In this document: positions 1 to 64,000 of the stretch, in pieces
Layout of the letters: each line of letters begins with the position of its first letter
Numbering within the stretch: the first letter of the stretch is position 1
From: Chiloscyllium plagiosum
Lineage: Eukaryota
Direction of reading: 5' to 3'
Length of the DNA: 64,000 bases
Assembly: GCF_004010195.1 (NCBI RefSeq)
Contig: NC_057756.1
Location: forward strand, 3,959,232 to 4,023,231
Notes under the pieces: generated by a model
Seen by the model: the letters and a program-made list of their open reading frames with translations, nothing else
What the model was told of the DNA's origin: nothing
Database searches by the model: none
Program-made: the position numbers and the translations under genes

Positions 1-1344
1 TACACATTTCACGAATTAATGAAAATCTCTTTTTTTTTAACTCAAAAATTGAACATCAGATAACACTGTTCACAACTTTAAGCCCCTCTTTGCCTTAACT
101 GCTCACTGTCTGTCTCCAACTACCTAAGAGTATGCTGATCCTCGAGGGCACATTACAATTGCATGAACCTAATTTCAAAAGTACACAGTTGGTGTCTTCG
201 TCTGAGTCATTATACTTCCTGCTGCTGATTTCCCGGAGTCATCTTCTGTCTTTTTTTGACTGAGATTATTTTTCAAATGCAAATGTACCTTTGAAAGAGA
301 ATGTTTACTCATTTCTTTTAGAACAAAATGTTTGATGGGCAAATAGCTCTTCATGAATTTCTTTCCCTTTGGCATTGCTCTTTCACCTATTTTCAAGTTA
401 TCTGTATTCTTGTTTCCCCACATTGGATCGTCTCATTAGTTCAATTTTGGCAAAAAACCTAAATACGCATTTCATTGCTTTTAGTACCATGAGATATAAT
501 TTAAATTAATTGGTTAAATTCGAACTGTTGTAAAAACACTAGCCAAAACTCAGGATCCGTTTCACAGGCAGTTATTTTCAATTTGTGATACAATCTGTAA
601 CTGCCAGTTAGTCCTATACACACGTGCAATAAGCTCTTAGTTAAGAACAACATTCTCTCTCTCTTAAAGTTAGTTTACATGCCTTCAAGTTTATAATGCA
701 ATCATTAAATGTCTCTTGGCCTGTACTGTGGTCAGAGCTGTTTAATTTCACTTGTTTCGTTGCTTTGTTGTCTGACAGACGTGTTCCTTCCAACATAGCT
801 TTCTTTGTCGTGGAAGTGTTGAGTCAGTTATCGCATGAAACGTTGACGATTCTGTTGCATAGCCTTCTGAAAATTATGTAATTTAAAGGTGTAGGATGGA
901 ACCAAAAGGGATAATGACAAACAGATTTTCTGAGTTGGCAAAGAAGCTGAAGCTTTAGAATGCCACACTTCTATTTTGTATATTGCGCTTTAACGTTCGG
1001 AATTTTTAAAGTGCCTCTTTGTTCACAGACCAGCACGTATTATTGATGAATCATGAACAAAATTCTTTCGAGTCTTTCAGACATCTTGTAATGTTTAGCA
1101 CATAAGTGCAGCCCATTAGTTATTATTTTGCCAAGATATCTCACCAAACAATGACAGCAGTCCATAAAGCATTAGAAAACCTCAGGAGATGACTCAAAGT
1201 AACTTAATGCAAAATAATTCAAAAATGCATCCATGCTACATCTCAATATTGCACATGCCAGCATTTAAAGTTACTGTTCAAAGAATATCGTTTTCAAATG
1301 CTCCGATCTCATGAAATATACTGTAAAAATCGGCTTTATTACAG

Positions 1345-1380
1345 AACTGAAGTCCTTGAATAATCGATTAAAGGATGCAG
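1345..1380 (+). CDS. 36-nt phase-1/1 micro-exon 1 of a coiled-coil gene, (E)LKSLNNRLKDA
   Basis: ctttattacag|AACTGAAG...GGATGCAG|gtgaga; open frame; hydrophobic residues at positions 2, 5, 9 and 12. Confidence 0.8.
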
Positions 1381-1499
1381 GTGAGATTGTGAAAACAGCA
1401 GCTTCTCGGAGAAAAGTTTAAAAGCTATGAATATGATGTTGTCTCCGATCCCTACATACCTGTGTCACTATCAAAGCAGGCATTATTTTTGCAAACGTT

Positions 1500-2610
1500 T
1501 CTGGGCCTTCGATCATGCGCCAAAAACTGAAATGAGGTGAGATGAAAGTGACAGCCCTTGATATCAAGCTTGGATTCAACTGAGCATGGCATCAAGAAGC
1601 CCCAGCAAAGCCCCACCTGATGCATACAAAGATTGGCGTGGTTTTCAAGATCAGCTGTCTCAGGTTCACGAGATCTCTACAAGAGTTTCTCACGATAGTG
1701 TCCCAGGCCCAATCATCTTCAGCTACTTTACCAATGACCTTCCCTGCATAATAAGATCAGAACTGAAGGTATTCACCGATGTTTCCACAATTCTCATCAC
1801 CATTCTTGATTTTTTCAGAGACTAAAACGGACCATTTTCAAGTACAACAAGATCTGGACAATATCCAGTCTTGGGCTAAGAATTAGCAAGTAATTTACGT
1901 GCCAAACAAATTCTAGGCTCTGATCATCACCAATATGCGACAGTTTCACCACAGCCCCTTGATATTAAATGGTGTTCCCATCACTGAATATGCACGGTCA
2001 ACATCGTTGGGGTTATCATTTTCCAGATACTCAACTGGTCTCACCAATTAAACACAGTGTCTTGAAGGTCAGGTGAAAAGTGAGGAACACTGCAATGAAC
2101 AACTCACCTCTTGACTCACTAAACCCTGGCAACGAGCTACAAGACACAACGGCAGCCCAAACAACATCCAAAAATCCTGGCTACATCCAGGATAAAGCAC
2201 TTAATTTTCACAGAATCTTCAAGAATCAATTCCCTCCACCCAAGAAGCTCAGTTTCAGCATTGTTCACTATCGGTAAGACGCATTGAAGAAATGAATCAA
2301 AGATCCTCAGCCAGCTAAATAAACCAATGACCAGTTCAATCGAGAAGGAAAAGGGCAATGGATATGTGGGAACACCAACATGTTCATGTTTCTTTTCAAG
2401 TCATTTACCATTCAGACATGGAAATATATCACCATTCCTTCACTGTCACTTGGTCAAAATTCTGGATTTCCTTCCCCAGGGGCATTGAAGGCCAACCAAT
2501 AGCAGGTGGACTGCGGTAGATCAAGAAGGCAACCGATCACCACTTTCTCAAGGGCAATTAGAGAGAGCAATAAATGTTGGTTAGCGAGCGACAAACATGA
2601 GTGAATATAT
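1500..2610 (+). mobile_element. Decayed LINE 3' fragment (CR1/L2 group), RT domain to tail
   Basis: ORF 1586..1825 contains VPGPIIFSYFTNDLP...VFTDVST, a decayed GSVLGP..F..FINDLP..FADD RT motif. Confidence 0.8.
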
Positions 2611-2970
2611 TTTTAATTAACGTTCAATCGCCCTTTACAAGTGAGCACATAGTGACAGTTATCTTTTAATGTCAAACTTTATTATAATCAATGGAAATTC
2701 TGGTGCCGTGCACAACATAACTGAACGCTGATTAGATACGTATTGTAAATGCCAGACAAAGTCATTCATATTGCATATCAAACTGTTCAAATTAGTAGAG
2801 GTTTGCCACATTCAGAGTGAAGGGAGACCAATGTAGGACTTTGATCAAGATACTTGGGATATACATAAACTAATTCAAGCATCATTGAAAAGTTAGATGA
2901 TGTTGCAAAGCAAAACAGTTAAAACTTGGACTGTGAAAATGAAAAATACTTTTTATTTCTGTACATACAG

Positions 2971-2997
2971 AGAGAAGACGCGATGAAGTTGAAGCAG
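2971..2997 (+). CDS. 27-nt phase-1/1 micro-exon 2, (E)RRRDEVEA
   Basis: ttttatttctgtacatacag|AGAGAAGACG...GAAGCAG|gttata; good acceptor, weak donor, purine-rich exon. Confidence 0.6.
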
Positions 2998-4410
2998 GTT
3001 ATAAAAAAAAGGATTCGTACTTTCATGTGAACTTTCCCTGAACATTTTATACAATTGAACATCTGTAGTTGTTTTGTTTATCACTCAGAGCATATGTGTG
3101 TTGTTTGTTTTTAGTAGTGCTAGGTAAAGGCAAGAATGATGGTGAGTTTAAATCATACGCTTTTCAACAATCCAACAAAGATGCAATAGATTTTCCATAC
3201 TTTAAATGTTTTCTAGTGCCTCTGTTTATTGAAGTACTCAAAATCCTTCCTCTGTGAAAAAAACTTCACTTTTATTAGAAACATGTTTCAAATTTTCACT
3301 CCTGCTAAGACTGTACACATATATTCACTTTAAGTAGTTTATTTATTTTCTTCTTATTTGGCTGTCTTTTTCTTGTATTAATTTGCTAGTAGTGTCATGA
3401 CATATCTTGCTCACTCCATCCACTCACCGTGCACTCTGCAAAAACAATTGCACACAAGCGACCAATTTTCAGAAACTGGTGAAATCACATGTAACGTGGA
3501 CTTCCAGTGATTCTTCATTGCACAATTAATGAATTCTATATAGCACATTAAATGACACTTTGCCTCGGTAAATCCAATATTGTAACCATGACCTTTTAGA
3601 GACGTTGATTTTCTGAATGACGGGATTTTGTGTTCAAATGCGACTCATCTAATATCAATGTAGAATGGGAGATTTGAAGTGTTAATTATAGAAACGATTG
3701 AGATTTTCCTTTTAACAATGCACTATCATTGTCTTTCTCTTACTCACCTATTCAAACGTCTTCTAAACCATATGTATGGTATTTTCTTACAGTTCACTCG
3801 CTGGCATGATGTCTTCTTGTAAAGTCTGATGTCTGGTTCTTATCTTATAACACTTCTTTGATATGTTGTGAGATTAATTTTACTAAAATAAAAGCATCAT
3901 TCTGAAGGGAATTATTGAATTGAATGTTTGAAAAGTTTGTTGGGACTGTGAAGAAAATCGCCTGTCCTAACATATAGTCAACTGGTATAAAACTTACAGC
4001 CTGCAAATTTGGAAACTACAGTCTCATATGTAGCTCTAAGACTAAACCGTCAAAGAAACGAGTATAATCTGTAATTTTGTCAAGTTCAGGCAGCCAGCAT
4101 GAATATATGTGATTTGTGATGTTACTCTTACTACTATCCTTGGTTCTATTTTAGCACTGAAAATAACATCTCAGCAATCTATGTAGATTGTATAACAATA
4201 GCTGGGGGTAGCTTTCAGAATTTGTGTTCTTTTCGCAAATAACAAATTAGCTAGGTGCCCTTTATTTAGAAGTATAACGACAACAATTACAATAAGAAAC
4301 AGGTCGTGTTTGGACTATATTTGAACACTGCACAATTTGCTATTCCAGTTCAGCTTGCACATGATGAAAATATCAGAAATTCTTCTAAATTGACTCTGTA
4401 TTATTTTCAG

Positions 4411-4437
4411 ATCAACGTTTCAGAGAGTTACTCGCAG
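4411..4437 (+). CDS. 27-nt phase-1/1 micro-exon 3, (D)QRFRELLA
   Basis: gtattattttcag|ATCAACG...CTCGCAG|gtaaaa. Confidence 0.75.
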
Positions 4438-6711
4438 GTAAAATATTGAACTTAATTATCCCATCATACACTATATAAATGTTTCAGCGGCGACTGTACA
4501 ATGTGGAAACCCAGAAATTCCATTCAATCACTACAATTGCCATTGTGAAATGCAGAACGAATCGACTCAGAATGCAATTTTGAATGCACTTAATAAACGT
4601 AACTTTTGTGTTCAGATTAACAACTTGAGCTGCGGCTCTTTTAACTTTCAGGATGTATGAATCAATCATCATTAGGTCAACATCAAAACTGATGTCTGTA
4701 AAAATGCTTCGTGAAAATGTAAATGTTTAAACGTAATCACTTGGCTCTGTTATGACGAATACATTGGTGATTATCAGAGACATTATCACAGATAACGGGT
4801 TCTTGTACCTAAGTGGAATGGCTGGCAGTTTCTAGGATGTGGAGTATCTTGTTGAGGATGCAGGTACCGTCTGGTAGAACCGAATGATTGTTGTTTCTTT
4901 GTTTGCATTCAGACATTTTATATTTCCTTTTGCATGATCTGTTTTACTTGCTGAGTGCTGCATGCTCATAATCCACATTCAAAGGAAAGTACCTTTTTTT
5001 AAACTTGCCTCAATATTCCAGAAGCATAATTCATAAGTATTCAAGAGTTGCTTTCTAATACATTTTTTTAAAAAACATGTTCACTAACAGTGCTCTCCTT
5101 CCATGCAGACATGGACAAACAATGCATTTATTTAGCTTGCTTTCTACCAGTTCGTTAAAAATCTATATATTTTTTTGAAGTTGTTTAAACTATTTTGGAC
5201 TTGACGCCTTGAATCAAAACCTCCCTCCCCCCCACCCGACCCCACCTCAGGGATTTTGTTGGCATTATCAAAATTCTGTATCGATGCCGTAGAAATTTTG
5301 TTGCTGCTGTTGTCGAAACTTCAGAACGGAATATGACATAGAATATAAAAGAAAAGCGAATATTTTGCACATGCTCTACTTTCATAAATCAGGCAGCACG
5401 GACAAATTCACAAATATTTCTAATGAGCTATATTTTAATGTTGGAGATGAACAGAAACAAAATTATTAAATGGTATAGAATTTGAAATAAAATATTTATT
5501 TAAGAAGGAACAAAAGAGATGTCGAGCACAGGACCAGACCCGTCTGATCTCCAGATCTGTGCCGTTTAAAATCGAACATAGAGTATACAAAACAGAACAT
5601 CGAATAGAACAGAACAGAACAGCACCTTTGGCCGTGGATGTTCGCTGAAATTTTGTCCTACTCTAAGACTGAAATAATATAAATAAACCCTTATTTTACC
5701 ATCTTACATATGCCAATCCAAGAGTTGCTTAGATATCCCTAATGTGCCTGATTCTACCACCACTGATCGCAGTGCCTTCCATGCACCCAACACTCACTGC
5801 ATAAAGAATCTACCATTGATATTTCCCCTAAATGTTCCTCGAACCACGTTAACATTTTTCCCCTTTTTGATATCCATTTATGCCCTGGGGAAACGTCTCT
5901 GACTACTCACTCTAACTGTATTCCTCAACACCTTGTACACCGCTATCACGTTACGTCTCACCCTTCTTTGCTCCAATCAGAAAAAAAAACGTAGCTCGCT
6001 TAATATTCCTTCATAAGACATGCCTTCCAGTCCAGGTAGAATACTGGTCTATCTCTTTTGCACATTCTCTGAAGCGTCCAGGTCTTTCTTAAGCTGAGGG
6101 GACCAGAACTGAATACAATGTTCAAGTGTGCTCGAACCAAGGCTCTGTAGAGCTGCAGCATAACCTCGCGGCCATAAAACTCAATATCACCTCTAATGAA
6201 ATCCAACATACCATACGCCTTCTTAATAATAGTATAAACTTGGATGGTATCTGTGAGGGATCAATGGACATGGAAACCAAAATCACTTCCTTCTTCAAAA
6301 GTTCCAAGAATCCTGCTTTTACGCTTGTATTCAAATTCGAGGTGCTGAAATGAATCACTTGACACTTTTTCAGTTTGAACTGCACCTACCACTTCTCAGA
6401 CCAGCTCTGCATCATGTCAATGTGCTGGTATAAATAACAACAGCCCTCCACACTATACACAACTCCCCCAAACTTCGTGCCATTGGCAAAATTACTAAGC
6501 CTAACTTCAACCTCCTCATGCAAGTCATTTATTAAAATCACAAAAAGCGGAGTTCTCAGAACAGATCCACTTTGAACGCTGCTGATGATAAAGCTCCAGG
6601 CTGAATACGTCCTATCTTCCACCATCCTCTGTCTTCTATGCTGTATCAAGAAAGCCAAATTTCCATGAATCCCATTTCATAATTACTTTTTGAATGAGCC
6701 TATCATACGGG

Positions 6712-6935
6712 AGGAGAAAGTGAGAACGACAGATGCTGAAGATCAGAGTTAAAAAGTGTGTTGCTAAAAAATCACAAACTGTCAGGCAGCATCCGAAGAG
6801 TAGGCAATTCGACGTTTCGAGCAGAACCTCTTAATCAAGAATATTCGTGATGAAACTATGCTCGAAACGTTGAATCTTCTGCTCCTCAATGCTACATGAT
6901 CGGCTGTGCTTTCCCAACAGCACACGTTTTGGCAC
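6712..6935. mobile_element. Older diverged copy of the palindromic Penelope-related short element
   Basis: Starts AGGAGAAAGTGAG..CAGATGCTG like the copies at 7313 and 54235; imperfect inverted arms around cgtttcgagca / tgctcgaaacg. Confidence 0.8.
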
Positions 6936-7312
6936 TACCATGTTGATGCCACAGCCACTGCTGTACATTCATCAATGCGTTTCTTCACATCCTTAAAGTC
7001 TTCAATAAGTTATGTAGTGCCTGCACTGCTCATTACAAAGCCATGCTGACTATTTCTATCAAATAATTGTTTGCCAAGTAATCATAATTCCTGTCTCGAA
7101 GAATTATCTCCAATAAATTGTGCACCATAGACGTAAGACTGACTGGTTTGTAATTCCTAAGATTATACTTTTTCCCTCTTTTGAACAAGGGGATAACACT
7201 TACCACAGTCCATTAATCTAGCAGCAATACAGTAGGTACTGAGTATACAAAGATAATTGCCAAAGGCAATGCAATGTCTGCTTCCTTTCACAACCTGGGA
7301 TATATCCCATAT

Positions 7313-7525
7313 GCTGAAAATGTGTTGCTGGAAAAGCGCAGCAGGTCAGGCAGCATCAAAGGAGCAGGAGAATCGACGTTTCGGGCATGAGCAGGTTTCC
7401 TGAAGAAGGGCTCATGCCCGAAACGTCGATTCTCCTGCTCCTTGGATGCTACCTGACCTGCTGCGCTTTTCCAGCAACACATTTTCAGCTCTGATCTCCA
7501 GCATCTGCAGTCCTCACTTTCTCCT
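7313..7525. mobile_element. Young palindromic non-autonomous element (Penelope-related) with hammerhead motif
   Basis: 80-bp inverted arms 7313-7392 and 7410-7489 with 2 mismatches by eye; flanked by ATCCCATA at 7304-7311 and 7528-7535. Confidence 0.85.
7397..7432 (+). ncRNA. Minimal hammerhead ribozyme motif
   Basis: CTGAAGA-A-GGGC-tcat-GCCC-GAAA-CG-TC: CUGANGA box, 4-bp stem II, GAAA box and GUC cleavage triplet. Confidence 0.65.
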
Positions 7526-8469
7526 AGATCCCATAAGGCCAAGTTGACCTATCTATCCTAATGATTTTTCATGTTACTCAGCACATCATCCTTCTTCACA
7601 TCAACCTGTTCGAACATATCAGTTTGTCTCACGCTGTACTCATGAAAGTGTATGTCCCTCTCAGTGATTCATGAAGCGAAGTATTCATTACGGACATCCG
7701 CACCTCCTCTGACTCCCGTTACAAGTTTCCTCCACTATCCTTGATCGGCCCAACCCTCACTCTGGTCGTCCTCCTCTACCGCAAATAAGTGTAGAATGCT
7801 TTCAGGTTTTTCATATTGCTATCCACTTATGCTTTTTCACAACCCCTTCTAACTCTCCTTCGTCCATTGTTCAGTTCCTTCCTGGATATCTTGTCACCCT
7901 CTACAGCTCTGTCTGATCCTTTCCTCCTCAAACTTATGTAACGTTCCTAATTCCTCATGACTAAATGTTCTGCATCACTTGTCACCCAAGGTTCCTTCCC
8001 TCTGCCATTCCTTCTTTGCCTCAGTGGGACAAACCTATCCAGCAAACGCAGCAAAAGCGTCCTGAACATCTCCATATTTCTGTCATGCATTTCCCTGTGA
8101 ACATCTGTTCTCAATTTACCCACTCCAGTTGCTGCCTAATAGCATTGTATTTCCCCAGTTTTCCCTCAATCAAAAACATTCTCAGACTGGATGGGCCTTT
8201 TCCTCTCCGTGACTATCATAAAGGTCAGGGATTTGTAATCACTGTCAGTGCAATGCTCTCCCACTGAGAGATCTAACACCTGGCCTGGTTCGTTGCCAAG
8301 CACCAAATCCAAAATGGCCTCCCCTATAATCAGACGATCTACATATTGTGTCAAGAGACATTCTGGACACATCTAACAAAAACTACTCCATTCAAACTAT
8401 TTGAAGTATCATGCTTTAATTGAAAACAAAAACTGCCCTTATTCTCTCCATAGTCCTCTATTCACTCTC

Positions 8470-8800
8470 TGTTCGGTTATACATCCAAATGCCTATTTAA
8501 TGTCGCCATATGCCAGCTTCCATGACCTCTTCTAACAGTGATTTTCAGGCACCCTCTACTCTCTGCGTGAAAACTGTTTGTGCGCACCTTCCTTAAACAT
8601 TCCCCATCTCTCAATGAACCTGTCCCTCTTGTAATTGAATTTTCAAATCTGGGGAAAAAGATTCTTCTACCCCCTCTACCTATGCCTTTTGTAATTTTGG
8701 AGACACGTATCAGGTCTTCTCTCAACCACCTTCTTTCCAGTCAAAATGATTTGATTGTTTTTAGACTATCTTCATCGCCATTACCCTCATGATCCTACTC
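8470..8800 (-). mobile_element. CR1-type LINE 3' fragment
   Basis: ORF 8477..8725 REDLIRVSKITKGI..FFPR..SITRG resembles the CR1 ORF2 C-terminus. Confidence 0.75.
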
Positions 8801-9198
8801 TGCACTCTCTGCAAAGCTTTACGAGCAGTATTCTGTAGACGACACTGGTAACTGCTTCCTCAACGTCTCAGTACGTTTTGTTCCGTCATCAATCAGGCAA
8901 GAGAATTGTTTACATCTCTGTGGAGGAAATGGCGAATGACCACATCCTTAATAATCAAGGAAGCAGAAACTGTTGGAGCATCACGTGAACCTTTATCTTT
9001 TCCTTATAGTCAATTGCATTCAAGGCACTGCAAATGGATGTCAGTCAGGATGAGAAATGGTGGAATTATTATGCTGCCACTATCTTTGACCATGTCTGTA
9101 TAAATTGCATCCTTTAATAACTAATCTATTTCGCAGACAGCAAATACATAAAACACAATAACCTTGACAATACACACAAATGTTCATATTCCTGACAG

Positions 9199-9234
9199 AA
9201 AATCAAAAGTTGAGAGAGGACCTGAGAGATGCAG
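9199..9234 (+). CDS. 36-nt phase-1/1 micro-exon 4, (E)NQKLREDLRDA
   Basis: tcatattcctgacag|AAAATC...GATGCAG|gtgagt; consensus donor; same GATGCAG end as exon 1. Confidence 0.85.
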
Positions 9235-12200
9235 GTGAGTAACGCAATGTGTTTTTTTTTTATGTGAAGATTGATGAAAGAACTCCTATTACTTATTGTT
9301 ATTTTGTTGCATATTTACAGTTCACAGGAGTGTTTATGATAAACCTTTCGAGATCGAATTAAGTTAATATCAGAAGCACTGCAAAACCAAGATTTCTGTT
9401 CAAAGGGTGGCAAAAGTGAATTATCGTTATGACCTATCTCTGGCTGACATTTGTTCGATGTCTTCTGGCAATGCTACCTATCGTTTATGTGCTACCTGGT
9501 CTTTAATTATTCAATTGTTTCCTGTGTATAGTCAAAGATGGAAAGTGTAAAGAATGCGTACAATGAAGTGTACACCATAAACAATATTCATACCAAAAGG
9601 CCGAGAGCATTGTATGCTTTCTGCACTGAACATGACGAATGGCTGAGAATCATGATAGGTGGTGTTAGCTTGGTTATTGGTAGATTGTGAAAACATCTTA
9701 TGCAGCAGGTCATCTGTGATCTTTAAAATATCCAGCCAAGGTATTTCAGTTTAATATGCAAGCCAACAAACGTCAGCTATGTCAAATCTTCTGCTTGTGA
9801 TGATCATTCAGTTTCCACTATTCTCTATGTGCTGTGATGTGTGCACGGGAAATATGTTTGATAGAATAATATTGCATGTGCATATATTACTCTGTAGACG
9901 TTTACTATTAGTATGTTTCTAAATAGTAACACTTCACAATTGTATCAATGTGTGCAAGAAATTACTTAAAATTGGTGATGCGTAATTATCACAGAGAAAA
10001 GCAAAGTTTAAGAGAATGTTGCTGCCTGTTCCTCATGTTTAACCAAATTAATTACAGACCTGTAGGTCAGAATGTGTCATAATCCTGAACATTATACAGT
10101 AAAAATAACAATAATAAGTTTAATTCTATTGATCATACATTAATTAATACTCTATTAATACGGTATTGTCAGTGATTTTATATGAAATTGTTTGAATGGG
10201 ATTGTCGTGCATTCTTCACTGTTCCAATGTATCTGAACAATTTTTCCTGCTTACGTTGCCTACATCGTTTTTGATATTGAAGAAATATAACCAAACGCAT
10301 ATCAATGTTGTTTTCTGCAATGTAGTTGGCTAAATTGTCAATCTCAATGAGATGATACGGATGCATGAAGAGTCAATGGGTAGGCATGATATTATCTGAA
10401 GTTCAGACAAAATGGGTGATGATCGCGATTTCTTAGTAAGCTATACAAATATAATAGTACTAAACAAATGCAGGGAGAATGCTCAGGAAATTTAAAAAAA
10501 GAGAATGTACACTGTGCCAATTGTCCGACTCCTGCTGTTTTTCTTTCAAAAGTTCATGACATTTTTCAACCTTGATTGAATGTGATCCGCAAACTTTCTT
10601 TTTGATACTGTTAAAATGCTGCAATAAGAAGTCGAAAATAATCTGGGATTGGTTATTTTTTCTAACAACACTTCATTGCTCCATAATTGTATGCACAATC
10701 AATGCAAATTGGGTCCCCTCACCATAATTAGCTGCTGTTTTTAAAATCTAGATTATGTTCAATGTCGTATGTAGTAAGGAAACTATCTCTTCTCTTTCTC
10801 AAACTAAATTATTGCGTTTATATTTACGGATTCAAATTTGTTGTCTATGATGGTCCTACTGCACTATACCATGCAGCATTTCAACATGTATAAAACGGAA
10901 GTCTTATGCCCCTGTCAAGAAAATTGACAATTTTCTTTTGAAGTTTTACTCAAGGCTCTGCATTGTTCATATTGCTTCCAAGTATGATCTTATGCTTTTT
11001 TATTGTTAATTATGCCAGAGGATAACAATATTCTAAGTATTTATCTAAGGGTCTCAGGTCTGTCTAAGTTTAATATAAAAATCCTAAAATAACCTTAATT
11101 TCCATGGGAGAAACTTAATAAAACAATTCCCGTTAGTTCAAATATTCATTTTGATATTATTTCTGATCTTATTAGTAGCAGCGGGATGACATCAAATGGT
11201 GCAATGTCTAACTAAACCGATACTGTTTCTTCTTAACAAATTGTGCAAATGTGCGCAGGATTGTGAATATTCGGCAGAATGGTTACTATTAAACGTCAGC
11301 TCACACGCAAATTTACAAATTACTTTCTATCTTAACGGATATGTGCTTGTATCAGTTCTTTACTTTTCAAGATTGTGTACGTGTGAATCTCAATAGCTCT
11401 CTGTCCTTAAGAAAATAGAAGGAATTTTCAAGAGCTCTGTCTGATGTCTATAGCATTACCATTCGTATTTTGCTCAACAAATATAATGGATATCACCTTG
11501 TCTTTGAAGCATGTCAAGTTTTTTTTTCCAGTCAGTCAATGGAATATTTCCCCTTTTCAAAAGTTCGGAAACGTCTTCATATACATAGAATCTGCTTTTT
11601 ACTCTTCTTGTTGCACAAATGAGTAACGTGCATTCTGAGTCATTTTCAGACTCCTGTGTTTGTTTCTGCCGCATCTCTTGTAAATTTATCCCTTAGTAGG
11701 ACGTTAGGACTTACATTAGGTCAGTTTATCGACTTCATTCATTTACATCCTATGTTTATCACAACAGATTTCCACCATCTATTAAATATTTATTGGACAT
11801 TGTTCTCCTTTGAATCATCACATTAACATCTGTCATAAGCATGCTTTTCTGTTTTTCATTAAGAGCACTATTACTTTCGATTCGTGAAGCTCTGGGGATT
11901 GTGCAATTTGTAATGTTGGATTTATTTTATATATGCAGCTTATTGTATTCTACTGTATAAATTATGAAAATCATCCACATTTTCACAATCATTGCCAATG
12001 TATTAAGTCAACGAAACATCTTTGTATTCCTGACAGAGTTTAAAAGCGAAAGTTTTCATGTGTGACTCGAACAGACATGAGCAATTCTCAGTGTGGCTTT
12101 TACGATTTTTATCAAAATAAAATCACTTACATTGGCTGTTTTTAAGTTATGGGTGTGAAGCGAGAATAAATAAATGACGTTAATATATTCTGACATGTAT

Positions 12201-12699
12201 GCCACTAGACAGTTATTTGTGGATCATATTTTGAACATTCGGCTCAATTATTCCATGACAAGGCAGGGATGCTAACATATCACACATATCACACTTTCAT
12301 ATTTTGTCAGTCACTGAAAGTCTCCTCTCGTTTTTCCCCTTCGACTTCCAGTGGGGAAAAAAAAGAACTAATTTGTCTATACTTTTATGATTCTCATTGA
12401 AAGCAGTTTCTATTTCAGTGTGCACTGCATAATTACTTCCATATCGTGCAACTTCTTTAAGCATAGATAAAACATTATAAAAAAATCAAACACCTGTTGC
12501 TTCTGTCACTTCTGTTCTGAACGTAACACAGATCCAAAATTTAAAACCATAACATTGAACTAAAAAACGTCCGAAAATCCATTGCACATGTCATGTCTTC
12601 ACACGATGCTTAGAACACGATGCAAAGACGCTTAGAACATTCCTGAAATATGTGGAGAAGAAATGGTTATACCTTTGGTTGAGGTCTACCAAATTATTC

Positions 12700-13670
12700 T
12701 TTGCAAAAAGATCGTAATAACTCACGACACGACCAGACACAATAGCAACCATTCCCTAAACCAAACACATATAAGAAATAACTATCTGATAACTCAGTTT
12801 CTATAGGATCCTAATTGCACACAAAGTAGTAAACACATTTCAACAGTTCATAAGAAAGGTTAAAGAATCATGCCCCACATCCAACAGGACCAACCTTATC
12901 TACAAGACATCCTGCAAGGATTGTGAAAAACTAACATAGGACCAACCGGAAGAAAACTCACTTTCGAAGTGCATGAATATCAACTCGCAACTGAAAGCAG
13001 GACCAGTAGTGGGCGGCACTGTAGCACAGTGGGCGGCACGGTGGTTAGCACTGTTGCCTCACAGCGCCAGAGACCCGCGTTCTGTTCCCGCCTCATGCGA
13101 CTCTCTGTGTGCAGTTTGCACATTCTCCCGACGTCTGCGTGCGTTTCTTCCGTGTTCCTCCCACAATCCAAAAAATGTGCAGGTTAGGTGGATTGGCCAT
13201 GCAAAGTTGCCCGTAGTGTTAGGTGAAGGGGTAAATGTACGGGAATGGGTCTGGGTGGATGGCGGGTCAGTGTGGACTGGTTGGGCCGAAGGGCCTGTAT
13301 CCACACTGTAAGTAATTTGAAAAAAAAATTGTTGATTGTTATTTCCAAACACACAGATAACAACGTAAACGAATTCAACTGGGATAATGCAAACATCTTA
13401 GCACAGGCAAAAAAGAGACACATGAAAGAATACCTTGAAGCCTGGCATTCTAACCGTAACTGAATCAAAAACAACATTGAACCCGACGCTACACACAATC
13501 CACGGAGATACAGAACAAGAAGTACCAAAAAAAGAGATATGTATATACCAGACAGGGCAGACCCACCAACACTTTATCGTCAACACAACTGACGATGTCA
13601 TCTGGCAAGGCAATTAAAACATCTGCAGAAAAACACAGCAGCTCGGCAATTACATTTATGACCTCATTCC
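12700..13670 (+). mobile_element. Decayed Penelope-like element, GIY-YIG endonuclease region and terminal repeat, interrupted by a SINE
   Basis: NRTNLIYKTSCKDC../IGPTGRKL near 12883-12960; FNWDNANILAQAKKRHMKEYLEAWHS after the SINE; degenerate hammerhead-like motif near 13588-13625. Confidence 0.85.
13011..13328 (+). mobile_element. HE1-type tRNA-derived shark SINE
   Basis: tRNA-like head GTGGTTAGCACTG.TGCCTCACAGCGCCAG, body TTTGCACATTCTCCC..GGATTGGCCATGC, LINE-like tail GGGCCGAAGGGCCTGT followed by an A-run. Confidence 0.9.
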
Positions 13671-15190
13671 CATTCTGAGGTGATACTGGAGACCTTTCAG
13701 GGAGAGACCCAGACGAATGGAAAATCGCTAACGTGAAACCCCCTTTAAAATAAGTTGGTAGGGCAAAAGATGGAAAATTATACACTGAATAGCCTAACCT
13801 CCTTCGTGGGTAAGATCCTGGAATTCACTTGGATATTTGAGGTTTATGTATACTTGTATTTATATGGCAAAATAGGCCAAAGTCAAAAATCACACAACAC
13901 CAGATTATAGTCCAACATGTTTAAGTGGAAGCACTAGCTTTCTGAGCGCCGCTCCTTCATCAGGTAGGCCAAGTCAGCATTATTTTGTTAAGGAGTGATC
14001 CTACCTGACATAACTGTTACATTTCTTTGAGGACGTAATGAACAGGTTAGACCAAGGAGAAATAACGAATGTTATCTTCATAGATTTTAAGAAGGTGCGC
14101 CGATGAGGCTACTGAGTAATATATGAGACCATTTTGTCAGAGGCAAGATGCTTGCATGGACAAAAGCTTGGCTGTCTGGATGAAAGCAGAGAGTTGGGAT
14201 AAATGGGTCCTTATTAGAACGGCATCTGGTGATAAGGGGTGTTCTGCAAGGCTCTGTGTCGGGACCACAACTTTTCACTTTAAACATTAACGATCGGGAT
14301 GAAGAAACTGAGGACATCTGGCTAATTTGTAGTCTATACAAATATCGATAGAGGGACAGGCAGTATTGAGGAGATAACGAAGCAGCAGAAAGATTTGGAC
14401 AGGTGATGAGAGTAGGAAAATAAGTGGCAGACGGTGTACAGCATGGGCAAATATGAAGTCATGTACTTTTGCGAGAAGAGGAGAGGCCTGGAATATTTTC
14501 TAAATGAGAGAAAATTCGAAGTTTGGAGTGCAAAGAGACTTGAGAGTTCTAGTACAGGATCCCTCAAGGTAAACTTCCAGCTCAAATAGTAGTTTGGAAG
14601 GCAAATTTACTTTGAGAGGACTTGAATATAAAAGCAGGGATGTGGATCTGAGGCTTTAAAAGCATCTGGTCAGACAGCATTTAGATTATTTTGTACTGTT
14701 ATGGGCCCCATATCTCATAAATGATGTACAGGCCCAAGAGTGTGCTCAGAGGATGTCCACAGGAATGGTCACAGGAATGAATAGCTTAACATATGAAGAA
14801 TGTTTGAGGGCACTGCGATTTTACTCAATGAAATTTAAACGGATGAGGAGGGGATCTAACTGAGATGTACAGAATACTGAATGGCCTGGACAGTGTGCAT
14901 GTTGGAAAGATGTTTCTGTTAATATGAGGGACTAGGACGTGAAGACTAAAGAACGCCCTTTCGGAATGTAGATAAAGGGGAGTATCCAGCCAGAGAGTGG
15001 TGAATCATTACCGCACTGGCCTATGTAGGACAGGTCATTGGGTATATTTCAGAATGAGACAGGTAATTACTTGAGTATCAAGGGGTTCAAGTATTATAGG
15101 GAGAAGGCAGAAACATGGACCATGATTGAACAGCAGAGCAGACTCGATGGGCTGAATGAGTTAACTTCTGCACATCCGTCTTATGGTACT
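13670..15190 (+). mobile_element. Decayed CR1-type LINE, RT to 3' tail
   Basis: WKIANV.P and GVLQGSVSGPQLFTL.INDR-like motifs; tail GCAGACTCGATGGGCTGAATG..TCTTATGGT. Confidence 0.85.
13885..13965 (-). mobile_element. About 80-bp hammerhead-bearing Penelope-related insertion inside CR1
   Basis: Minus strand reads CTGATGAAGGAGCggcGCTCAGAAAGCTA; flanked by near-duplicate taggcca(a)agtca on both sides. Confidence 0.7.
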
Positions 15191-16542
15191 TTGGGCTGAT
15201 CCAACTCTTTTCAAAAATTCTGTTCAGAATACTTTCTGAACTTATTACAAAATGTCTTCATTTAGTGAGCTGAACATTAGTTTGTTTTTCGGAAACGAAA
15301 TATTTGATGTCTCTTGCCAATTTTAGAATTCGATTTTTATCTGTCTCAGTGGTCGTTTATGAGAGATATTGTTTTGAAATACAAAGTGTAGGTACGCTCT
15401 GAGATTTTAACCAGCAGAAATTATTTACAAGAACATTCATGACCAGTATATTGAACGTTCCGTATTTATCACAGAGGCCAAGCTGAACGCGAAAAAGAAA
15501 GGTAAATATAAAGAATCGTGGAATGTTGATCAAATATGTGCATGTACAGCATTCAATTATTTCCGAATGCGACATTGAATTCAAGTTTAAACTAAATTGA
15601 CGTGTTTAAATTTACGCTGTGGCTCATTCTCTTGTCACAAATTATTGTGTAACTAACAATTTTAAGTGGACATCTACAGGTATTGAACCAGTATAGACCA
15701 TTTGAATTACATAATTTACAGGAGTCTTACATTTTATCCACCAATTACGTGGACGACAGAAGCTTCAAGAATACTGAGGAAGAATTTCCTTTCTGAGAAT
15801 CAATTCCTCCACGTCAGTTACTTGCGATCACAAAAGAGAATTATTTCGCAGGTGTTGCATCACTATGTCAAACATACCATGCGTGCTATTGTAATCCTGC
15901 TGCAATTTTAAATCTGCCAATGTCATCAAGCAGAGTGAAGAATGACAGGTATCTTGAAACCTCAAGCTGTCATTAATGTCATGGATCACACGAGCGTAAA
16001 ATTTATTCTATCGTCTGTAATGTTATGATAGAAAACCTCTAATTTCAGCATTTCACATCAGTGACATTTTCACAGCATCCCATGCAACAAATCCATCTAT
16101 CATCTTCTTAACATTTTATTTATTAAGTTCAGCATTAAATAATATGGAAGTTCAAGAAAATGATCCCTATATTCCATAAATTTTGCATGGCTTTGTCACC
16201 TAAATATTACGAATTTATGAGAATTCTTTTTCATTTTATCAGTCATTGCCCTGCTTTGACACTTTCCCTCCTTTCTCTTGTTTTCTGACACGAACAGTTT
16301 GATTAAGAAGTATGTCATTTGTCCTCTTCGATGGAGTAAATGTTCCTATCTCTAGAGCATTGCCATATAATTTTAAAAAATAAACTATGTAGAAGCCTTC
16401 TCCTTCACATTGACTACACGCTAAAGAGAACATATCATACAACATTTTCTGTGGTGCACGTCTATCAATCTTGAACTGAAAATGCTTTATATCGCGTTCG
16501 TGACAGAAATATAACATTTATCGCTTTCAATTTCCACTTTAG

Positions 16543-16578
16543 ACATTACAAAGCTGCAAAACCAAATAGATGAACTTG
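16543..16578 (+). CDS. 36-nt phase-1/1 micro-exon 5, (D)ITKLQNQIDEL
   Basis: tttccactttag|ACATTAC...GAACTTG|gtaaga; I2/L5/I9/L12 heptad pattern. Confidence 0.85.
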
Positions 16579-18347
16579 GTAAGAATTTAGGTTAGGGATT
16601 ATTTTCTCTCTAACGAGCGGTATCACCTTGTAGAAACAGACTGTGTCGGGCCTTGGATTCAGAACACACAAATTCAACAAAATCTGTACTGAAAATCTGT
16701 CACATATGTATGCAATAAGAACTTTATTATATTCGAGAAAAATAAAAGGAAAGTGGAAATTAGAATATGAAGATAAATTTTAAATTTTGCGAAATGAACA
16801 TGCAGAGAGGAAATGTAAGTAATCACGTTGTAAACGTGTCTGAAATCGTTGAATGACTGTTGGAAAAAGTGACAAGGCTTTTGCTAATAAAAAAAAAAGA
16901 AACTCAGCCCAAACGATGGGAAATTAGTCTTTAGAATAAATAATAAATGAAGTGAACGTGTATACTGGAGATTAAGATTCTGCTCATGCTAAAACTGTCA
17001 CCAAAACACTATTTCATGGTTTGGTAATGTGCAATATCAACACCTTAAAACACGAGAAAAGTGGTTTAAATGATGGTGAGGATAAAATTATCACATTGAG
17101 CGAAATTCGCTAACAAATTAAATGTTAAGCCAGAGCATTCATTTTATTCCCTAAGGTGTTTGGTCTACTTGTCTAAGGTAGGATGCACCTGCCTTAAATG
17201 GAAATCAAGGAGTGTGCACAGAAATGTGATTTGGAATTGATTGATATGGCATATTTTAAGCAACGGAAGAACAATTGTTTAGTTTTCCTACAAACTAGGG
17301 TACCCAGTTGACAGCACGCAGATTCATCACAGTTTTCAACAGGATGGACGCGGAAGACATGTTTACGATTCTTAGTGCTCATATGCAATGGTAACCATTG
17401 GTAAGCAACGGTTTAATATTTAGAGCAGAGTTAATTAAGAAATTAACAAACCAGAAGGATATAATTCTTTGGACTGTTATATGTTATGGAGTCTCAATCG
17501 TTTAGTGTTTTCAAGACAATTAAAATCATCTTAATAAATGCCATATTTATTCTGACTCCAGTATGAGGGCATTGTTTTCGATATAAGACTAAATATGACA
17601 TAGCTAAATGTTAGAGCATGTGGCGGTTTCATGACCTACAAATGTCCAATTCAACTTTTGCTGATATTACAAACTATCAGTCTGACTATCAGTCTCATTA
17701 AAATCTATTCAGGTAAAGATCACAAATTATAGGATCTAAACAGCGCTGAAGTAAGCCATTTCGACCATTGTGATTGTAGGGGCATCATTACCTAGTGACT
17801 ATCTCATGTCTTTCAAACTGATCCTTGTTTTTTTTTGTTTGAAATAAACTGAGGGTATGCGTGAGTAAAGCTCACTGCATACGTCATGGCCCATTTAAAA
17901 AAAAATCTGAACACTCATAGCAGTCAGTCTACTTCTTTTGGCACAACTTTTGAATTTGTCGCAGCAGTTTTATATAGTTCTCAATAATATTCCTACAAAA
18001 TCACATTAAAACATACATCTCTGCATTTGAACATCATCTGTCACTTCACTATCCAGGCCACCAAATGATGAATACGCCTTTGGAGTTTGAAGTATGCTGT
18101 CCCTCGGTAGACAAACTTGTTTTTTTTTTGATCTCTAAGAAGCTGCAATCCTACCTTAAATAATTATTTCATACTCACGTGCTTATCGAAGACTTTGGGA
18201 CTACTCTATATTTCTGCTGCTTGTCATTTTTTTCCAATAATTCATCTTTGAATTGTTGCGTTTGCTCTTTCACACACGCTCTGAGTCGTTGGAGCCCCCT
18301 TGGTTACACGTTCTTACTTTTCTTTCCTTTGCATTAAAATGTGTTGA

Positions 18348-18690
18348 AGGTGGCAAGGTGGCTCAGTGGTTAGCACTGCTGCCTCACAGCGCTAGAGACA
18401 TGGTACTTAATTAAAAACCGGGTCACTGTCTTTGTGGAGCTTGCACATTCTCTCCGGATCTGTATGGTTTTCCTGCGGGTGGTCCCGCTTCCACTTACAG
18501 TCGCAAAAAAGTGCAGGTAAGACGCATTGGCCATGCTAAATTGCCCATAGTGTTTAGGGATGTTACGTTTAGGCGCGATACTCAGGGGTAGTTATAGGAT
18601 GTTGGTGAATTGGTCTGAGGAGAATACTGTTCAGAGTTCGGTGTGAACTTGTTAAACCAAAGGGCCCTTTCCCACATTGTAGGCATTCTA
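18348..18690 (+). mobile_element. HE1-type SINE, diverged
   Basis: GGTGGCTCAGTGGTTAGCACTGCTGCCTCACAGCG head; CATTGGCCATGCTAAATTGCCC core; similar to 13011-13328. Confidence 0.9.
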
Positions 18691-18864
18691 TCAATGTGAA
18701 AAGCACAATTCTTCTTTGTAATGACGTTCCTTTCTCCGTGTTATCACTGAGGGGGTGCTCAAATGCTTCTGTATTTGACGGAATAAGACCCATTTGCGAA
18801 TGAATAACTTTTTTTTTGCAGGTAGCCCAATCCTTATGATTGTTTTCTTCCTTGCTCACCACTT

Positions 18865-19330
18865 TTAACCCGGAAGAAAGTTAGCCACCAGGATACACGA
18901 AAGCCAGTTAGCCACTAAAGGACACGCCCATCTCTCCCTCGGAGTCCTACACACGGATGAAAAAAAAACACCATTTCGAATGTGACAACACATCTATCCT
19001 GGGACAGGCGAAGCAAAGACATGCCAGAGAATTCCGAGAGGCCTGTCACTCCATCCACAACGCCATAAACAAACACATAGATCTCGATACCATCTATCAA
19101 CCCCTCAGAAAACGAACAGGAAATGACATCACCACAAACCCCAGGAACCCCATCCAGGACAAACATATAAATAGAAAGCAGGAGACAACAGCTTCGCTTC
19201 ACTTGGAGGTCGACACTGATGATGTTACCTAGCCAGGTAATGAAACGTCTGGGTATCAAACCTACACTTCAGCGAGTAAGCCTACACGCTAAACCTCAAC
19301 CTGAGCTACAAACCTTCACAAACCTTGCCA
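18865..19330 (+). mobile_element. Penelope-like element 3' fragment (GIY-YIG C-terminus plus terminal repeat)
   Basis: GRKLATRIHE and HFECDNTSILGQAKQRHAREFREACHS..INKHIDLDTIYQPLR; homologous to 13350-13660. Confidence 0.85.
19212..19253 (+). ncRNA. Minimal hammerhead ribozyme motif in the Penelope terminal repeat
   Basis: CTGATGA-T-GTTACC-tagcca-GGTAAT-GAAA-CG-TC. Confidence 0.65.
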
Positions 19331-21479
19331 CAGAACAACAATGTGGAGACACCAGTCCTCCAAAACAAAAAGAAACTATGAATTGATGATCAATCTTTTA
19401 TCCAGCTTTACAGCTTCTGTGAGATCCGGTTTGCACATGCCCTTCTTCTGTTTATAGTTCTGTATTTGTCAGATAGAAAACATAGATACAGTTGTACATG
19501 AAGCAACATAATTGAACATAGATTTAGAGAAAACATTTGTTGGAATACTCAGTAGAAAAGTTAGACACTGTTGTTCCACATCAGGAAGCACTGCCAACGT
19601 TTCTCACCGGGTGAACTCAATTTAACACTAAATTTGAGCAGATTGCCTTACATATGTTGTATCTGCGAAAGCTAAAGTTTATGTTGATCGTAGTTAGTTT
19701 CTTACTGAAACGTTTTTCAAAAGTGTCAGCGTACTGATGCGTTTACTTTGTGTATGAAAGCTTTATTCACTCTTTTGTTTTAGATTTGACACATAATAAA
19801 TAGTAAGACACCACCAATTTTTTCTCTTGATCGTGCGAGGTTATTCGTAATATATTTATTCGTTTAGTTCATGGAATTGAACAGAAGACATCTGATTAGG
19901 CGTTGGAGAGAATGCGTAAACTGCCATTGGCCTGAAGAGGTGAAACGATACCGGTATTCAATGGAGAATGAATTTTGTAAAATTGTCTTGTTTCAAATTT
20001 GATAAAGCCATTTCTGGGCTTCCCGAGCAAATATCCAACATTTCTATACTTGCAGCGTTAGATATAGTGCTCGTGGGAAAACAAGGCAAAGTCAGAATGC
20101 CCACTGTCACTTTACCACTTCTAAAGACAAAATGATAGTGCTGTGTGTGGAACGTGAGATTTAGTTTCCTGGGAGCTTTGTTATTAAATTGCAAACAGAA
20201 AGTAGCACATCATCATTGTAGTAATAGTCTGTGATCTCTTTTGAGTATCACGGCCTACCAATGCTTACTGTTTAATCAAACACTTTTAAACTGTTTCTGC
20301 AAATAAATGGTAACACTTAGCTAATGTCAGTGCAATTCGAATAAGCAATTCAGCTCAAAATCAAGATTGCAGATACGTAACTTCTCACAATACTGTGGAC
20401 AGCTGGAGTTTGCTCAAAAACCGACATTCATGTCGAGTTTTTTGCTGATACCTTTAGATAGTTTGCTGCCATGAAATGTTGAACAGTCTTATGGTTCTGT
20501 AATATACAATTGAATTAATAAATTACATAAAGAAGCATATTAATGTGTTATTCGGCGATTTCCATGTTGTTTTAGAAATAAACAAACTCCTTCTAAATGT
20601 ATGAAGAAGACAGCCTAGACTTAACTTCTTTTCTTATTTGTAAGGTAAGTTTTAGCTGTTGCACTCCAAATGCAATTTGATCGTCAATTTCTTCAATTTT
20701 AGGCAAAAGCACATCATTCTTACATTACAGTTAAAATGAAAGCACAAGGGATAATGAAAGAACACAATTATCTCTGTTGAATTTAAAAAAGAGATCTATA
20801 ATAATAACTGACCACCAATTAACTGTTTCAATAACATAATGTGCCAATAACAAACTGTTGACACCGGCAACTTCAGGGAAATGGTATGTCTCACATGAAA
20901 TCTGAAAATGGGAACAGAACTCCAGATGTTAGCAACAAAAGGGAAATGAATAACATCTTCCAAGTCCAGCCTCAAGACCAAAATAGGTCAACAGCACAAA
21001 ATAAAAGTCTTTGTTCTGAAAGAGGTTTGCCAGAGATTCAGCACGTTTCGAGTGTTCCCACTTAAAAAAAAAACACGAAGAACTCACAAGCTGTTTAACT
21101 TATTGGATTTGAACGGATTGCACAGTGCCTCTGACTCATTTTCTCCAGAAAAGGAAACCAGACAAGATACACTCCTTCCATAATATCGTTGGAATGTGCA
21201 CAAGCAATATTGGAGAATGTACGGTTGACTTCAATAATTTCCAGAACAACTTATCGAACTCGGTAGCCTCGTCAGAAACTGATAAGACACGCAACGGTCA
21301 GTGTGACAAGATATTAATCTTTCTATCGCTCGCTTTAACTGCGCAAATGCGTTTTCCAATATGACAATTATTTTGAGTGATAATTATGTGCATACGGTGG
21401 AACTAAACTCAATCATCAGCCTTAAAATAGCCATTCACATCCATCTGAGTTTTACCTGCACTTCCGTACATTTTAGCTG

Positions 21480-22030
21480 CTGTATCCTTTGCTCGCAATG
21501 TGATCTCATTTACACTGGGGAGACATAAGGCTACTTATAGGGCGCTTCAGAGAAAATCTCTGAGGCGTTCGGGCTAACAAACCCCACCACACCATGGCCG
21601 AACACTTCTAGTCCCCCTCCCACTCTGACAATGACATGCATGTCCTGGGCCTCCTCCATTGCCATACGTACGACATGCGATGCCAAGAGGGAGAACACCT
21701 AGTCTTCTGCCTTGCGACCCTTCAACCACATAGCATCAATGTGGACTTCACAAGTTTACTAATTTACACTCCCCCAACTTATCCCAGTTCCAACCTTCCA
21801 TCACGGTACCATTATCTTCCCCACTTATCCACTCAACCCTCCTCTCTGACCTATCAACATTACCCTCACGTCCATCTACATATTGTATTCTCAGCTACTT
21901 ACCCACAGCACAACCACATCCCATTTATCTTTCTATCACGTCGGCTCACAAGCCTCATTCCTGATGAAGGACTGGAGACATCGATTTTCCAGCTCCTCGG
22001 ATGCTTTTCCAGCAGCACACTCCCAACTGT
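21480..22030 (+). mobile_element. Decayed Penelope-like element of a second family
   Basis: CILCSQCDLIYTGET GIY-YIG-like motif, VLGLLHC..EHLVFCLATLQPHSINVDF, pyrimidine-rich tract, ending CCTGATGAAGG..CTTTTCCAGCA like the palindromic short element. Confidence 0.75.
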
Positions 22031-22099
22031 GATTTTGTGCACATGTATTGTGTGTTCTATATTTCTAGATGTATTCTGTGTCTTTTTATCGTTTTGAAG

Positions 22100-25000
22100 A
22101 CAGGTTGTTGGACAGAAATTCCACGCTAGCTTTTGAAAGTCAATAAGGAAATTTAAAAAAATAAAGATTAGAAGGCGTAGTTTTCTTGGTTTAACTGGAG
22201 GCAGGTATAACAGAAGCAGTTTGGATGGGTAGGGAAAACTCCTCCAGAACTGATATTTTTCGTTTTGATTTTCAACAGTAGTTGTGACTGAGTCGATTAG
22301 GTTTTTTTAAAAATTTGGAGTGCATGTCTCACTGCTATAATCTTCCAGAGTTTTGTTTGTTTATTTTTTCATCGATTTAGATTGGGAAATTGCCTGTGGG
22401 ACAAACTTTTCTTTTTCTGAACGTGTCTTTTAGCAAACGTGACTTTATGGCACGTTGCTATGTTGAAACACGAAGCTAGCAGCAGTTACTGCATCTTTAC
22501 TTTGTTAAGCATTTTCGTATAATTGCAGCTGAGGTAATTCCTTTCTTTTAATTTAATCTGTTATATTTCAAATAAGGTGTCTCGAAACGTAGATCTTGCT
22601 TCACACTGGTAGTTTACCCTGCTGAATTGAATCTGGAAGTCAATATTTGACAACTACCTTCAAAACACAAAAATGGTACGGTTTAGACCATCCTCTTAAT
22701 ATATTTTGAGTTGGTTTGGACTCAGTCAAAACAACCTGATGAATCTTGTCGGAATCAAAATCTTTAATTTGTGGTTGGCCTTAGGATACATTACACAAAG
22801 GCAGTGAGTGGCAAATGTCTTTTTTAAAATGTCATTTCTAGAAGAAAAAATAAAGAAAACAGGCGTCAAAATAAGGAGAAGAAAGTGAAGAAGAATTTTT
22901 TGAGCTTCTAAATTTGGAACTGAAAATCAAATTGTTTTTTAAAATTGGGATGTTTGAGTTGAAAGGCAGGAACAGTGATGACAATAGTGTTGGAAGCAAT
23001 CGCTTTGGAGCTAAATGGCTCCTGACACTCAGTTTAAATATGTCCACGGTTTGCTTAAGTGCGACGCCAAGAATGTGGAGTCTTTTTTTTTTAAATTTCA
23101 TTTGGGAACATGTTTAAATGAAATGACATGACAGGTGACCATGTGGGTATCGTTGCTTCAAACAAAGTTGTTCGGTGCACTAGTGCAGTATTTGCATCAC
23201 TTCCAGAACTACCATGCAGTGCAAAATGAGGTCAAAAATGATAACTTAAGTGCAAACGAGAATGTGTAAGAAATATACATAAAGTGGTAACCTCATCAAA
23301 TGGTCATTGAATTTGAAAGGATTACCTCAGGTAACATTGATAGGTGAATACACACGTTCAAGATATGAAGTTGTCAGAGAGATGATTGTTTTAGAGGTTG
23401 TCACATCTTCACTTCCTGAAGAAATGAGTACTTCTGAGGGAAAGTATCTACTGAAAACTGAAAGACTAGTGTTTGACTTCCGAAATCAATTTCAAATTGT
23501 GAATGATCGAAATTAAGGGAAAGAGAATTCCTCAGATGGTTCGGGATGACAGCGAAAATAATTCAACACACAGTGAGAAGGAAACCCTTTTAGAGGGAAA
23601 AGAATTCAAAAAGCTCATAGGTCTGATTAAGTCATACCGTTAGCAGTTCAGAAATAGCACTGGAAGATTAATGTAGGAAAGAGGATAAACAGGAGAGTTT
23701 TATTTACGTGTAAAGGAAAGCATATTGAAAGCTAAAAGTCACAAAAGAGTGTACATTCCGGTCAGGGCTACGATGAGAACAACTTGTCAGAGCTCTTCAA
23801 AGAATTTCCTTGCGAGGATAAACTTTGCTCATGTGTGTCAGAAGGAGCGTGCAAAGAAATCAACATTTTAAGATAACACGAGCAAAATAGTCTTTAATAG
23901 GGTGAGATTTGAAGAGATGTGTAATTTAGAAAGCGTATTGCCAGAAAAGGTAATAATATGTGGATTTCGCAGCGATAGGTGTGATATTCCATGATGTAAA
24001 GTGAGGTTGGTAGTCTGGTGAAAAATGTGTGAAATTGTGGTCGCAAAACTGGAGACATTTTCAATTCCATTCACACAGTTTATCCTTGGTAATAATATAG
24101 CTGGATAACAGGCAGCAGTGATACCTAATGTAGATAAATAGCTATGGGAAAATCAGGCAAATAGTGTATTACAATAAATACATCATGGAATATTTCCTCA
24201 CTGTATCGAAATAAGGTCAGAGGACCACAGCTCTAAGCAAAAGTGGACATCATCGAGTAAATGATTATGAAGTTTAAGTTCAACGATCAGAGACTATTGA
24301 TAGAACAAAAGGTTGAGAATGAAAAGAAAAAAACAGGCAGAGCACAAAGTGAATATTTCATTTCAGAGAAATTCGCCGAATTATAATGGAAGGGTGCAAA
24401 TCTAATGCAGCTGTACCAAGAATCAATTGGAATGGAAGAATCTAAGTTTGTCCCAAAAAAGCAGACTTTAATCAAGTTGTAACAGTGGGAGTCAAAGAAA
24501 AGAGGTGCTGCGCGTAAACCATTGATTAAAATTAGTTGATCATTTGGGAGTGTGGATAACTTAAGCCCAAATAAAAATATGCTTTTATTGTCCTGGACTG
24601 CACAAGGATGCGGTTGAATTTTGCTGAAATTGTAAAGATGTTATTCATTGTAAAACCTCAGGCAGCAATAAAACCAGCACCGTTGATACACATGCCAATA
24701 TTTGAAGACTGCTGCACCGGATTCTTACTTAATTGTCTGATAACGCTCCATAAACAAACGTGGGAATTAGTATTTGTTGACCTCAATTAATGCGTCATCT
24801 TGGTTTTCATGAACAACTCCACTAAATAATAGCATAGCTAAAAGAATTTGACAAGTGTTACTCCTTTTATTTCAATGTATTTAGGCTACAGACAGAGGTG
24901 CAATGGGACCAAGGGTCAAATTGTACGTTAATTTACTCCATTAATTATTGGCTGTTAGTAATTTTAAAAAAAAATATCAAATCCATTGCATACTATTCAG

Positions 25001-25800
25001 AATCACAAATAACATTTGAATGGTGTCATCAAACTATGAAGACCATGTTGACGGTTTATAATGAATACTGTCCAGAATATAGGTTAAAAAAACTAACTTT
25101 ATTTGTACATTTCGCAAACAGTGATACACCTAGTGAGAAAACTAAATTAAGTCAATTTGACTTATTGTTTGGCTATTAGGTTAGCTGGTATTAAGGAGCA
25201 GATTTCGAAGAAAACACAAATCCATGTATACGTAATTAGGGAAAGATTAAATAGAACAAATAAATTTGCGACACAGCATTTAGAAAACAAATCCCAGGAT
25301 GTATGAAAGAGGAAGCATACAAATTTTTTTTAAAAATTCTGCCCAAGGAGATGACGTTTTACTATCAATTGCAGTTATAGGTGAACTTTAAAGGCAAGTC
25401 TTAATGAGCCCTATCAAATTGAAAGGAAATTGAGTGAAATTGGACAATTTAGTAAGAATGCCAGATAGATGAAATCTCCCAGACTCTGTCGTGTGAATCT
25501 ACTTTAAAGTAGATTTTAACCCGGAGGAAAGAAAAAGACGAATATGTTATTGATTCCAACAGAGAGTGAGGATCGAAGTTCAGATTATTTTGAATGGAAC
25601 ATTTCTCAAATTAAATTGCAATTAGGATGTTCTTAAAAATTGTGGGAAAACATTGAGTGGCATTCCAGAGGAAAATCTAAATAGCCCAAAACAGTCACGA
25701 CAATCACATGAGGAGATATGTGGGAATTACTATGAAGTATTAATATGATTACACAAACTCATAGGAAAAGCGATAAGGACCTTAAAAGTGTTCTCATGCA
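22100..25800 (+). mobile_element. Heavily decayed Gypsy (Gmr1-like) LTR retrotransposon: gag to integrase
   Basis: Integrase core remnant QWDQGSNCT..SIAYYSESQITFEWCHQTMKTML (24898..25179); colinear similarity with 52550-55640. Confidence 0.75.
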
Positions 25801-26479
25801 ACTAGGTCAGAAGGTAAAAAGCATGTTGAGAAGAACTATCATATCAGGATTACGGTGGTGTGCCACATGCCACTGAAGTGAAAAACCAGGACCGAGTGCA
25901 ACTAAACACTTGGCTACAGGGCTGGTGCGGGTGGGAATGTTCCTGATATGTGAATTATTAGGGTACATTGTGGAGAAGATGGAACCTGCACATGATGAAA
26001 GGGTTGCACTTCAGCCAGAGCGGCATCTAGATCCTGGTCATTAGATTTGCTGGAGCAATTCGGTTGAGTACAAACTAGTTTGGCAGGAGGATGGGAACCA
26101 GAACAACACATCAGAAGAAAACGTAGTTGTCGATCGGATAGAAATACAATGCAGAGAGTCTAGCAGGAAGGATACGCAGTCAGTAGGAGAAAGGGCTAAA
26201 AGTTTGTCTGTTTCGACGCAAGTAGTGTCAGAAATAAGCGTGATGAACTTCGAGCACGGATCATAACTTGAAAGTATGATGTTGTGGCCAATAGTGAGAC
26301 ATGGGTTTCACACGTGCACGAACAGGGGAGGGTGGTAAAAGAGGAATGGTAGTGGCAGTGTTAATTAGAGAATGCAGCACAGCTGCAAGAAAGAAGTTTC
26401 GTGAGGATGGTTTCTCTAGTGAATCAGTGTAGTTGGAAGTGTTTGCATGTATTTGGAAGGCGAAAGACTGATTTGGGAT

Positions 26480-27765
26480 GGTCAACATGGCTTTGTGCGT
26501 GGGAAATTGTGTCTCACAAACTTGATTGAGTTTTTTGAAGAAGTACCATTATTGATGAGGGCAGGGGAGTAGACGTCATCGACATGGACTTCAGTAAATT
26601 GTTCAACAATGTTCCCCATGGAAGACTGGTTCACAAGTTCAGATGTCTTGCAATACAGGGAGAACGAGCCATATGGAAACAGAACTGGCTCAAAGTAGAA
26701 GTCAGAGCGGGGTGATGGCTGTTTGTTTTTCCGACTGGAGGCTTGTGACCAGTGGAGTGCCACAAGCATCTGTGTTGGGTCCTCTGCTTTTTTGTCATTT
26801 ATATAAATGGTTTGTATGTGAGCATAAGAGGTATAGTTACGAAATTTGCGAATGACACCACTATTGGAGGTGCCGTGGACAGTGGAGAAGGCTAGCTGAG
26901 ACGACAACGGGATCTTGATCAGTATGGGCAATGAGCTGAGAAATGGCAGATGGAGTTTAATTTAGATAAATGCGAGGTGCTGCGTTTTGGGTAAACAAAT
27001 CTTAGCAGGACTTATACACTTAATGGAAAGTTTCTGGGGAGCGTTGCTGAATAGAGACCTTGGAGTGCAGGTTCATAGCAACTTGAAAGTGGAGTTGCAG
27101 ATAGATAGGATAGCAAAGATGGCGTGTGGTATGCTTTCCTTTATTGGTAAGAGTATTGAGTACAGGAGGTGGGAGGTCATGTTGCATCTGTACAAGATTT
27201 GGTTCGGCCACTTTTGGAGTATTGCATGCAAATCTGATCTCCTTCCTTTTGGAAGAATGTTTTGAAACTTGAAAGGGTTCAGAAAAGATTTACAAGGATG
27301 TTGCCAGGGTTGGAGCATTTGACATACAGGGAGAGTTTTCATAGTTTGGGGCTGCTTCCCCTGGAGGATTGGAGGCTGAGAGATGACCTTATAAAGGTAT
27401 ATAAAGTTATGAGGGGCATGCATAGGATAAATAGATAAAGTCTCTTTCCTGGGGGGGTGGAGTCCAAAAATATAGGACATAGTTTTAGGCTGAGAGGGGA
27501 AAGATATAAAGGAGATTTAAATGGCTATGTTTTCACACAGTGGATGGTATGTGTATGGAATGAGCTGCCAGAGGAAGTGGTGGAGGTTCGTACAATTGCA
27601 ACATCTGAAAGGCATCTGGATGAGATTATGATTAGGAAGGGTTTGGAGGGATATGTGCTGGACAATGGCAGGTTTGACTAGATGAGGTTGGGATATCTGG
27701 TCAGCATGGACGGGTTGGACCAGAAGGTCTGTTTCCGTGCTGCACATCTCTATGACTCTATGACT
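26480..27765 (+). mobile_element. Nested 5'-truncated CR1/HER1 LINE
   Basis: SDWRLVTSGVPQASVLGPLLF; ends in CTCTATGACTCTATGACT tandem tail. Confidence 0.9.
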
Positions 27766-28758
27766 ATCATTGCGAAAACTATAGTTTGATTACTTTAGAT
27801 GTTTCTTTTTGTCAAATGCGTTCAGGATGGTTTCCTGACACAGTTTGTAGTCAGGCCAACAAGGGGTGAGTCCATATTGGGTTCTGTACTGGGTAGTGAA
27901 CTCGGCGACGTGTTAAATTTAGATGTCGGTGAGCACTTTGTTGATCATGACCACAATTTAGTTATGTTTACTTTAGTTTGGAAAGGGATAGGTTTATAAC
28001 GCAGGGAAAAAGTTGGAGGTGGGGGATAGGTAATTATGGTGCGATTATTCAAGCTTTAGGATGCACAGGATGGGGAAGGAACATTTCGGGGATAGACAAA
28101 ATTGAAGTGTGGAGCTTATTCAAGGAACAGCTACGGCGTATCATTGAAATGTATGCACTTGTCAGGGAGAGAGCAAGTTGTCGATGGAGAGCGCTCTGGT
28201 TTACTAAAGAAGTTGAAGCTCTTGTCAAGAGGAAAGAGAAGGTTTCTATTGGGAAGAGGCGTGAAGCTCAGTTAGGGCGTTTGAGAATTACAAATTAGCC
28301 AGGAAAGACCTAAAGAGAGAGCTCAGAAGAGATAAGAGTGGACATGAGAACTCGTTGATAGATAGGATCCAGGAAACCCCTCAAGCTTTCTTTAGGTATA
28401 TCAGGAATTAAAGAATGATTTGTGTCAAATTATGGCCAATTAAGGACAGCACTGGGAAGTTGTGCCTGCACTCAGAAGAGATGGGGAAGGGCTAAATGAA
28501 TACTTTTTGTTAGTATGCAAACGTGAAAAGACGATGTTGTCAAGCAGAATATTGAGATTCAGGCTGCTAGCGTAGAAGAGATTGAGGTACACAAGGAGGT
28601 AGTGTGAGCAATTTTGTAAGTTGTGAAAATAAATAAGTTGCCTTGGCTGAACGAAATGTTTCCTAGAATTATCTGGGAATCCAGGGAGGAGATTGCGGTT
28701 CCTTTGGCTTTGATATTTATGTCATCATTTTCACCAGCAATACTGCCAGGCGTTCATG

Positions 28759-28781
28759 GAGGGGGTGGGGGGGGGGGGGGG
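28759..28781. repeat. G-rich homopolymer tract
   Basis: gagggggtggggggggggggggg. Confidence 0.9.
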
Positions 28782-31489
28782 TAGACAAACCTGGTGATTA
28801 TCGACCATTGAGCCTTACTTCAATTGTTTTTAAAGTATTGGAAAAGATTATAAGAGACAGGATTTATAATAATAAACAAAGGAATAAATTAAATAGGGAT
28901 AGTCAACACGATTTTTGGGAATGGTATTTCTTGCCTCACAAACCTTGCTGAGTTCTTCGAGAAGGTCACCAAACAGATGAAGGAGGGTAGAGCGGTTGAT
29001 GTGGTAGTACATAGATTGCAGTAAGGCATTTCATCAGGTTCCCCATGATAGGCTATTGCACAAATAAAGGAGGCATGGAATTGAGAGTAATTTAAAGTTT
29101 TGGATCCGAAATTGGCTATATGACAAAAGACAGAGGAAGGTGGGTGATGGGGAATTTTCATCCTGGACTTCAGTTACTACTGTGTACAGCAAAGATCTGT
29201 TTTGCGGCCCCCGCTGTTTGTCATTGTTACAAATGATCAGGCTGAGTGCGTTGAAGGATGGATGAGGAAATTTGTGGATGACGCTAAGGTCAGTAGACTT
29301 GGTGTTATTGCTGAAGGGTGTCATGAGTTATCTAGATCCATCATTATTCTTTCAGTTTTAAACATTTAAAAAAACACTCTAATTCCTCCACTTAATGAGC
29401 AAATGTTAAAGTCTGAGATGATTTTCTTCAATGTTAGCCCAGGATGTTTTTTGAAGAAACAATTAGAGTCATTCTGCACCAGAAGCCAGGACACTGATTG
29501 ATTTATAATTCACGACATAAACATGCTTCAGAAAGCATTGTTAGGAAAGCAATGTCCAGACTGATTCTAATTTGGTTGCGGTGCTACAGTTTTTACTTCC
29601 TTTCGTCAGTTCGTTGACCCGTCCAACACATGGGGGTGAAAGGGGTGGAATTGATGCTTGACCGTAACATAAAGTCATGGGGGAAGTTGACAGTAGGTTT
29701 GTCGTGGCGTCAAATGGTCCATAGATCTCGGGAAAAGACACTCTTTTTTAAAAAAAAATAAAGACGGTAATGTTGTCTTCCTTCATATGGAACTGATGTG
29801 AGTATAAATAAGATTGGCTTTCATAAAAACGTAAAAGATACGACGAGTTAGAAATTGACACTAGGGCAGTAATCAATATTTCATCAGTATTATATTTTGC
29901 AGAAGTTGCATTTCATAATCGCTGACATTTCCTTAAAAATCTACACAGATTTTCAAAATGCAAATTAAGTTCAATACATTCCCGGATCTCGAGCTCCACA
30001 AAACAAAACACAAACATTAAATCACAATCAAGCAAGTGTGCATTCAGTCCAGACTGCAAAGTGTTAACCTTTCTCCAAAGTTCAATGAATGAGCTCTGAA
30101 TTGGATGCTGAGTCGGTCACTCCCTTTCTCCCGGTTCTCTTTGAACACATAGTTCAGTGAACATAAGCCCCAGAAAATCTTTTTTCTCTCTGTCACGCAC
30201 ATGAACATTTTACAACTTTTGTCCATTCTCAGTATTTAGATTTTGTTCATTTATTGCTCATATTGGTAATGAGGCATTGAAATTCCACAACTTTCAAAAT
30301 GAGGAAGTATAGCTTCATAAATCTTAGCTGTGACACGTAGCTGCTTAACCATGTGCGAACAAAAATACCGCTTAACCATTCAATTTCCAATTCTGATGAA
30401 ATTTTCAAGCCAAATTCTTCGTAACTCTGCATTCGTTCACAATTCAGGAGGAAATACAACGTAGTCTTGAATGGTTGCCCTATGTGTTTTATATGACAAA
30501 TTAATTAAACTCTGGACGTCCAGAGACAAACAATTATACAGACTACAGATTTGTACTAATCAATTAAAAATGATGTTGGGTGCTTAGCGGATCAGGGGAG
30601 TCTCGAAGCATGACATGGAATTCATCATGATTCCAAGGCACATCAAGTGAGGTTTCTCTTGTCATAAACCTAGGGAAAGCAAGTTCTTCAGTACTAATTT
30701 TGTAAATCCTGAGATGTTTTCACGAGCACTTTTCAGCCGGACACTAGGAACCTGTTGAGTCATCGCTTAAGTATCGTGTGGCCTTGTGGAGAGAAATGTA
30801 TTAGCATTTCTAACATCAATTTTGTCCTGGCCTGCTTTCTCTTTTTTTCTGAACGCAACAAATCAGCAACCTCATCTCTTTGAAGGTCGCAGTCCCAAGC
30901 AGGAATGATAATTTTTGGGTACTTTTAGGGAAGAGGACGCTGCTACAGTGGGAAGCATTTCAAAAGAGTGCTCTGGATGCTGACTGCGATTTTTATTGTT
31001 AGGTGGATGATGATCTTTAGCCACTTCTTCTAACTTATTTGGTTACTGCATCATATAAATCTTATGCCATGAAGTGTCACCATCCCATCAGTCTATGTTT
31101 CTTCTCCCAAACAATCTCAGTCAATGACTTGATTAGACCACAGTATTCACTACCCTACTCTTGATTCGAACATATTTACCATGGCGTGACTTGGTTTTCC
31201 TCAAGGAAGCAAATGACACTTTACTTGTCTGAGGGGGCAGTCCTTCTTTGGAATTGAGAGTTCAGCGATCCCATAGTGCTGTAAGCAAGTTAGCAGGAAA
31301 CAATGAGGAAAAAAAACCCAATACAGACAAAATGGACAGGCAAGACGCAACAAAATATCAAAGCGCTAGCGCCCTGGGTCAATTCCTCCAGGCGTCCTTT
31401 AATTTTTACTTTTGTACAGCAGCAGTCTTTTTGTCTTTTTGTCCCATTCTGGCCTCAAGGGGATTCGCTAAGGATTCTGAGAGATAGGA

Positions 31490-32720
31490 TTGATGATCAT
31501 TTCTAAAAACCTAGTTTGATTAAAGATAGTCAGCAGGACTTTGTGAGGGGCAGATCATACTATCCATCCCTTCCACCGTTGTTTGAGGACGGTGAGGAGA
31601 CAAAATGACCGAGGATGATGTAAATGGATTTCAGTAAGGCATTTGATACGGTTCCCCATGGTCGGCTCATTCCAAAACGTAGGAGGTATAGGATACAGAG
31701 ACATATGGCTGTCTGGATACAGAACTGTGGTAGTGGATGTAAAGTATTCCCTGGGAGGTTAGTGAGCAATGTTGTCCCGCAGGGAACAGTTCTTGTGTCA
31801 CTGTTTTTTGTGTTTTTATAAATGACTTGCATGAAAAAATGGAAAGGTGTGTTATTAAGTTTGCTGATGACACAATCGTCAGTGGTGCTGTAGATAGTAT
31901 CGATGGCTGTTGCAGGCTGCCACATGACACTGAGAGGATGCAGAGCTGGGCTGAGAAGTGGCAGATGGAGTTCATCCTGGATAGGTGTGAAGTGATTCGT
32001 TTTGGAACATTGCATTTGAATGCTGAATACCTGGTTAAAGACTGGATTCTTGGCAATGCGGAGGAACAGCGGGATCTTGGGTTCCATGTACATAGCTCCC
32101 TCAAAGTTGCCACCCAAGCTGCTAGGAATGTGAAGAAGGAACATGGTGTTTTGCCTTTCAGTAACGGGGTTTGAGCTCAAGTGTCTCGAGGTTTTGCTGC
32201 AGCTCTATGAAATCCTGGTTCTACCACTATTGTAATATTGTGTCCAGTTCTGGTTGCCTCATTATATGAAGGATGAGGATACTTTAGAGACAGTGAAGAG
32301 AACATTTACTGGGATGCTGCCTCGATTGGATGGCTGGTATTATGACGAGAAGTTGACGGATCTCGGGCTTTTCACAAGAGGTGACTTGATAGGGGTGTTC
32401 AAGATAATGAGAGGCATTGATAGAGTAGACAGCTGCAAACTTATCTCCAGGGCAGAAATAGCTGTCATGAGGGGTTGTAACATTAAGATGATTGGAGGAA
32501 TGTTTCAGGGAGATGTCAGAGATACTTTCGTTACGTAGTGAGAGGTGGGTGCGTGGATGCACTGCCAGCGGTGACAGTAGTCCGAGACATTAGGAAAATT
32601 TTAGTGATTGTTGGACAAGCACATGGACGGCAGTATATTGAGGTGTGTGCAGTGTCAGTTATCTTAGATTAAAATAAATGCTGGGCACAACAATTGTTCC
32701 ATGTTTTATGTCTTATGTTT
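31490..32720 (+). mobile_element. 5'-truncated CR1-type LINE
   Basis: MDFSKAFDTVPHGRL, VPQGTVL, IKFADDT, WAEKWQMEF, RGDLIGVFKIMRGIDRVD. Confidence 0.92.
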
Positions 32721-32729
32721 TATATATAC

Positions 32730-34150
32730 ACAAACTGTTTCCAAGATAGCAACATCTTATCGAACTTACCCTCTAAAGTTGAAACAGGTACAAGATATGA
32801 TTGAACTCCTACTGAAACACAATGCAATCGATATGATTGCAGTGAATGGAACTCATCCACTATAATACTGCCAAAACCAGATGGTACCCAAAGATTATGT
32901 GCAGACTATCACCAAGTCAATTTAGTTGCAACATTTTTAATCCATGTCCTATTCCACTTTCGGAAGACTGGATACAGGATGTGGTATAAGTAACTTACAA
33001 TTGATCCAGTTGGACTTACTCAAAGCAGACTGTCATGTACCTTTTTTTCTGAAATCGTAATGGACATGTCGATTATGTACTAAGTTTAAAATTTAGCAAC
33101 TTAAAGTCATGTCATTTGGAATGGAACCTGCAGCAGCCACATTTCAAAGAATAACCAACAAAGTCATTTCCAAAATATGGAATCGATGATGTGGTGATTT
33201 TTACACATACATGGCAAGAATATTTGCAACATCTAACCGAGTTTATCGATCAACTTAGGGATGCTGGCTTGATCATAAATCTGGTTAAGAATGATTTCAC
33301 AAAAGCCAAAGTCACGTTCCTGGGCTATGTCAGTGCAGTTGGAAAATAGGCCCCACCAGAAGTGTCAAATATCGGGTATTGGAGAGGTTCCCATGTTGTC
33401 AAGGAAATACTATGATTCTTGGGACTGAATGTTTTGTTTTAAATAGAAGTTCGTGCCAAGGTTTCACAATGTCAATGCAAACTGGCTGCCTATATGAAAT
33501 CGAGCAGAAAGTTTCAGTGTAAGGAACGATATCAGAAGGCATCTGACAACCTGAAAGCATTGTTATCCACTGCCCCAGTCCTCGCCAGTCCTCATTTTAC
33601 AAGCCATTCACGAGGGCTATGGATGGATGTGATGTGGTTATCGGCGCTGCAGACTTGCAAGAAGGTGATAATAGGTTAAAAAATCCTGTTGGGAACTTTT
33701 CCATGAAAATTGAACAACCATCAAAATAAACTTTCCTCTGTTGTGAAGGAGGCACGAGGTTGTTGCTGGCGTTGGATTATTGTACCATTTACTTTTCCAG
33801 GAACGAATCAGAGACACTTGTATATACTTGTTATAACCTCTTCCTATTCTTAGGAGAAACTTGAGAATGACGTTTCTGGACTGTTTACGTGCACATCGAA
33901 ATTTGCAGACAATAAATTCGAAGTTTATGCATGGCAGGACGTTTGAACTTAATTGCTGACACGTCTTAGGTATTTCGATGTAAGTGGACGCAAGTGTTCT
34001 GTGGAGAAAAAGCACGGCCTGAAGTGGATTGTAGTAGTCCATGTTTGCATGCTTTGGTCAGTGTAATGTATATGCATTTCAAGTAGTAACAGCGTAAACC
34101 TAAGGTTGTTTTTTCTTGATAATTGAAGCCGTAATGGACATTGATTCTCA
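32730..34150 (+). mobile_element. Decayed Gypsy RT/RNase H fragment
   Basis: PKPDGTQRLCADYHQVN near 32870, KVMSFGM..AAATFQRITNKVI near 33105, KASDNLKALLSTAPVLASPHF. Confidence 0.85.
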
Positions 34151-35796
34151 TTTTTTAAATAACGGGATGCGACCAGAATTGTGTGAACACCATCGCTTGA
34201 AGATGTGCATTTTGCAATTTTTTACAAGAAACATGCGTAGGCAGTGCTGACGAGTTGGTTGCTGAAAGAGCACATTTAAAACACTGTGAGGTCTTCTTTT
34301 TCTTCCTAAGGTAGGAACAATCAAAGATGCCTGAATGTGCTCCCACAGAACGGCCTACATTTTCGTTCTCTTCACCATTAGCAGTTGTTTGGTCATGACC
34401 CTTGTTCTACTGAAAATTAACGACTGATATCTTCATAAAAAAGCAAACATAACGTTGGATATTTTATAAACCGGTAATGAGATTATCCTGGAATACAGGA
34501 CCAAATGTGTAAAAGAGGAAGAAGAAAGATTTCGTAAAACAAAATTCATGCTTTAATCATGCACAATAGATACTCAGATGAATAGTTGCGGAAGTACCTT
34601 ATACACTTTCATTTCTGATTGTTGCATCAGAGCAACACTACAATGCTGAAGTGAACGTGTGGAAATTTCACATAATACTCTGCCGGGAATAAAACATAAA
34701 CCTCAATTATCAGCCTTATATACGAGAAAAGTCAATTAATTCATGTGACAACGAACGTTGCCAAGTTACAACTACAACATAAGGTAGACAGAACCCGAGG
34801 AGATTTGATTTTTTTTTTCTGAATTTGGCAATGAAGATTAAATCTAAAGAGCTAACATGCTATCGTGATTACAGATAACATAAATCAGCAGTTTAGAATT
34901 TATTAAAATATTCAAATCGACTGGGAAAAAAAAGACAAGTTATGTCAATCATCTTTTCAAGTACTTGGAATAGTTTGGATATTTATAAGCAATTCCAAAC
35001 TACAAAAAAAACTGCAACAGGTTCTTTCAAACCTTTTTTTATATAACGACACAACAGTGAAGGCAATGTTAGCAGTGAATGATGGCAGGAATGATTTACA
35101 ATGCCGTCAATTGCAACGAAAGCTGAAAAAGCAAGCCTGGCCATGCCCAGAATTCTAATCTGCCATTATTTGTATTTTCGTTTACAAATGAGGAACACAT
35201 TCCAGGATGAAGAATAAGGTGGCTGCAGTTCCAATGAGATTAACGTTAGGCTTTCCCAAAATGACAAAAAGAGAAAGGGACGATCGCAGGTGGGAAAGAC
35301 TACGACTGATTCGAACTTGAGAGGCAATTCCACGCGTTTCTGTCATACAAAGAAGAATCTGAAATCATTGTGATTTCTCGAGACCGGGAAAATAATAGTT
35401 GGAATGATGTGATAGGAGTTATTGAGTGTGACATGATCATCTAATTGTATGTCGCTGCTAAATGACTTAATTTCAAATGAATAAAACCTCAGAATTCGAT
35501 GTAATTGCCAGACATGGGGCATTGCTAATTTGACGTTTTCTGAGTTTGAGTCCAGTTCACGCAAATGCACTGAACTGCGGGATCCTATTCTAACTGCGGA
35601 TATTGATAGAAATGCAATATTCACTCTATTTAACTCCAGGAACATCTCTAATGGGGTAGTCCTGTACTGTCCTCGCATGACAAGGTGTAGGATTGCCTTA
35701 CTTCACTCCCTTATCCTGAACATTACGTAATACAGTGACTATATTGGATATTGACTCTAAAAGTATAAATTATGCTTTATAATTCTTTTTATAAAG

Positions 35797-35823
35797 GAGA
35801 GGAATGCAAGAAACAGCAGATAG
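35797..35823 (+). CDS. 27-nt phase-1/1 micro-exon 6, (G)EECKKQQI
   Basis: attctttttataaag|GAGAGG...CAGATAG|gtaaga. Confidence 0.75.
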   Translation, partial: ERNARNSR

Positions 35824-36699
35824 GTAAGAAATGACGAGATGTGAAATCTTTACATTTAACTTTCAGACAAGCTATTCTGCACACGTACACTAGTAAAATT
35901 AATTATGTTGCAATATGTGACCCAACAAAGTCAGTTGCTTTTCACGTCGTAAGATTCACATTGTCATGAAGGAGAGATCGTATTCAGATATCGAATCAGC
36001 TGAGTAAGAACATACTCAGCTGAATTCACAACAGAGGAAAGGGTAATATTTGATTGCTTTCTTAGTGGGAATAGTTGCAAAAACATTTTTTTCTTGGAAG
36101 ATTAAAGTCCAGGATCGGGATAGGTGTGGTTTGAATATGTGATGGCACAAGTGACATCAAAGTTAAACCTTACGTTTACTGGATGGTAAAGGCGACTACG
36201 TTTACTGGCCATTTGAGGTTACATTCAGATTGAAGGTAAACGTGCAAAATATTAATTTCTTGCAGATTAAAAGGACAATTCAAAGCCATTTACAACGCCC
36301 TATTTATGCCATTTGCATAGACTCTGATTCCAGCATCATTCAGGTGAAGCACGTCCCATTGGAAGTCCTCTCTCCTTCCACTACACAAAGCCAATCTTCA
36401 ATGAATTTCAACCCAGTTTTCTCACATATGCTTGTAAACTATGAATGTACTGTTTTGTTGCCCGAGTTTGTTATTGGCTCTGATATTAATCCATGGATTA
36501 TAACCATTTTGCTGCTGCTTTCTGCATAGAGGCTTTCTGTTCACATTCTGTAAAACAGAAAATATTGTCTGCTTATACTTATATCTTTGGGATCTACGTG
36601 AACAGAGACAAGCGGATATTTCCCCACTGATTCCATGTTCATTTGCAGTCCCGTATTTTGAATGCTTCAGTTAAGAATTCAGTTATTCACGTAGATATG

Positions 36700-38900
36700 T
36701 CGAGGCAGGCGATGTGTTTTACCTGTACGAAGTTGAAGCTAATGACCATCATTATAGTTCACAGTGACACTGTCTGCTGTACAAGCTTGTTGAGTAAGGA
36801 ACTCTAGTTCAGAGTTGATGAGCTGCAACCTAAGCTTCGAATTATGCAAGATATCTTGAAAGGAATTGTTACCTGGATCCTTTGTTTCAGGATGCAGTCA
36901 CAACCGTTACGTTACCGAAATTAAACATGGTCAGTAGTCAGGGGAAGGAGGATATAACTACGAGGGAGAAACTACAGAGATTGGGGAGGTAATGCTTAAA
37001 GAGCTCCAATCATTGCGCTTAACGATCAGATTTGAGATTTTGGCTCCATGCATAAATTAGGTTGTAGGCTGTAGGCAGGATTTGCAAACTAACCACAGCA
37101 TAAGACATACGATAAGACATTCATGGGAGAGGAGAAAAGATTAATGTACTTGTCATCGGGGCGAGCATAGTCAGTAAGATCAAATCTATTATTAGTATTG
37201 ATAGTGCCATGTGGCTTGCCTGGTGAATTTGTTCAGGATCAGTCTGCTGGGCTGCAACTGAACATGGAATCAGTGGGGAAATATCCACCTGTCAAGGTCC
37301 ACATTGATCCCACTGATAAAGGTATAAGGAGAAAATGTGTTCTATTAACGGAAGGTGTACACCAACGTTCTATCGAGAAAGCAGAAGCTAAATGATAATA
37401 ACCCATGGATTATCACGAGAGCCAAGAACAAACTGGGTCAACATAATCAAAGCAGTCAATGTATAGCTTGAAAATATATGCGAGCAAACTGTCTTAAAAG
37501 TCATTGAACATTGACTCTGGAAAGTGGTAGGAGGGAACAGTTCTTATGCGATGTGCTCCAACTGAATGATACCGATGTCAGAGTCCATGTGAACCGCATT
37601 GGGGTTGTGGAAATGACTTCAAACGAAATATTAGGACGGTTTCAGTTGCATACGAAATTACATAAAAAATTTACTGCTGGTCACATGATTCATTATACAA
37701 TAAATATACCACAACGAGAAATAGGAAAAAAAAGTATTGTACTGGTTAAAATAATTTCCTGCACACCAGATAAGGAGACGATAATGAATAAGGTGGCAGA
37801 AGCATTTGAAAAATAACAGCACAGATGATTGCCAAGTGACTTACGAATCCATTGTGCGAAAGGTAAGTTTTTGGCTTGGATAAATTTTTCCCTGACTCGC
37901 AGAAGGCAGAGAGTAGGAATAAAGAGATATTTTATATGGTGGGATTCATTGAATAGTTGAGTCTCACTGGCGTCATTATTGGGATTCCAATCATTCACAA
38001 AAAATATTCAAGATCTATACGAAGGAATTGAGGCCAGCATTGCGAAATTTGCAGCTGAGACAAAGGTAGCTGGAGGAAACAAAGATGCTACAAGAAAGAC
38101 TGGCACATGGTGTATGAATGGGTAAAGACACGTCAACTGAAATACAATGTGAAAAAAGTGTGAAGTTGTTCAATTTGGCAGGAAGAATAGCAGTGTAAGT
38201 AGGGGAAGTATTCGGACATATGATGAATAAAAACACGTGGAGGTCCTAGTTCACAATTCTCTAAACGTGAGCATATGGGTTTATTTGGCATTTTGCAATC
38301 CAATTTCAATGTTCATATTCACTTCAACAGGGCTGGAATATAATATCAGGAATGTACTGCTGAGGCTGCACGGTGTTATTTTCAGACTATATTTAAAAAA
38401 CAAACTTGTGGAGTTTAGAGTCGTGTGTCTGAAGAAGAACATTTTGGCATTGGAGGCTGCTCAGAGGACTTTGACAAGATTGATTTTGGGGATGAACACC
38501 TTGTCATCTAGGGAACAGTTCGTATCTCTATGTCAGGATTGGATGTCGTTTAGAGAGGTATGAGGAAATAGGATGGAGTCTTTCAAAATACGGGCAGTTT
38601 GTGTTGTATTCCATTAGCGGTAGAAACTCAAACCCGATAACATAACCTCAGAGTGAATGTACAATGCTTCAGAATTGAGATAGGAGGAGTTCCTTCAGCC
38701 AGAGTGCGCTGAATGTGTTTAATACATAGTCACAGAGGGCTGTGTTGACCATACAATTGAATGCATTCAAGTCAGGGATAGGTAGGTTCTTGACTAGCAA
38801 GAATGTCAAGAGTTATGTGGAGGAGCCAGTGCAATCTGTTCAAGAAATTCATTTGAAATGAGTCAATGTGGAGAAGACCTGATTGTTCAGTTGACATAAA
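36700..38900 (+). mobile_element. Old internally deleted CR1-type LINE
   Basis: ORF1 esterase-like remnant near 37150-37400; GLEYNIRNVLLRL..KKNILALEAAQRTLTRLILGM. Confidence 0.75.
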
Positions 38901-38944
38901 CGCATCGTCTGGTGTTACATTTTTGCACAAGCAATGAAAACACA

Positions 38945-39275
38945 GCCTCGTGGCACATTGTTTGGCACTTTTGCCTCCCATTGCCCGGGTCATGGATTTT
39001 AATCCACCCACGCCGATTGTCTTTGTGGAGTTTGCATATACGTCTTGTGACTTTGTGGGTTTCCTTTGGCTGTTTCGTTTTCTCTCATATTCTAAAGAAG
39101 TGAAGTTTTCCGAATAGGCCATGCTAAATTGCCTACAAGATCTGGGGATGTGTCAATTAGATGGATTAGCCATCGAAAACGCAGGGTTGAGTCGGTTTGC
39201 TGGGATGCTCTTCAGAAGATCAGTGTAGAATTCATGAACAGACTTGCCTGCTTCTGCATTGCAGGGATTAGATGA
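38945..39275 (+). mobile_element. Old HE1-type SINE
   Basis: GTGGAGTTTGCA and GGCCATGCTAAATTGCC blocks shared with the other SINE copies. Confidence 0.75.
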
Positions 39276-40124
39276 AGACATGGATACCGACATTCATTAA
39301 ATGGCAAATTTACAACAAAAGAAGTGCAGAAACCATTTATGCTCAAATTTAATTCGACTAGAAATGTTTTATGTTTCTTTAGTTCGGCTCCACAAATACT
39401 GGTCAGAACATTTCTTTACTTGGAATTGACATTCAGAAATGGCATCGAAAAGTAACACAGTTGTGCTACAGTTTTAGGTCAGAAATGTATTGCAGTTTGT
39501 TTGTTTTTTTAACAATGATGATATATTGTCGATCTTACAGGGTTCTAAAATTATTGCAGAAGGAAAGAAAATATGTCTTCAGAATCGAAAGCAATAAGTG
39601 AAATTGGCTGCTTTAACGAAACTGCAAACTGTTTTCTTTCCAGTTGTTATCTCAGAGCTACCATTATTTGACGACATGTATGATTGTCGGTCATATTCTT
39701 TGTTGCATGGGTGTTCGAACATTTCAAAAGTTGATAAGCCTTTTAACGATATTATTACTCTGTGACACATACAGCAGGGGATGTGAACAACGATGGAAAA
39801 ACTGAGCAAGGTCATTTTGCATTCAAATTCAAGACGGTTGAACTATTTTTGGTGCAAGAAATGAACAATTTATTGAATGACAACAGAATGTGAAGTATGA
39901 ACTTTTCTTCTCTTACTGTACTTTTTTTCGATGACATGCAATGCTAAGCTCGAAGTACTCATTAATGTAAACTATTGTGGCATGAAACCTTTCATCGATT
40001 ATTACATTGCACCGATATTATTAAGTAAGATATCAAAGAAATATCAACTCGGTAATGATATCTACATCGATACTATATTTTACTATTTGTCTGTTTATCT
40101 ATCAACGTGTCTATCTGTCTGTAA

Positions 40125-40192
<68 letters not shown>
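40125..40192 (+). repeat. (CTAT)17 microsatellite (GATA type) with degenerate flanks
   Basis: Perfect tetranucleotide run of 68 bp. Confidence 0.97.
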
Positions 40193-40522
40193 TCATTTGT
40201 TGATCTGTCTATTTTTCTACCTAAACCTTGTGCTATTTATACCCGTCCAGTTCCCCCTGTCGCTTTATCGAACTGCCTTTCCATCAGGATAGTTCATTAT
40301 GATCGATGCAATGAATGACACACCTTCATTTCCTTCTTTCAACAAACTGTAAAGAAAATAAGAGGTTTTTTTTTAAAAAGTAGGTGGTAATAAGATTTTC
40401 GAAAGCTTCGAAAATATATTATCTGAACTATTCCCACTGAAATTTTATGTGGCAACCAGAATGTCTCACACTTGAGAACGTGAGTGAATACATTAAAATA
40501 TCGCCTGTATCTTTATTTTCAG

Positions 40523-40549
40523 AACTCCAAGATCTTCTGCAAAAGACCA
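40523..40549 (+). CDS. 27-nt phase-1/1 micro-exon 7, (E)LQDLLQKT
   Basis: atctttattttcag|AACTCC...AAGACCA|gtaaat; strong acceptor, weaker donor. Confidence 0.65.
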
Positions 40550-42149
40550 GTAAATATAATTAATAATTGAAACCAAGGCAAAATACTGATAGCAGAGGAA
40601 AATGTTCAATTTAAATTCCACAATTTTTGAATGCTTTTGAAACGACCTACATTTAGAAGTTACCATTTTCACTTAAAAAGAATATTACTCCCAAAATGCA
40701 ATGCTGGGAGCAACACCAACAACCAAAATGTAACGCAACACGCACCAGCAATGTTAGACTAATGTTAAAAAAAAAAGTCGTTTGAACAAGGAAAATTTGA
40801 ATTGATTGCCAAATTTGACGTTGGGAATTCAAAGGCGTTAGTAATTTCACAGCTGCCTTAATTTTCACATCTCTGAGCAGGGAAGAATGCGATAGACAAT
40901 TACAAGTGTTGGAAATTAAAGATAAATGATAGTATTGTGCTGAGTTGTGATTATTCAACGGTATGAAAGCTCAAGACAACCTGGATGAGGCAGATTATAT
41001 TTAATAGGAAAGAATCATTTGGTTTTGTTTTGGTGTATCGGGAGGCGGTACTGCTAAGACAAGAAATGTATAATGGTTGTACATTGAATTGTGTTACTTC
41101 AAACGAAATTGCACTTTTTTAGAGGAAAGCTTGACGGCATGATATTGCATTATGATAGAGCAGGCTGATGGCCAACGTCGTCAAGACATGCAAACATGTT
41201 GCTCTGGAACAGAAAAGTGCCTATTAGTTGAAGTTTGTAATGCAGTGCAGATAAATTAATTCAGTCGACACTTTAAATTCATAGGGCTAATTCTGTGGTC
41301 CTGCACTATCCTGCCGTTGCCCATGCATTATCAGACAGGATAGAGAATCACCATATCAGGAATAAAAATGTTATGTGCAGAGTCAATTGTCGTTCGTTAC
41401 AGAATATGAAGGAACATATATGATCACAACTGAATACAAAGCAAGCACAACAGCAATCTAACATTACGGATTCATTGGTGATAAAGATCTGAATGTTAAA
41501 AATACCAACTATCAATTTCATCGAACAAATTGTCGTAGTACATCGAAGATAAGTTACATTTGTCAATGTTAATGAAAAATCTCGTCGGAAATGCACAAAA
41601 TTCAGAAAAAGAATGGAAGCAGTATGAGACAATCAAAAAGAAAACACAGGGTGGAGGAAATGTGTTTTTCTTGTTTTTAAAGTAGATCAATACAAATCAG
41701 AAATTTGCAATAAATAACAGCATTTGACGAAAGAGGAAGAGGGACAGAGATCAAATGCCATGTGGGAAGTGAAACAAACAGACAAATAAACCTGCACAGC
41801 TGTATAATCCACTAACGGACTGACTCAGCTGACTGCCAATGCTGTCTTTTTCCAAGTATTTCTGGACATAAGAATTCGTTCTAAGGAAAGACAACAAACA
41901 GTGAAATTCATCACTGACCATGGAGAAACATTTGGTGGGGGGAATCGGGATGGGCGTTCGAAATCGAAGTAGGAGAACAGCTAAGTGTACTTTTGAAATT
42001 TAAACAAGTTTATTTTATAAAAATTTGAAGTAGTGCGCAGTGATTTCTTTTAAATGTATGTTTTATTAAATTGTGTCTCTTCATTGATTTTAAAAGATAT
42101 ATAATGTAGCAGTGTTTTAGATCAGGTCTACAGTGCTATTTTCTGTGTA

Positions 42150-45100
42150 TGTGAACAGTTAAGGTGCAAAGCTGGCAGAGTGTTGTCATCTTCCTTTTGG
42201 ATGTGGGGGCGTTGAAGGATTTCAGTTAGATTGCGAGGTCGAATAGGCTGGGGCTGTTTTCCCGCCAGCGTCAGAGGCTGAGGGCTGACCTTGTGGAGGT
42301 TTAAAAACGATAAGGAGCATGGATAGATCAGGGTGACACCAGAATTCTGTGTTGCCTCCTGGTGCCAGGATCAAAGATGTCTCGGTGGGAGTAAAAAAAA
42401 ATTCTCAAATGAGAGATGGAACAGCAGGAGGATCTATTACATTATAACTAACGAGAGGAAAGGACGACGTTCGGAAGAGTGAATGTAAGATTTTGGCAGG
42501 AATTTATAAGGCTGTTCGTCTAGGATATCTGGATTATTGCTGATGCAACGAGAATAGCAAGAGGTAGGAAGATAGAGCAGTTGAATGCGTGGCTGAGGAC
42601 ATAGTGCAGGGGAGAGGAATTCACATTTTTGGATCAATGGACTCTATTCTGTGTTAGACGACACCTGATTAATAAGGATGGACTGCACATGAATTGAAAA
42701 GGGACTCAAATACTAGCGGGTAGACATTCTTCGGCTGCTTGGGAGAATTTTGTAAAGGGTGGGGAGTTCGGAGTGTGGGACCCAGGCAGAAAGTGTAAAA
42801 ATAGATCAATATGATCTGGGTGTAGTTGGAAAAAAGGGACATGCAATACAGTCAAGGCAAGCATGGACAATGCAGAGAACGATTATGACTGATAAAGTTC
42901 GCTGCATTTCTTTAAAGCAAGAGGTATAATAGGAATGGTTGATGAACGTAGGGATTCCTTGACCTACTCTTGGGGAAAATGGCAGCACTCCGTTAACACT
43001 GAGAAACTTTTGGGGAAAGTAAGCATAATTATATTAGTTTAAAAGTAATGTTGGGAAAAGTTAGACAGGACCAAAATGTTAAATTTCAAACTTGGAGGAA
43101 TACTTATTTTCAAGGTATTCAGTAATAACTTTCAAAAGTTGAACGGGATGGATTTTCGGAGATAAAGAGATGTATGGAAAGTGGGAATCGATCAAGAATG
43201 AGCTAACGAAAGTCCAGAGACAGGTTGAACCGTTAAGGGAGAAAGGCACGACTAACAGTTATTAGGGAATGCTAGTTAACAAAAGAAACTGAGTTTCTTG
43301 TCAAGAAAAAGTTGGAAAAATTCTCAGGTGTAAACAGCAAAGATGGAGTGAAACCTTTGGAGAGTATAAAGGCAGTAGAAGTATGCTTAAGAGAGAAATC
43401 AGGAGGGAATAAAATGGGAAATGAAATGGCATTGGCAAACATGCTTAACGGAATTGCAAAGGGACTCTCCGAATATAATAAGGATAAAATGCAAACAAGA
43501 GAAAGAAAAGGGCATCTAAAAATTCGCCAACGTCGCCGATGTGTAGCGCTGCGGGAGACGAACAGAAGCTAAGTGTGTCTTTTGCATTAAAAGTGTATGG
43601 AAGCAAGAGAACTTGAGTAAATAAATAGTGCCATCTTGACAAAGGTCCATATTACCGACGAAGAGGCGGTGGACGTCTGAAAACGAATTAGGATGGGTAA
43701 AAGGCCTCATCTTGATCAGTTGTACGCGAGAAGTCTGTGTGAAGCCAGGGAAGTGATTGCTGGGTCCTTGTTGAGATACATACGTCATCGATAGCCATTG
43801 GTGATGTGCCAAAAGACGAGCAGTTCTCTTATGCGCTGTTGCTATTTAATAAACATAGTATGGGAACGTCAGGGAACTGTAGACTAATAAGCCTGACATA
43901 ACTGCTTGTGCGAATCCTGAGGGACACAACTGATATGTATTTGGAAAGGGAAGGACTGAATAGGAACAGTGAACATGGATTTCTGTGCGGGAAATCCTAG
44001 CTCTCTAACTTAATCGAATTCTTTGATGAAGTTCCAAATAAGATTGATGAAAGAAGAGCAGTGGATGTGATCTTTTTAGACTTCAGTAAGATGTTTGACA
44101 GGGTCCCTAATGATATATTTCAAAACAATGTTCGATCGCATCGAACAAAGGTAGAAATGACCATTTAAATACTCACTTACCTCGAAGGTGGGAGATGGAG
44201 TGTGGTGGTGGGAAGTTGTTTTTTGATCTCAAATACACGACCAGCAGTGTGCCGTAAGGATGGGACCAAGATCCATTTTTGTTTCATTTATATAAGTGAT
44301 TTGTATTTGAACATAATAGTATGGTTAGTAAAATTGTAGATGACACGATAATGTATGGTGTGGTTGACAGTGAGGAACGTTATCTCAGAGGTCAACAAGA
44401 GGAAGGTCAGATGGACAGGTGAATGGGCATATAGCAGGAGGAGTTTTATTTAGCTATCTGTGAGTTGCTGCATTTTTAAAGGGCAAATAAGGACAGGACA
44501 TACATACTTAATGGTTATGTCGTTGAAGTGCTGATGACCAAAGAGGCTTTGGAGTTTAGTTTCCTTTTTGCATGAAATTAGAGTCGCAGGCATACGGGTT
44601 AGTGAAGTAGGCATTTGGCACGCTTGCTTTGTAGGTCAGTATATTGTGTATAGAAGTTGTAGTTGTACAGAATATTGTCTCGGCTACATCTGCAATACTG
44701 CATGAAATTCTGTTCTCTTTCCTATGGAAAGTATAATGTGAAAATGGAAAGGTTTCAGGAAAGATTTCCAAAGATGCTACCAACTTTGGAGGGTTTGAGC
44801 ATTTGGGAGAGGCTGTGGCTACTTTGCCTGGTGCATCGGAGTTTGAAGAAATCACGATTGATATGCACAGAGGGAATACCTAATGTCTTTTCTTCCAGCG
44901 TAGCGGAGTCCACAACTACAAAGTATGGGTTTAAGGTGGGAGGGGAGAGATTTTTAAAAGGACCTAAGGAAGAACCTTGTAATGCAGAACGTGGTGTACA
45001 TATGGAATGAACCGCTAGAGGAAGTACTGGAGGCTTATACAGTTGCAATATAGAAAAGGCCTCAGAATCGGTATAGGGATAAGCAGAGTTTAGATGGATA

Positions 45101-45210
45101 TGGGAAAATGCTCATAAATGTGAATGGATTAAATTAGGACATCTTCTTGGCAAGGATAATTTGAACAAAACGTTCTGCTTCCACGATGTGCAAATCTAAG
45201 AATCGAATAC
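42150..45210 (+). mobile_element. Old decayed CR1-type LINE spanning ORF1 remnant to 3' tail
   Basis: SNLIEFFDEV..VDVIFLDFSKMFDRVP near 44000-44110; HLQYCMKFCS..MERFQERFPKMLP. Confidence 0.85.
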
Positions 45211-45829
45211 AGTGCAACTGTCTTAGTAGATCTACAGAAGGTATTAGAAATAATATTTCACCCTGATTTCATCTCATTAGATTTTGAAAAAAAAAAATAG
45301 AAGGGTAGCAGTCGTTGAACAATGGTTAGACATAAGAATTTTGAAAATAAACGCCAGTGATTCTGTATGTGTCATTGACAGACAAAGCTGTTCATAAAAC
45401 TATCAAAGAGTTCATTCATATATTTTATTATGTTGCTAAACATACAGTCAAAACAAAATGAGTAAGAGAGAAGGAAATCCCGACTAGACCCAGAAGAATG
45501 ATGGTAGATTAAAACAATGAAACGTCTTAATGCAAGTAATTAATACTGAACCGTCTAAATGAGTCATTGTGATTATGATTTTCTTGGTTTTGGTCTAAAA
45601 ACAGGTAAAATGAATCAGATGGTAAAGAACATGTTGCCAGCTTGATATAAAATGTTCATAAATAGAAACTTTGCAGTCAATAATTAGAGTGATCACTGAC
45701 AATTCCGCTTTTGGATTGCAATTAATTGCTTAATAGTTAATTTATAATGCCGAATCATAAGCACCATTATTGGTAGTTGTTGGGAATATGTCTTAAAAGA
45801 TCATTATTTCTCAATGGTCAATGGCAGGT

Positions 45830-48775
45830 ATCATAGAACATAGAACAGAGAACTGTGCAGCACAGTACAGGCCCGTCGAACCAAGATGTTGTTGATGCTT
45901 CTTAACACAAGACCAACCTAAGCTACACACATCGCAATTTACTAATGTCCATATATTTGCCGAGCAGTCGCTTACATGTCTGTAATGTCTCTGAATTTAC
46001 TACCACCGCTGGCAGAGCATTCCACGCACCTACCACTCTCTGAGTAAAGAATCGACCTCTGACCTCTCCCTTTTATCTTCGTCCAATCACCTTCAAATTA
46101 TCACCACTCGTGACAGCCATTTTTGTCAAGGGGAATGTCTTTGTATATATACTCTATCTAAAGCAACTCTAAAGCAACTACATCCTTCCAATAATGAGGT
46201 GACCGAACTGAAAAAAAAAATCCAAGTGTAGTTGAACCAGGGTTTTATAGAGTGGCAGCAAAAACTCACAGCTCTTAAACTCAATCTACGTGTTATTGAA
46301 AGCCGAAACACTGTACACGTTCATAAAAGCCCGATCAAATTGGGTGGCAACTTTGAGGGTTCTATGCAGGTGAAACTCAAGATCCCGATGTTCCTCAAAC
46401 TGTCAACAATCTTGTCTTTCACCCTGTATTCAGCATTCAATTTCGAACTTTGGAAATGAATCTATTCGCATTTAACTACGTTGAAGTCCATCTGAAATTA
46501 TCAGCCTACCTCTGCATGTTGTCAATATCTTGTTATTGCAACAGCCGTCGACACTGTTTGCAACATCACTGACATTTTCATCTTTGGCAAACCTACTAGC
46601 ACACTCTTCCACTTCTTCATTCAAGTAATTTATAAAATCTACAAACAGGAGTGGCAGAAGATAAGAAACCTTCAGGTCGAATGCTTTCCATCCACAACCA
46701 GTTGCTGTCTTCTTTCAGCCAGACAATATTGTGTCCAGACAGCCAACTTTCTCAGGATACCATCCCTCCTTACATTCTGAATGAATCTACCGTTAGGAAA
46801 TTCTGAAAATGCCTTACTGAAATGTATATACACCACACCCACTGCTCTACTTTCGTCAACTTGCCTTGTCACCTTCCTCAAAGAACACATTAACGGTTGT
46901 GAGGCATGAGCTCCCCAGCCCTCGACAAAGTAATGCTGACAATCTTTAATCAAACTATGTTTTTTTCACCATATAATCATAAATACTATCTCTTAGAATC
47001 ATTTCTATTCCCTCGCTTACCAAAGACGTAGGACTGACTTTTCTGTATTTCCCAGAGATTTCCCTCTTCCATTTCTTGAATGGTAGTAAACATTCACCTC
47101 CCTCCACTCATTCCGGTACTACTCCCGTGGCGAATGAGGATGCAAAGACCATCGCCAGTGGCCCAGCGATCTCATTCCTCGCCTCCCGTAATAAGCCCGG
47201 GGAACTTATTTATTTTGATGCTTCCCAGAATTTCCAGCACATGCACATACTTAATACAAATCTCTTCAAGCATATATACATATATGGTCCACTGTGTTCT
47301 CACTATCAATACGATCCCCCACTCTAGTGAAGATTGAACCACAAAAACTCTTTCAGATCCTCCCCTCTCTCTTCAGACTCCATGCATAAGTCCCGTTAAT
47401 ATTCCTGATCACTCCTGTCAACTCTCTGATCAGTCGTATTTTTCACGTAAAATACCTTTGAGCTTTCACTAATCCTTCCTGCCAAGGCTTTCTCGTGCCT
47501 TCACATACCTCTCCTCAGTTCATTTTTGAGTTCGAAACTAGCTAGCTGTTATCTTCTAAAGCTATGCCAGATCCTTTTTTCCATACACTTAAGTAAGCTT
47601 CCGTCTTCTTCTTGATGAGAAGTTCCACTTCTCTTATCATCCAGAGCGTCTTCCCCATTAACTTTCCTTGCCTGTCTCTTTGGGACAAACTTGCCAAAAA
47701 AGTTGCAAAAAGTGCTGCTTTAATAGCCACAAATTTGTATTGTGTATTTCAAGTGGAACAATTGTTTCCAAATTATACTCTGCAGGTGCTCTCTTATAGC
47801 AACATAATTTCCCCTTTCCCGATTAATTACCTTCCCATACTGTCTGCTCCTATCCCTCTCCATGGTGATAGTGAAGGTGAGGAATTTGTGGTCAAGTCAC
47901 CAAACAGCTCTCCCACCGTGAAAATCGATACTTGGGTGGCGTCTTTGCCAAGCCCGATATCCAATATGGCCTCCTCCCTAGTCGGCTTGTCTACATATTG
48001 AGTCAAGAATCTTTCTTGGACAAATCTGACCAAATGGGCTCCATCCAAACAATCTGCACTAAGGAGTTTCCAATCACTACGGGGGCGGTTGAAGTCAACC
48101 ATAAGAATAACTCTGCTACATGTACATCTTTCCAGGATCTGCTGTCCAATCTGTTCTTCCACCTCTCTGCTGGTATTGCGGTGGGAGGGAGGTCCATGTA
48201 ATACAACCTAGCAAGTGGTTCTTCCTTTCACCTTACTGACTTTCACCCATTATGATTCAGTGGACAAATCCTCCTGAACAGCCTTCATTTCTACAAATGT
48301 AATCAACTGTACTCCTCCCCCTTCTCTTTTCATCACCTCCGTGTTCTTTTGAAAATATCTAAACCCTAGAATGCCTATCAACCAATCGTGACCGTGAGAA
48401 GTCTTTGAATCTGTTATGAATACAACATAATATTTCTAAGCAGTGATCCATGCTCTAAATCCATTGCTCTACTTTCTGGTACTCCTTGCATTGGAAAAGA
48501 CGCAGTTTAACCCAAATCTTTGCCCCATCAATAATGTATCCTTCCTGGCAGACTCTACATTCCATTTCTGCCCGTTCAACAACGATCCTCTTCGCTGGTC
48601 TGTAGCTGTAGGCCCCATGCCATTGGCAAACTATTGAAACCCACTGAAAGTGTTCCAGAAAATCTATCACCAAGGATATTTGTTCCATTTTAGTTTCAGT
48701 GCAATCCATCATTCGTGTACAGGATTCACCTTCCCCAGAGATACCCTCCCTCATAATAACGTTTCTCACGAAATT
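45830..48775 (-). mobile_element. Decayed CR1-type LINE on the minus strand
   Basis: VILMVDFN..FVQERFLTQYVDKPTREEAILD; VDESRAVGVVYIHFSKAF; CATAGAACATAGAA tail at 45832. Confidence 0.9.
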
Positions 48776-48876
48776 CATTGTTTAAGTCATATTAAGAAGA
48801 AAATTATTTAACAGAGGAAGAATGTCATTGTGCGATAAAAATAGTTAATGGAATGTACAATGCATTTATTCCATAG

Positions 48877-48903
48877 TGAGAACACTGCTTGAGAAAGAAA
48901 ATG
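48877..48903 (+). CDS. 27-nt phase-1/1 micro-exon 8, (M/V)RTLLEKEN
   Basis: catttattccatag|TGAGAAC...GAAAATG|gtaagt; consensus donor. Confidence 0.8.
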
Positions 48904-51414
48904 GTAAGTTTCTCTGCAGCCAATCGTTCAAAGACTCATGAAAACCTTTGCATCTAAACAATTCTCTTCGAATTTGTTTTGTCACATCAAATTTAATGGA
49001 ACATTTATAAAGCATTCACTGGTTTTCCATGTAAAATATGTCATTCTCAGGACTGGAGGAGATTATTCCTTACCAAATAAAATAAAATCCCTTTGTGACA
49101 CTCATTCGTGCAGACCAAAGGAAGCATGAAGGTTTATTTGCTCCTTATGTTTCCTTTTGTGTTCTCTTACTCTGTGGGTCTGTAATTCCTCACGGCAAAT
49201 AATGTATTTTATTTTATGCTGGTCTCTTTATGGATGAAACGTTTAGAGATAGCAGGCAATATTGACAGAGCAAACTGTCAATTAGGGGAACACAGAACAG
49301 ACCTGTAATTTACTTATCACAAAATGTATGCAGAGCATTACAAATGATTTTTGAACTTATGCCTCAGTCGAATACTCAAAATGTTTCCCTCCCATAGCAT
49401 AATGCAGACTCAAAACTGACGTGAAAGCATTCTGCTTTAACAATTCCCTTCCAATCTCAAAAACGTACCGTGATTCTGTTTTGTGAAAGGATACGTCCTT
49501 TGATCTGTCCAGTCAATTCCTGGTCAGAGTCCGTATGTAGACATAGTTATGTGCAACATCTCTGTTGGACAGCATAATGATTATCTTTTCAGTTAACCCA
49601 GCACCATTTCTTGCACAGCACTAAAAGACTAACCTCATTCATCATTTTTTTCATAGTTTTATGGCACCCCGAGTAAAGCTGTTTATGTGTTTGAGTTTTC
49701 AAGAGTGATGACACAGGCATAAGGATGGACAGCTCATTTTTCAAAATTATCAAAGGGTCTGTTTCAATGCCGTACAATACTATGACTATGACTATTGAAA
49801 TCGAGACTTAAAATGAAACAGTTAAAAGTCTATTTTCTCATATTTATTAAATTACTGGTCAAAACGCGTTTTTTTTGGTTCTGGCAACGTCAAGTGATCA
49901 AGAGCGATGGGACACTTGCAAGCACCATTCTACTATCAATATAATTTGATAATGGAAACTTACATTTTCTTATCGTCGACAATGCAATCTTCATGTATAA
50001 TTGTTGAGAAAACAGTTTTTTTTATTTCAAATTAATTTCGGTGCAGAATTTAAATTTGCGGGAGAACTTCATTCTAAGGCAAGTTTAGCATCAAACGTGA
50101 TCAACAAAGGAACACCATAATGCAGAGCAATTATTCTATGCCAGGAATTTTACCGGCAGTAGAATTGCTCCGTGCAGCAAGTTTTGGAGCAAAATCTGTA
50201 ATGTTGTCAGGGGCAATTTATAAATTATTTCTCTCTATGCATTACACTCAGCTGTATCTCATGATCGCCTATCTTTGCTAAAATTCGTTAAAGATTTAAT
50301 TCCATGCTGCGATGAACATTCATCATTGCACCGATGATAAATAGTTTTTCAGTACATTGCTGTCAACATTTCAAATTTAGAATTAGGACTGGTTTGCTAA
50401 ACTCCCCGAGCTTGAGACATTTGAGATTTGAAGAAATCCGTAGTTATTTATTTTATTTATAACAAATTTCTCGCAACAGAAAATGTAAGGATTGCTTAAC
50501 TTAGATTGGAACTCTTGATTTTCGAATTGTTTAGCTCTATTTGTTACGTCTTGCGCATTTAGAGCACATAAACAGTAGTCCAGAATATGAAAATATTTAT
50601 TTCGTGCATTATTCATTGATCTGTTGAGGTTTGATCAGTATACCAGAACAGAATCTACTGACTGAATTGCATATTTTTTCATGATGCTATACGTTGTTTT
50701 AATTTTCGCAAAAAAAAATTAAACATGATTGCAAATGCTCTCGAGGAAAACATGTATTTAATTTGTACTTGTTGCAGAACTATTTGAATGCCTTGTCTGC
50801 TCATTTTTATACTTTGTCTTGCTGCTGCTCAAACCAAAAATACAATAAGAAACAATCTTCTATCGTGTATTAATGAGAGTGAAGTCCAATGTTTCATTCA
50901 AAAATCTTTTGATAACCGTGCATTCTCAGAAGCAAAATAACGTTGCATGTATTTGCACTCATTTGAAGAATAGTTTCCTTCTCATACTCACATTGCATGA
51001 ATTATTATAATATTCATTGCACAACAGAATGGAACTGTTTTTATTTTCGTTTTCATGTGTGTTAATCATTGGACAAAAACATCAGTATGTTGTGAAGTCT
51101 CCAAAACAATAGTTTGTTTAAGTTGTAAGTGTGAGTATTCATGAGTCAAATAATATCAAACAAATCCGAAGCATTACCAGAATTCCACTTGCGGAAAGTT
51201 CACAATGACTGGGCAAGTAAGAACTAGATCCTGGTCGTCTTCTTCTTATTAATATTCTTCTTCATTCCTATGTCTCTAGAATTTAGCATGCTTCAGCAGC
51301 TTGCTATCGATAAGATTGGCAGATGTTTGTTCATCTTTTGGAAATTGCAATAATTATGGATCCATATGTCCTGAATGAATCGTTTAAAAGTAATCCTCTA
51401 TTTTGAGCTAAAGG

Positions 51415-51780
51415 TGAGAATATGAGAACTCGAAGAAGGAAGTGGCCATCTGGCACTTCGACTCTGCTCCAACATTCAATCAGATTATGGGTCATCTTTT
51501 CATGTCCTCAGTTCTACTTACCCGCCCTTTCCCATGCTCCCTCATAACTCTACCGTGCAAACAATAATCTGTTCCAACTTTTTAAGCACTTACTGAGGAA
51601 GCCATAAACAATTAACTGGACAGGGAATTCCACAGACGCATAATCCTCCGGGTGCAAAAGTTCCTTTGCGATTCCATTCGAAGTCTGCTCCCCCTAATTT
51701 TGAGGTTATGCCCATTTATCCTAATTTTAGCCGCCAGTTGAAATATCCTCTCTACTTCTGGCTTATCTATTCACTTCATC
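51415..51780 (-). mobile_element. CR1-type LINE 3' tail fragment
   Basis: GGCCAT..CTGCTCC..CATTCAATCAGAT and GGGAATTCCACAGA blocks typical of the reverse-complemented CR1 3' end. Confidence 0.7.
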
Positions 51781-52549
51781 GGGTGACGAAGAAGAGTTAA
51801 ATGTGCATTAATTGGCATTTATCACATTTCTATTTCTTTCAACATGAAATACTGATCTAATGAGTATGAATATTTCTAAGAACTTTCAGAAGTCACTTTG
51901 ATAAATGTGTTCTGATTTATTTCATTTCCTCATGTTGATGTCAAGTTTTATGCTTGGATTTCCGAATATCAGTTAAGCCTAGAATTTCTCAATCTGATGG
52001 ATCATGTCAATGCATTTTTTTCTCTCATGAGTGCATTTATTTGAGAAAGCCGTGTAAAATCCGGTGCAATGCTCATCTGTGAAGAACAGACTCACATCAG
52101 CCCTTAAGCCTTCAATTTTTGTTTTTTTTTGGAAACGAGATCGAATTGTAAGGACAAATTAGTTGCCTTGAGAAATTCTAAGTTGGTGAATTTCTATCTA
52201 AACAATGAAGTCAGTGTTTGACTAACTCTAACTGAATGAATGTGTGAGTAGTTAAATGTGTGGCAATGTGAATTAGACCATTTTTGGATCGTGTGTATTT
52301 GTGTGAATTCTGAAATTGTTTCAGCTTCACATAACAGTGCAGTTATCATTTAGTTAGATCGTTAATATTCTGGAGCATGTAGGCGCAAACTATGCATTAA
52401 TCGATGAATCTCGTTTCTCCTGCATTACCACAAAATCACAAACTGCGAATTCGACATATCATGCCAAAAGATAAGCATCCAATCATTTTACATTTCACGA
52501 GCATATCTTGCCAAAGAGCACTTACATTGCATTCTCGTTCTCACACTCC

Positions 52550-55500
52550 AAAATGGTTGATAAAACAACTCTTCTCCACAAAACTCACCGAAGAAATTGA
52601 ATTAAAAAATAAGCAGAGCAAAAGAATAACCATGAGAGATGAAAGAGAGAGAGAAAGACATAGAGGAGGAAACGAGAAAGAGAGAGAGCAGGACAGAGTA
52701 GAAAGAGAACGAGAGAGAGAAGAAAGAAAGGGAGAGAAGGTTCTATGCGGAGCAAAGAGAGAGAAGAAAGATAAAGGTAAGGGCAGAGAGAAGTGGAATT
52801 TTACAATTTGCGAATTAGTCAGTAAAATAAAGTTAAGAGGATAGAGGTGAAAAGAAAAGCAACTGACCTATATAAATATATGAAAATATTGGCAGATTTT
52901 ATTGAGAAAGATGTGGAAGCCTCCAAAATTTCATTTGAAAAATTGGCTCGGCAGTTGGATTTGTCAGAGAACATGCTGGTAATGCTCGTTCAGACTAAGT
53001 TGGTATGCAGAGCTATTGAAGTATATGTAGCGCTGTTAGTTGAAGGAATAAGTGATTATGCAGATGTCAAACAGGCTATTTTGTGTACTTATGAATGGTT
53101 CCAGCAGCGCATTGACAGCAGTTCCGAAACATGAAGAAGGAATTTGGTTAGACATTATGTTGAGCTTGAAAGAACTAAACAATGTAATTTTTGTAGATGA
53201 CTGTGGGCCTGAAAATAAATAACACTTATGAGGTTCGAAGAGTGATTGTTTTCCTGGAGAAGTTTTAAATTCACTTCTATAGCTGATGAGAATTAATGTC
53301 GTTAAATAGAAATTTGAAGGAATGAGAAGAGCAGTAGATATTGCAGATGAATGCGCATCAGTGCATAAAGCAAAAATTAGCTTCGGCAAGTATTTCATTC
53401 TGTGAAGGATAGAAATTGGGACAAAATGTAGATCCTACACGATAAAACAATGATTAGAGCACACTGGTCATAGTTTAACACAGGTGAAGAAAGAAGCCCA
53501 AGAGAGTAAAAAGTAGGTGAAAGGTCACAGGTGTTTCAACTGCCATAATGTGGGACATGTAAAGTCACAGTTCTGCTCTTTGACGAAAGGCACTGTGGGC
53601 AAAGTTGGAGTAAAAGATGCTAAGTCATGGCATGAGGGAAATTCTTAAGGAACCCCCTCGAAAAGTCGAGAAGGTACAGGAGAGTGCACAGCATATTCAG
53701 AGGCTTCGTATTGTGTTCGTGCATGACCCCTATAAAGTTTTGGCCTCTGTGGGATAAGTTTCATCAGGAAGAACAGGGGACAAGGGAAAGAAGTTATAAT
53801 TTTGAGAGTTACGGGATCTAACCAGTCTCTTATAGGAATAGATGAACGTAATTGCACAGTTTGTGACATTACCCAAGAGAAGTGGTAATTTGTGGAATAG
53901 ATGGACAGAAATTTAGTGTTCTCCTCTGTAACATCAGGTGGGAGTGTCACATCAAGATTGGATGAGTAACAGTGGGAGTGATTGACACTTTGTCAGTTCC
54001 AGGAATGCAGTTTTTTTCTACGGAATGATTTAACAGGATCCGAAGAGAGAGTCATGCCTCTCGTTTTTGAGAAGCCAAAGGAAGACTCTGGAAATTTTCC
54101 AGGCTGTATAGTGACAAGATTCCACTGTCATAAATAACAGCAAAACGCAAAACTTCAAGCAGAAACATGAAGGAGTTTATTTTAAGCAGACATCCTCTTT
54201 GATGTAATGATGCAAGAAATAACTGAACAGGAAGAGGAGAAAGTGAGGTCTGCAGATGCTGGAGATCAGAGCTGAAAATGTGTTGCTGGAAAAGCGCAGC
54301 AGGTCAGGCAGCATCCAGGGAACAGGAGAATCGACGTTTCGGGCATAAGCCCTTCTTCAGGAATGAGGAAAGAAGGGTTTATGCCCGAAACGTCGATTCT
54401 CCTAAACAGGAAGAGGGTCAGGCAGACGTGTTTAGTCCTGAAATGCTAATCGACTTACAACAGTAAGACCGAAAATAAACTGATGCATACATTGATGCAT
54501 GTTCAGAAAATGAATCCAAATGTATTCCTGAGGGATATTATCTTAAAGACAGAATCCTGAGATAAAAATGGAGACCATGGCAGGTTATTGCAGACGGAAG
54601 TGCACCAGATTGTGTTGCCAGTAACATACAGAGAGAAAGTCGTATGGGTAACACATGAATTACCAGTAAGAGGTCACCTCGGTGTGAGGAAGATTCAGGC
54701 TAAGGTACAAAAGCATTTCCATTAGCCTGGACTGAACTGATGGATTTCAATTTTACCATACATACCATATGGGCTAAATAGTCGGCAAGTCACAGGCAGT
54801 AATAAAACTAGCGCCTTTGTTGCCAACACCAATGTTCGAAGAAACATTCATGCGGGTTATAACTGATTTTATAGGACCGTTCCAAAAACTAAAAGTGGAA
54901 AAAAGTTCGAGCCTAACCTAATGCATGTGTCTACAAGGTTTGTGAAAACAATTCCATTATGGAGTATTAAGGCAAAAAGAGTGGTGGGGGAGTTAACTGC
55001 TTTCTTTACGCGGGATGCCCTATCCAGATAGATTCAGTCAGACCAACAGTCTAAATTTACATCTTGGCTGTTTAAGGAAATCATGAATATCTTAGCTGCT
55101 CAGAACTTTAAATCAAGTGCGCATCATACTGAATCCCAGGGAGTTTTGGAAATTTGGCATAAACCCTGAAGACCATCTTAAGAGCGTACTGATGGGATTA
55201 TGCGAATGATCGGATAAAGGCATCCCATTTGTATCGTTAGTCATTAGAAATATCCGAACTTGCTCTGTTTACTCCGTTCGAGTTAGTATTTGTCTATGAA
55301 GAGAGATGGCCTCTTAAACTAATATAAGAAAATTTTACAGGACCGAAGTCAGAGATCTCGTACTTGATTATGTATCCGAAGTGAGGGAGAGATTAAATCG
55401 GGTAAGTGATTCAATTAAACAGCACGTGAAGAGGGCAAATAGAGGGAAGCACGTAGTAGATTCAAAATACTGAAATTCGAACGTACTCCCATGGGCATTA

Positions 55501-55640
55501 AATAATAGAATTAGTACCAATCATCAGAGATCCCTCTGAAACCAAGCTCAATGCTCCGTATAAATTAAGAAAAAAAATAAGTCAGGTAAACTTAACTGGG
55601 AACGATGCCCGACAGAAACTAAAACTTTATCATGTACATC
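52550..55640 (+). mobile_element. Decayed Gmr1-like Gypsy element: gag, zinc knuckle, protease region, integrase
   Basis: EKDVEASKISFEKLARQL gag; CFNCHNVGHVKSQ knuckle near 53532; HELPVRGHLGVRK..KHF, IQSDQQSKFT and SAHHTESQG integrase motifs at 54650-55150. Confidence 0.88.
54235..54403. mobile_element. Young copy of the palindromic hammerhead-bearing short element inserted in Gypsy
   Basis: Near-identical to the reverse complement of the 7313-7525 copy; minus-strand CTGAAGAAGGGCttatGCCCGAAACGTC; AACAGGAAGAGG repeated at 54226-54237 and 54405-54416. Confidence 0.88.
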
Positions 55641-57604
55641 AATGTGACAATATGCTCTGCAGTTACATATTAGTCTGACCATTCCACTCCAATGGATTCT
55701 AAATTGTATTGCTTACGACCTTCATTGAAAATCAGGTCACAATTAAAGATAACTTGCTTTCTCAGACTTTTTGCACAGAAGGTATATGAACAAATTTACA
55801 CAGTTTTCAGTTATTGCTATTCTGCAACAATGCACCTCCGGATCAATGTATATTGGAGCCAACACCATTGGTAACATGACAGAAGATTTGTCAGAATCAA
55901 CAATCTTTTGCAACGTCCAGAGTTTATCAGATACATTTAGTTTACATGCATTTAATTGAGTTCCTTGAACATTGACTAATTGCTGGTGGTGGATTATGGA
56001 GGCAGAGGTGCCTCATCTGTTCAGCACTTCTACCTCATATTCTATACATGAGGTTCCTATTTTTTTCAAATCATACGTGTTCCTCATCCATTGTTTAAAA
56101 TGTTGATATCGAAGTGTACTGTACAGTCTGTTATTTGCTTAATAACGCACCACCATGAAAAGCTGGATGTTCATTCGTTACGTGTTGTCTTCGTCTTGTC
56201 TGCACCATTCTTTTAGAGTTATCTCACTTGCGAGTGGCCTTTTAATATGTCTTATTATCTCCACGTTGAATCCTCCTCATTGGCTCAAACTCAGCTATTA
56301 AAAGTGAATATTGGACTAAAACAAAAATAAAACAGTTGCAAGAGGTTTTGCAAGGAAGCCAGAAAAGTCTATGCATTTGTGTATGGGATGATACCCATCA
56401 TCTTGGTGGTGGATGGAACGTTTTATATTACCAGCAGAATTTCGATGATTATGTCAGTGGTAGGTGTCTTTGGAATTGGCAAATTATTGATAGTTGGGTT
56501 TCCTCTTTTTGAAGCTGTGTAATATCACAAACCTGGTTACAGTGATCGGAATGTGCCCTTTACTTATCCAATACTGGGTACTGACTAGTTGTTGTTCCTT
56601 TTATAATTTTGGACCCTTGTCATTCATGGATTCGAGAGTGGTGCTGAATAATGTTTAATCATTAGCAAACATAATGACTGGTGAACTTACGATGGATGTA
56701 AGGAAAAGGGCGAAGTTACCATCAATGTTTTGGCTGTGGATTGTGCGCGATCTCATGCAGTGACAATCAGTGTGTTGATTTGTTGAACGCTTTCAGCGAA
56801 ACAGAATTTATATGAACAGTACTGTCGAAATGAAAATAAAAATTGAACTTGTAGTAATTTTCTACTAGAAAACATAACTGACCTGATACAGCAACTTAAG
56901 CATGGAACTATTCTAATCTTGCAACATTCCGTAAACACATCCCTTGACAAAAAGCTAAATTGAAGAACAGATTCTTAAAGCAGGAGAGAGCACTTGTCAA
57001 AGAGATTTCAGGGACAACATCAGTCAGTCATGAGGCATTCACTGAATCCTGCAATCTTTCCTGGAATTCAGTCTCTTTTGCCTGCCACAGCTAACCAAAC
57101 TAGTAAAAAAAAACCTGAAGTGAGAAAACTGACCATTCTCCTGAAATTGTTAAACTATGCACTTTGAAATTCCTCCACCATCCATCTTTTACGATCTCTA
57201 AAAAAAGCCCAAAAACATAATAACGTTGTTAAAGTGATAGCATCGTAGCGATATAAAATGTTGACAAAGCAAAACACAAAATCTACAATCCATTGCACAA
57301 GCTCATCTTGTACAGTGACTTCAAAACAAAACCCGCCTCTACATCAAATTCAGCAGATGCATTGCTGCACAGCGGCCCTGCAGTTCATCAACCAGACAGA
57401 AACAATCATGTTTTGTGTTATATTGCATTCCTTAAATGTAAATTCGTCATAATTCCCAAAATTCATCCGAAGCATCATTTGGGCCTTCACTACCTTGGAA
57501 GAAACATATGCCACTTCAAGATGCAAAAAAGTGAAGACAATGCCACGGCAAATTGATGATATGCTTTTTTCATTGACTATTGTTTATTAAAAATAAATAT
57601 TCAT

Positions 57605-57950
57605 TCAAAAGACATGGTTATCGCAGGCTAGGTCAGTATTTTTTGCTGGTCCCTAGTTTTTCAGATAACATTCAAGAGTCAACTACATTACTGTGGTTCT
57701 GCAATCAGGTATAGGACAGACCACGTAAATAGAGCAGATAATGCCCCTCAAGGACATTAGTGAACAAGACGGTGTTTTTCCATGCAATCAGCAACAGTTT
57801 CATTGTCATTATCGCACACTTAATTCTTGGTTTCTATTGAATTCATATTCCACCTTCTGCCACAACGGAATACGAACATAGATCACAAGAACAATACCTG
57901 AGTGTCTGGACAAATTGAAAAGGGCAAGTTTCACTATTCCTTTGTTTCCC
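57605..57950 (-). mobile_element. Old SINE-like repeat
   Basis: Begins with the reverse complement of a tail similar to 2555-2605; AAGGACATTAGTGAAC block. Confidence 0.5.
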
Positions 57951-59249
57951 TTAAGAACTACGAAAACAGAATTTTAATTTTGCACTTGCCATCAATGCTT
58001 ATTAAGGACTGATTGGTGTTCGGAGACATTTTGCAGAAAGTTTTTTTTTCCAAAGAGAGCATTTTGATTATTGTTTTAGGATGAAATTGCAGAGAGAGGT
58101 ATTGATGTGATCTTTATTTTGTTGGATTAGTTGAAACGTGATTGGGCTTGTGATTTGAGGAATATGTTTCAGCTTCCACCATGACAAGTGAGTTGAATCA
58201 TTTCTTTGGTGAAAACGACGATGGTATCCTGTGAAGAACCAGAGAATCCTTCAAAGAAAGCAATTTACCACCCTGACAGAATCGGGCCGTGACATCACTC
58301 AAACTCAAAAACAATCGATCAACAATTTTGTTGCTTGATCTAATTCAGAATTCTATGAAGTTCTAGACAACAAATAATCACAAGCAAGTTCAACCTTGGA
58401 GGCTTCACCGAATATCAAATGAATGTTATGAAGGAATGCTTCGTGTTTTTTGATCATTTGCAGAAGACTGAAATCTATTTTCTGATAGTCCGAGCACGAA
58501 ACTATATTTTTGTCCAATGAACAAAAAGTAATATCTTGATATAAGTTGGGTAAATATTTTACAATATTGGAAGGCTACGGAATCCCTAAAGTGTTTATTT
58601 TTGAAATAGTGAAGTGCACACTGTTTCTTCTATTTTAAATGACAATGAACATGGAATGAATTGAAGTTTAACATGAACAGTGGGCACTGCTGAGAACCAA
58701 AAGTGGAGGGTTTTGGGAAGATTCGGATCAGTCACCAGGACTGAGGAGGGGAATGCAGAAGAGCTATTGACAGTGAACGATGTAAGAGAATCAATCAGAG
58801 GCGGGTTCTCAGAAGCGAAATGTGAATTCTGGGAAGTAGCTACTCAGTCACCACATGCGAGGACGGGCGCACGGAGGAGATGCTGACAGCAAATGGTGCA
58901 ATACCAAACCAGAAAGGTGTTTCCTGAGAAGAGAGTGGCGATGCTTCAGCGAAGAATCAGCTCGGTCACCTGGAACGCACAGGAGCGAATTGTATACAGG
59001 TGAGCTACAGCAGAATCACCACTTTGGGAAGTACTGCTTTGTGGTACAAGGGCTGCTGAAGTTTTAAGTATAACTTTGATGAATTCTGGGCTTTTGTGAG
59101 ATGGGTAATAACAACGAAGTCATTTATTTGGCAAAGCAGTGAACAATTGCACCTTCTGAAAGGTCGAAGTCAAAGGTGAAATTGAAGAAAACGGAATCCT
59201 GACGTCGCAACCAGCAGATAAATGAATGGTTGATGACTAGCAAATAGTT

Positions 59250-61260
59250 TTTCTTTCTACTCATTCTCCTTTTGCTTTGCTGCTGTTTTTGTTAGGTTAA
59301 TTGAATGATTAAGTCTTGGCTGCAGATCCCAGATCCGTGTAATGCTCTTTCTGTGCGATGTGGGAATTCAGCGACCCTCCTGATGTCGCTAACGACTTCA
59401 AGAGCAGAAATCTTGCCCAACTGTGGCTCCTGTCTGACCGATGCATGCCTCTGCAGCTGTGGCTACATTCAATTTCGAGCATGTGCAAGGCTGCAGGAAT
59501 CATGCATAGCATATAAAAATTGCAAGGTCGATAAGCTATTGGTGACCACCAGAGAGAGGAATATGACAAAGGCAGTGCATGGGTCACTGGTTGTCCTGAC
59601 TGATGTCCACAAAGGCGTGAGAGGTATATTCAGTGCAGACAGCAAGCAGCTTTTTTGCCAAACTGGGGGACTCAATTACTAGGGGTCACAAGTTCAAGGT
59701 GAAAGGCGAAACGTTTAAGGGAGATATGCATGGAAAGTTATTTGCACAGATTGTGGTGTGTACCTGAAACGCATTGCCAGTAAAAGTGATAGAGTTGGGC
59801 ACTACAGCGACATTTAATACATAACCAGCCAAATACGTGAATGGGCAGGGAGTGGAGTGAGAAAGAACCTGAGAAAATAGGCTACAGTTTTATATATAGA
59901 TCCTGGATCGGCTCAGTTTGGAGGGTCGAAGGGTTCCAGTGTGGTCATTTTCTTTGGTGGGTTTTTATTATTGTCGTGTGCTACTAAGTGTTGGATTGGC
60001 AGGATTGGAAAGGTTAAAATTTGGCTTGAGGGATGATGCAAGAGAGGAAGTGAGAGTCAAATTCATTTCACTTTGAGATTGGTTCTGGTCAAGTTGGCAG
60101 CTGTGCAAACCAGAAGGTCTGCACCTGGGTAAGTTCCAAAGTCATGCTTGGACTGTTTGCTAGCGGTGTTAGAGTGGTTTAAAGCTAATATGGCAGGGGA
60201 GAAGAAGCAAAAACAGGTAGTTTAAGGATGGTATAGTGGGCTTAGTAACCAAAGGCAGAAATGGGAAAGTTGAAGACAGCGAAAGCAAAGGCTATAAAAT
60301 CGAAAATGGCAAACTTATATTGCAATGCTAAAAGGTCAATAAATATTTTATAAAAAGAAGCCTGAATGCTCTGTGTCTCAATTCGAGGAGCATTACACCA
60401 AGTTGGATGAATTAACTGTGCAGGCAGTTATTAGTGGATGTGATATAATTAGGATCATGGAGAACTGGCTCCAGAGTGATCAAGGATTGGTACTCAATAT
60501 CTTGGAGTATTCAACGTCCGGAAAAAATGGCCGAAATACCAGTTCGAGTATTGTTTACAGGTTGGTCTCTTAGCCTGAGGAAGGGCATTTTTGTGATGAG
60601 GGAGTCCAGCAAAAGTTCAAGAGACTGTTTTTGAAATAGTAGAGCTGATATCAGAAGGAAGACAGATTGACGAGGCTTCTATTCACGGAAATGTGGAAGA
60701 ATGGGGGAAATCCCTTTGAAAGATATAAAATTCTAATTAAACCGGACGTACTAGACGTGTGAAGAATGTTCCCTATATTGGGGAAGTCAATAAGTACGTG
60801 TCACAGTCTAAGAATAAGGCGTAAAACTGCAGACCTGATATATGTATTAACTTCTTCTCTCAGGGTGTTGTGAACCTGTGGAATGCTCCACCATAGAAAG
60901 CTGCTTGGGCCAGTTTGTTAGATATAATGGTATGAAGAGAAAGCTGGAGTGCTATATTGAATTTGCATCGACAGATATAATCATATTGATTGGTGATGCA
61001 GTATCAAATGGCCTACTGCAGTACTTAATTTTCTGTATCTGTTTTGCTCAAACTGGAAAGGAAATATCTCCAAATTTTCACATGAAACTAGGCTGAATTG
61101 CAGTGTGTGCTGTGAAGAGGATATAAATGTTCTGCAGATGAGTTGGACAGGCTACTGAGGGGACTCGTATTTGGCAAATGCAACATAATGTGCATAATAT
61201 GAGGTTATCTGTTTTGGTGACAAAACAGGAAGGTAGGTTATTTTCTGATTGTTGGCAGGA
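59250..61260 (+). mobile_element. Cluster of decayed CR1-type LINE fragments
   Basis: 3' ends near 59680-59950 and 60560-61030; endonuclease start CDIIRIMENWLQSDQGLVLNI (60373..60573). Confidence 0.75.
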
Positions 61261-61950
61261 ATATAAAAACATTACCTCAAAAAATTGCAAGCTGTCACTC
61301 GCAAAATATTCATGGATAATATATTCCAAAAAATTGAATTGACAAGGCAACAGATGTACGGGGACACAATTCTTCATCCTTTTACATAGAATTGTAAGAG
61401 CGGAATATACTGCCTGTTGCTTTCTTTCAAAATTTCGACGCTTCCCTCCTCAGTGGCACTAAAGATTGATAAGATTGAACTCGATTATTGGAATGGAAAT
61501 ATCTGAGCAAAAACCTCACAAGGGAATTGTGGATAATCGACGCATAATGGTGCAATGAAAGAAGTCCATATGTCCTAAATCAATTAAAATATATATCTAA
61601 TTCCTTATGTTGTTCATGCATTATTTAAACTAACTTTGTTAACGTGGCTTGTTCCAGGAAGCTGGGGGATGTTGACATTCCTCAGATATGAAGCATTAAT
61701 TTATAATCTAGCCACTGATTAATTCCAGTCCCTTTGGGAAGTTTCGGGAATTGCTGACTACTTTACGTGCATCAATCTTCTTGTTCCAAAACGTTTTCAA
61801 CGTGTGATTCAAGGAAGATTAAGCAAAACTTGTTACCTCTATGTATCACAGTGAAATGTTCCTTGTATCCACAAAACACTGAAGTCTCCAGTTTTCTATT
61901 AAAATTGAGTCGACATTTCAAGTTTTGAGAATCTTATGTTTTCTTCTCAG

Positions 61951-61986
61951 AAGCGAAGAAGTCAAAATTAGAGTTCGATGAATTAG
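61951..61986 (+). CDS. 36-nt phase-1/1 micro-exon 9, (E)AKKSKLEFDEL
   Basis: gttttcttctcag|AAGCGAAG...GAATTAG|gtaagc; ends in DEL like exon 5. Confidence 0.85.
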
Positions 61987-62809
61987 GTAAGCAGTGTTTG
62001 TAAATGGATTATTGGAAAATTTTGTGGTAGTTTGTTTAGAAACAGTGAAAAACTTCACATCCGGACGTACTTGTTGTAGTTATCTAAACTAATTAATCCC
62101 ATAGTTGTCAAGGACTTCGAGATTCTTCTGAATCATTGCAGCGCGCATCTCCTTGTGGTCTACACGTTATACAGCATATATGTAAACTTTGGATTTCACA
62201 CAAGGTTAATGAAAAATTCTGAATACAGAAAATGTTATGGTAAAACACGCCATTCTGCTGCCTCCTAAGATACCATCACCATGCATGTAATCGTTTTCCA
62301 TGAGCTGACACCTGGCATTTGTCTATTACATACTACTTGTCTACAATGCCAAAGAGTAACGGCTTGTATTCAATTCTATCCTCCACTCGAATAGACAGAT
62401 AAAGTACAATATATTGCTGAAAATAAAGTTTTTTTGTATCTTAAATGTCAGGCTTTGCATTGTTAAATTCATATACATTCCATATTTCCTGGACATCATA
62501 ATGGTGAAGAAAAAGGAAATAAATTGCAGTTGCCACCGTCTTACAAGCTATATAGCTACTTTATTATCAGGGAAAACCGACTGGTCGTGATAAAGCTTAA
62601 GGGTTACTACTCCTGAGGTGAGTGGAGATGAGAGGACAGTGTTCTTCATTGTGAGCTCACCCGTTTTCGCAGCTGAACCCATATTGTTAGCTTCACTCTA
62701 TATCACAAACTAGCCACCAAGCTTAATAGCTTTCACGAAGATAGCATATCAGTACAGAAAAGTGCAAATATTGTGCTATAACTTAAATGATTACATATTC
62801 CTACTTCAG

Positions 62810-62836
62810 AAAGTAAACTCAAGGACTGTCAGAAAG
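62810..62836 (+). CDS. 27-nt phase-1/1 micro-exon 10, (E)SKLKDCQK
   Basis: tattcctacttcag|AAAGTAAAC...CAGAAAG|gtgagt; consensus sites. Confidence 0.85.
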
Positions 62837-63689
62837 GTGAGTGGTACACAAACTTTAATTCCTTGACAAAATAATTCCTGAATAAAACAGTTATGTTTTA
62901 AGGATTATGATGTTTTAATTTGGAGCTTCCATTTGTATAGTTTTGTTTTCTGGGGATTAATGTAACTGTGTCGCCATTTCGGTAATCAGATATTGTTTAA
63001 GGAAAACTAATGTAAATTAGGGAGTCCCTCTTGATGTAATGAGGAAAATTTTATTAACTTACTTGTCAACATGAGGAACAGAGAAGTAATTTCTAGGTCG
63101 AAGGGACAATTTGTTCTCATTATCTTCTTATAATGTGAAAACCCCTATGGGTGCAAAAAATGTTTTACTTTAGGGTGTCTCAATGCGTGTAAAGATGGCT
63201 TGATTCTGTTTCGAAAAGAGAAATGCATTACCAGTGAACTGTGAGGAAATTTGTCATCACATTGCATTTCCATTTCAAATGTCGAGCCGAGAGGATTTTC
63301 ATTAGGACCATGTAATGGTTATTCAAAGTTGAGGAAACTGAAGTTCACTTTTTGATTTCACAATAAGGAATGCGCGTAATGTATTTGTGCAGAACATAAT
63401 AAATAGTTAATTCAAACATTAAGATGCAACAGGTTCTTTTTTTAGTGTTGGGAATTTTCAGTTTTTGATCTGATAGAACTAGGATTTTGCTGTTTGATTC
63501 GCAATCGACCAACTCATTTCTGTACATATTTTAGTTTAATCTATTCGGATCTTGTTCATTCAGGGCATTCACCGTTTATTTTGAATGCCCTAACTAATGA
63601 GGTCAAAGTCCAAATTAAGATCTATCTAGTCCAACAGTAACATCAGCCAGGGCCATAATGCAACCAAAAAGTGATTTATTTCTGTACAG

Positions 63690-63706
63690 ATTGTATCGAG
63701 AGATAA
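63690..63706 (+). CDS. Possible terminal coding exon segment, (D)CIER-stop
   Basis: tttatttctgtacag|ATTGTATCGAGAGATAA in phase 1; AATAAA at 63851-63856 downstream; no independent support. Confidence 0.3.
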
Positions 63707-64000
63707 CGATGATTTATTCTTTCAACTTATTCAATTTCATATCTGGAAGATCGAACAGAATTATTGATTTCTCATCTTGCATTTTTGTTGATTAGTGAAG
63801 TTATTGTAGCTTCAGTATTTATCTCAACGAAACAAAGATTGTGAAGATACAATAAAGAATGTATAACACTGATTGTCGAATGTCAATTGACGTATCAATT
63901 AGGAGGGATTCTGTAAGATTGCAGTACTAGTTTCTTCCTTTCTGAATGTGACTCAAGAAATGAAGATAATACTATAAACAGTTAAGTACAACTGTCGATC

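Follow-up and report, generated by a model that had tools for sequence, protein, structure and literature searches.

A probable giant gene of 27- and 36-nucleotide coiled-coil micro-exons, with a candidate terminal B30.2 exon, in Chiloscyllium plagiosum

Symmetric phase-1 cassette exons make up elastin, the non-fibrillar collagens (27/36/45/54-nt exons), and the micro-exon genes of Schistosoma. In butyrophilins (BTN/BTNL), phase-1 micro-exons for the juxtamembrane heptads precede one large B30.2 exon. BTN genes carry IgV and IgC exons and few heptad exons (PMC4046983, PMC12841164), and in cartilaginous fishes there are BTN genes in which the number of heptads varies (PMC12841164). Chicken B-G tails consist of many small split-codon exons, from which a long coiled coil is assembled, with exon duplication and variable exon use (PMC4046983). 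The chicken B-G exons encode 7, sometimes 8, residues, and the genes are compact, include an IgV exon and are without B30.2. Class IV TRIM proteins combine RING, B-box, a compact coiled coil of ~100 residues, and B30.2.

Here we analyzed a window of 64,000 nucleotides (the whole stretch of DNA under study) on contig C47 (NC_057756.1) of C. plagiosum; C47 coordinates refer to this contig, and offsets marked + or - are relative to the window. We propose, with a probability of roughly 0.6, that the window falls inside a giant + strand micro-exon coiled-coil gene, most likely ending in B30.2. In the 344 kb read, the coding sequence of this gene would consist solely of symmetric 27- or 36-nt micro-exons (9 or 12 residues), each beginning with two bases of a split codon and ending with one (phase 1/1), and the introns between them would span 0.8 to 19 kb.

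A preliminary description of the window had listed ten such exons as a minimum. All ten were recovered on the + strand as phase-1/1 segments, 27 or 36 nt long, that lie between AG and GT. The 36-nt exon at 1345-1380 (inner codons LKSLNNRLKDA) has AG/GTGAGA borders and is open in phase 1; it resembles 36-nt exons at +152812 and +79893. The 27-nt exon at 2971-2997 (RRRDEVEA) follows a pyrimidine tract and AG, has a weak donor (GTTATA, score -2.1), and is the least secure of the ten. At 4411-4437 lies a 27-nt exon (QRFRELLA; acceptor 3.2, donor 2.8), also open in phase 1, and at 9199-9234 a 36-nt exon (NQKLREDLRDA) with the donor GTGAGT, scoring 9.2. The 36-nt exon at 16543-16578 (ITKLQNQIDEL) is similar to one at -123956 (KTALQDEVDSL). 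Cysteine is encoded by the 27-nt exon at 35797-35823 (EECKKQQI), where the acceptor is a weak one (score -0.2) with an AAG-type tract. The 27-nt exons at 40523-40549 (LQDLLQKT; weak donor GTAAAT) and 48877-48903 (RTLLEKEN) represent classes G and H, the latter being the seed of the degenerate class-H pattern. The remaining two are a 36-nt exon at 61951-61986 (AKKSKLEFDEL; acceptor 5.6, donor 5.4) and a 27-nt class-J exon with a core Cys at 62810-62836 (SKLKDCQK; donor GTGAGT, 8.3). The motif of the exon at 62810-62836 resembles the recurrent EL..C[QK] of P0052, a relative from Callorhinchus.

When joined, the ten exons (306 nt) gave one open frame of 101 codons, and only in the phase-1 frame; the other two frames contained 10 and 8 stops. 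A 27-nt phase-1 segment at 15475-15501 on the + strand (AKLNAKKK; acceptor 3.3, donor 3.5), outside the earlier list, passed the same splice and composition filter and is a candidate eleventh micro-exon, unconfirmed because no paralogue was found. The figure of at least ten was in fact an undercount, as exons of the same type run at least from -126 kb to +190 kb relative to the window.

Splice sites were scored with a simple PWM of consensus frequencies. On this scale, the acceptor mean of the ten exons was +2.2 compared with -7.4 over all 4144 AG in the window, and the donor mean was +4.3 compared with -5.0 over all 3568 GT; donors were weak in two of the ten (GTTATA at 2997 and GTAAAT at 40549). 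A composition filter (phase 1 open, at least 70% E/K/R/Q/L/D/N, splice sum at least 4) was applied to 344 kb around the window. On the + strand, 13 segments of 27 nt and 11 of 36 nt passed, and 7 came from the remaining multiples of three between 12 and 99 nt combined; 27 or 36 nt was the length of 24 of these 31 candidates, and 21 nt that of one. The - strand total was 3, and the controls returned 1 (phase 0), 4 (phase 2) and 7 (lengths not divisible by three). When the composition filter was removed and a splice sum of at least 6 was required, the + strand yielded 16 segments of 27 nt and 13 of 36 nt, and the - strand 1 and 0, respectively. The micro-exon signal stands far above chance. The exons are also purine-rich (67%, against 51.7% in the window).

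Paralogy among the exons was then considered. The exons at -19277 and 40523 are identical at 21 of 27 nt, and 5 of the 6 differences are synonymous (read from the alignment by eye), while only 17/60 and 16/60 positions match in their 60-nt flanks. Flanks near random identity also surround the more diverged sets 9199/-35030/+160000, 62810/+153643 and 92946/-108838. Judged from these alignments, the paralogous exons are conserved and their intron flanks are random.

The preliminary description had pointed downstream for a B30.2 exon, and a search revealed one on the same strand 554 kb past the window end, at C47:4577499-4578016 (+; SPRY E = 4.9e-18), with a phase-1 acceptor that fits the micro-exons. 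Among the 150 matches scored in the SPRY search, the sole one on the contig was on the + strand, downstream of the window. PDB matches of the contig B30.2 include TRIM58 (1e-19) and BTN3A1 (8.5e-17). Phase-1 exons of 36, 21 and 27 nt sit 8.3, 1.8 and 0.9 kb 5' of the 4.58-Mb exon, and a paralogous B30.2 exon at 0.99 Mb is entered in this phase too and is preceded by homologous exons of 21 and 36 nt. The gene would most likely continue to the 4.58-Mb exon as its terminal phase-1 B30.2 (PRY/SPRY-type) exon, in which case the window exons and this exon, and with them the whole micro-exon array, would belong to one transcript. With that terminal exon, the gene would join a cartilaginous-fish family of coiled-coil proteins with B30.2, of which two more giant copies would lie on the same contig.

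This subfamily comprises P0052, P0028, P0014, P0023, P0164, P0034, P0005 and P0011, and we found no paper on chondrichthyan coiled-coil plus B30.2 gene models. The relatives are computed automatic models with borrowed names and were compared at the protein level: P0052 (XP_042192744.1, Callorhinchus milii, 1697 aa) is called "nuclear-pore anchor-like," P0028 (Narcine) "zinc-binding protein A33-like," P0164 (Leucoraja) "TRIM69-like," and P0014 (Scyliorhinus) "TRIM39-like." P0052 starts with a hydrophobic N-terminus and ends with a C-terminal B30.2; in between are ~1400 coiled-coil residues, with 20 Cys in EL..C[QK] contexts. The chimaera, skate and ray relatives share the plan of a coiled coil plus B30.2, and EL..C[QK] motifs recur in the long coiled coils of the subfamily models. 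In Narcine and in Callorhinchus, isoforms are distinguished by in-frame cassettes 6, 7 and 9 residues long (18-27 nt). The relatives and the contig exon have in common the junction ...DW.D..K..K / V-P... leading into B30.2; Leucoraja P0164 reads ...DWDTIKNNK-VPVKMNPESSDPQF, which is the junction predicted here between a 27/36-nt exon and the B30.2 exon. The locus displays the subfamily traits of micro-exon cassettes immediately 5' of the B30.2 exon and a Cys-punctuated coiled coil, and the recurrent EL..C[QK] of P0052 recalls window exons such as 62810-62836. BLASTP of the joined window peptide against the coiled coils of the relatives returned nothing significant (best E 0.4, in a tiny database), and homology of the rod to theirs would be confined to motifs and architecture. 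The public gene model of the close relative P0005 contains the last exon only.

When 37 B30.2 domains were placed in a tree, the 10 rows of the subfamily formed one clade with support of 100/100 and a branch of 0.91; the 13 BTN-like and 14 TRIM rows were interleaved on the opposite side. The relatives share this divergent clade with the contig exon, and the contig B30.2 exons at 4.58 and 0.99 Mb within it are themselves divergent, with a Pfam SPRY match and no PRY match. The contig B30.2 is recognizably of the TRIM/pyrin/BTN type, yet it lies outside the BTN/TRIM mix and did not group with BTN B30.2 domains in the 37-domain tree.

These results bear on the alternative that survives best, although it is unlikely: a true butyrophilin/B-G-type receptor, with signal peptide, IgV (maybe IgC) and TM exons far upstream, an expanded coiled coil, and B30.2. 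The 3' architecture is that of BTN, with phase-1 micro-exons (here of 21, 27 and 36 nt) before a phase-1 B30.2 exon. Such a receptor would also accord with the variable heptad numbers of cartilaginous-fish BTN genes and the many small split-codon exons of B-G tails (PMC12841164, PMC4046983), with the former name of one Callorhinchus relative, "butyrophilin subfamily 2 member A2," and with the hydrophobic segment at the start of two relatives, which could be the TM exon of a truncated model. However, the 13 next-nearest B30.2 proteins have V-set or C2-set domains, whereas the relatives' gene models scanned (7) have neither of these, nor any other Ig, RING or B-box; the subfamily B30.2 domains branch apart from the rest with 100/100 support; and of the 170 + strand ORFs of 95 aa or longer from -130 kb to +214 kb, the 163 searched contained no Ig, TM-plus-Ig, RING or B-box. 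A genome scan for V-set, saturated at 150 scored of 1319 candidates and therefore of no weight either way, placed its sole contig match at 10.2 Mb. Exon size likewise argues against this alternative: 27 or 36 nt dominate over the 21 nt of which a B-G gene would have many, and a B30.2 exon, foreign to B-G, lies downstream. The butyrophilin/B-G suggestion of the preliminary description is therefore partly supported, because the tail architecture fits, while family membership was not borne out.

To map relatives of the window exons, the genome (3.56 Gb, of which the contig is 0.30%) was searched with degenerate patterns built from exon classes G, H and J. The class-H pattern had 5 of its 9 genome sites on the contig, all 5 on the + strand, and a further class-H search 8 of 25; for class J and class G the contig held 8 of 46 and 6 of 19 matches, and two further exon patterns gave nothing new there. 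Such counts map relatives and cannot measure selection, because the patterns were designed from window exons with synonymous variation allowed. Every contig match shares its strand with the nearest downstream B30.2 exon, and the matches fall into three strand-consistent blocks, each upstream of one B30.2 exon of the divergent subfamily (994509+, 1296638- and 4577486+, among the matches scored). A class-G match at 4224813 sits between the 344-kb region and the 4.58-Mb B30.2 exon, and the window exon at 40523 matches an exon at C47:3042790 at 26 of 27 nt.

Slightly less probable than a receptor tail is that two or more genes lie in tandem, with the gene of the window ending before the B30.2 exon, for example as a B-G-like tail without B30.2. 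A single gene would need at least 1.56 Mb (3.0137 to 4.578 Mb) and would cross unread stretches at 3.13-3.83 Mb (0.7 Mb) and for 353 kb after 4224813, and the 26/27 identity of the 3042790 and 40523 exons suggests a recent large duplication. On the other hand, the scored matches include no second subfamily B30.2 exon in the interval from 1.30 to 4.58 Mb, and the mapped micro-exons of the two paralogous genes likewise lie a minimum of 0.52 and 0.62 Mb from their B30.2 exons. The search of the 344 kb, which covered 163 of its 170 + strand ORFs of 95 aa or longer, also turned up no terminal-exon-like or domain ORF. It is very improbable that the segments are fortuitous AG..GT matches or remnants of a gene in decay: weighed against the two weak donors and the last-exon-only model of P0005 are the specificity for strand, length and phase across 344 kb, open junction codons in all ten exons, conservation confined to exons between ancient paralogues, and contig-specific, strand-consistent pattern matches.

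The favored reading, a giant micro-exon gene, predicts a particular kind of protein. The 101 joined residues include 17 L, 16 E, 14 K, 0 P and 1 G, and their windowed 3.5-residue periodicity (0.403) modestly exceeds that of shuffled sequences (0.194 +/- 0.088; 49 of 2000 shuffles reach 0.403). The composition is Leu/Glu/Lys-rich and proline-free. From its sequence, the spliced micro-exon product would be a rod in the form of an alpha-helical coiled coil, built up through repeated tandem duplication of exon blocks. Its Cys would recur 3 residues after Leu, a would-be core position; disulfides may cross-link the rod, and the rod with its B30.2 might serve as an immune sensor. Since every exon is in-frame and symmetric, any of them could be skipped with the frame intact, and therefore alternative splicing can vary the length and sequence of the rod; for the same reason the gene would lend itself naturally to studies of combinatorial micro-exon splicing.

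More broadly, and tentatively, with the odds somewhat against it, cartilaginous fishes may possess an unnoticed family of megabase-scale genes, three of them on this contig. Their products would be Cys-studded rods, 1000 to more than 2000 residues long, each assembled from 27/36-nt phase-1 cassette exons that are interchangeable and number one to two hundred, and each capped by a B30.2 of a private clade. The "heptad micro-exon" principle of butyrophilins and B-G would then have been put to independent use for a third time, on a scale beyond any described vertebrate gene. If so, combinatorial exon choice could produce B30.2-bearing sensors or tethers diversified in length and sequence. On the favored reading itself, the gene architecture would be extreme: 0.75 Mb at the least, and perhaps 1.56 Mb, would code almost wholly in 9- or 12-codon exons, each of which the spliceosome must locate across kb-scale introns. 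A B30.2 lineage outside TRIM and butyrophilin would be added, with a bearing on the shuffling of B30.2 exons and heptad tails in early jawed-vertebrate immunity. The locus also exposes an annotation blind spot: gene finders miss 27/36-base exons, the P0005 model keeps only the last exon, and related models bear borrowed TRIM or "nuclear-pore anchor" names.

Among the known systems, class IV TRIM proteins differ in that the coiled coil here is far longer and built from micro-exons. Elastin, the collagens and the Schistosoma micro-exon genes are alike in that all exons are in-frame and symmetric, so that a modular protein and combinatorial splicing are possible; the protein is of another kind than theirs, with no Gly-X-Y and no hydrophobic elastin motifs, and nothing points to common descent. 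The likeness to B-G lies in a coiled coil of many tiny split-codon exons in an array grown by exon duplication, whereas the exons here specify 9 or 12 residues and are separated by kb-scale introns, with B30.2 as the probable end of the gene. In place of a short tail, the array extends over hundreds of kb to more than 1 Mb, with dozens to probably hundreds of exons.

Scanned mechanically for AG-(27 or 36 nt)-GT segments, the window yielded 288 + strand and 243 - strand segments without a stop in phase 1. When at least 70% E/K/R/Q/L/D/N was required among the phase-1 open segments, 22 + strand and 5 - strand segments were left. All ten micro-exons of the preliminary description (27 or 36 nt, phase 1/1, + strand, positions 1345 to 62836) were recovered to the nucleotide, and the single joined frame claimed for them was confirmed: just one frame of the 306 nt is open, over 101 codons, and the other two contain 10 and 8 stops. 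Nine of the ten exons have a terminal G, and the 5' two bases of all ten complete a codon, mostly for Glu or Asp. The nine introns between them range from 823 to 19,218 nt. Using a simple PWM of consensus frequencies, we found that the acceptors of the ten exons had a mean score of +2.2 versus -7.4 for all 4144 AG in the window, and the donors a mean of +4.3 versus -5.0 for all 3568 GT; weak donors were seen at two exons (2997 and 40549). The exons are 67% purine, compared with 51.7% for the window. GAR-rich exonic enhancers are known to aid recognition of very short exons. We predict with high confidence that the ten segments are true coding micro-exons.

We then scanned 344 kb, consisting of the window (G000:C47:3959232-4023231 of the 3.56-Gb assembly) with 130 kb upstream and 150 kb downstream, using a filter of phase-1 openness, a composition of at least 0.7 and a splice sum of at least 4. 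On the + strand, 13 segments of 27 nt and 11 segments of 36 nt passed, compared with 7 for all other multiples of three from 12 to 99 nt. The same composition and splice filter passed 7 + strand segments of lengths not divisible by three, 1 + strand segment in phase 0, 4 in phase 2, and 3 segments of all lengths on the - strand. With no composition filter and a splice sum of at least 6, there were 16 segments of 27 nt on the + strand versus 1 on the - strand, and 13 versus 0 of 36 nt. The specificity for strand, phase and two exact lengths indicated that this is not a chance pattern. Since like exons extend from about -126 kb to +190 kb relative to the window, the ten segments are a sample of a much longer array, far beyond the "at least ten" exons proposed at first.

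Paralogous exons were found within the array. The exon at -19277 and window exon 40523 are identical at 21 of 27 nt, with 60-nt flanks matching at the random level (17/60 and 16/60). In our reading of both sequences, five of the six differences leave the residue unchanged, a synonymous excess that is partly built in because the pair was chosen for amino-acid similarity. The stronger argument for protein-level constraint is that conservation stops sharply at the AG and GT borders. More diverged exon sets with near-random flanks are 9199/-35030/+160000, 62810/+153643, 92946/-108838 and 48877/+176386/-17871. The exon-length order 27(Cys)-27-27-36-27(Cys) in the C-terminal half of the window block is repeated upstream (-22184 to -8604) and partly repeated downstream (+173190 to +190166). 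Furthermore, the + strand exon at C47:3042790-3042820, 916 kb upstream of the window, shares 26 of 27 bases with window exon 40523-40549, after which we name class G, and is followed after 1.4 kb by an exon of class H, named from window exon 48877-48903. This arrangement suggests that the array underwent a large duplication or a gene conversion fairly recently. The all-against-all comparison of open 27/36-nt segments was swamped by short interspersed repeats and required flank filtering. A short interspersed repeat with an open AG..GT 36-mer, read as GQAASREQENR, occurs on both strands, with copies at window positions 7342-7377 and 54300-54335, at -122334, -107416, -79868, -16986, +92092 and +202524, and on the - strand.

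The 101 residues of the joined peptide include 17 Leu, 16 Glu, 14 Lys and one Gly, and no Pro, Trp, Tyr or His. The windowed 3.5-residue periodicity of L/I/V/M/F/C was 0.403, compared with 0.194 +/- 0.088 in shuffles, and 49 of 2000 shuffles reached 0.403. The peptide thus appears to fit an alpha-helical coiled coil with stutters, with modest statistical support. A Cys recurs three residues after Leu (..KLKDC.., ..KLEAC.., ..RLQNC.., ..KLTEC..) and, given a heptad, would occupy a core position. A collagen or elastin was rejected, as no Gly-X-Y was present in frame; triadin/junctin-type KEKE exons were rejected on their differing composition. A BLASTP search of the joined peptide against 11 proteins, relatives' coiled coils among them, produced no significant match (best E 0.4).

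We also analyzed the surroundings of the exons. The 344 kb contain 170 + strand ORFs of 95 aa or longer, of which Pfam was run on 163; the other 7 cross locus borders. Matches were found in 6 of the 163 ORFs, all of retroelement type (four to RVT_1 and one each to RT_RNaseH_2 and Lipase_GDSL_2); SPRY, RING, B-box and Ig were found in none. When larger exons (39 to 400 nt, all phases) were sought, none was convincing, and no promoter was found at CpG-island-like spots, which overlap repeats. LINE-type remnants lie on the + strand within introns at window 31743-32171 (a weak RVT_1 match), in the downstream locus L018 (+124 to +134 kb; a GDSL-lipase-like ORF adjoining RVT_1 ORFs) and in L025:67-1035 (+194 kb; an RT ORF of 323 aa). 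The + strand GC skew is 0.11 to 0.27 (G over C) at window 24001-44000 and 52001-64000 and negative in the first 12 kb; the orientation of repeats or a mutation bias linked to transcription may account for it.

Checks for Ig exons and for a downstream B30.2 exon had been set beforehand. The 163 ORFs yielded no Ig exon; the B30.2 exon was found on the same strand. A V-set scan of the assembly scored 150 of 1319 candidates, and among these the one C47 match was at 10.2 Mb. In a Pfam SPRY scan of the assembly, in which 150 of 293 candidates were scored, the only match on contig C47 was at 4,577,660 (+ strand), 554 kb past the window end. This locus (L030) has an open frame of 177 codons ending in a TAG stop. 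The frame is entered in phase 1 at the acceptor ...ttgtgttttgcag/TC, and a preceding exon with a final G would give Val. Phase-1 micro-exon candidates precede it at L030 1004-1039 (36 nt, 8.3 kb upstream), 7469-7489 (21 nt, 1.8 kb upstream) and 8391-8417 (27 nt, 0.9 kb upstream). The sequence marks the domain as a TRIM/pyrin/butyrophilin-type B30.2 (PDB matches: TRIM58, 1e-19; pyrin, 1.6e-18; BTN3A1, 8.5e-17), and Pfam reported SPRY only, with no PRY match. Among the matches scored, its nearest paralogues in the assembly are both on C47, at 994,509 (+, 60% identity) and 1,296,638 (-, 42% identity). The 0.99-Mb copy (L031) likewise has a phase-1 acceptor, preceded by homologous exons of 21 nt and 36 nt, and the motif DW.D..K..K is common to its 36-nt exon and the 27-nt exon of L030. 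Contig C37 carries the majority of the 150 scored SPRY/B30.2 matches, at about 9-34 Mb in dense runs (e.g., 27.5-34.4 Mb); many have open frames of about 190 aa, and the region is a putative very large TRIM/B30.2 gene cluster.

A word-based search for proteins of 311 to 2000 residues found none close to the B30.2 exon, the best being TRIMs with 27 to 35% identity; among shorter proteins, it found a Chiloscyllium punctatum model of 178 residues with 59% identity, consisting of the last exon alone. An exhaustive representative search gave 2682 proteins at E of 1e-3 or less. From the matches listed, we took the single-domain matches with the highest query identity, all computed XP_ models: "nuclear-pore anchor-like" of Callorhinchus milii (P0052; XP_042192744.1, 1697 aa), "zinc-binding protein A33-like" of Narcine bancroftii, "TRIM39-like" of Scyliorhinus canicula, "TRIM58" of Callorhinchus (formerly "butyrophilin subfamily 2 member A2") and "TRIM69-like" of Leucoraja erinacea. 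None of the seven relatives' models scanned contained Ig, RING or B-box. P0052 has a hydrophobic N-terminal stretch, which may be a membrane anchor or a signal peptide, and RAKRRKK after it, then about 1400 coiled-coil residues, 20 of them Cys, and a terminal B30.2; most of these Cys are in [KT]EL..C[QK]..L contexts, resembling the Cys exons of the window. The Narcine isoforms differ by in-frame coiled-coil cassettes of 6 and 9 residues, and those of Callorhinchus by 7 residues and, immediately upstream of the B30.2 exon, by 9. The Leucoraja protein P0164 reads ...DWDTIKNNK-VPVKMNPESSDPQF, the junction predicted for L030 and L031.

A tree was built from 37 B30.2 domains that we chose from 150 listed matches. 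In it, the ten subfamily rows, with both C47 exons among them, grouped as a single long-branched clade at 100/100, and the Ig-bearing (BTN-like; 13 rows) and RING-bearing (TRIM; 14 rows) domains were interleaved on the opposite side. It was proposed in the preliminary description, as one of two readings, that the exons encode the tail of a butyrophilin/B-G-like receptor. The split-codon coiled-coil exons and the B30.2 exon on the contig agree with that proposal, but the separate B30.2 clade and the lack of Ig in what was scanned speak against it, and a true Ig-bearing butyrophilin/B-G relative is an unlikely explanation.

The window exons were linked to the B30.2 exon by converting three exon classes into degenerate patterns that included the AG and GT borders and searching the whole assembly, of which C47 makes up 0.30%, with the reversed pattern as control. 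Class H had 9 matches (control, 1), 5 of them on C47 and all on the + strand; in relaxed form it had 25 (control, 10), with 8 on C47. Class J, the Cys exon named from 62810-62836, had 46 (control, 51), with 8 on C47, and class G had 19 (control, 13), with 6 on C47, all on the + strand. With one mismatch, class H was at background genome-wide (114 versus 96); among the matches listed, an additional + strand site at 0.475 Mb was seen only at this setting. Patterns for class D and for the exon end ...GATGAAYTN/GTAAG returned C47 sites already known and nothing further. Class H also matched an exon-like site on another contig, C17:37012694-37012724 (+), whose 27 exon bases differ from those of the exon at +176386 in only 4 places; it could represent another member of the family or a copied fragment.

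The C47 matches form three blocks, at 0.475 to 0.607 Mb (+), 1.331 to 1.917 Mb (-) and 3.014 to 4.225 Mb (+), with B30.2 exons 3' of them at 0.99 Mb (+), 1.30 Mb (-) and 4.58 Mb (+), respectively. The strands of block and B30.2 exon agree in all three cases. In the - block, the nearest match is 34 kb from its B30.2 exon, and a match at 4,224,813 lengthens the window array toward the B30.2 exon by 90 kb beyond +190166, the last micro-exon of the fetched region. From these three strand-consistent blocks, we infer that C47 holds three giant paralogous genes for a micro-exon rod plus B30.2, the window probably lying within the third. The predicted length of this gene is 0.75 Mb or more, and 1.56 Mb should the exons at 3.01-3.13 Mb be part of it; roughly 0.35 Mb ahead of the B30.2 exon and a further 0.7 Mb upstream lie outside the sequence read. 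Several tandem genes in place of this one we consider rather improbable.

We conclude, with a probability of roughly 0.6 that takes in the B30.2 link, that the window is part of a giant coiled-coil gene belonging to a coiled-coil-plus-B30.2 family of chondrichthyans. A literature search outside subscription-only journals found no paper describing such genes. According to two reports (PMC4046983, PMC12841164), B-G and butyrophilin tails are coiled coils encoded in tiny split-codon exons, with a B30.2 exon adjoining, and the predicted window gene shares this principle. In contrast to butyrophilin, the B30.2 of its family forms a separate clade, and unlike B-G and butyrophilin, no Ig was found for it in the 344-kb ORFs or the seven relatives' models. 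Its exons encode 9 or 12 residues, against 7 or 8 in those tails, and the scale differs as well, the exon number being in the dozens and probably in the hundreds, spread across hundreds of kilobases.

Follow-up and report, generated by a model that had tools for sequence, protein, structure and literature searches.

Microexons of 21, 27 and 36 nt in Chiloscyllium plagiosum: a predicted megabase gene for a probable coiled-coil rod with a terminal B30.2 domain and a proposed register rule

Chicken BG genes (PMC4046983, PMC8813856) build a long coiled coil from many tiny symmetric exons, including a 21-nt single-heptad type; their tails consist of 21- and 24-nt exons. Butyrophilins (BTN/BTNL), including BTN1A1-like models from shark and chimaera, place heptads before a terminal B30.2 exon (PMC12841164), and TRIM-B30.2 proteins combine a coiled coil with a C-terminal B30.2 domain. 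These likenesses meet at a locus of Chiloscyllium plagiosum, of which we analyzed a 64,000-nt stretch (NC_057756.1, 3,959,232-4,023,231, forward strand; hereafter the window, whose coordinates are used for positions). Our preferred reading, which we consider fairly probable, is that a gene running through the window encodes an ∼1,850-residue, probably secreted coiled-coil rod with a terminal B30.2/SPRY domain, whose exons obey a register rule. New here are that rule, the placement of Cys at heptad position d, and a tandem unit upstream of the predicted gene.

The window contains 12 candidate phase-1 microexons, four of 36 nt and eight of 27 nt, two of them weak; all four 36-nt segments lie on the plus strand, are flanked by AG/GT, and are open in phase 1. 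Letters a to g denote the proposed heptad register.

1345..1380, plus strand: 36-nt phase-1 microexon, AG/GT flanks, register g to d, core L/L/L/A
2971..2997, plus strand: 27-nt candidate, e-start class, R/V at 4/7; weak donor (GTTATA), less certain
3115..3141, plus strand: 27-nt candidate, g-start (stutter) class; not in the original prediction
4411..4437, plus strand: 27-nt microexon, e-start class, F/L
9199..9234, plus strand: 36-nt microexon, core N/L/L/A
15475..15501, plus strand: 27-nt microexon, e-start class, L/K
16543..16578, plus strand: 36-nt microexon, core I/L/I/L
35797..35823, plus strand: 27-nt microexon, e-start class, C/Q
40523..40549, plus strand: 27-nt microexon, g-start (stutter) class, Leu at 2, 5, and 6
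48877..48903, plus strand: 27-nt microexon, e-start class, L/K, Leu at 4 and 5; partner of 40523
61951..61986, plus strand: 36-nt microexon, core A/S/F/L
62810..62836, plus strand: 27-nt microexon, e-start class, L/C; partner of 61951

The core residues that the original prediction had assigned to positions 2, 5, 9, and 12 of the 36-nt exons are all in place, as are its residue pairs at positions 4 and 7 of the 27-nt exons; the L/C exon is present too, slightly past the claimed end at 61986. The 40523 and 3115 segments do not match this 4/7 pattern. The latter fell below the exon-calling threshold and was included on module fit only, because it completes a 36-27E-27G-27E-36 module (27E and 27G being the e-start and g-start classes) also present at +188 kb and +243 kb. 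The 40523 microexon shares 20 to 21 of its 27 nt with exons at −19277 and +265584; its last base is A, so the codon that it shares with the following exon would encode Met.

We interpret these segments as likely coding microexons in the middle part of a predicted gene of 1.3 Mb. When 1.52 Mb (−900 kb to +618 kb) was scanned for lengths of 12 to 60 nt on splice scores alone, plus-strand candidates outnumbered minus-strand candidates at 21 nt (52/16), 27 nt (72/10), and 36 nt (54/17), and numbers were roughly equal between strands for the remaining 46 lengths. Most plus-strand candidates at these three lengths were open in phase 1 (50/52, 67/72, and 44/54, respectively), compared with 26, 36, and 15 in phase 0 and 39, 35, and 20 in phase 2. 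Exon calling over the same 1.52 Mb gave 197 calls; the minus-strand control at equal threshold gave 0, 1, and 1 for 21, 27, and 36 nt. The calls in the predicted gene include 44 single-heptad 21-nt exons with L/I at position 2 and L/C at position 5. A genome-wide search with the 21-nt exon pattern returned eight matches, all within the gene's own 21-nt block, so sister genes were not mapped by this pattern. We regard splicing of the segments as exons as highly likely.

The whole window (1..64000, plus strand) falls inside this gene, termed unit B (C47:3.28-4.578 Mb), which has ∼180 predicted mini-exons of 21, 27, or 36 nt over ∼1.3 Mb and the following parts:

∼679 kb upstream of the window, plus strand: head of unit B, 27+36 exons
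620-160 kb upstream of the window, plus strand: block of ∼43 single-heptad 21-nt exons
extending to +610 kb, plus strand: remainder of the 36/27-nt block
C47:4577499-4578019 (L127:4268-4788), plus strand: terminal B30.2/SPRY exon (PF00622, E = 4.6e-18)

The B30.2 exon has an intact reading frame, and no other lies on the array strand from 1.3 to 4.6 Mb of the contig; it stands at the end of the array, to which it is very probably joined. Reads from RNA runs X5, X6, and X7 over the terminal-exon region, the only region covered, were repeat derived, with none on the B30.2 exon.

Exon order was analyzed between −127 and +610 kb, a block that retains 114 exons of 27 or 36 nt once 11 calls of other lengths are dropped. 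Neighbors switch length at 83 of 113 steps, against 55 ± 5 in shuffles, none of which (0 of 20,000) reached 83, and a 36-nt exon is followed by a 27-nt exon in 41 of 46 cases. The original prediction had made 36+27 the repeat unit, a two-exon cassette of 12 + 9 residues that keeps the a/d register exactly. As the commonest block the pair stands; as an obligate cassette it does not, since annotated isoforms of relatives differ by, and skip, single 9-residue pieces (or 6-residue pieces). The intron within a pair is shorter than others (median, 1.8 kb versus 4.5 kb; P = 0.019). Likewise, register is kept statistically but not exactly or continuously: in 38 adjacent pairs, 161 of 228 a/d positions are hydrophobic versus 35 of 570 other positions, fractions that are partly circular because we defined the 27E and 27G classes once the data had been inspected and because the composition used in exon calling had been learnt from these same exons. 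No such circularity affects the order shuffles or the length test based on splice scores alone. Position 7, proposed as a core site of 27-nt exons, is hydrophobic in only 8 of 38 and Lys in 18.

Within the window, the order 36-27-27-27-36-27-36-27-27-27-36-27 rules out strict alternation, and an unbroken heptad fits 10 of 34 with 12 exons (7 of 32 with 11). Fit over the window rises to 22 of 34 when a 27G+27E pair is given a stutter register. Several observations set the 27G class apart: 27E comes next in 11 of 13 cases, its position 6 is hydrophobic in 8 of 13 exons versus 9 of 98 of the 36- and 21-nt exons (P = 5e-5), and its last base is not G in 5 of 13 versus 10 of 161 (P = 0.002). Register-legal transitions number 95 of 111, compared with 56 ± 5 expected; the 16 that break the rule may be missed exons, false exons, or genuine breaks. 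Power at period 3.5 is 1.01 for the real exon order versus 0.35 ± 0.07 for 200 order shuffles, and Cys lies at d in 39 of 42 cases. The rule also foretold a missing exon where a direct join creates a stop; at that point, −840655, lies a 27E-type candidate whose acceptor scores weakly.

We propose that coiled-coil register constrains exon order. Exons of 36 nt would run from g to d, 27E exons from e to f, and 21-nt exons from g to f; because of these starting registers, 36+27E, or 21 alone, would preserve pure heptads. The 27G exon, with core residues at 2, 5, 6, and 9, would be followed by 27E, the two adding 18 = 7 + 7 + 4 residues, that is, one stutter, with local unwinding of the supercoil. 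An 18/5 (7+7+4) periodicity is a recognized stutter, and insertions of two residues are the most strained, according to PMC4786415; this geometry for 27G+27E is rather likely. Cysteines placed nearly exclusively at d could form disulfide cross-links between parallel chains outside the cell. At 0.15 nm per residue, the rod would measure ∼250 nm if continuous, and its tip would carry two or three B30.2 heads capable of avid binding to a repetitive ligand. All exons are phase 1-1, so skipping or duplicating any one of them keeps the reading frame, and exon gain and skipping may tune rod length. For secretion the evidence is evenly balanced, and ligand binding by the heads is possible but somewhat doubtful.

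In a quick tree of 53 rows, the terminal B30.2 domain falls within an 11-row clade (SH-aLRT = 100), apart from the BTN and TRIM rows. Every named member is a model from a shark, ray, or chimaera that has a coil and SPRY domain but no Ig, TM, or RING:

XP_042192744.1: Callorhinchus, 1,697 aa, coil plus SPRY
XP_038671249.1 and XP_038672306.1: Scyliorhinus, coil plus SPRY
XP_055510696.1: Leucoraja, coil plus SPRY
XP_069775384.1: Narcine, coil plus SPRY

Like the locus, these models have a rod of 12-, 9-, and 7-residue blocks, a composition read from protein parses only; unlike it, they are automatic, bear stand-in names (TRIM39-, TRIM58-, TRIM69-, or A33-like), and are mostly shorter and probably partial. 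By its B30.2 placement and its 12/9/7-residue phase-1 modules, the locus fits this unnamed chondrichthyan rod-B30.2 family. The order rule carries over to the catshark model, in which 14 of 14 abutting blocks are legal, but not to the chimaera model (6 of 15, with 36-36 runs). An A33-like protein in a catshark mucus proteome (PMC10707392) was set aside as evidence because it is supported by one peptide and could not be linked to the clade. Structure prediction gave little: for the oligomer state, two copies of residues 377-660 of the chimaera relative scored 0.04, and the skate relative, folded from its sequence alone, gave a model of low confidence (pLDDT, 45).

The same exons and grammar could also make a cytoplasmic rod, which would be either a TRIM-like scaffold lacking RING or a tail belonging to a BG- or butyrophilin-like membrane protein whose Ig and TM exons were missed, a reading that we find unlikely. 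B30.2 domains are normally intracellular, and the predicted protein has few N-glycosylation motifs (6 in 1,843 residues). We found no convincing signal-peptide exon before the unit B head: the scan gave 7 candidates there, with 15 preceding unit A and 6 on the other strand; none was convincing, none was shared, and control stretches yielded candidates about as often. Butyrophilin tails, too, consist of heptad microexons and then B30.2, and those of BG have their 21/24-nt exons (PMC4046983, PMC8813856). Against these points, motif scans of fetched upstream DNA, with 2.35-3.06 Mb sampled, gave nothing credible for Ig, TM, RING, or B-box, including Ig/TM exons before either unit head, although a diverged exon could escape; none of the 150 scored among 1,319 candidates in a genome-wide V-set search lies near the locus. 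The relatives lack Ig, TM, and RING, the B30.2 domain lies outside the BTN and TRIM rows, and Cys is confined to d. N termini of relatives gave no significant tblastn match to the locus; two of seven (skate and chimaera models) scored above 3 for a short hydrophobic start, and the other five, which may be 5′ truncated, have no signal-like start.

A further reading concerns extent. Upstream of unit B lies unit A (C47 2.237-3.20 Mb), and the two might form a single gene of 2.34 Mb that contains a megabase duplication and encodes a rod of >3,000 residues with one B30.2 head; we hold this to be a serious possibility, if short of probable. Strand and phase are uniform throughout, unit A lacks its own B30.2 exon, and a first exon before unit B was not found. 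Tandem paralogues, however, would be expected to show what is seen: the 27+36 heads that open the two units match (85% identity over the 36-nt exon plus flanks; E = 1e-6), and each is followed by a 21-nt block and then a 36/27 block. A stretch of 76 kb without exon calls separates the units. The single-gene reading is compatible with the proposed register grammar. That the array is a decaying relic, or consists partly of spurious calls no longer spliced into one protein, seems very improbable: several splice sites are weak (2971, 3115, and 35797) and the exons have diverged from one another, but ∼180 segments retain splice signals, phase, and order across 1.3 Mb, the B30.2 frame is intact, and relatives have annotated isoforms.

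More tentatively, and with less than even probability, the preferred reading of a B30.2-tipped rod extends to a chondrichthyan family of megabase genes whose exon lengths encode coil geometry, with 21 and 36+27 as pure heptads, 27G+27E as one stutter, and d-position Cys as cross-links; splicing could then adjust how long, how twisted, and how cross-linked a secreted ∼250-nm rod is. If true, sharks would have an immune or structural protein of a new kind, in which a sensor domain that is normally cytosolic works outside the cell, a use seemingly reached independently by salmonids. BG and butyrophilin genes are precedents for the gene layout. The family would also be a very large vertebrate gene family missed or misnamed in automatic annotation because its exons are only 21 to 36 nt. 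If the register rule is right, it offers a natural case of exon boundaries mapping onto heptads versus stutter discontinuities, and hundreds of natural modules for testing coiled-coil design rules.

Of the systems described above, chicken BG shares with the locus a tail of many heptad exons: the contrast originally drawn with single-heptad BG exons is too sharp, since the predicted gene itself has 44 21-nt exons upstream. BG genes have IgV plus TM and 13 to 36 exons of 21 or 24 nt without B30.2, whereas the locus has ∼180 predicted exons in three sizes that would follow a register rule allowing stutters, and a terminal SPRY exon (by a predicted junction), Ig/TM not having been found. Butyrophilins (PMC12841164) have IgV-IgC-TM and a short heptad stretch; the IgV-IgC-TM arrangement was not found at the locus and is absent from the scanned relatives, possibly partial models. 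With the B30.2 domain in the separate 11-row clade of the quick tree, butyrophilin membership was rejected. TRIM membership was rejected because the fetched upstream DNA has no RING/B-box motif and the scanned clade members no Pfam RING; the rod is also far longer than in TRIM proteins. Salmonid models of 1,200 to 2,000 aa (e.g., XP_029561334.1) have the layout proposed here, a signal peptide with a clear hydrophobic N terminus, a coiled coil, and PRY-SPRY. Their rods also beat shuffles on the same profiles (0.132 versus 0.064 bits per residue; relatives, 0.12 to 0.22), so the register-profile signal is partly generic heptad. Their B30.2 domains, however, form their own clade and their blocks seldom abut in the shark grammar; the salmonid rod-B30.2 proteins are likely of independent origin.

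A splice-site scan of the window recovered all four 36-nt segments and every 27-nt segment for which the original prediction had named core residues, confirming the observation of candidate microexons. The R/V segment lies at position 2971 and has a weak donor; the L/C segment lies at 62810, slightly beyond the end originally given. Two further 27-nt candidates were found at 40523 and 3115, so that candidate lengths along the window run 36-27-27-27-36-27-36-27-27-27-36-27. The two longest predicted introns, 16579-35796 (19 kb) and 48904-61950 (13 kb), contain repeat fragments and yielded no convincing extra microexon even with relaxed thresholds. The window is 38% G+C, in a 3.56-Gb genome, and holds many decayed repeat copies, numerous with LINE-like frames. 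CTAT and GA-rich microsatellites occur at 40125-40192 and 52634-52737. A short repeat at 7313-7525 and 54234-54403 is present in inverted and direct copies (95 to 98% identity), among them an inverted pair that could form a hairpin in pre-mRNA.

We also analyzed 1.6 Mb of contiguous flank, using window numbering extended in both directions. On splice scores alone, between −900 and +618 kb, plus-strand candidates of 21, 27, and 36 nt numbered 52, 72, and 54, against minus-strand counts of 16, 10, and 17; the remaining 46 lengths were roughly equal between strands. A phase-1 open frame was present in 50/52, 67/72, and 44/54 candidates of 21, 27, and 36 nt, respectively. An exon model trained on these candidates made 197 calls (82 of 27 nt, 54 of 36 nt, 44 of 21 nt, and 17 other) and matched the minus strand 0, 1, and 1 times for 21, 27, and 36 nt, a contrast that is inflated because the training set came from the plus strand; the splice-only test is free of that bias.

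The original prediction held that a 36-nt exon (12 residues) and a 27-nt exon (9 residues) form a 21-residue cassette of three heptads. We examined this between −127 and +610 kb, a block of 125 calls from which 11 of other lengths were set aside. Neighboring exons switched length 83 times in 113, compared to 55 ± 5 in 20,000 shuffles; a 27-nt exon followed 41 of 46 36-nt exons, and the reverse succession occurred in 42 of 67. Across the 38 adjacent 36+27 pairs, hydrophobic residues occupied 161/228 a/d positions and 35/570 elsewhere. Position 4 of the 27-nt exon was hydrophobic in 37/38 pairs, position 7 in just 8/38, with Lys in 18/38. Local period-3.5 power was 1.01 as ordered versus 0.35 ± 0.07 in 200 exon-order shuffles, and introns within pairs were shorter (1.8 versus 4.5 kb; P = 0.019). 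The cassette is real as a tendency but is not the full grammar; a continuous strict heptad through the window places hydrophobic residues at only 10 of 34 a/d sites.

A fuller rule separates the 27-nt exons into classes set up only after inspecting the data: 27E, with its core at position 4 (n = 63), and 27G, with its core at positions 2 and 5/6 (n = 13); six are unclassified. In the proposed register, a 36-nt exon would run from g to d, 27E from e to f, and a 21-nt exon from g to f, and 27G would start at g. It follows that 27E must succeed 36 or 27G and that 36, 27G, or 21 must succeed 27E. The rule holds for 95 of the block's 111 transitions (56 ± 5 in shuffles) and is broken by 16. In 36+27E pairs over the entire block, Lys is frequent (18/38) at every third d position; this regularly spaced polar residue in the core might determine oligomer state or register.

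Among all calls, 27E comes next after 11 of the 13 27G exons. One exception would create a junction stop; a relaxed search of that gap gave a 27E-type candidate at −840655. A 27G+27E pair, 18 residues long, could be read as 7+7+4, i.e., a stutter with periodicity 18/5, and a single nine-residue exon would amount to a two-residue insertion into the heptad. In the coiled-coil literature, 18/5 is the stutter periodicity, two-residue insertions are the most strained kind (PMC4786415), and hendecad core positions are a, d, and h (PMC6704074). Two features that played no part in defining the class fit the 27G stutter: position 6 is hydrophobic in 8/13 27G exons versus 9/98 36- and 21-nt exons, and the final base is not G in 5/13 versus 10/161. 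In three 27G exons with a non-G end, the split codon becomes Met or Phe. Reading the window with two stutters makes 22/34 a/d sites hydrophobic; skipping both 18-residue pairs gives 16/24. Some observations count against the rule. Isoforms of related proteins are distinguished by single 9- or 6-residue pieces, so exons are skippable singly, at least in places. When related proteins were parsed by profile, abutting blocks stood in legal order in 14/14 cases in a catshark model but in only 6/15 in a chimaera model; salmonid rods, too, exceeded their own shuffles. The 21-residue module is real and dominant within a richer register grammar, which partly supports the original interpretation.

The extent of the array was traced on the contig (C47) in 20 sampled stretches of 10 kb, followed by the interval between 2.13 and 2.30 Mb in full. 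Plus-strand exons appear from 2.30 Mb onward in the samples, and a minus-strand sister array lies below 2.13 Mb. The 36-nt exons at C47:2237664 and −679113 share 85% identity, flanks included; a 27-nt exon precedes each, and a 21-nt block and a 36/27 block, in that order, come after each 27+36 head. These matching heads and shared order argue for two tandem units: A (C47:2237173-3200000, sequence covered in part) and B (3.28-4.578 Mb), which contains the window. Unit B has 180 predicted exons over 1.298 Mb, encoding 1,675 residues, to which a B30.2 domain adds 172. Only unit B encodes that domain, unit A lacking a B30.2 exon of its own, and the two units may be a single gene or separate genes. 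At +460773 and +485560, two 27-nt exons that match each other exactly, flanks included, lie close to assembly gaps and reflect either a recent duplication or an assembly artifact. The sister array of 27/36-nt exons (C47 ∼1.30-2.13 Mb) is head-to-head with the plus-strand array, and its likely terminal exon is the B30.2 exon at C47:1296638; additional sister B30.2 exons lie at C47:994524 (plus strand) and, twice, on C37.

Features downstream of the array
L138:7946-8209, minus strand (opposite to the array), Ig I-set exon
L130:6631-6894, minus strand, possible Ig-like exon without a Pfam match
L133:1815-2741, minus strand, intronless 7tm_1 receptor frame

The array is predicted to terminate in a phase-1 exon at +618268 that codes for a SPRY domain. 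Of the other B30.2 exons in the same genome, four are clearly more similar to it than the remainder, with values of 59% and 42% for the pair on C47 and of 40% and 33% for the pair on C37. Its closest protein relatives are without exception from cartilaginous fishes: automatic models in catshark, skate, electric ray, basking shark, bamboo shark, and chimaera, under names including TRIM39-like, A33-like, and nuclear-pore anchor-like. They share a coil-plus-SPRY layout, in which Ig, TM, and RING were not found. In a quick tree (53 rows chosen from 198 proteins), cartilaginous-fish B30.2 rows form an 11-row clade (SH-aLRT 100) separate from butyrophilin, TRIM, and salmonid rows. Salmonid models P0180-P0187 (1,200-2,000 aa, bearing a stand-in name) combine a signal-like start, a long coiled coil, and PRY-SPRY; their B30.2 domains form a separate clade, and the layout is possibly convergent.

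Cysteines of the predicted rod occupy d positions in 39/42 cases, and Cys at d suits interchain disulfides in parallel coils. The skate and chimaera models have a hydrophobic N-terminal stretch and no TM; five of seven relatives lack such a start, and scans upstream of the unit B head found no signal exon. From sequence, the odds that the protein is secreted appear about even. We favor a disulfide-linked extracellular rod that would present B30.2 heads; the main rival is a cytoplasmic scaffold.

An abstract-level search of largely open-access literature returned no account of this family and none of a register code based on exon length, so the shark gene family appears undescribed in the literature searched. 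BG genes combine IgV and TM with 13-36 exons of 21 or 24 nt; butyrophilins carry Ig domains, TM, a few heptads, and B30.2; and TRIMs have RING and B-box (PMC4046983, PMC8813856, and PMC12841164). Of the features that define these families, some do not apply to the predicted shark locus and others were not found in it; the locus resembles an overgrown tail of a BG or butyrophilin gene.
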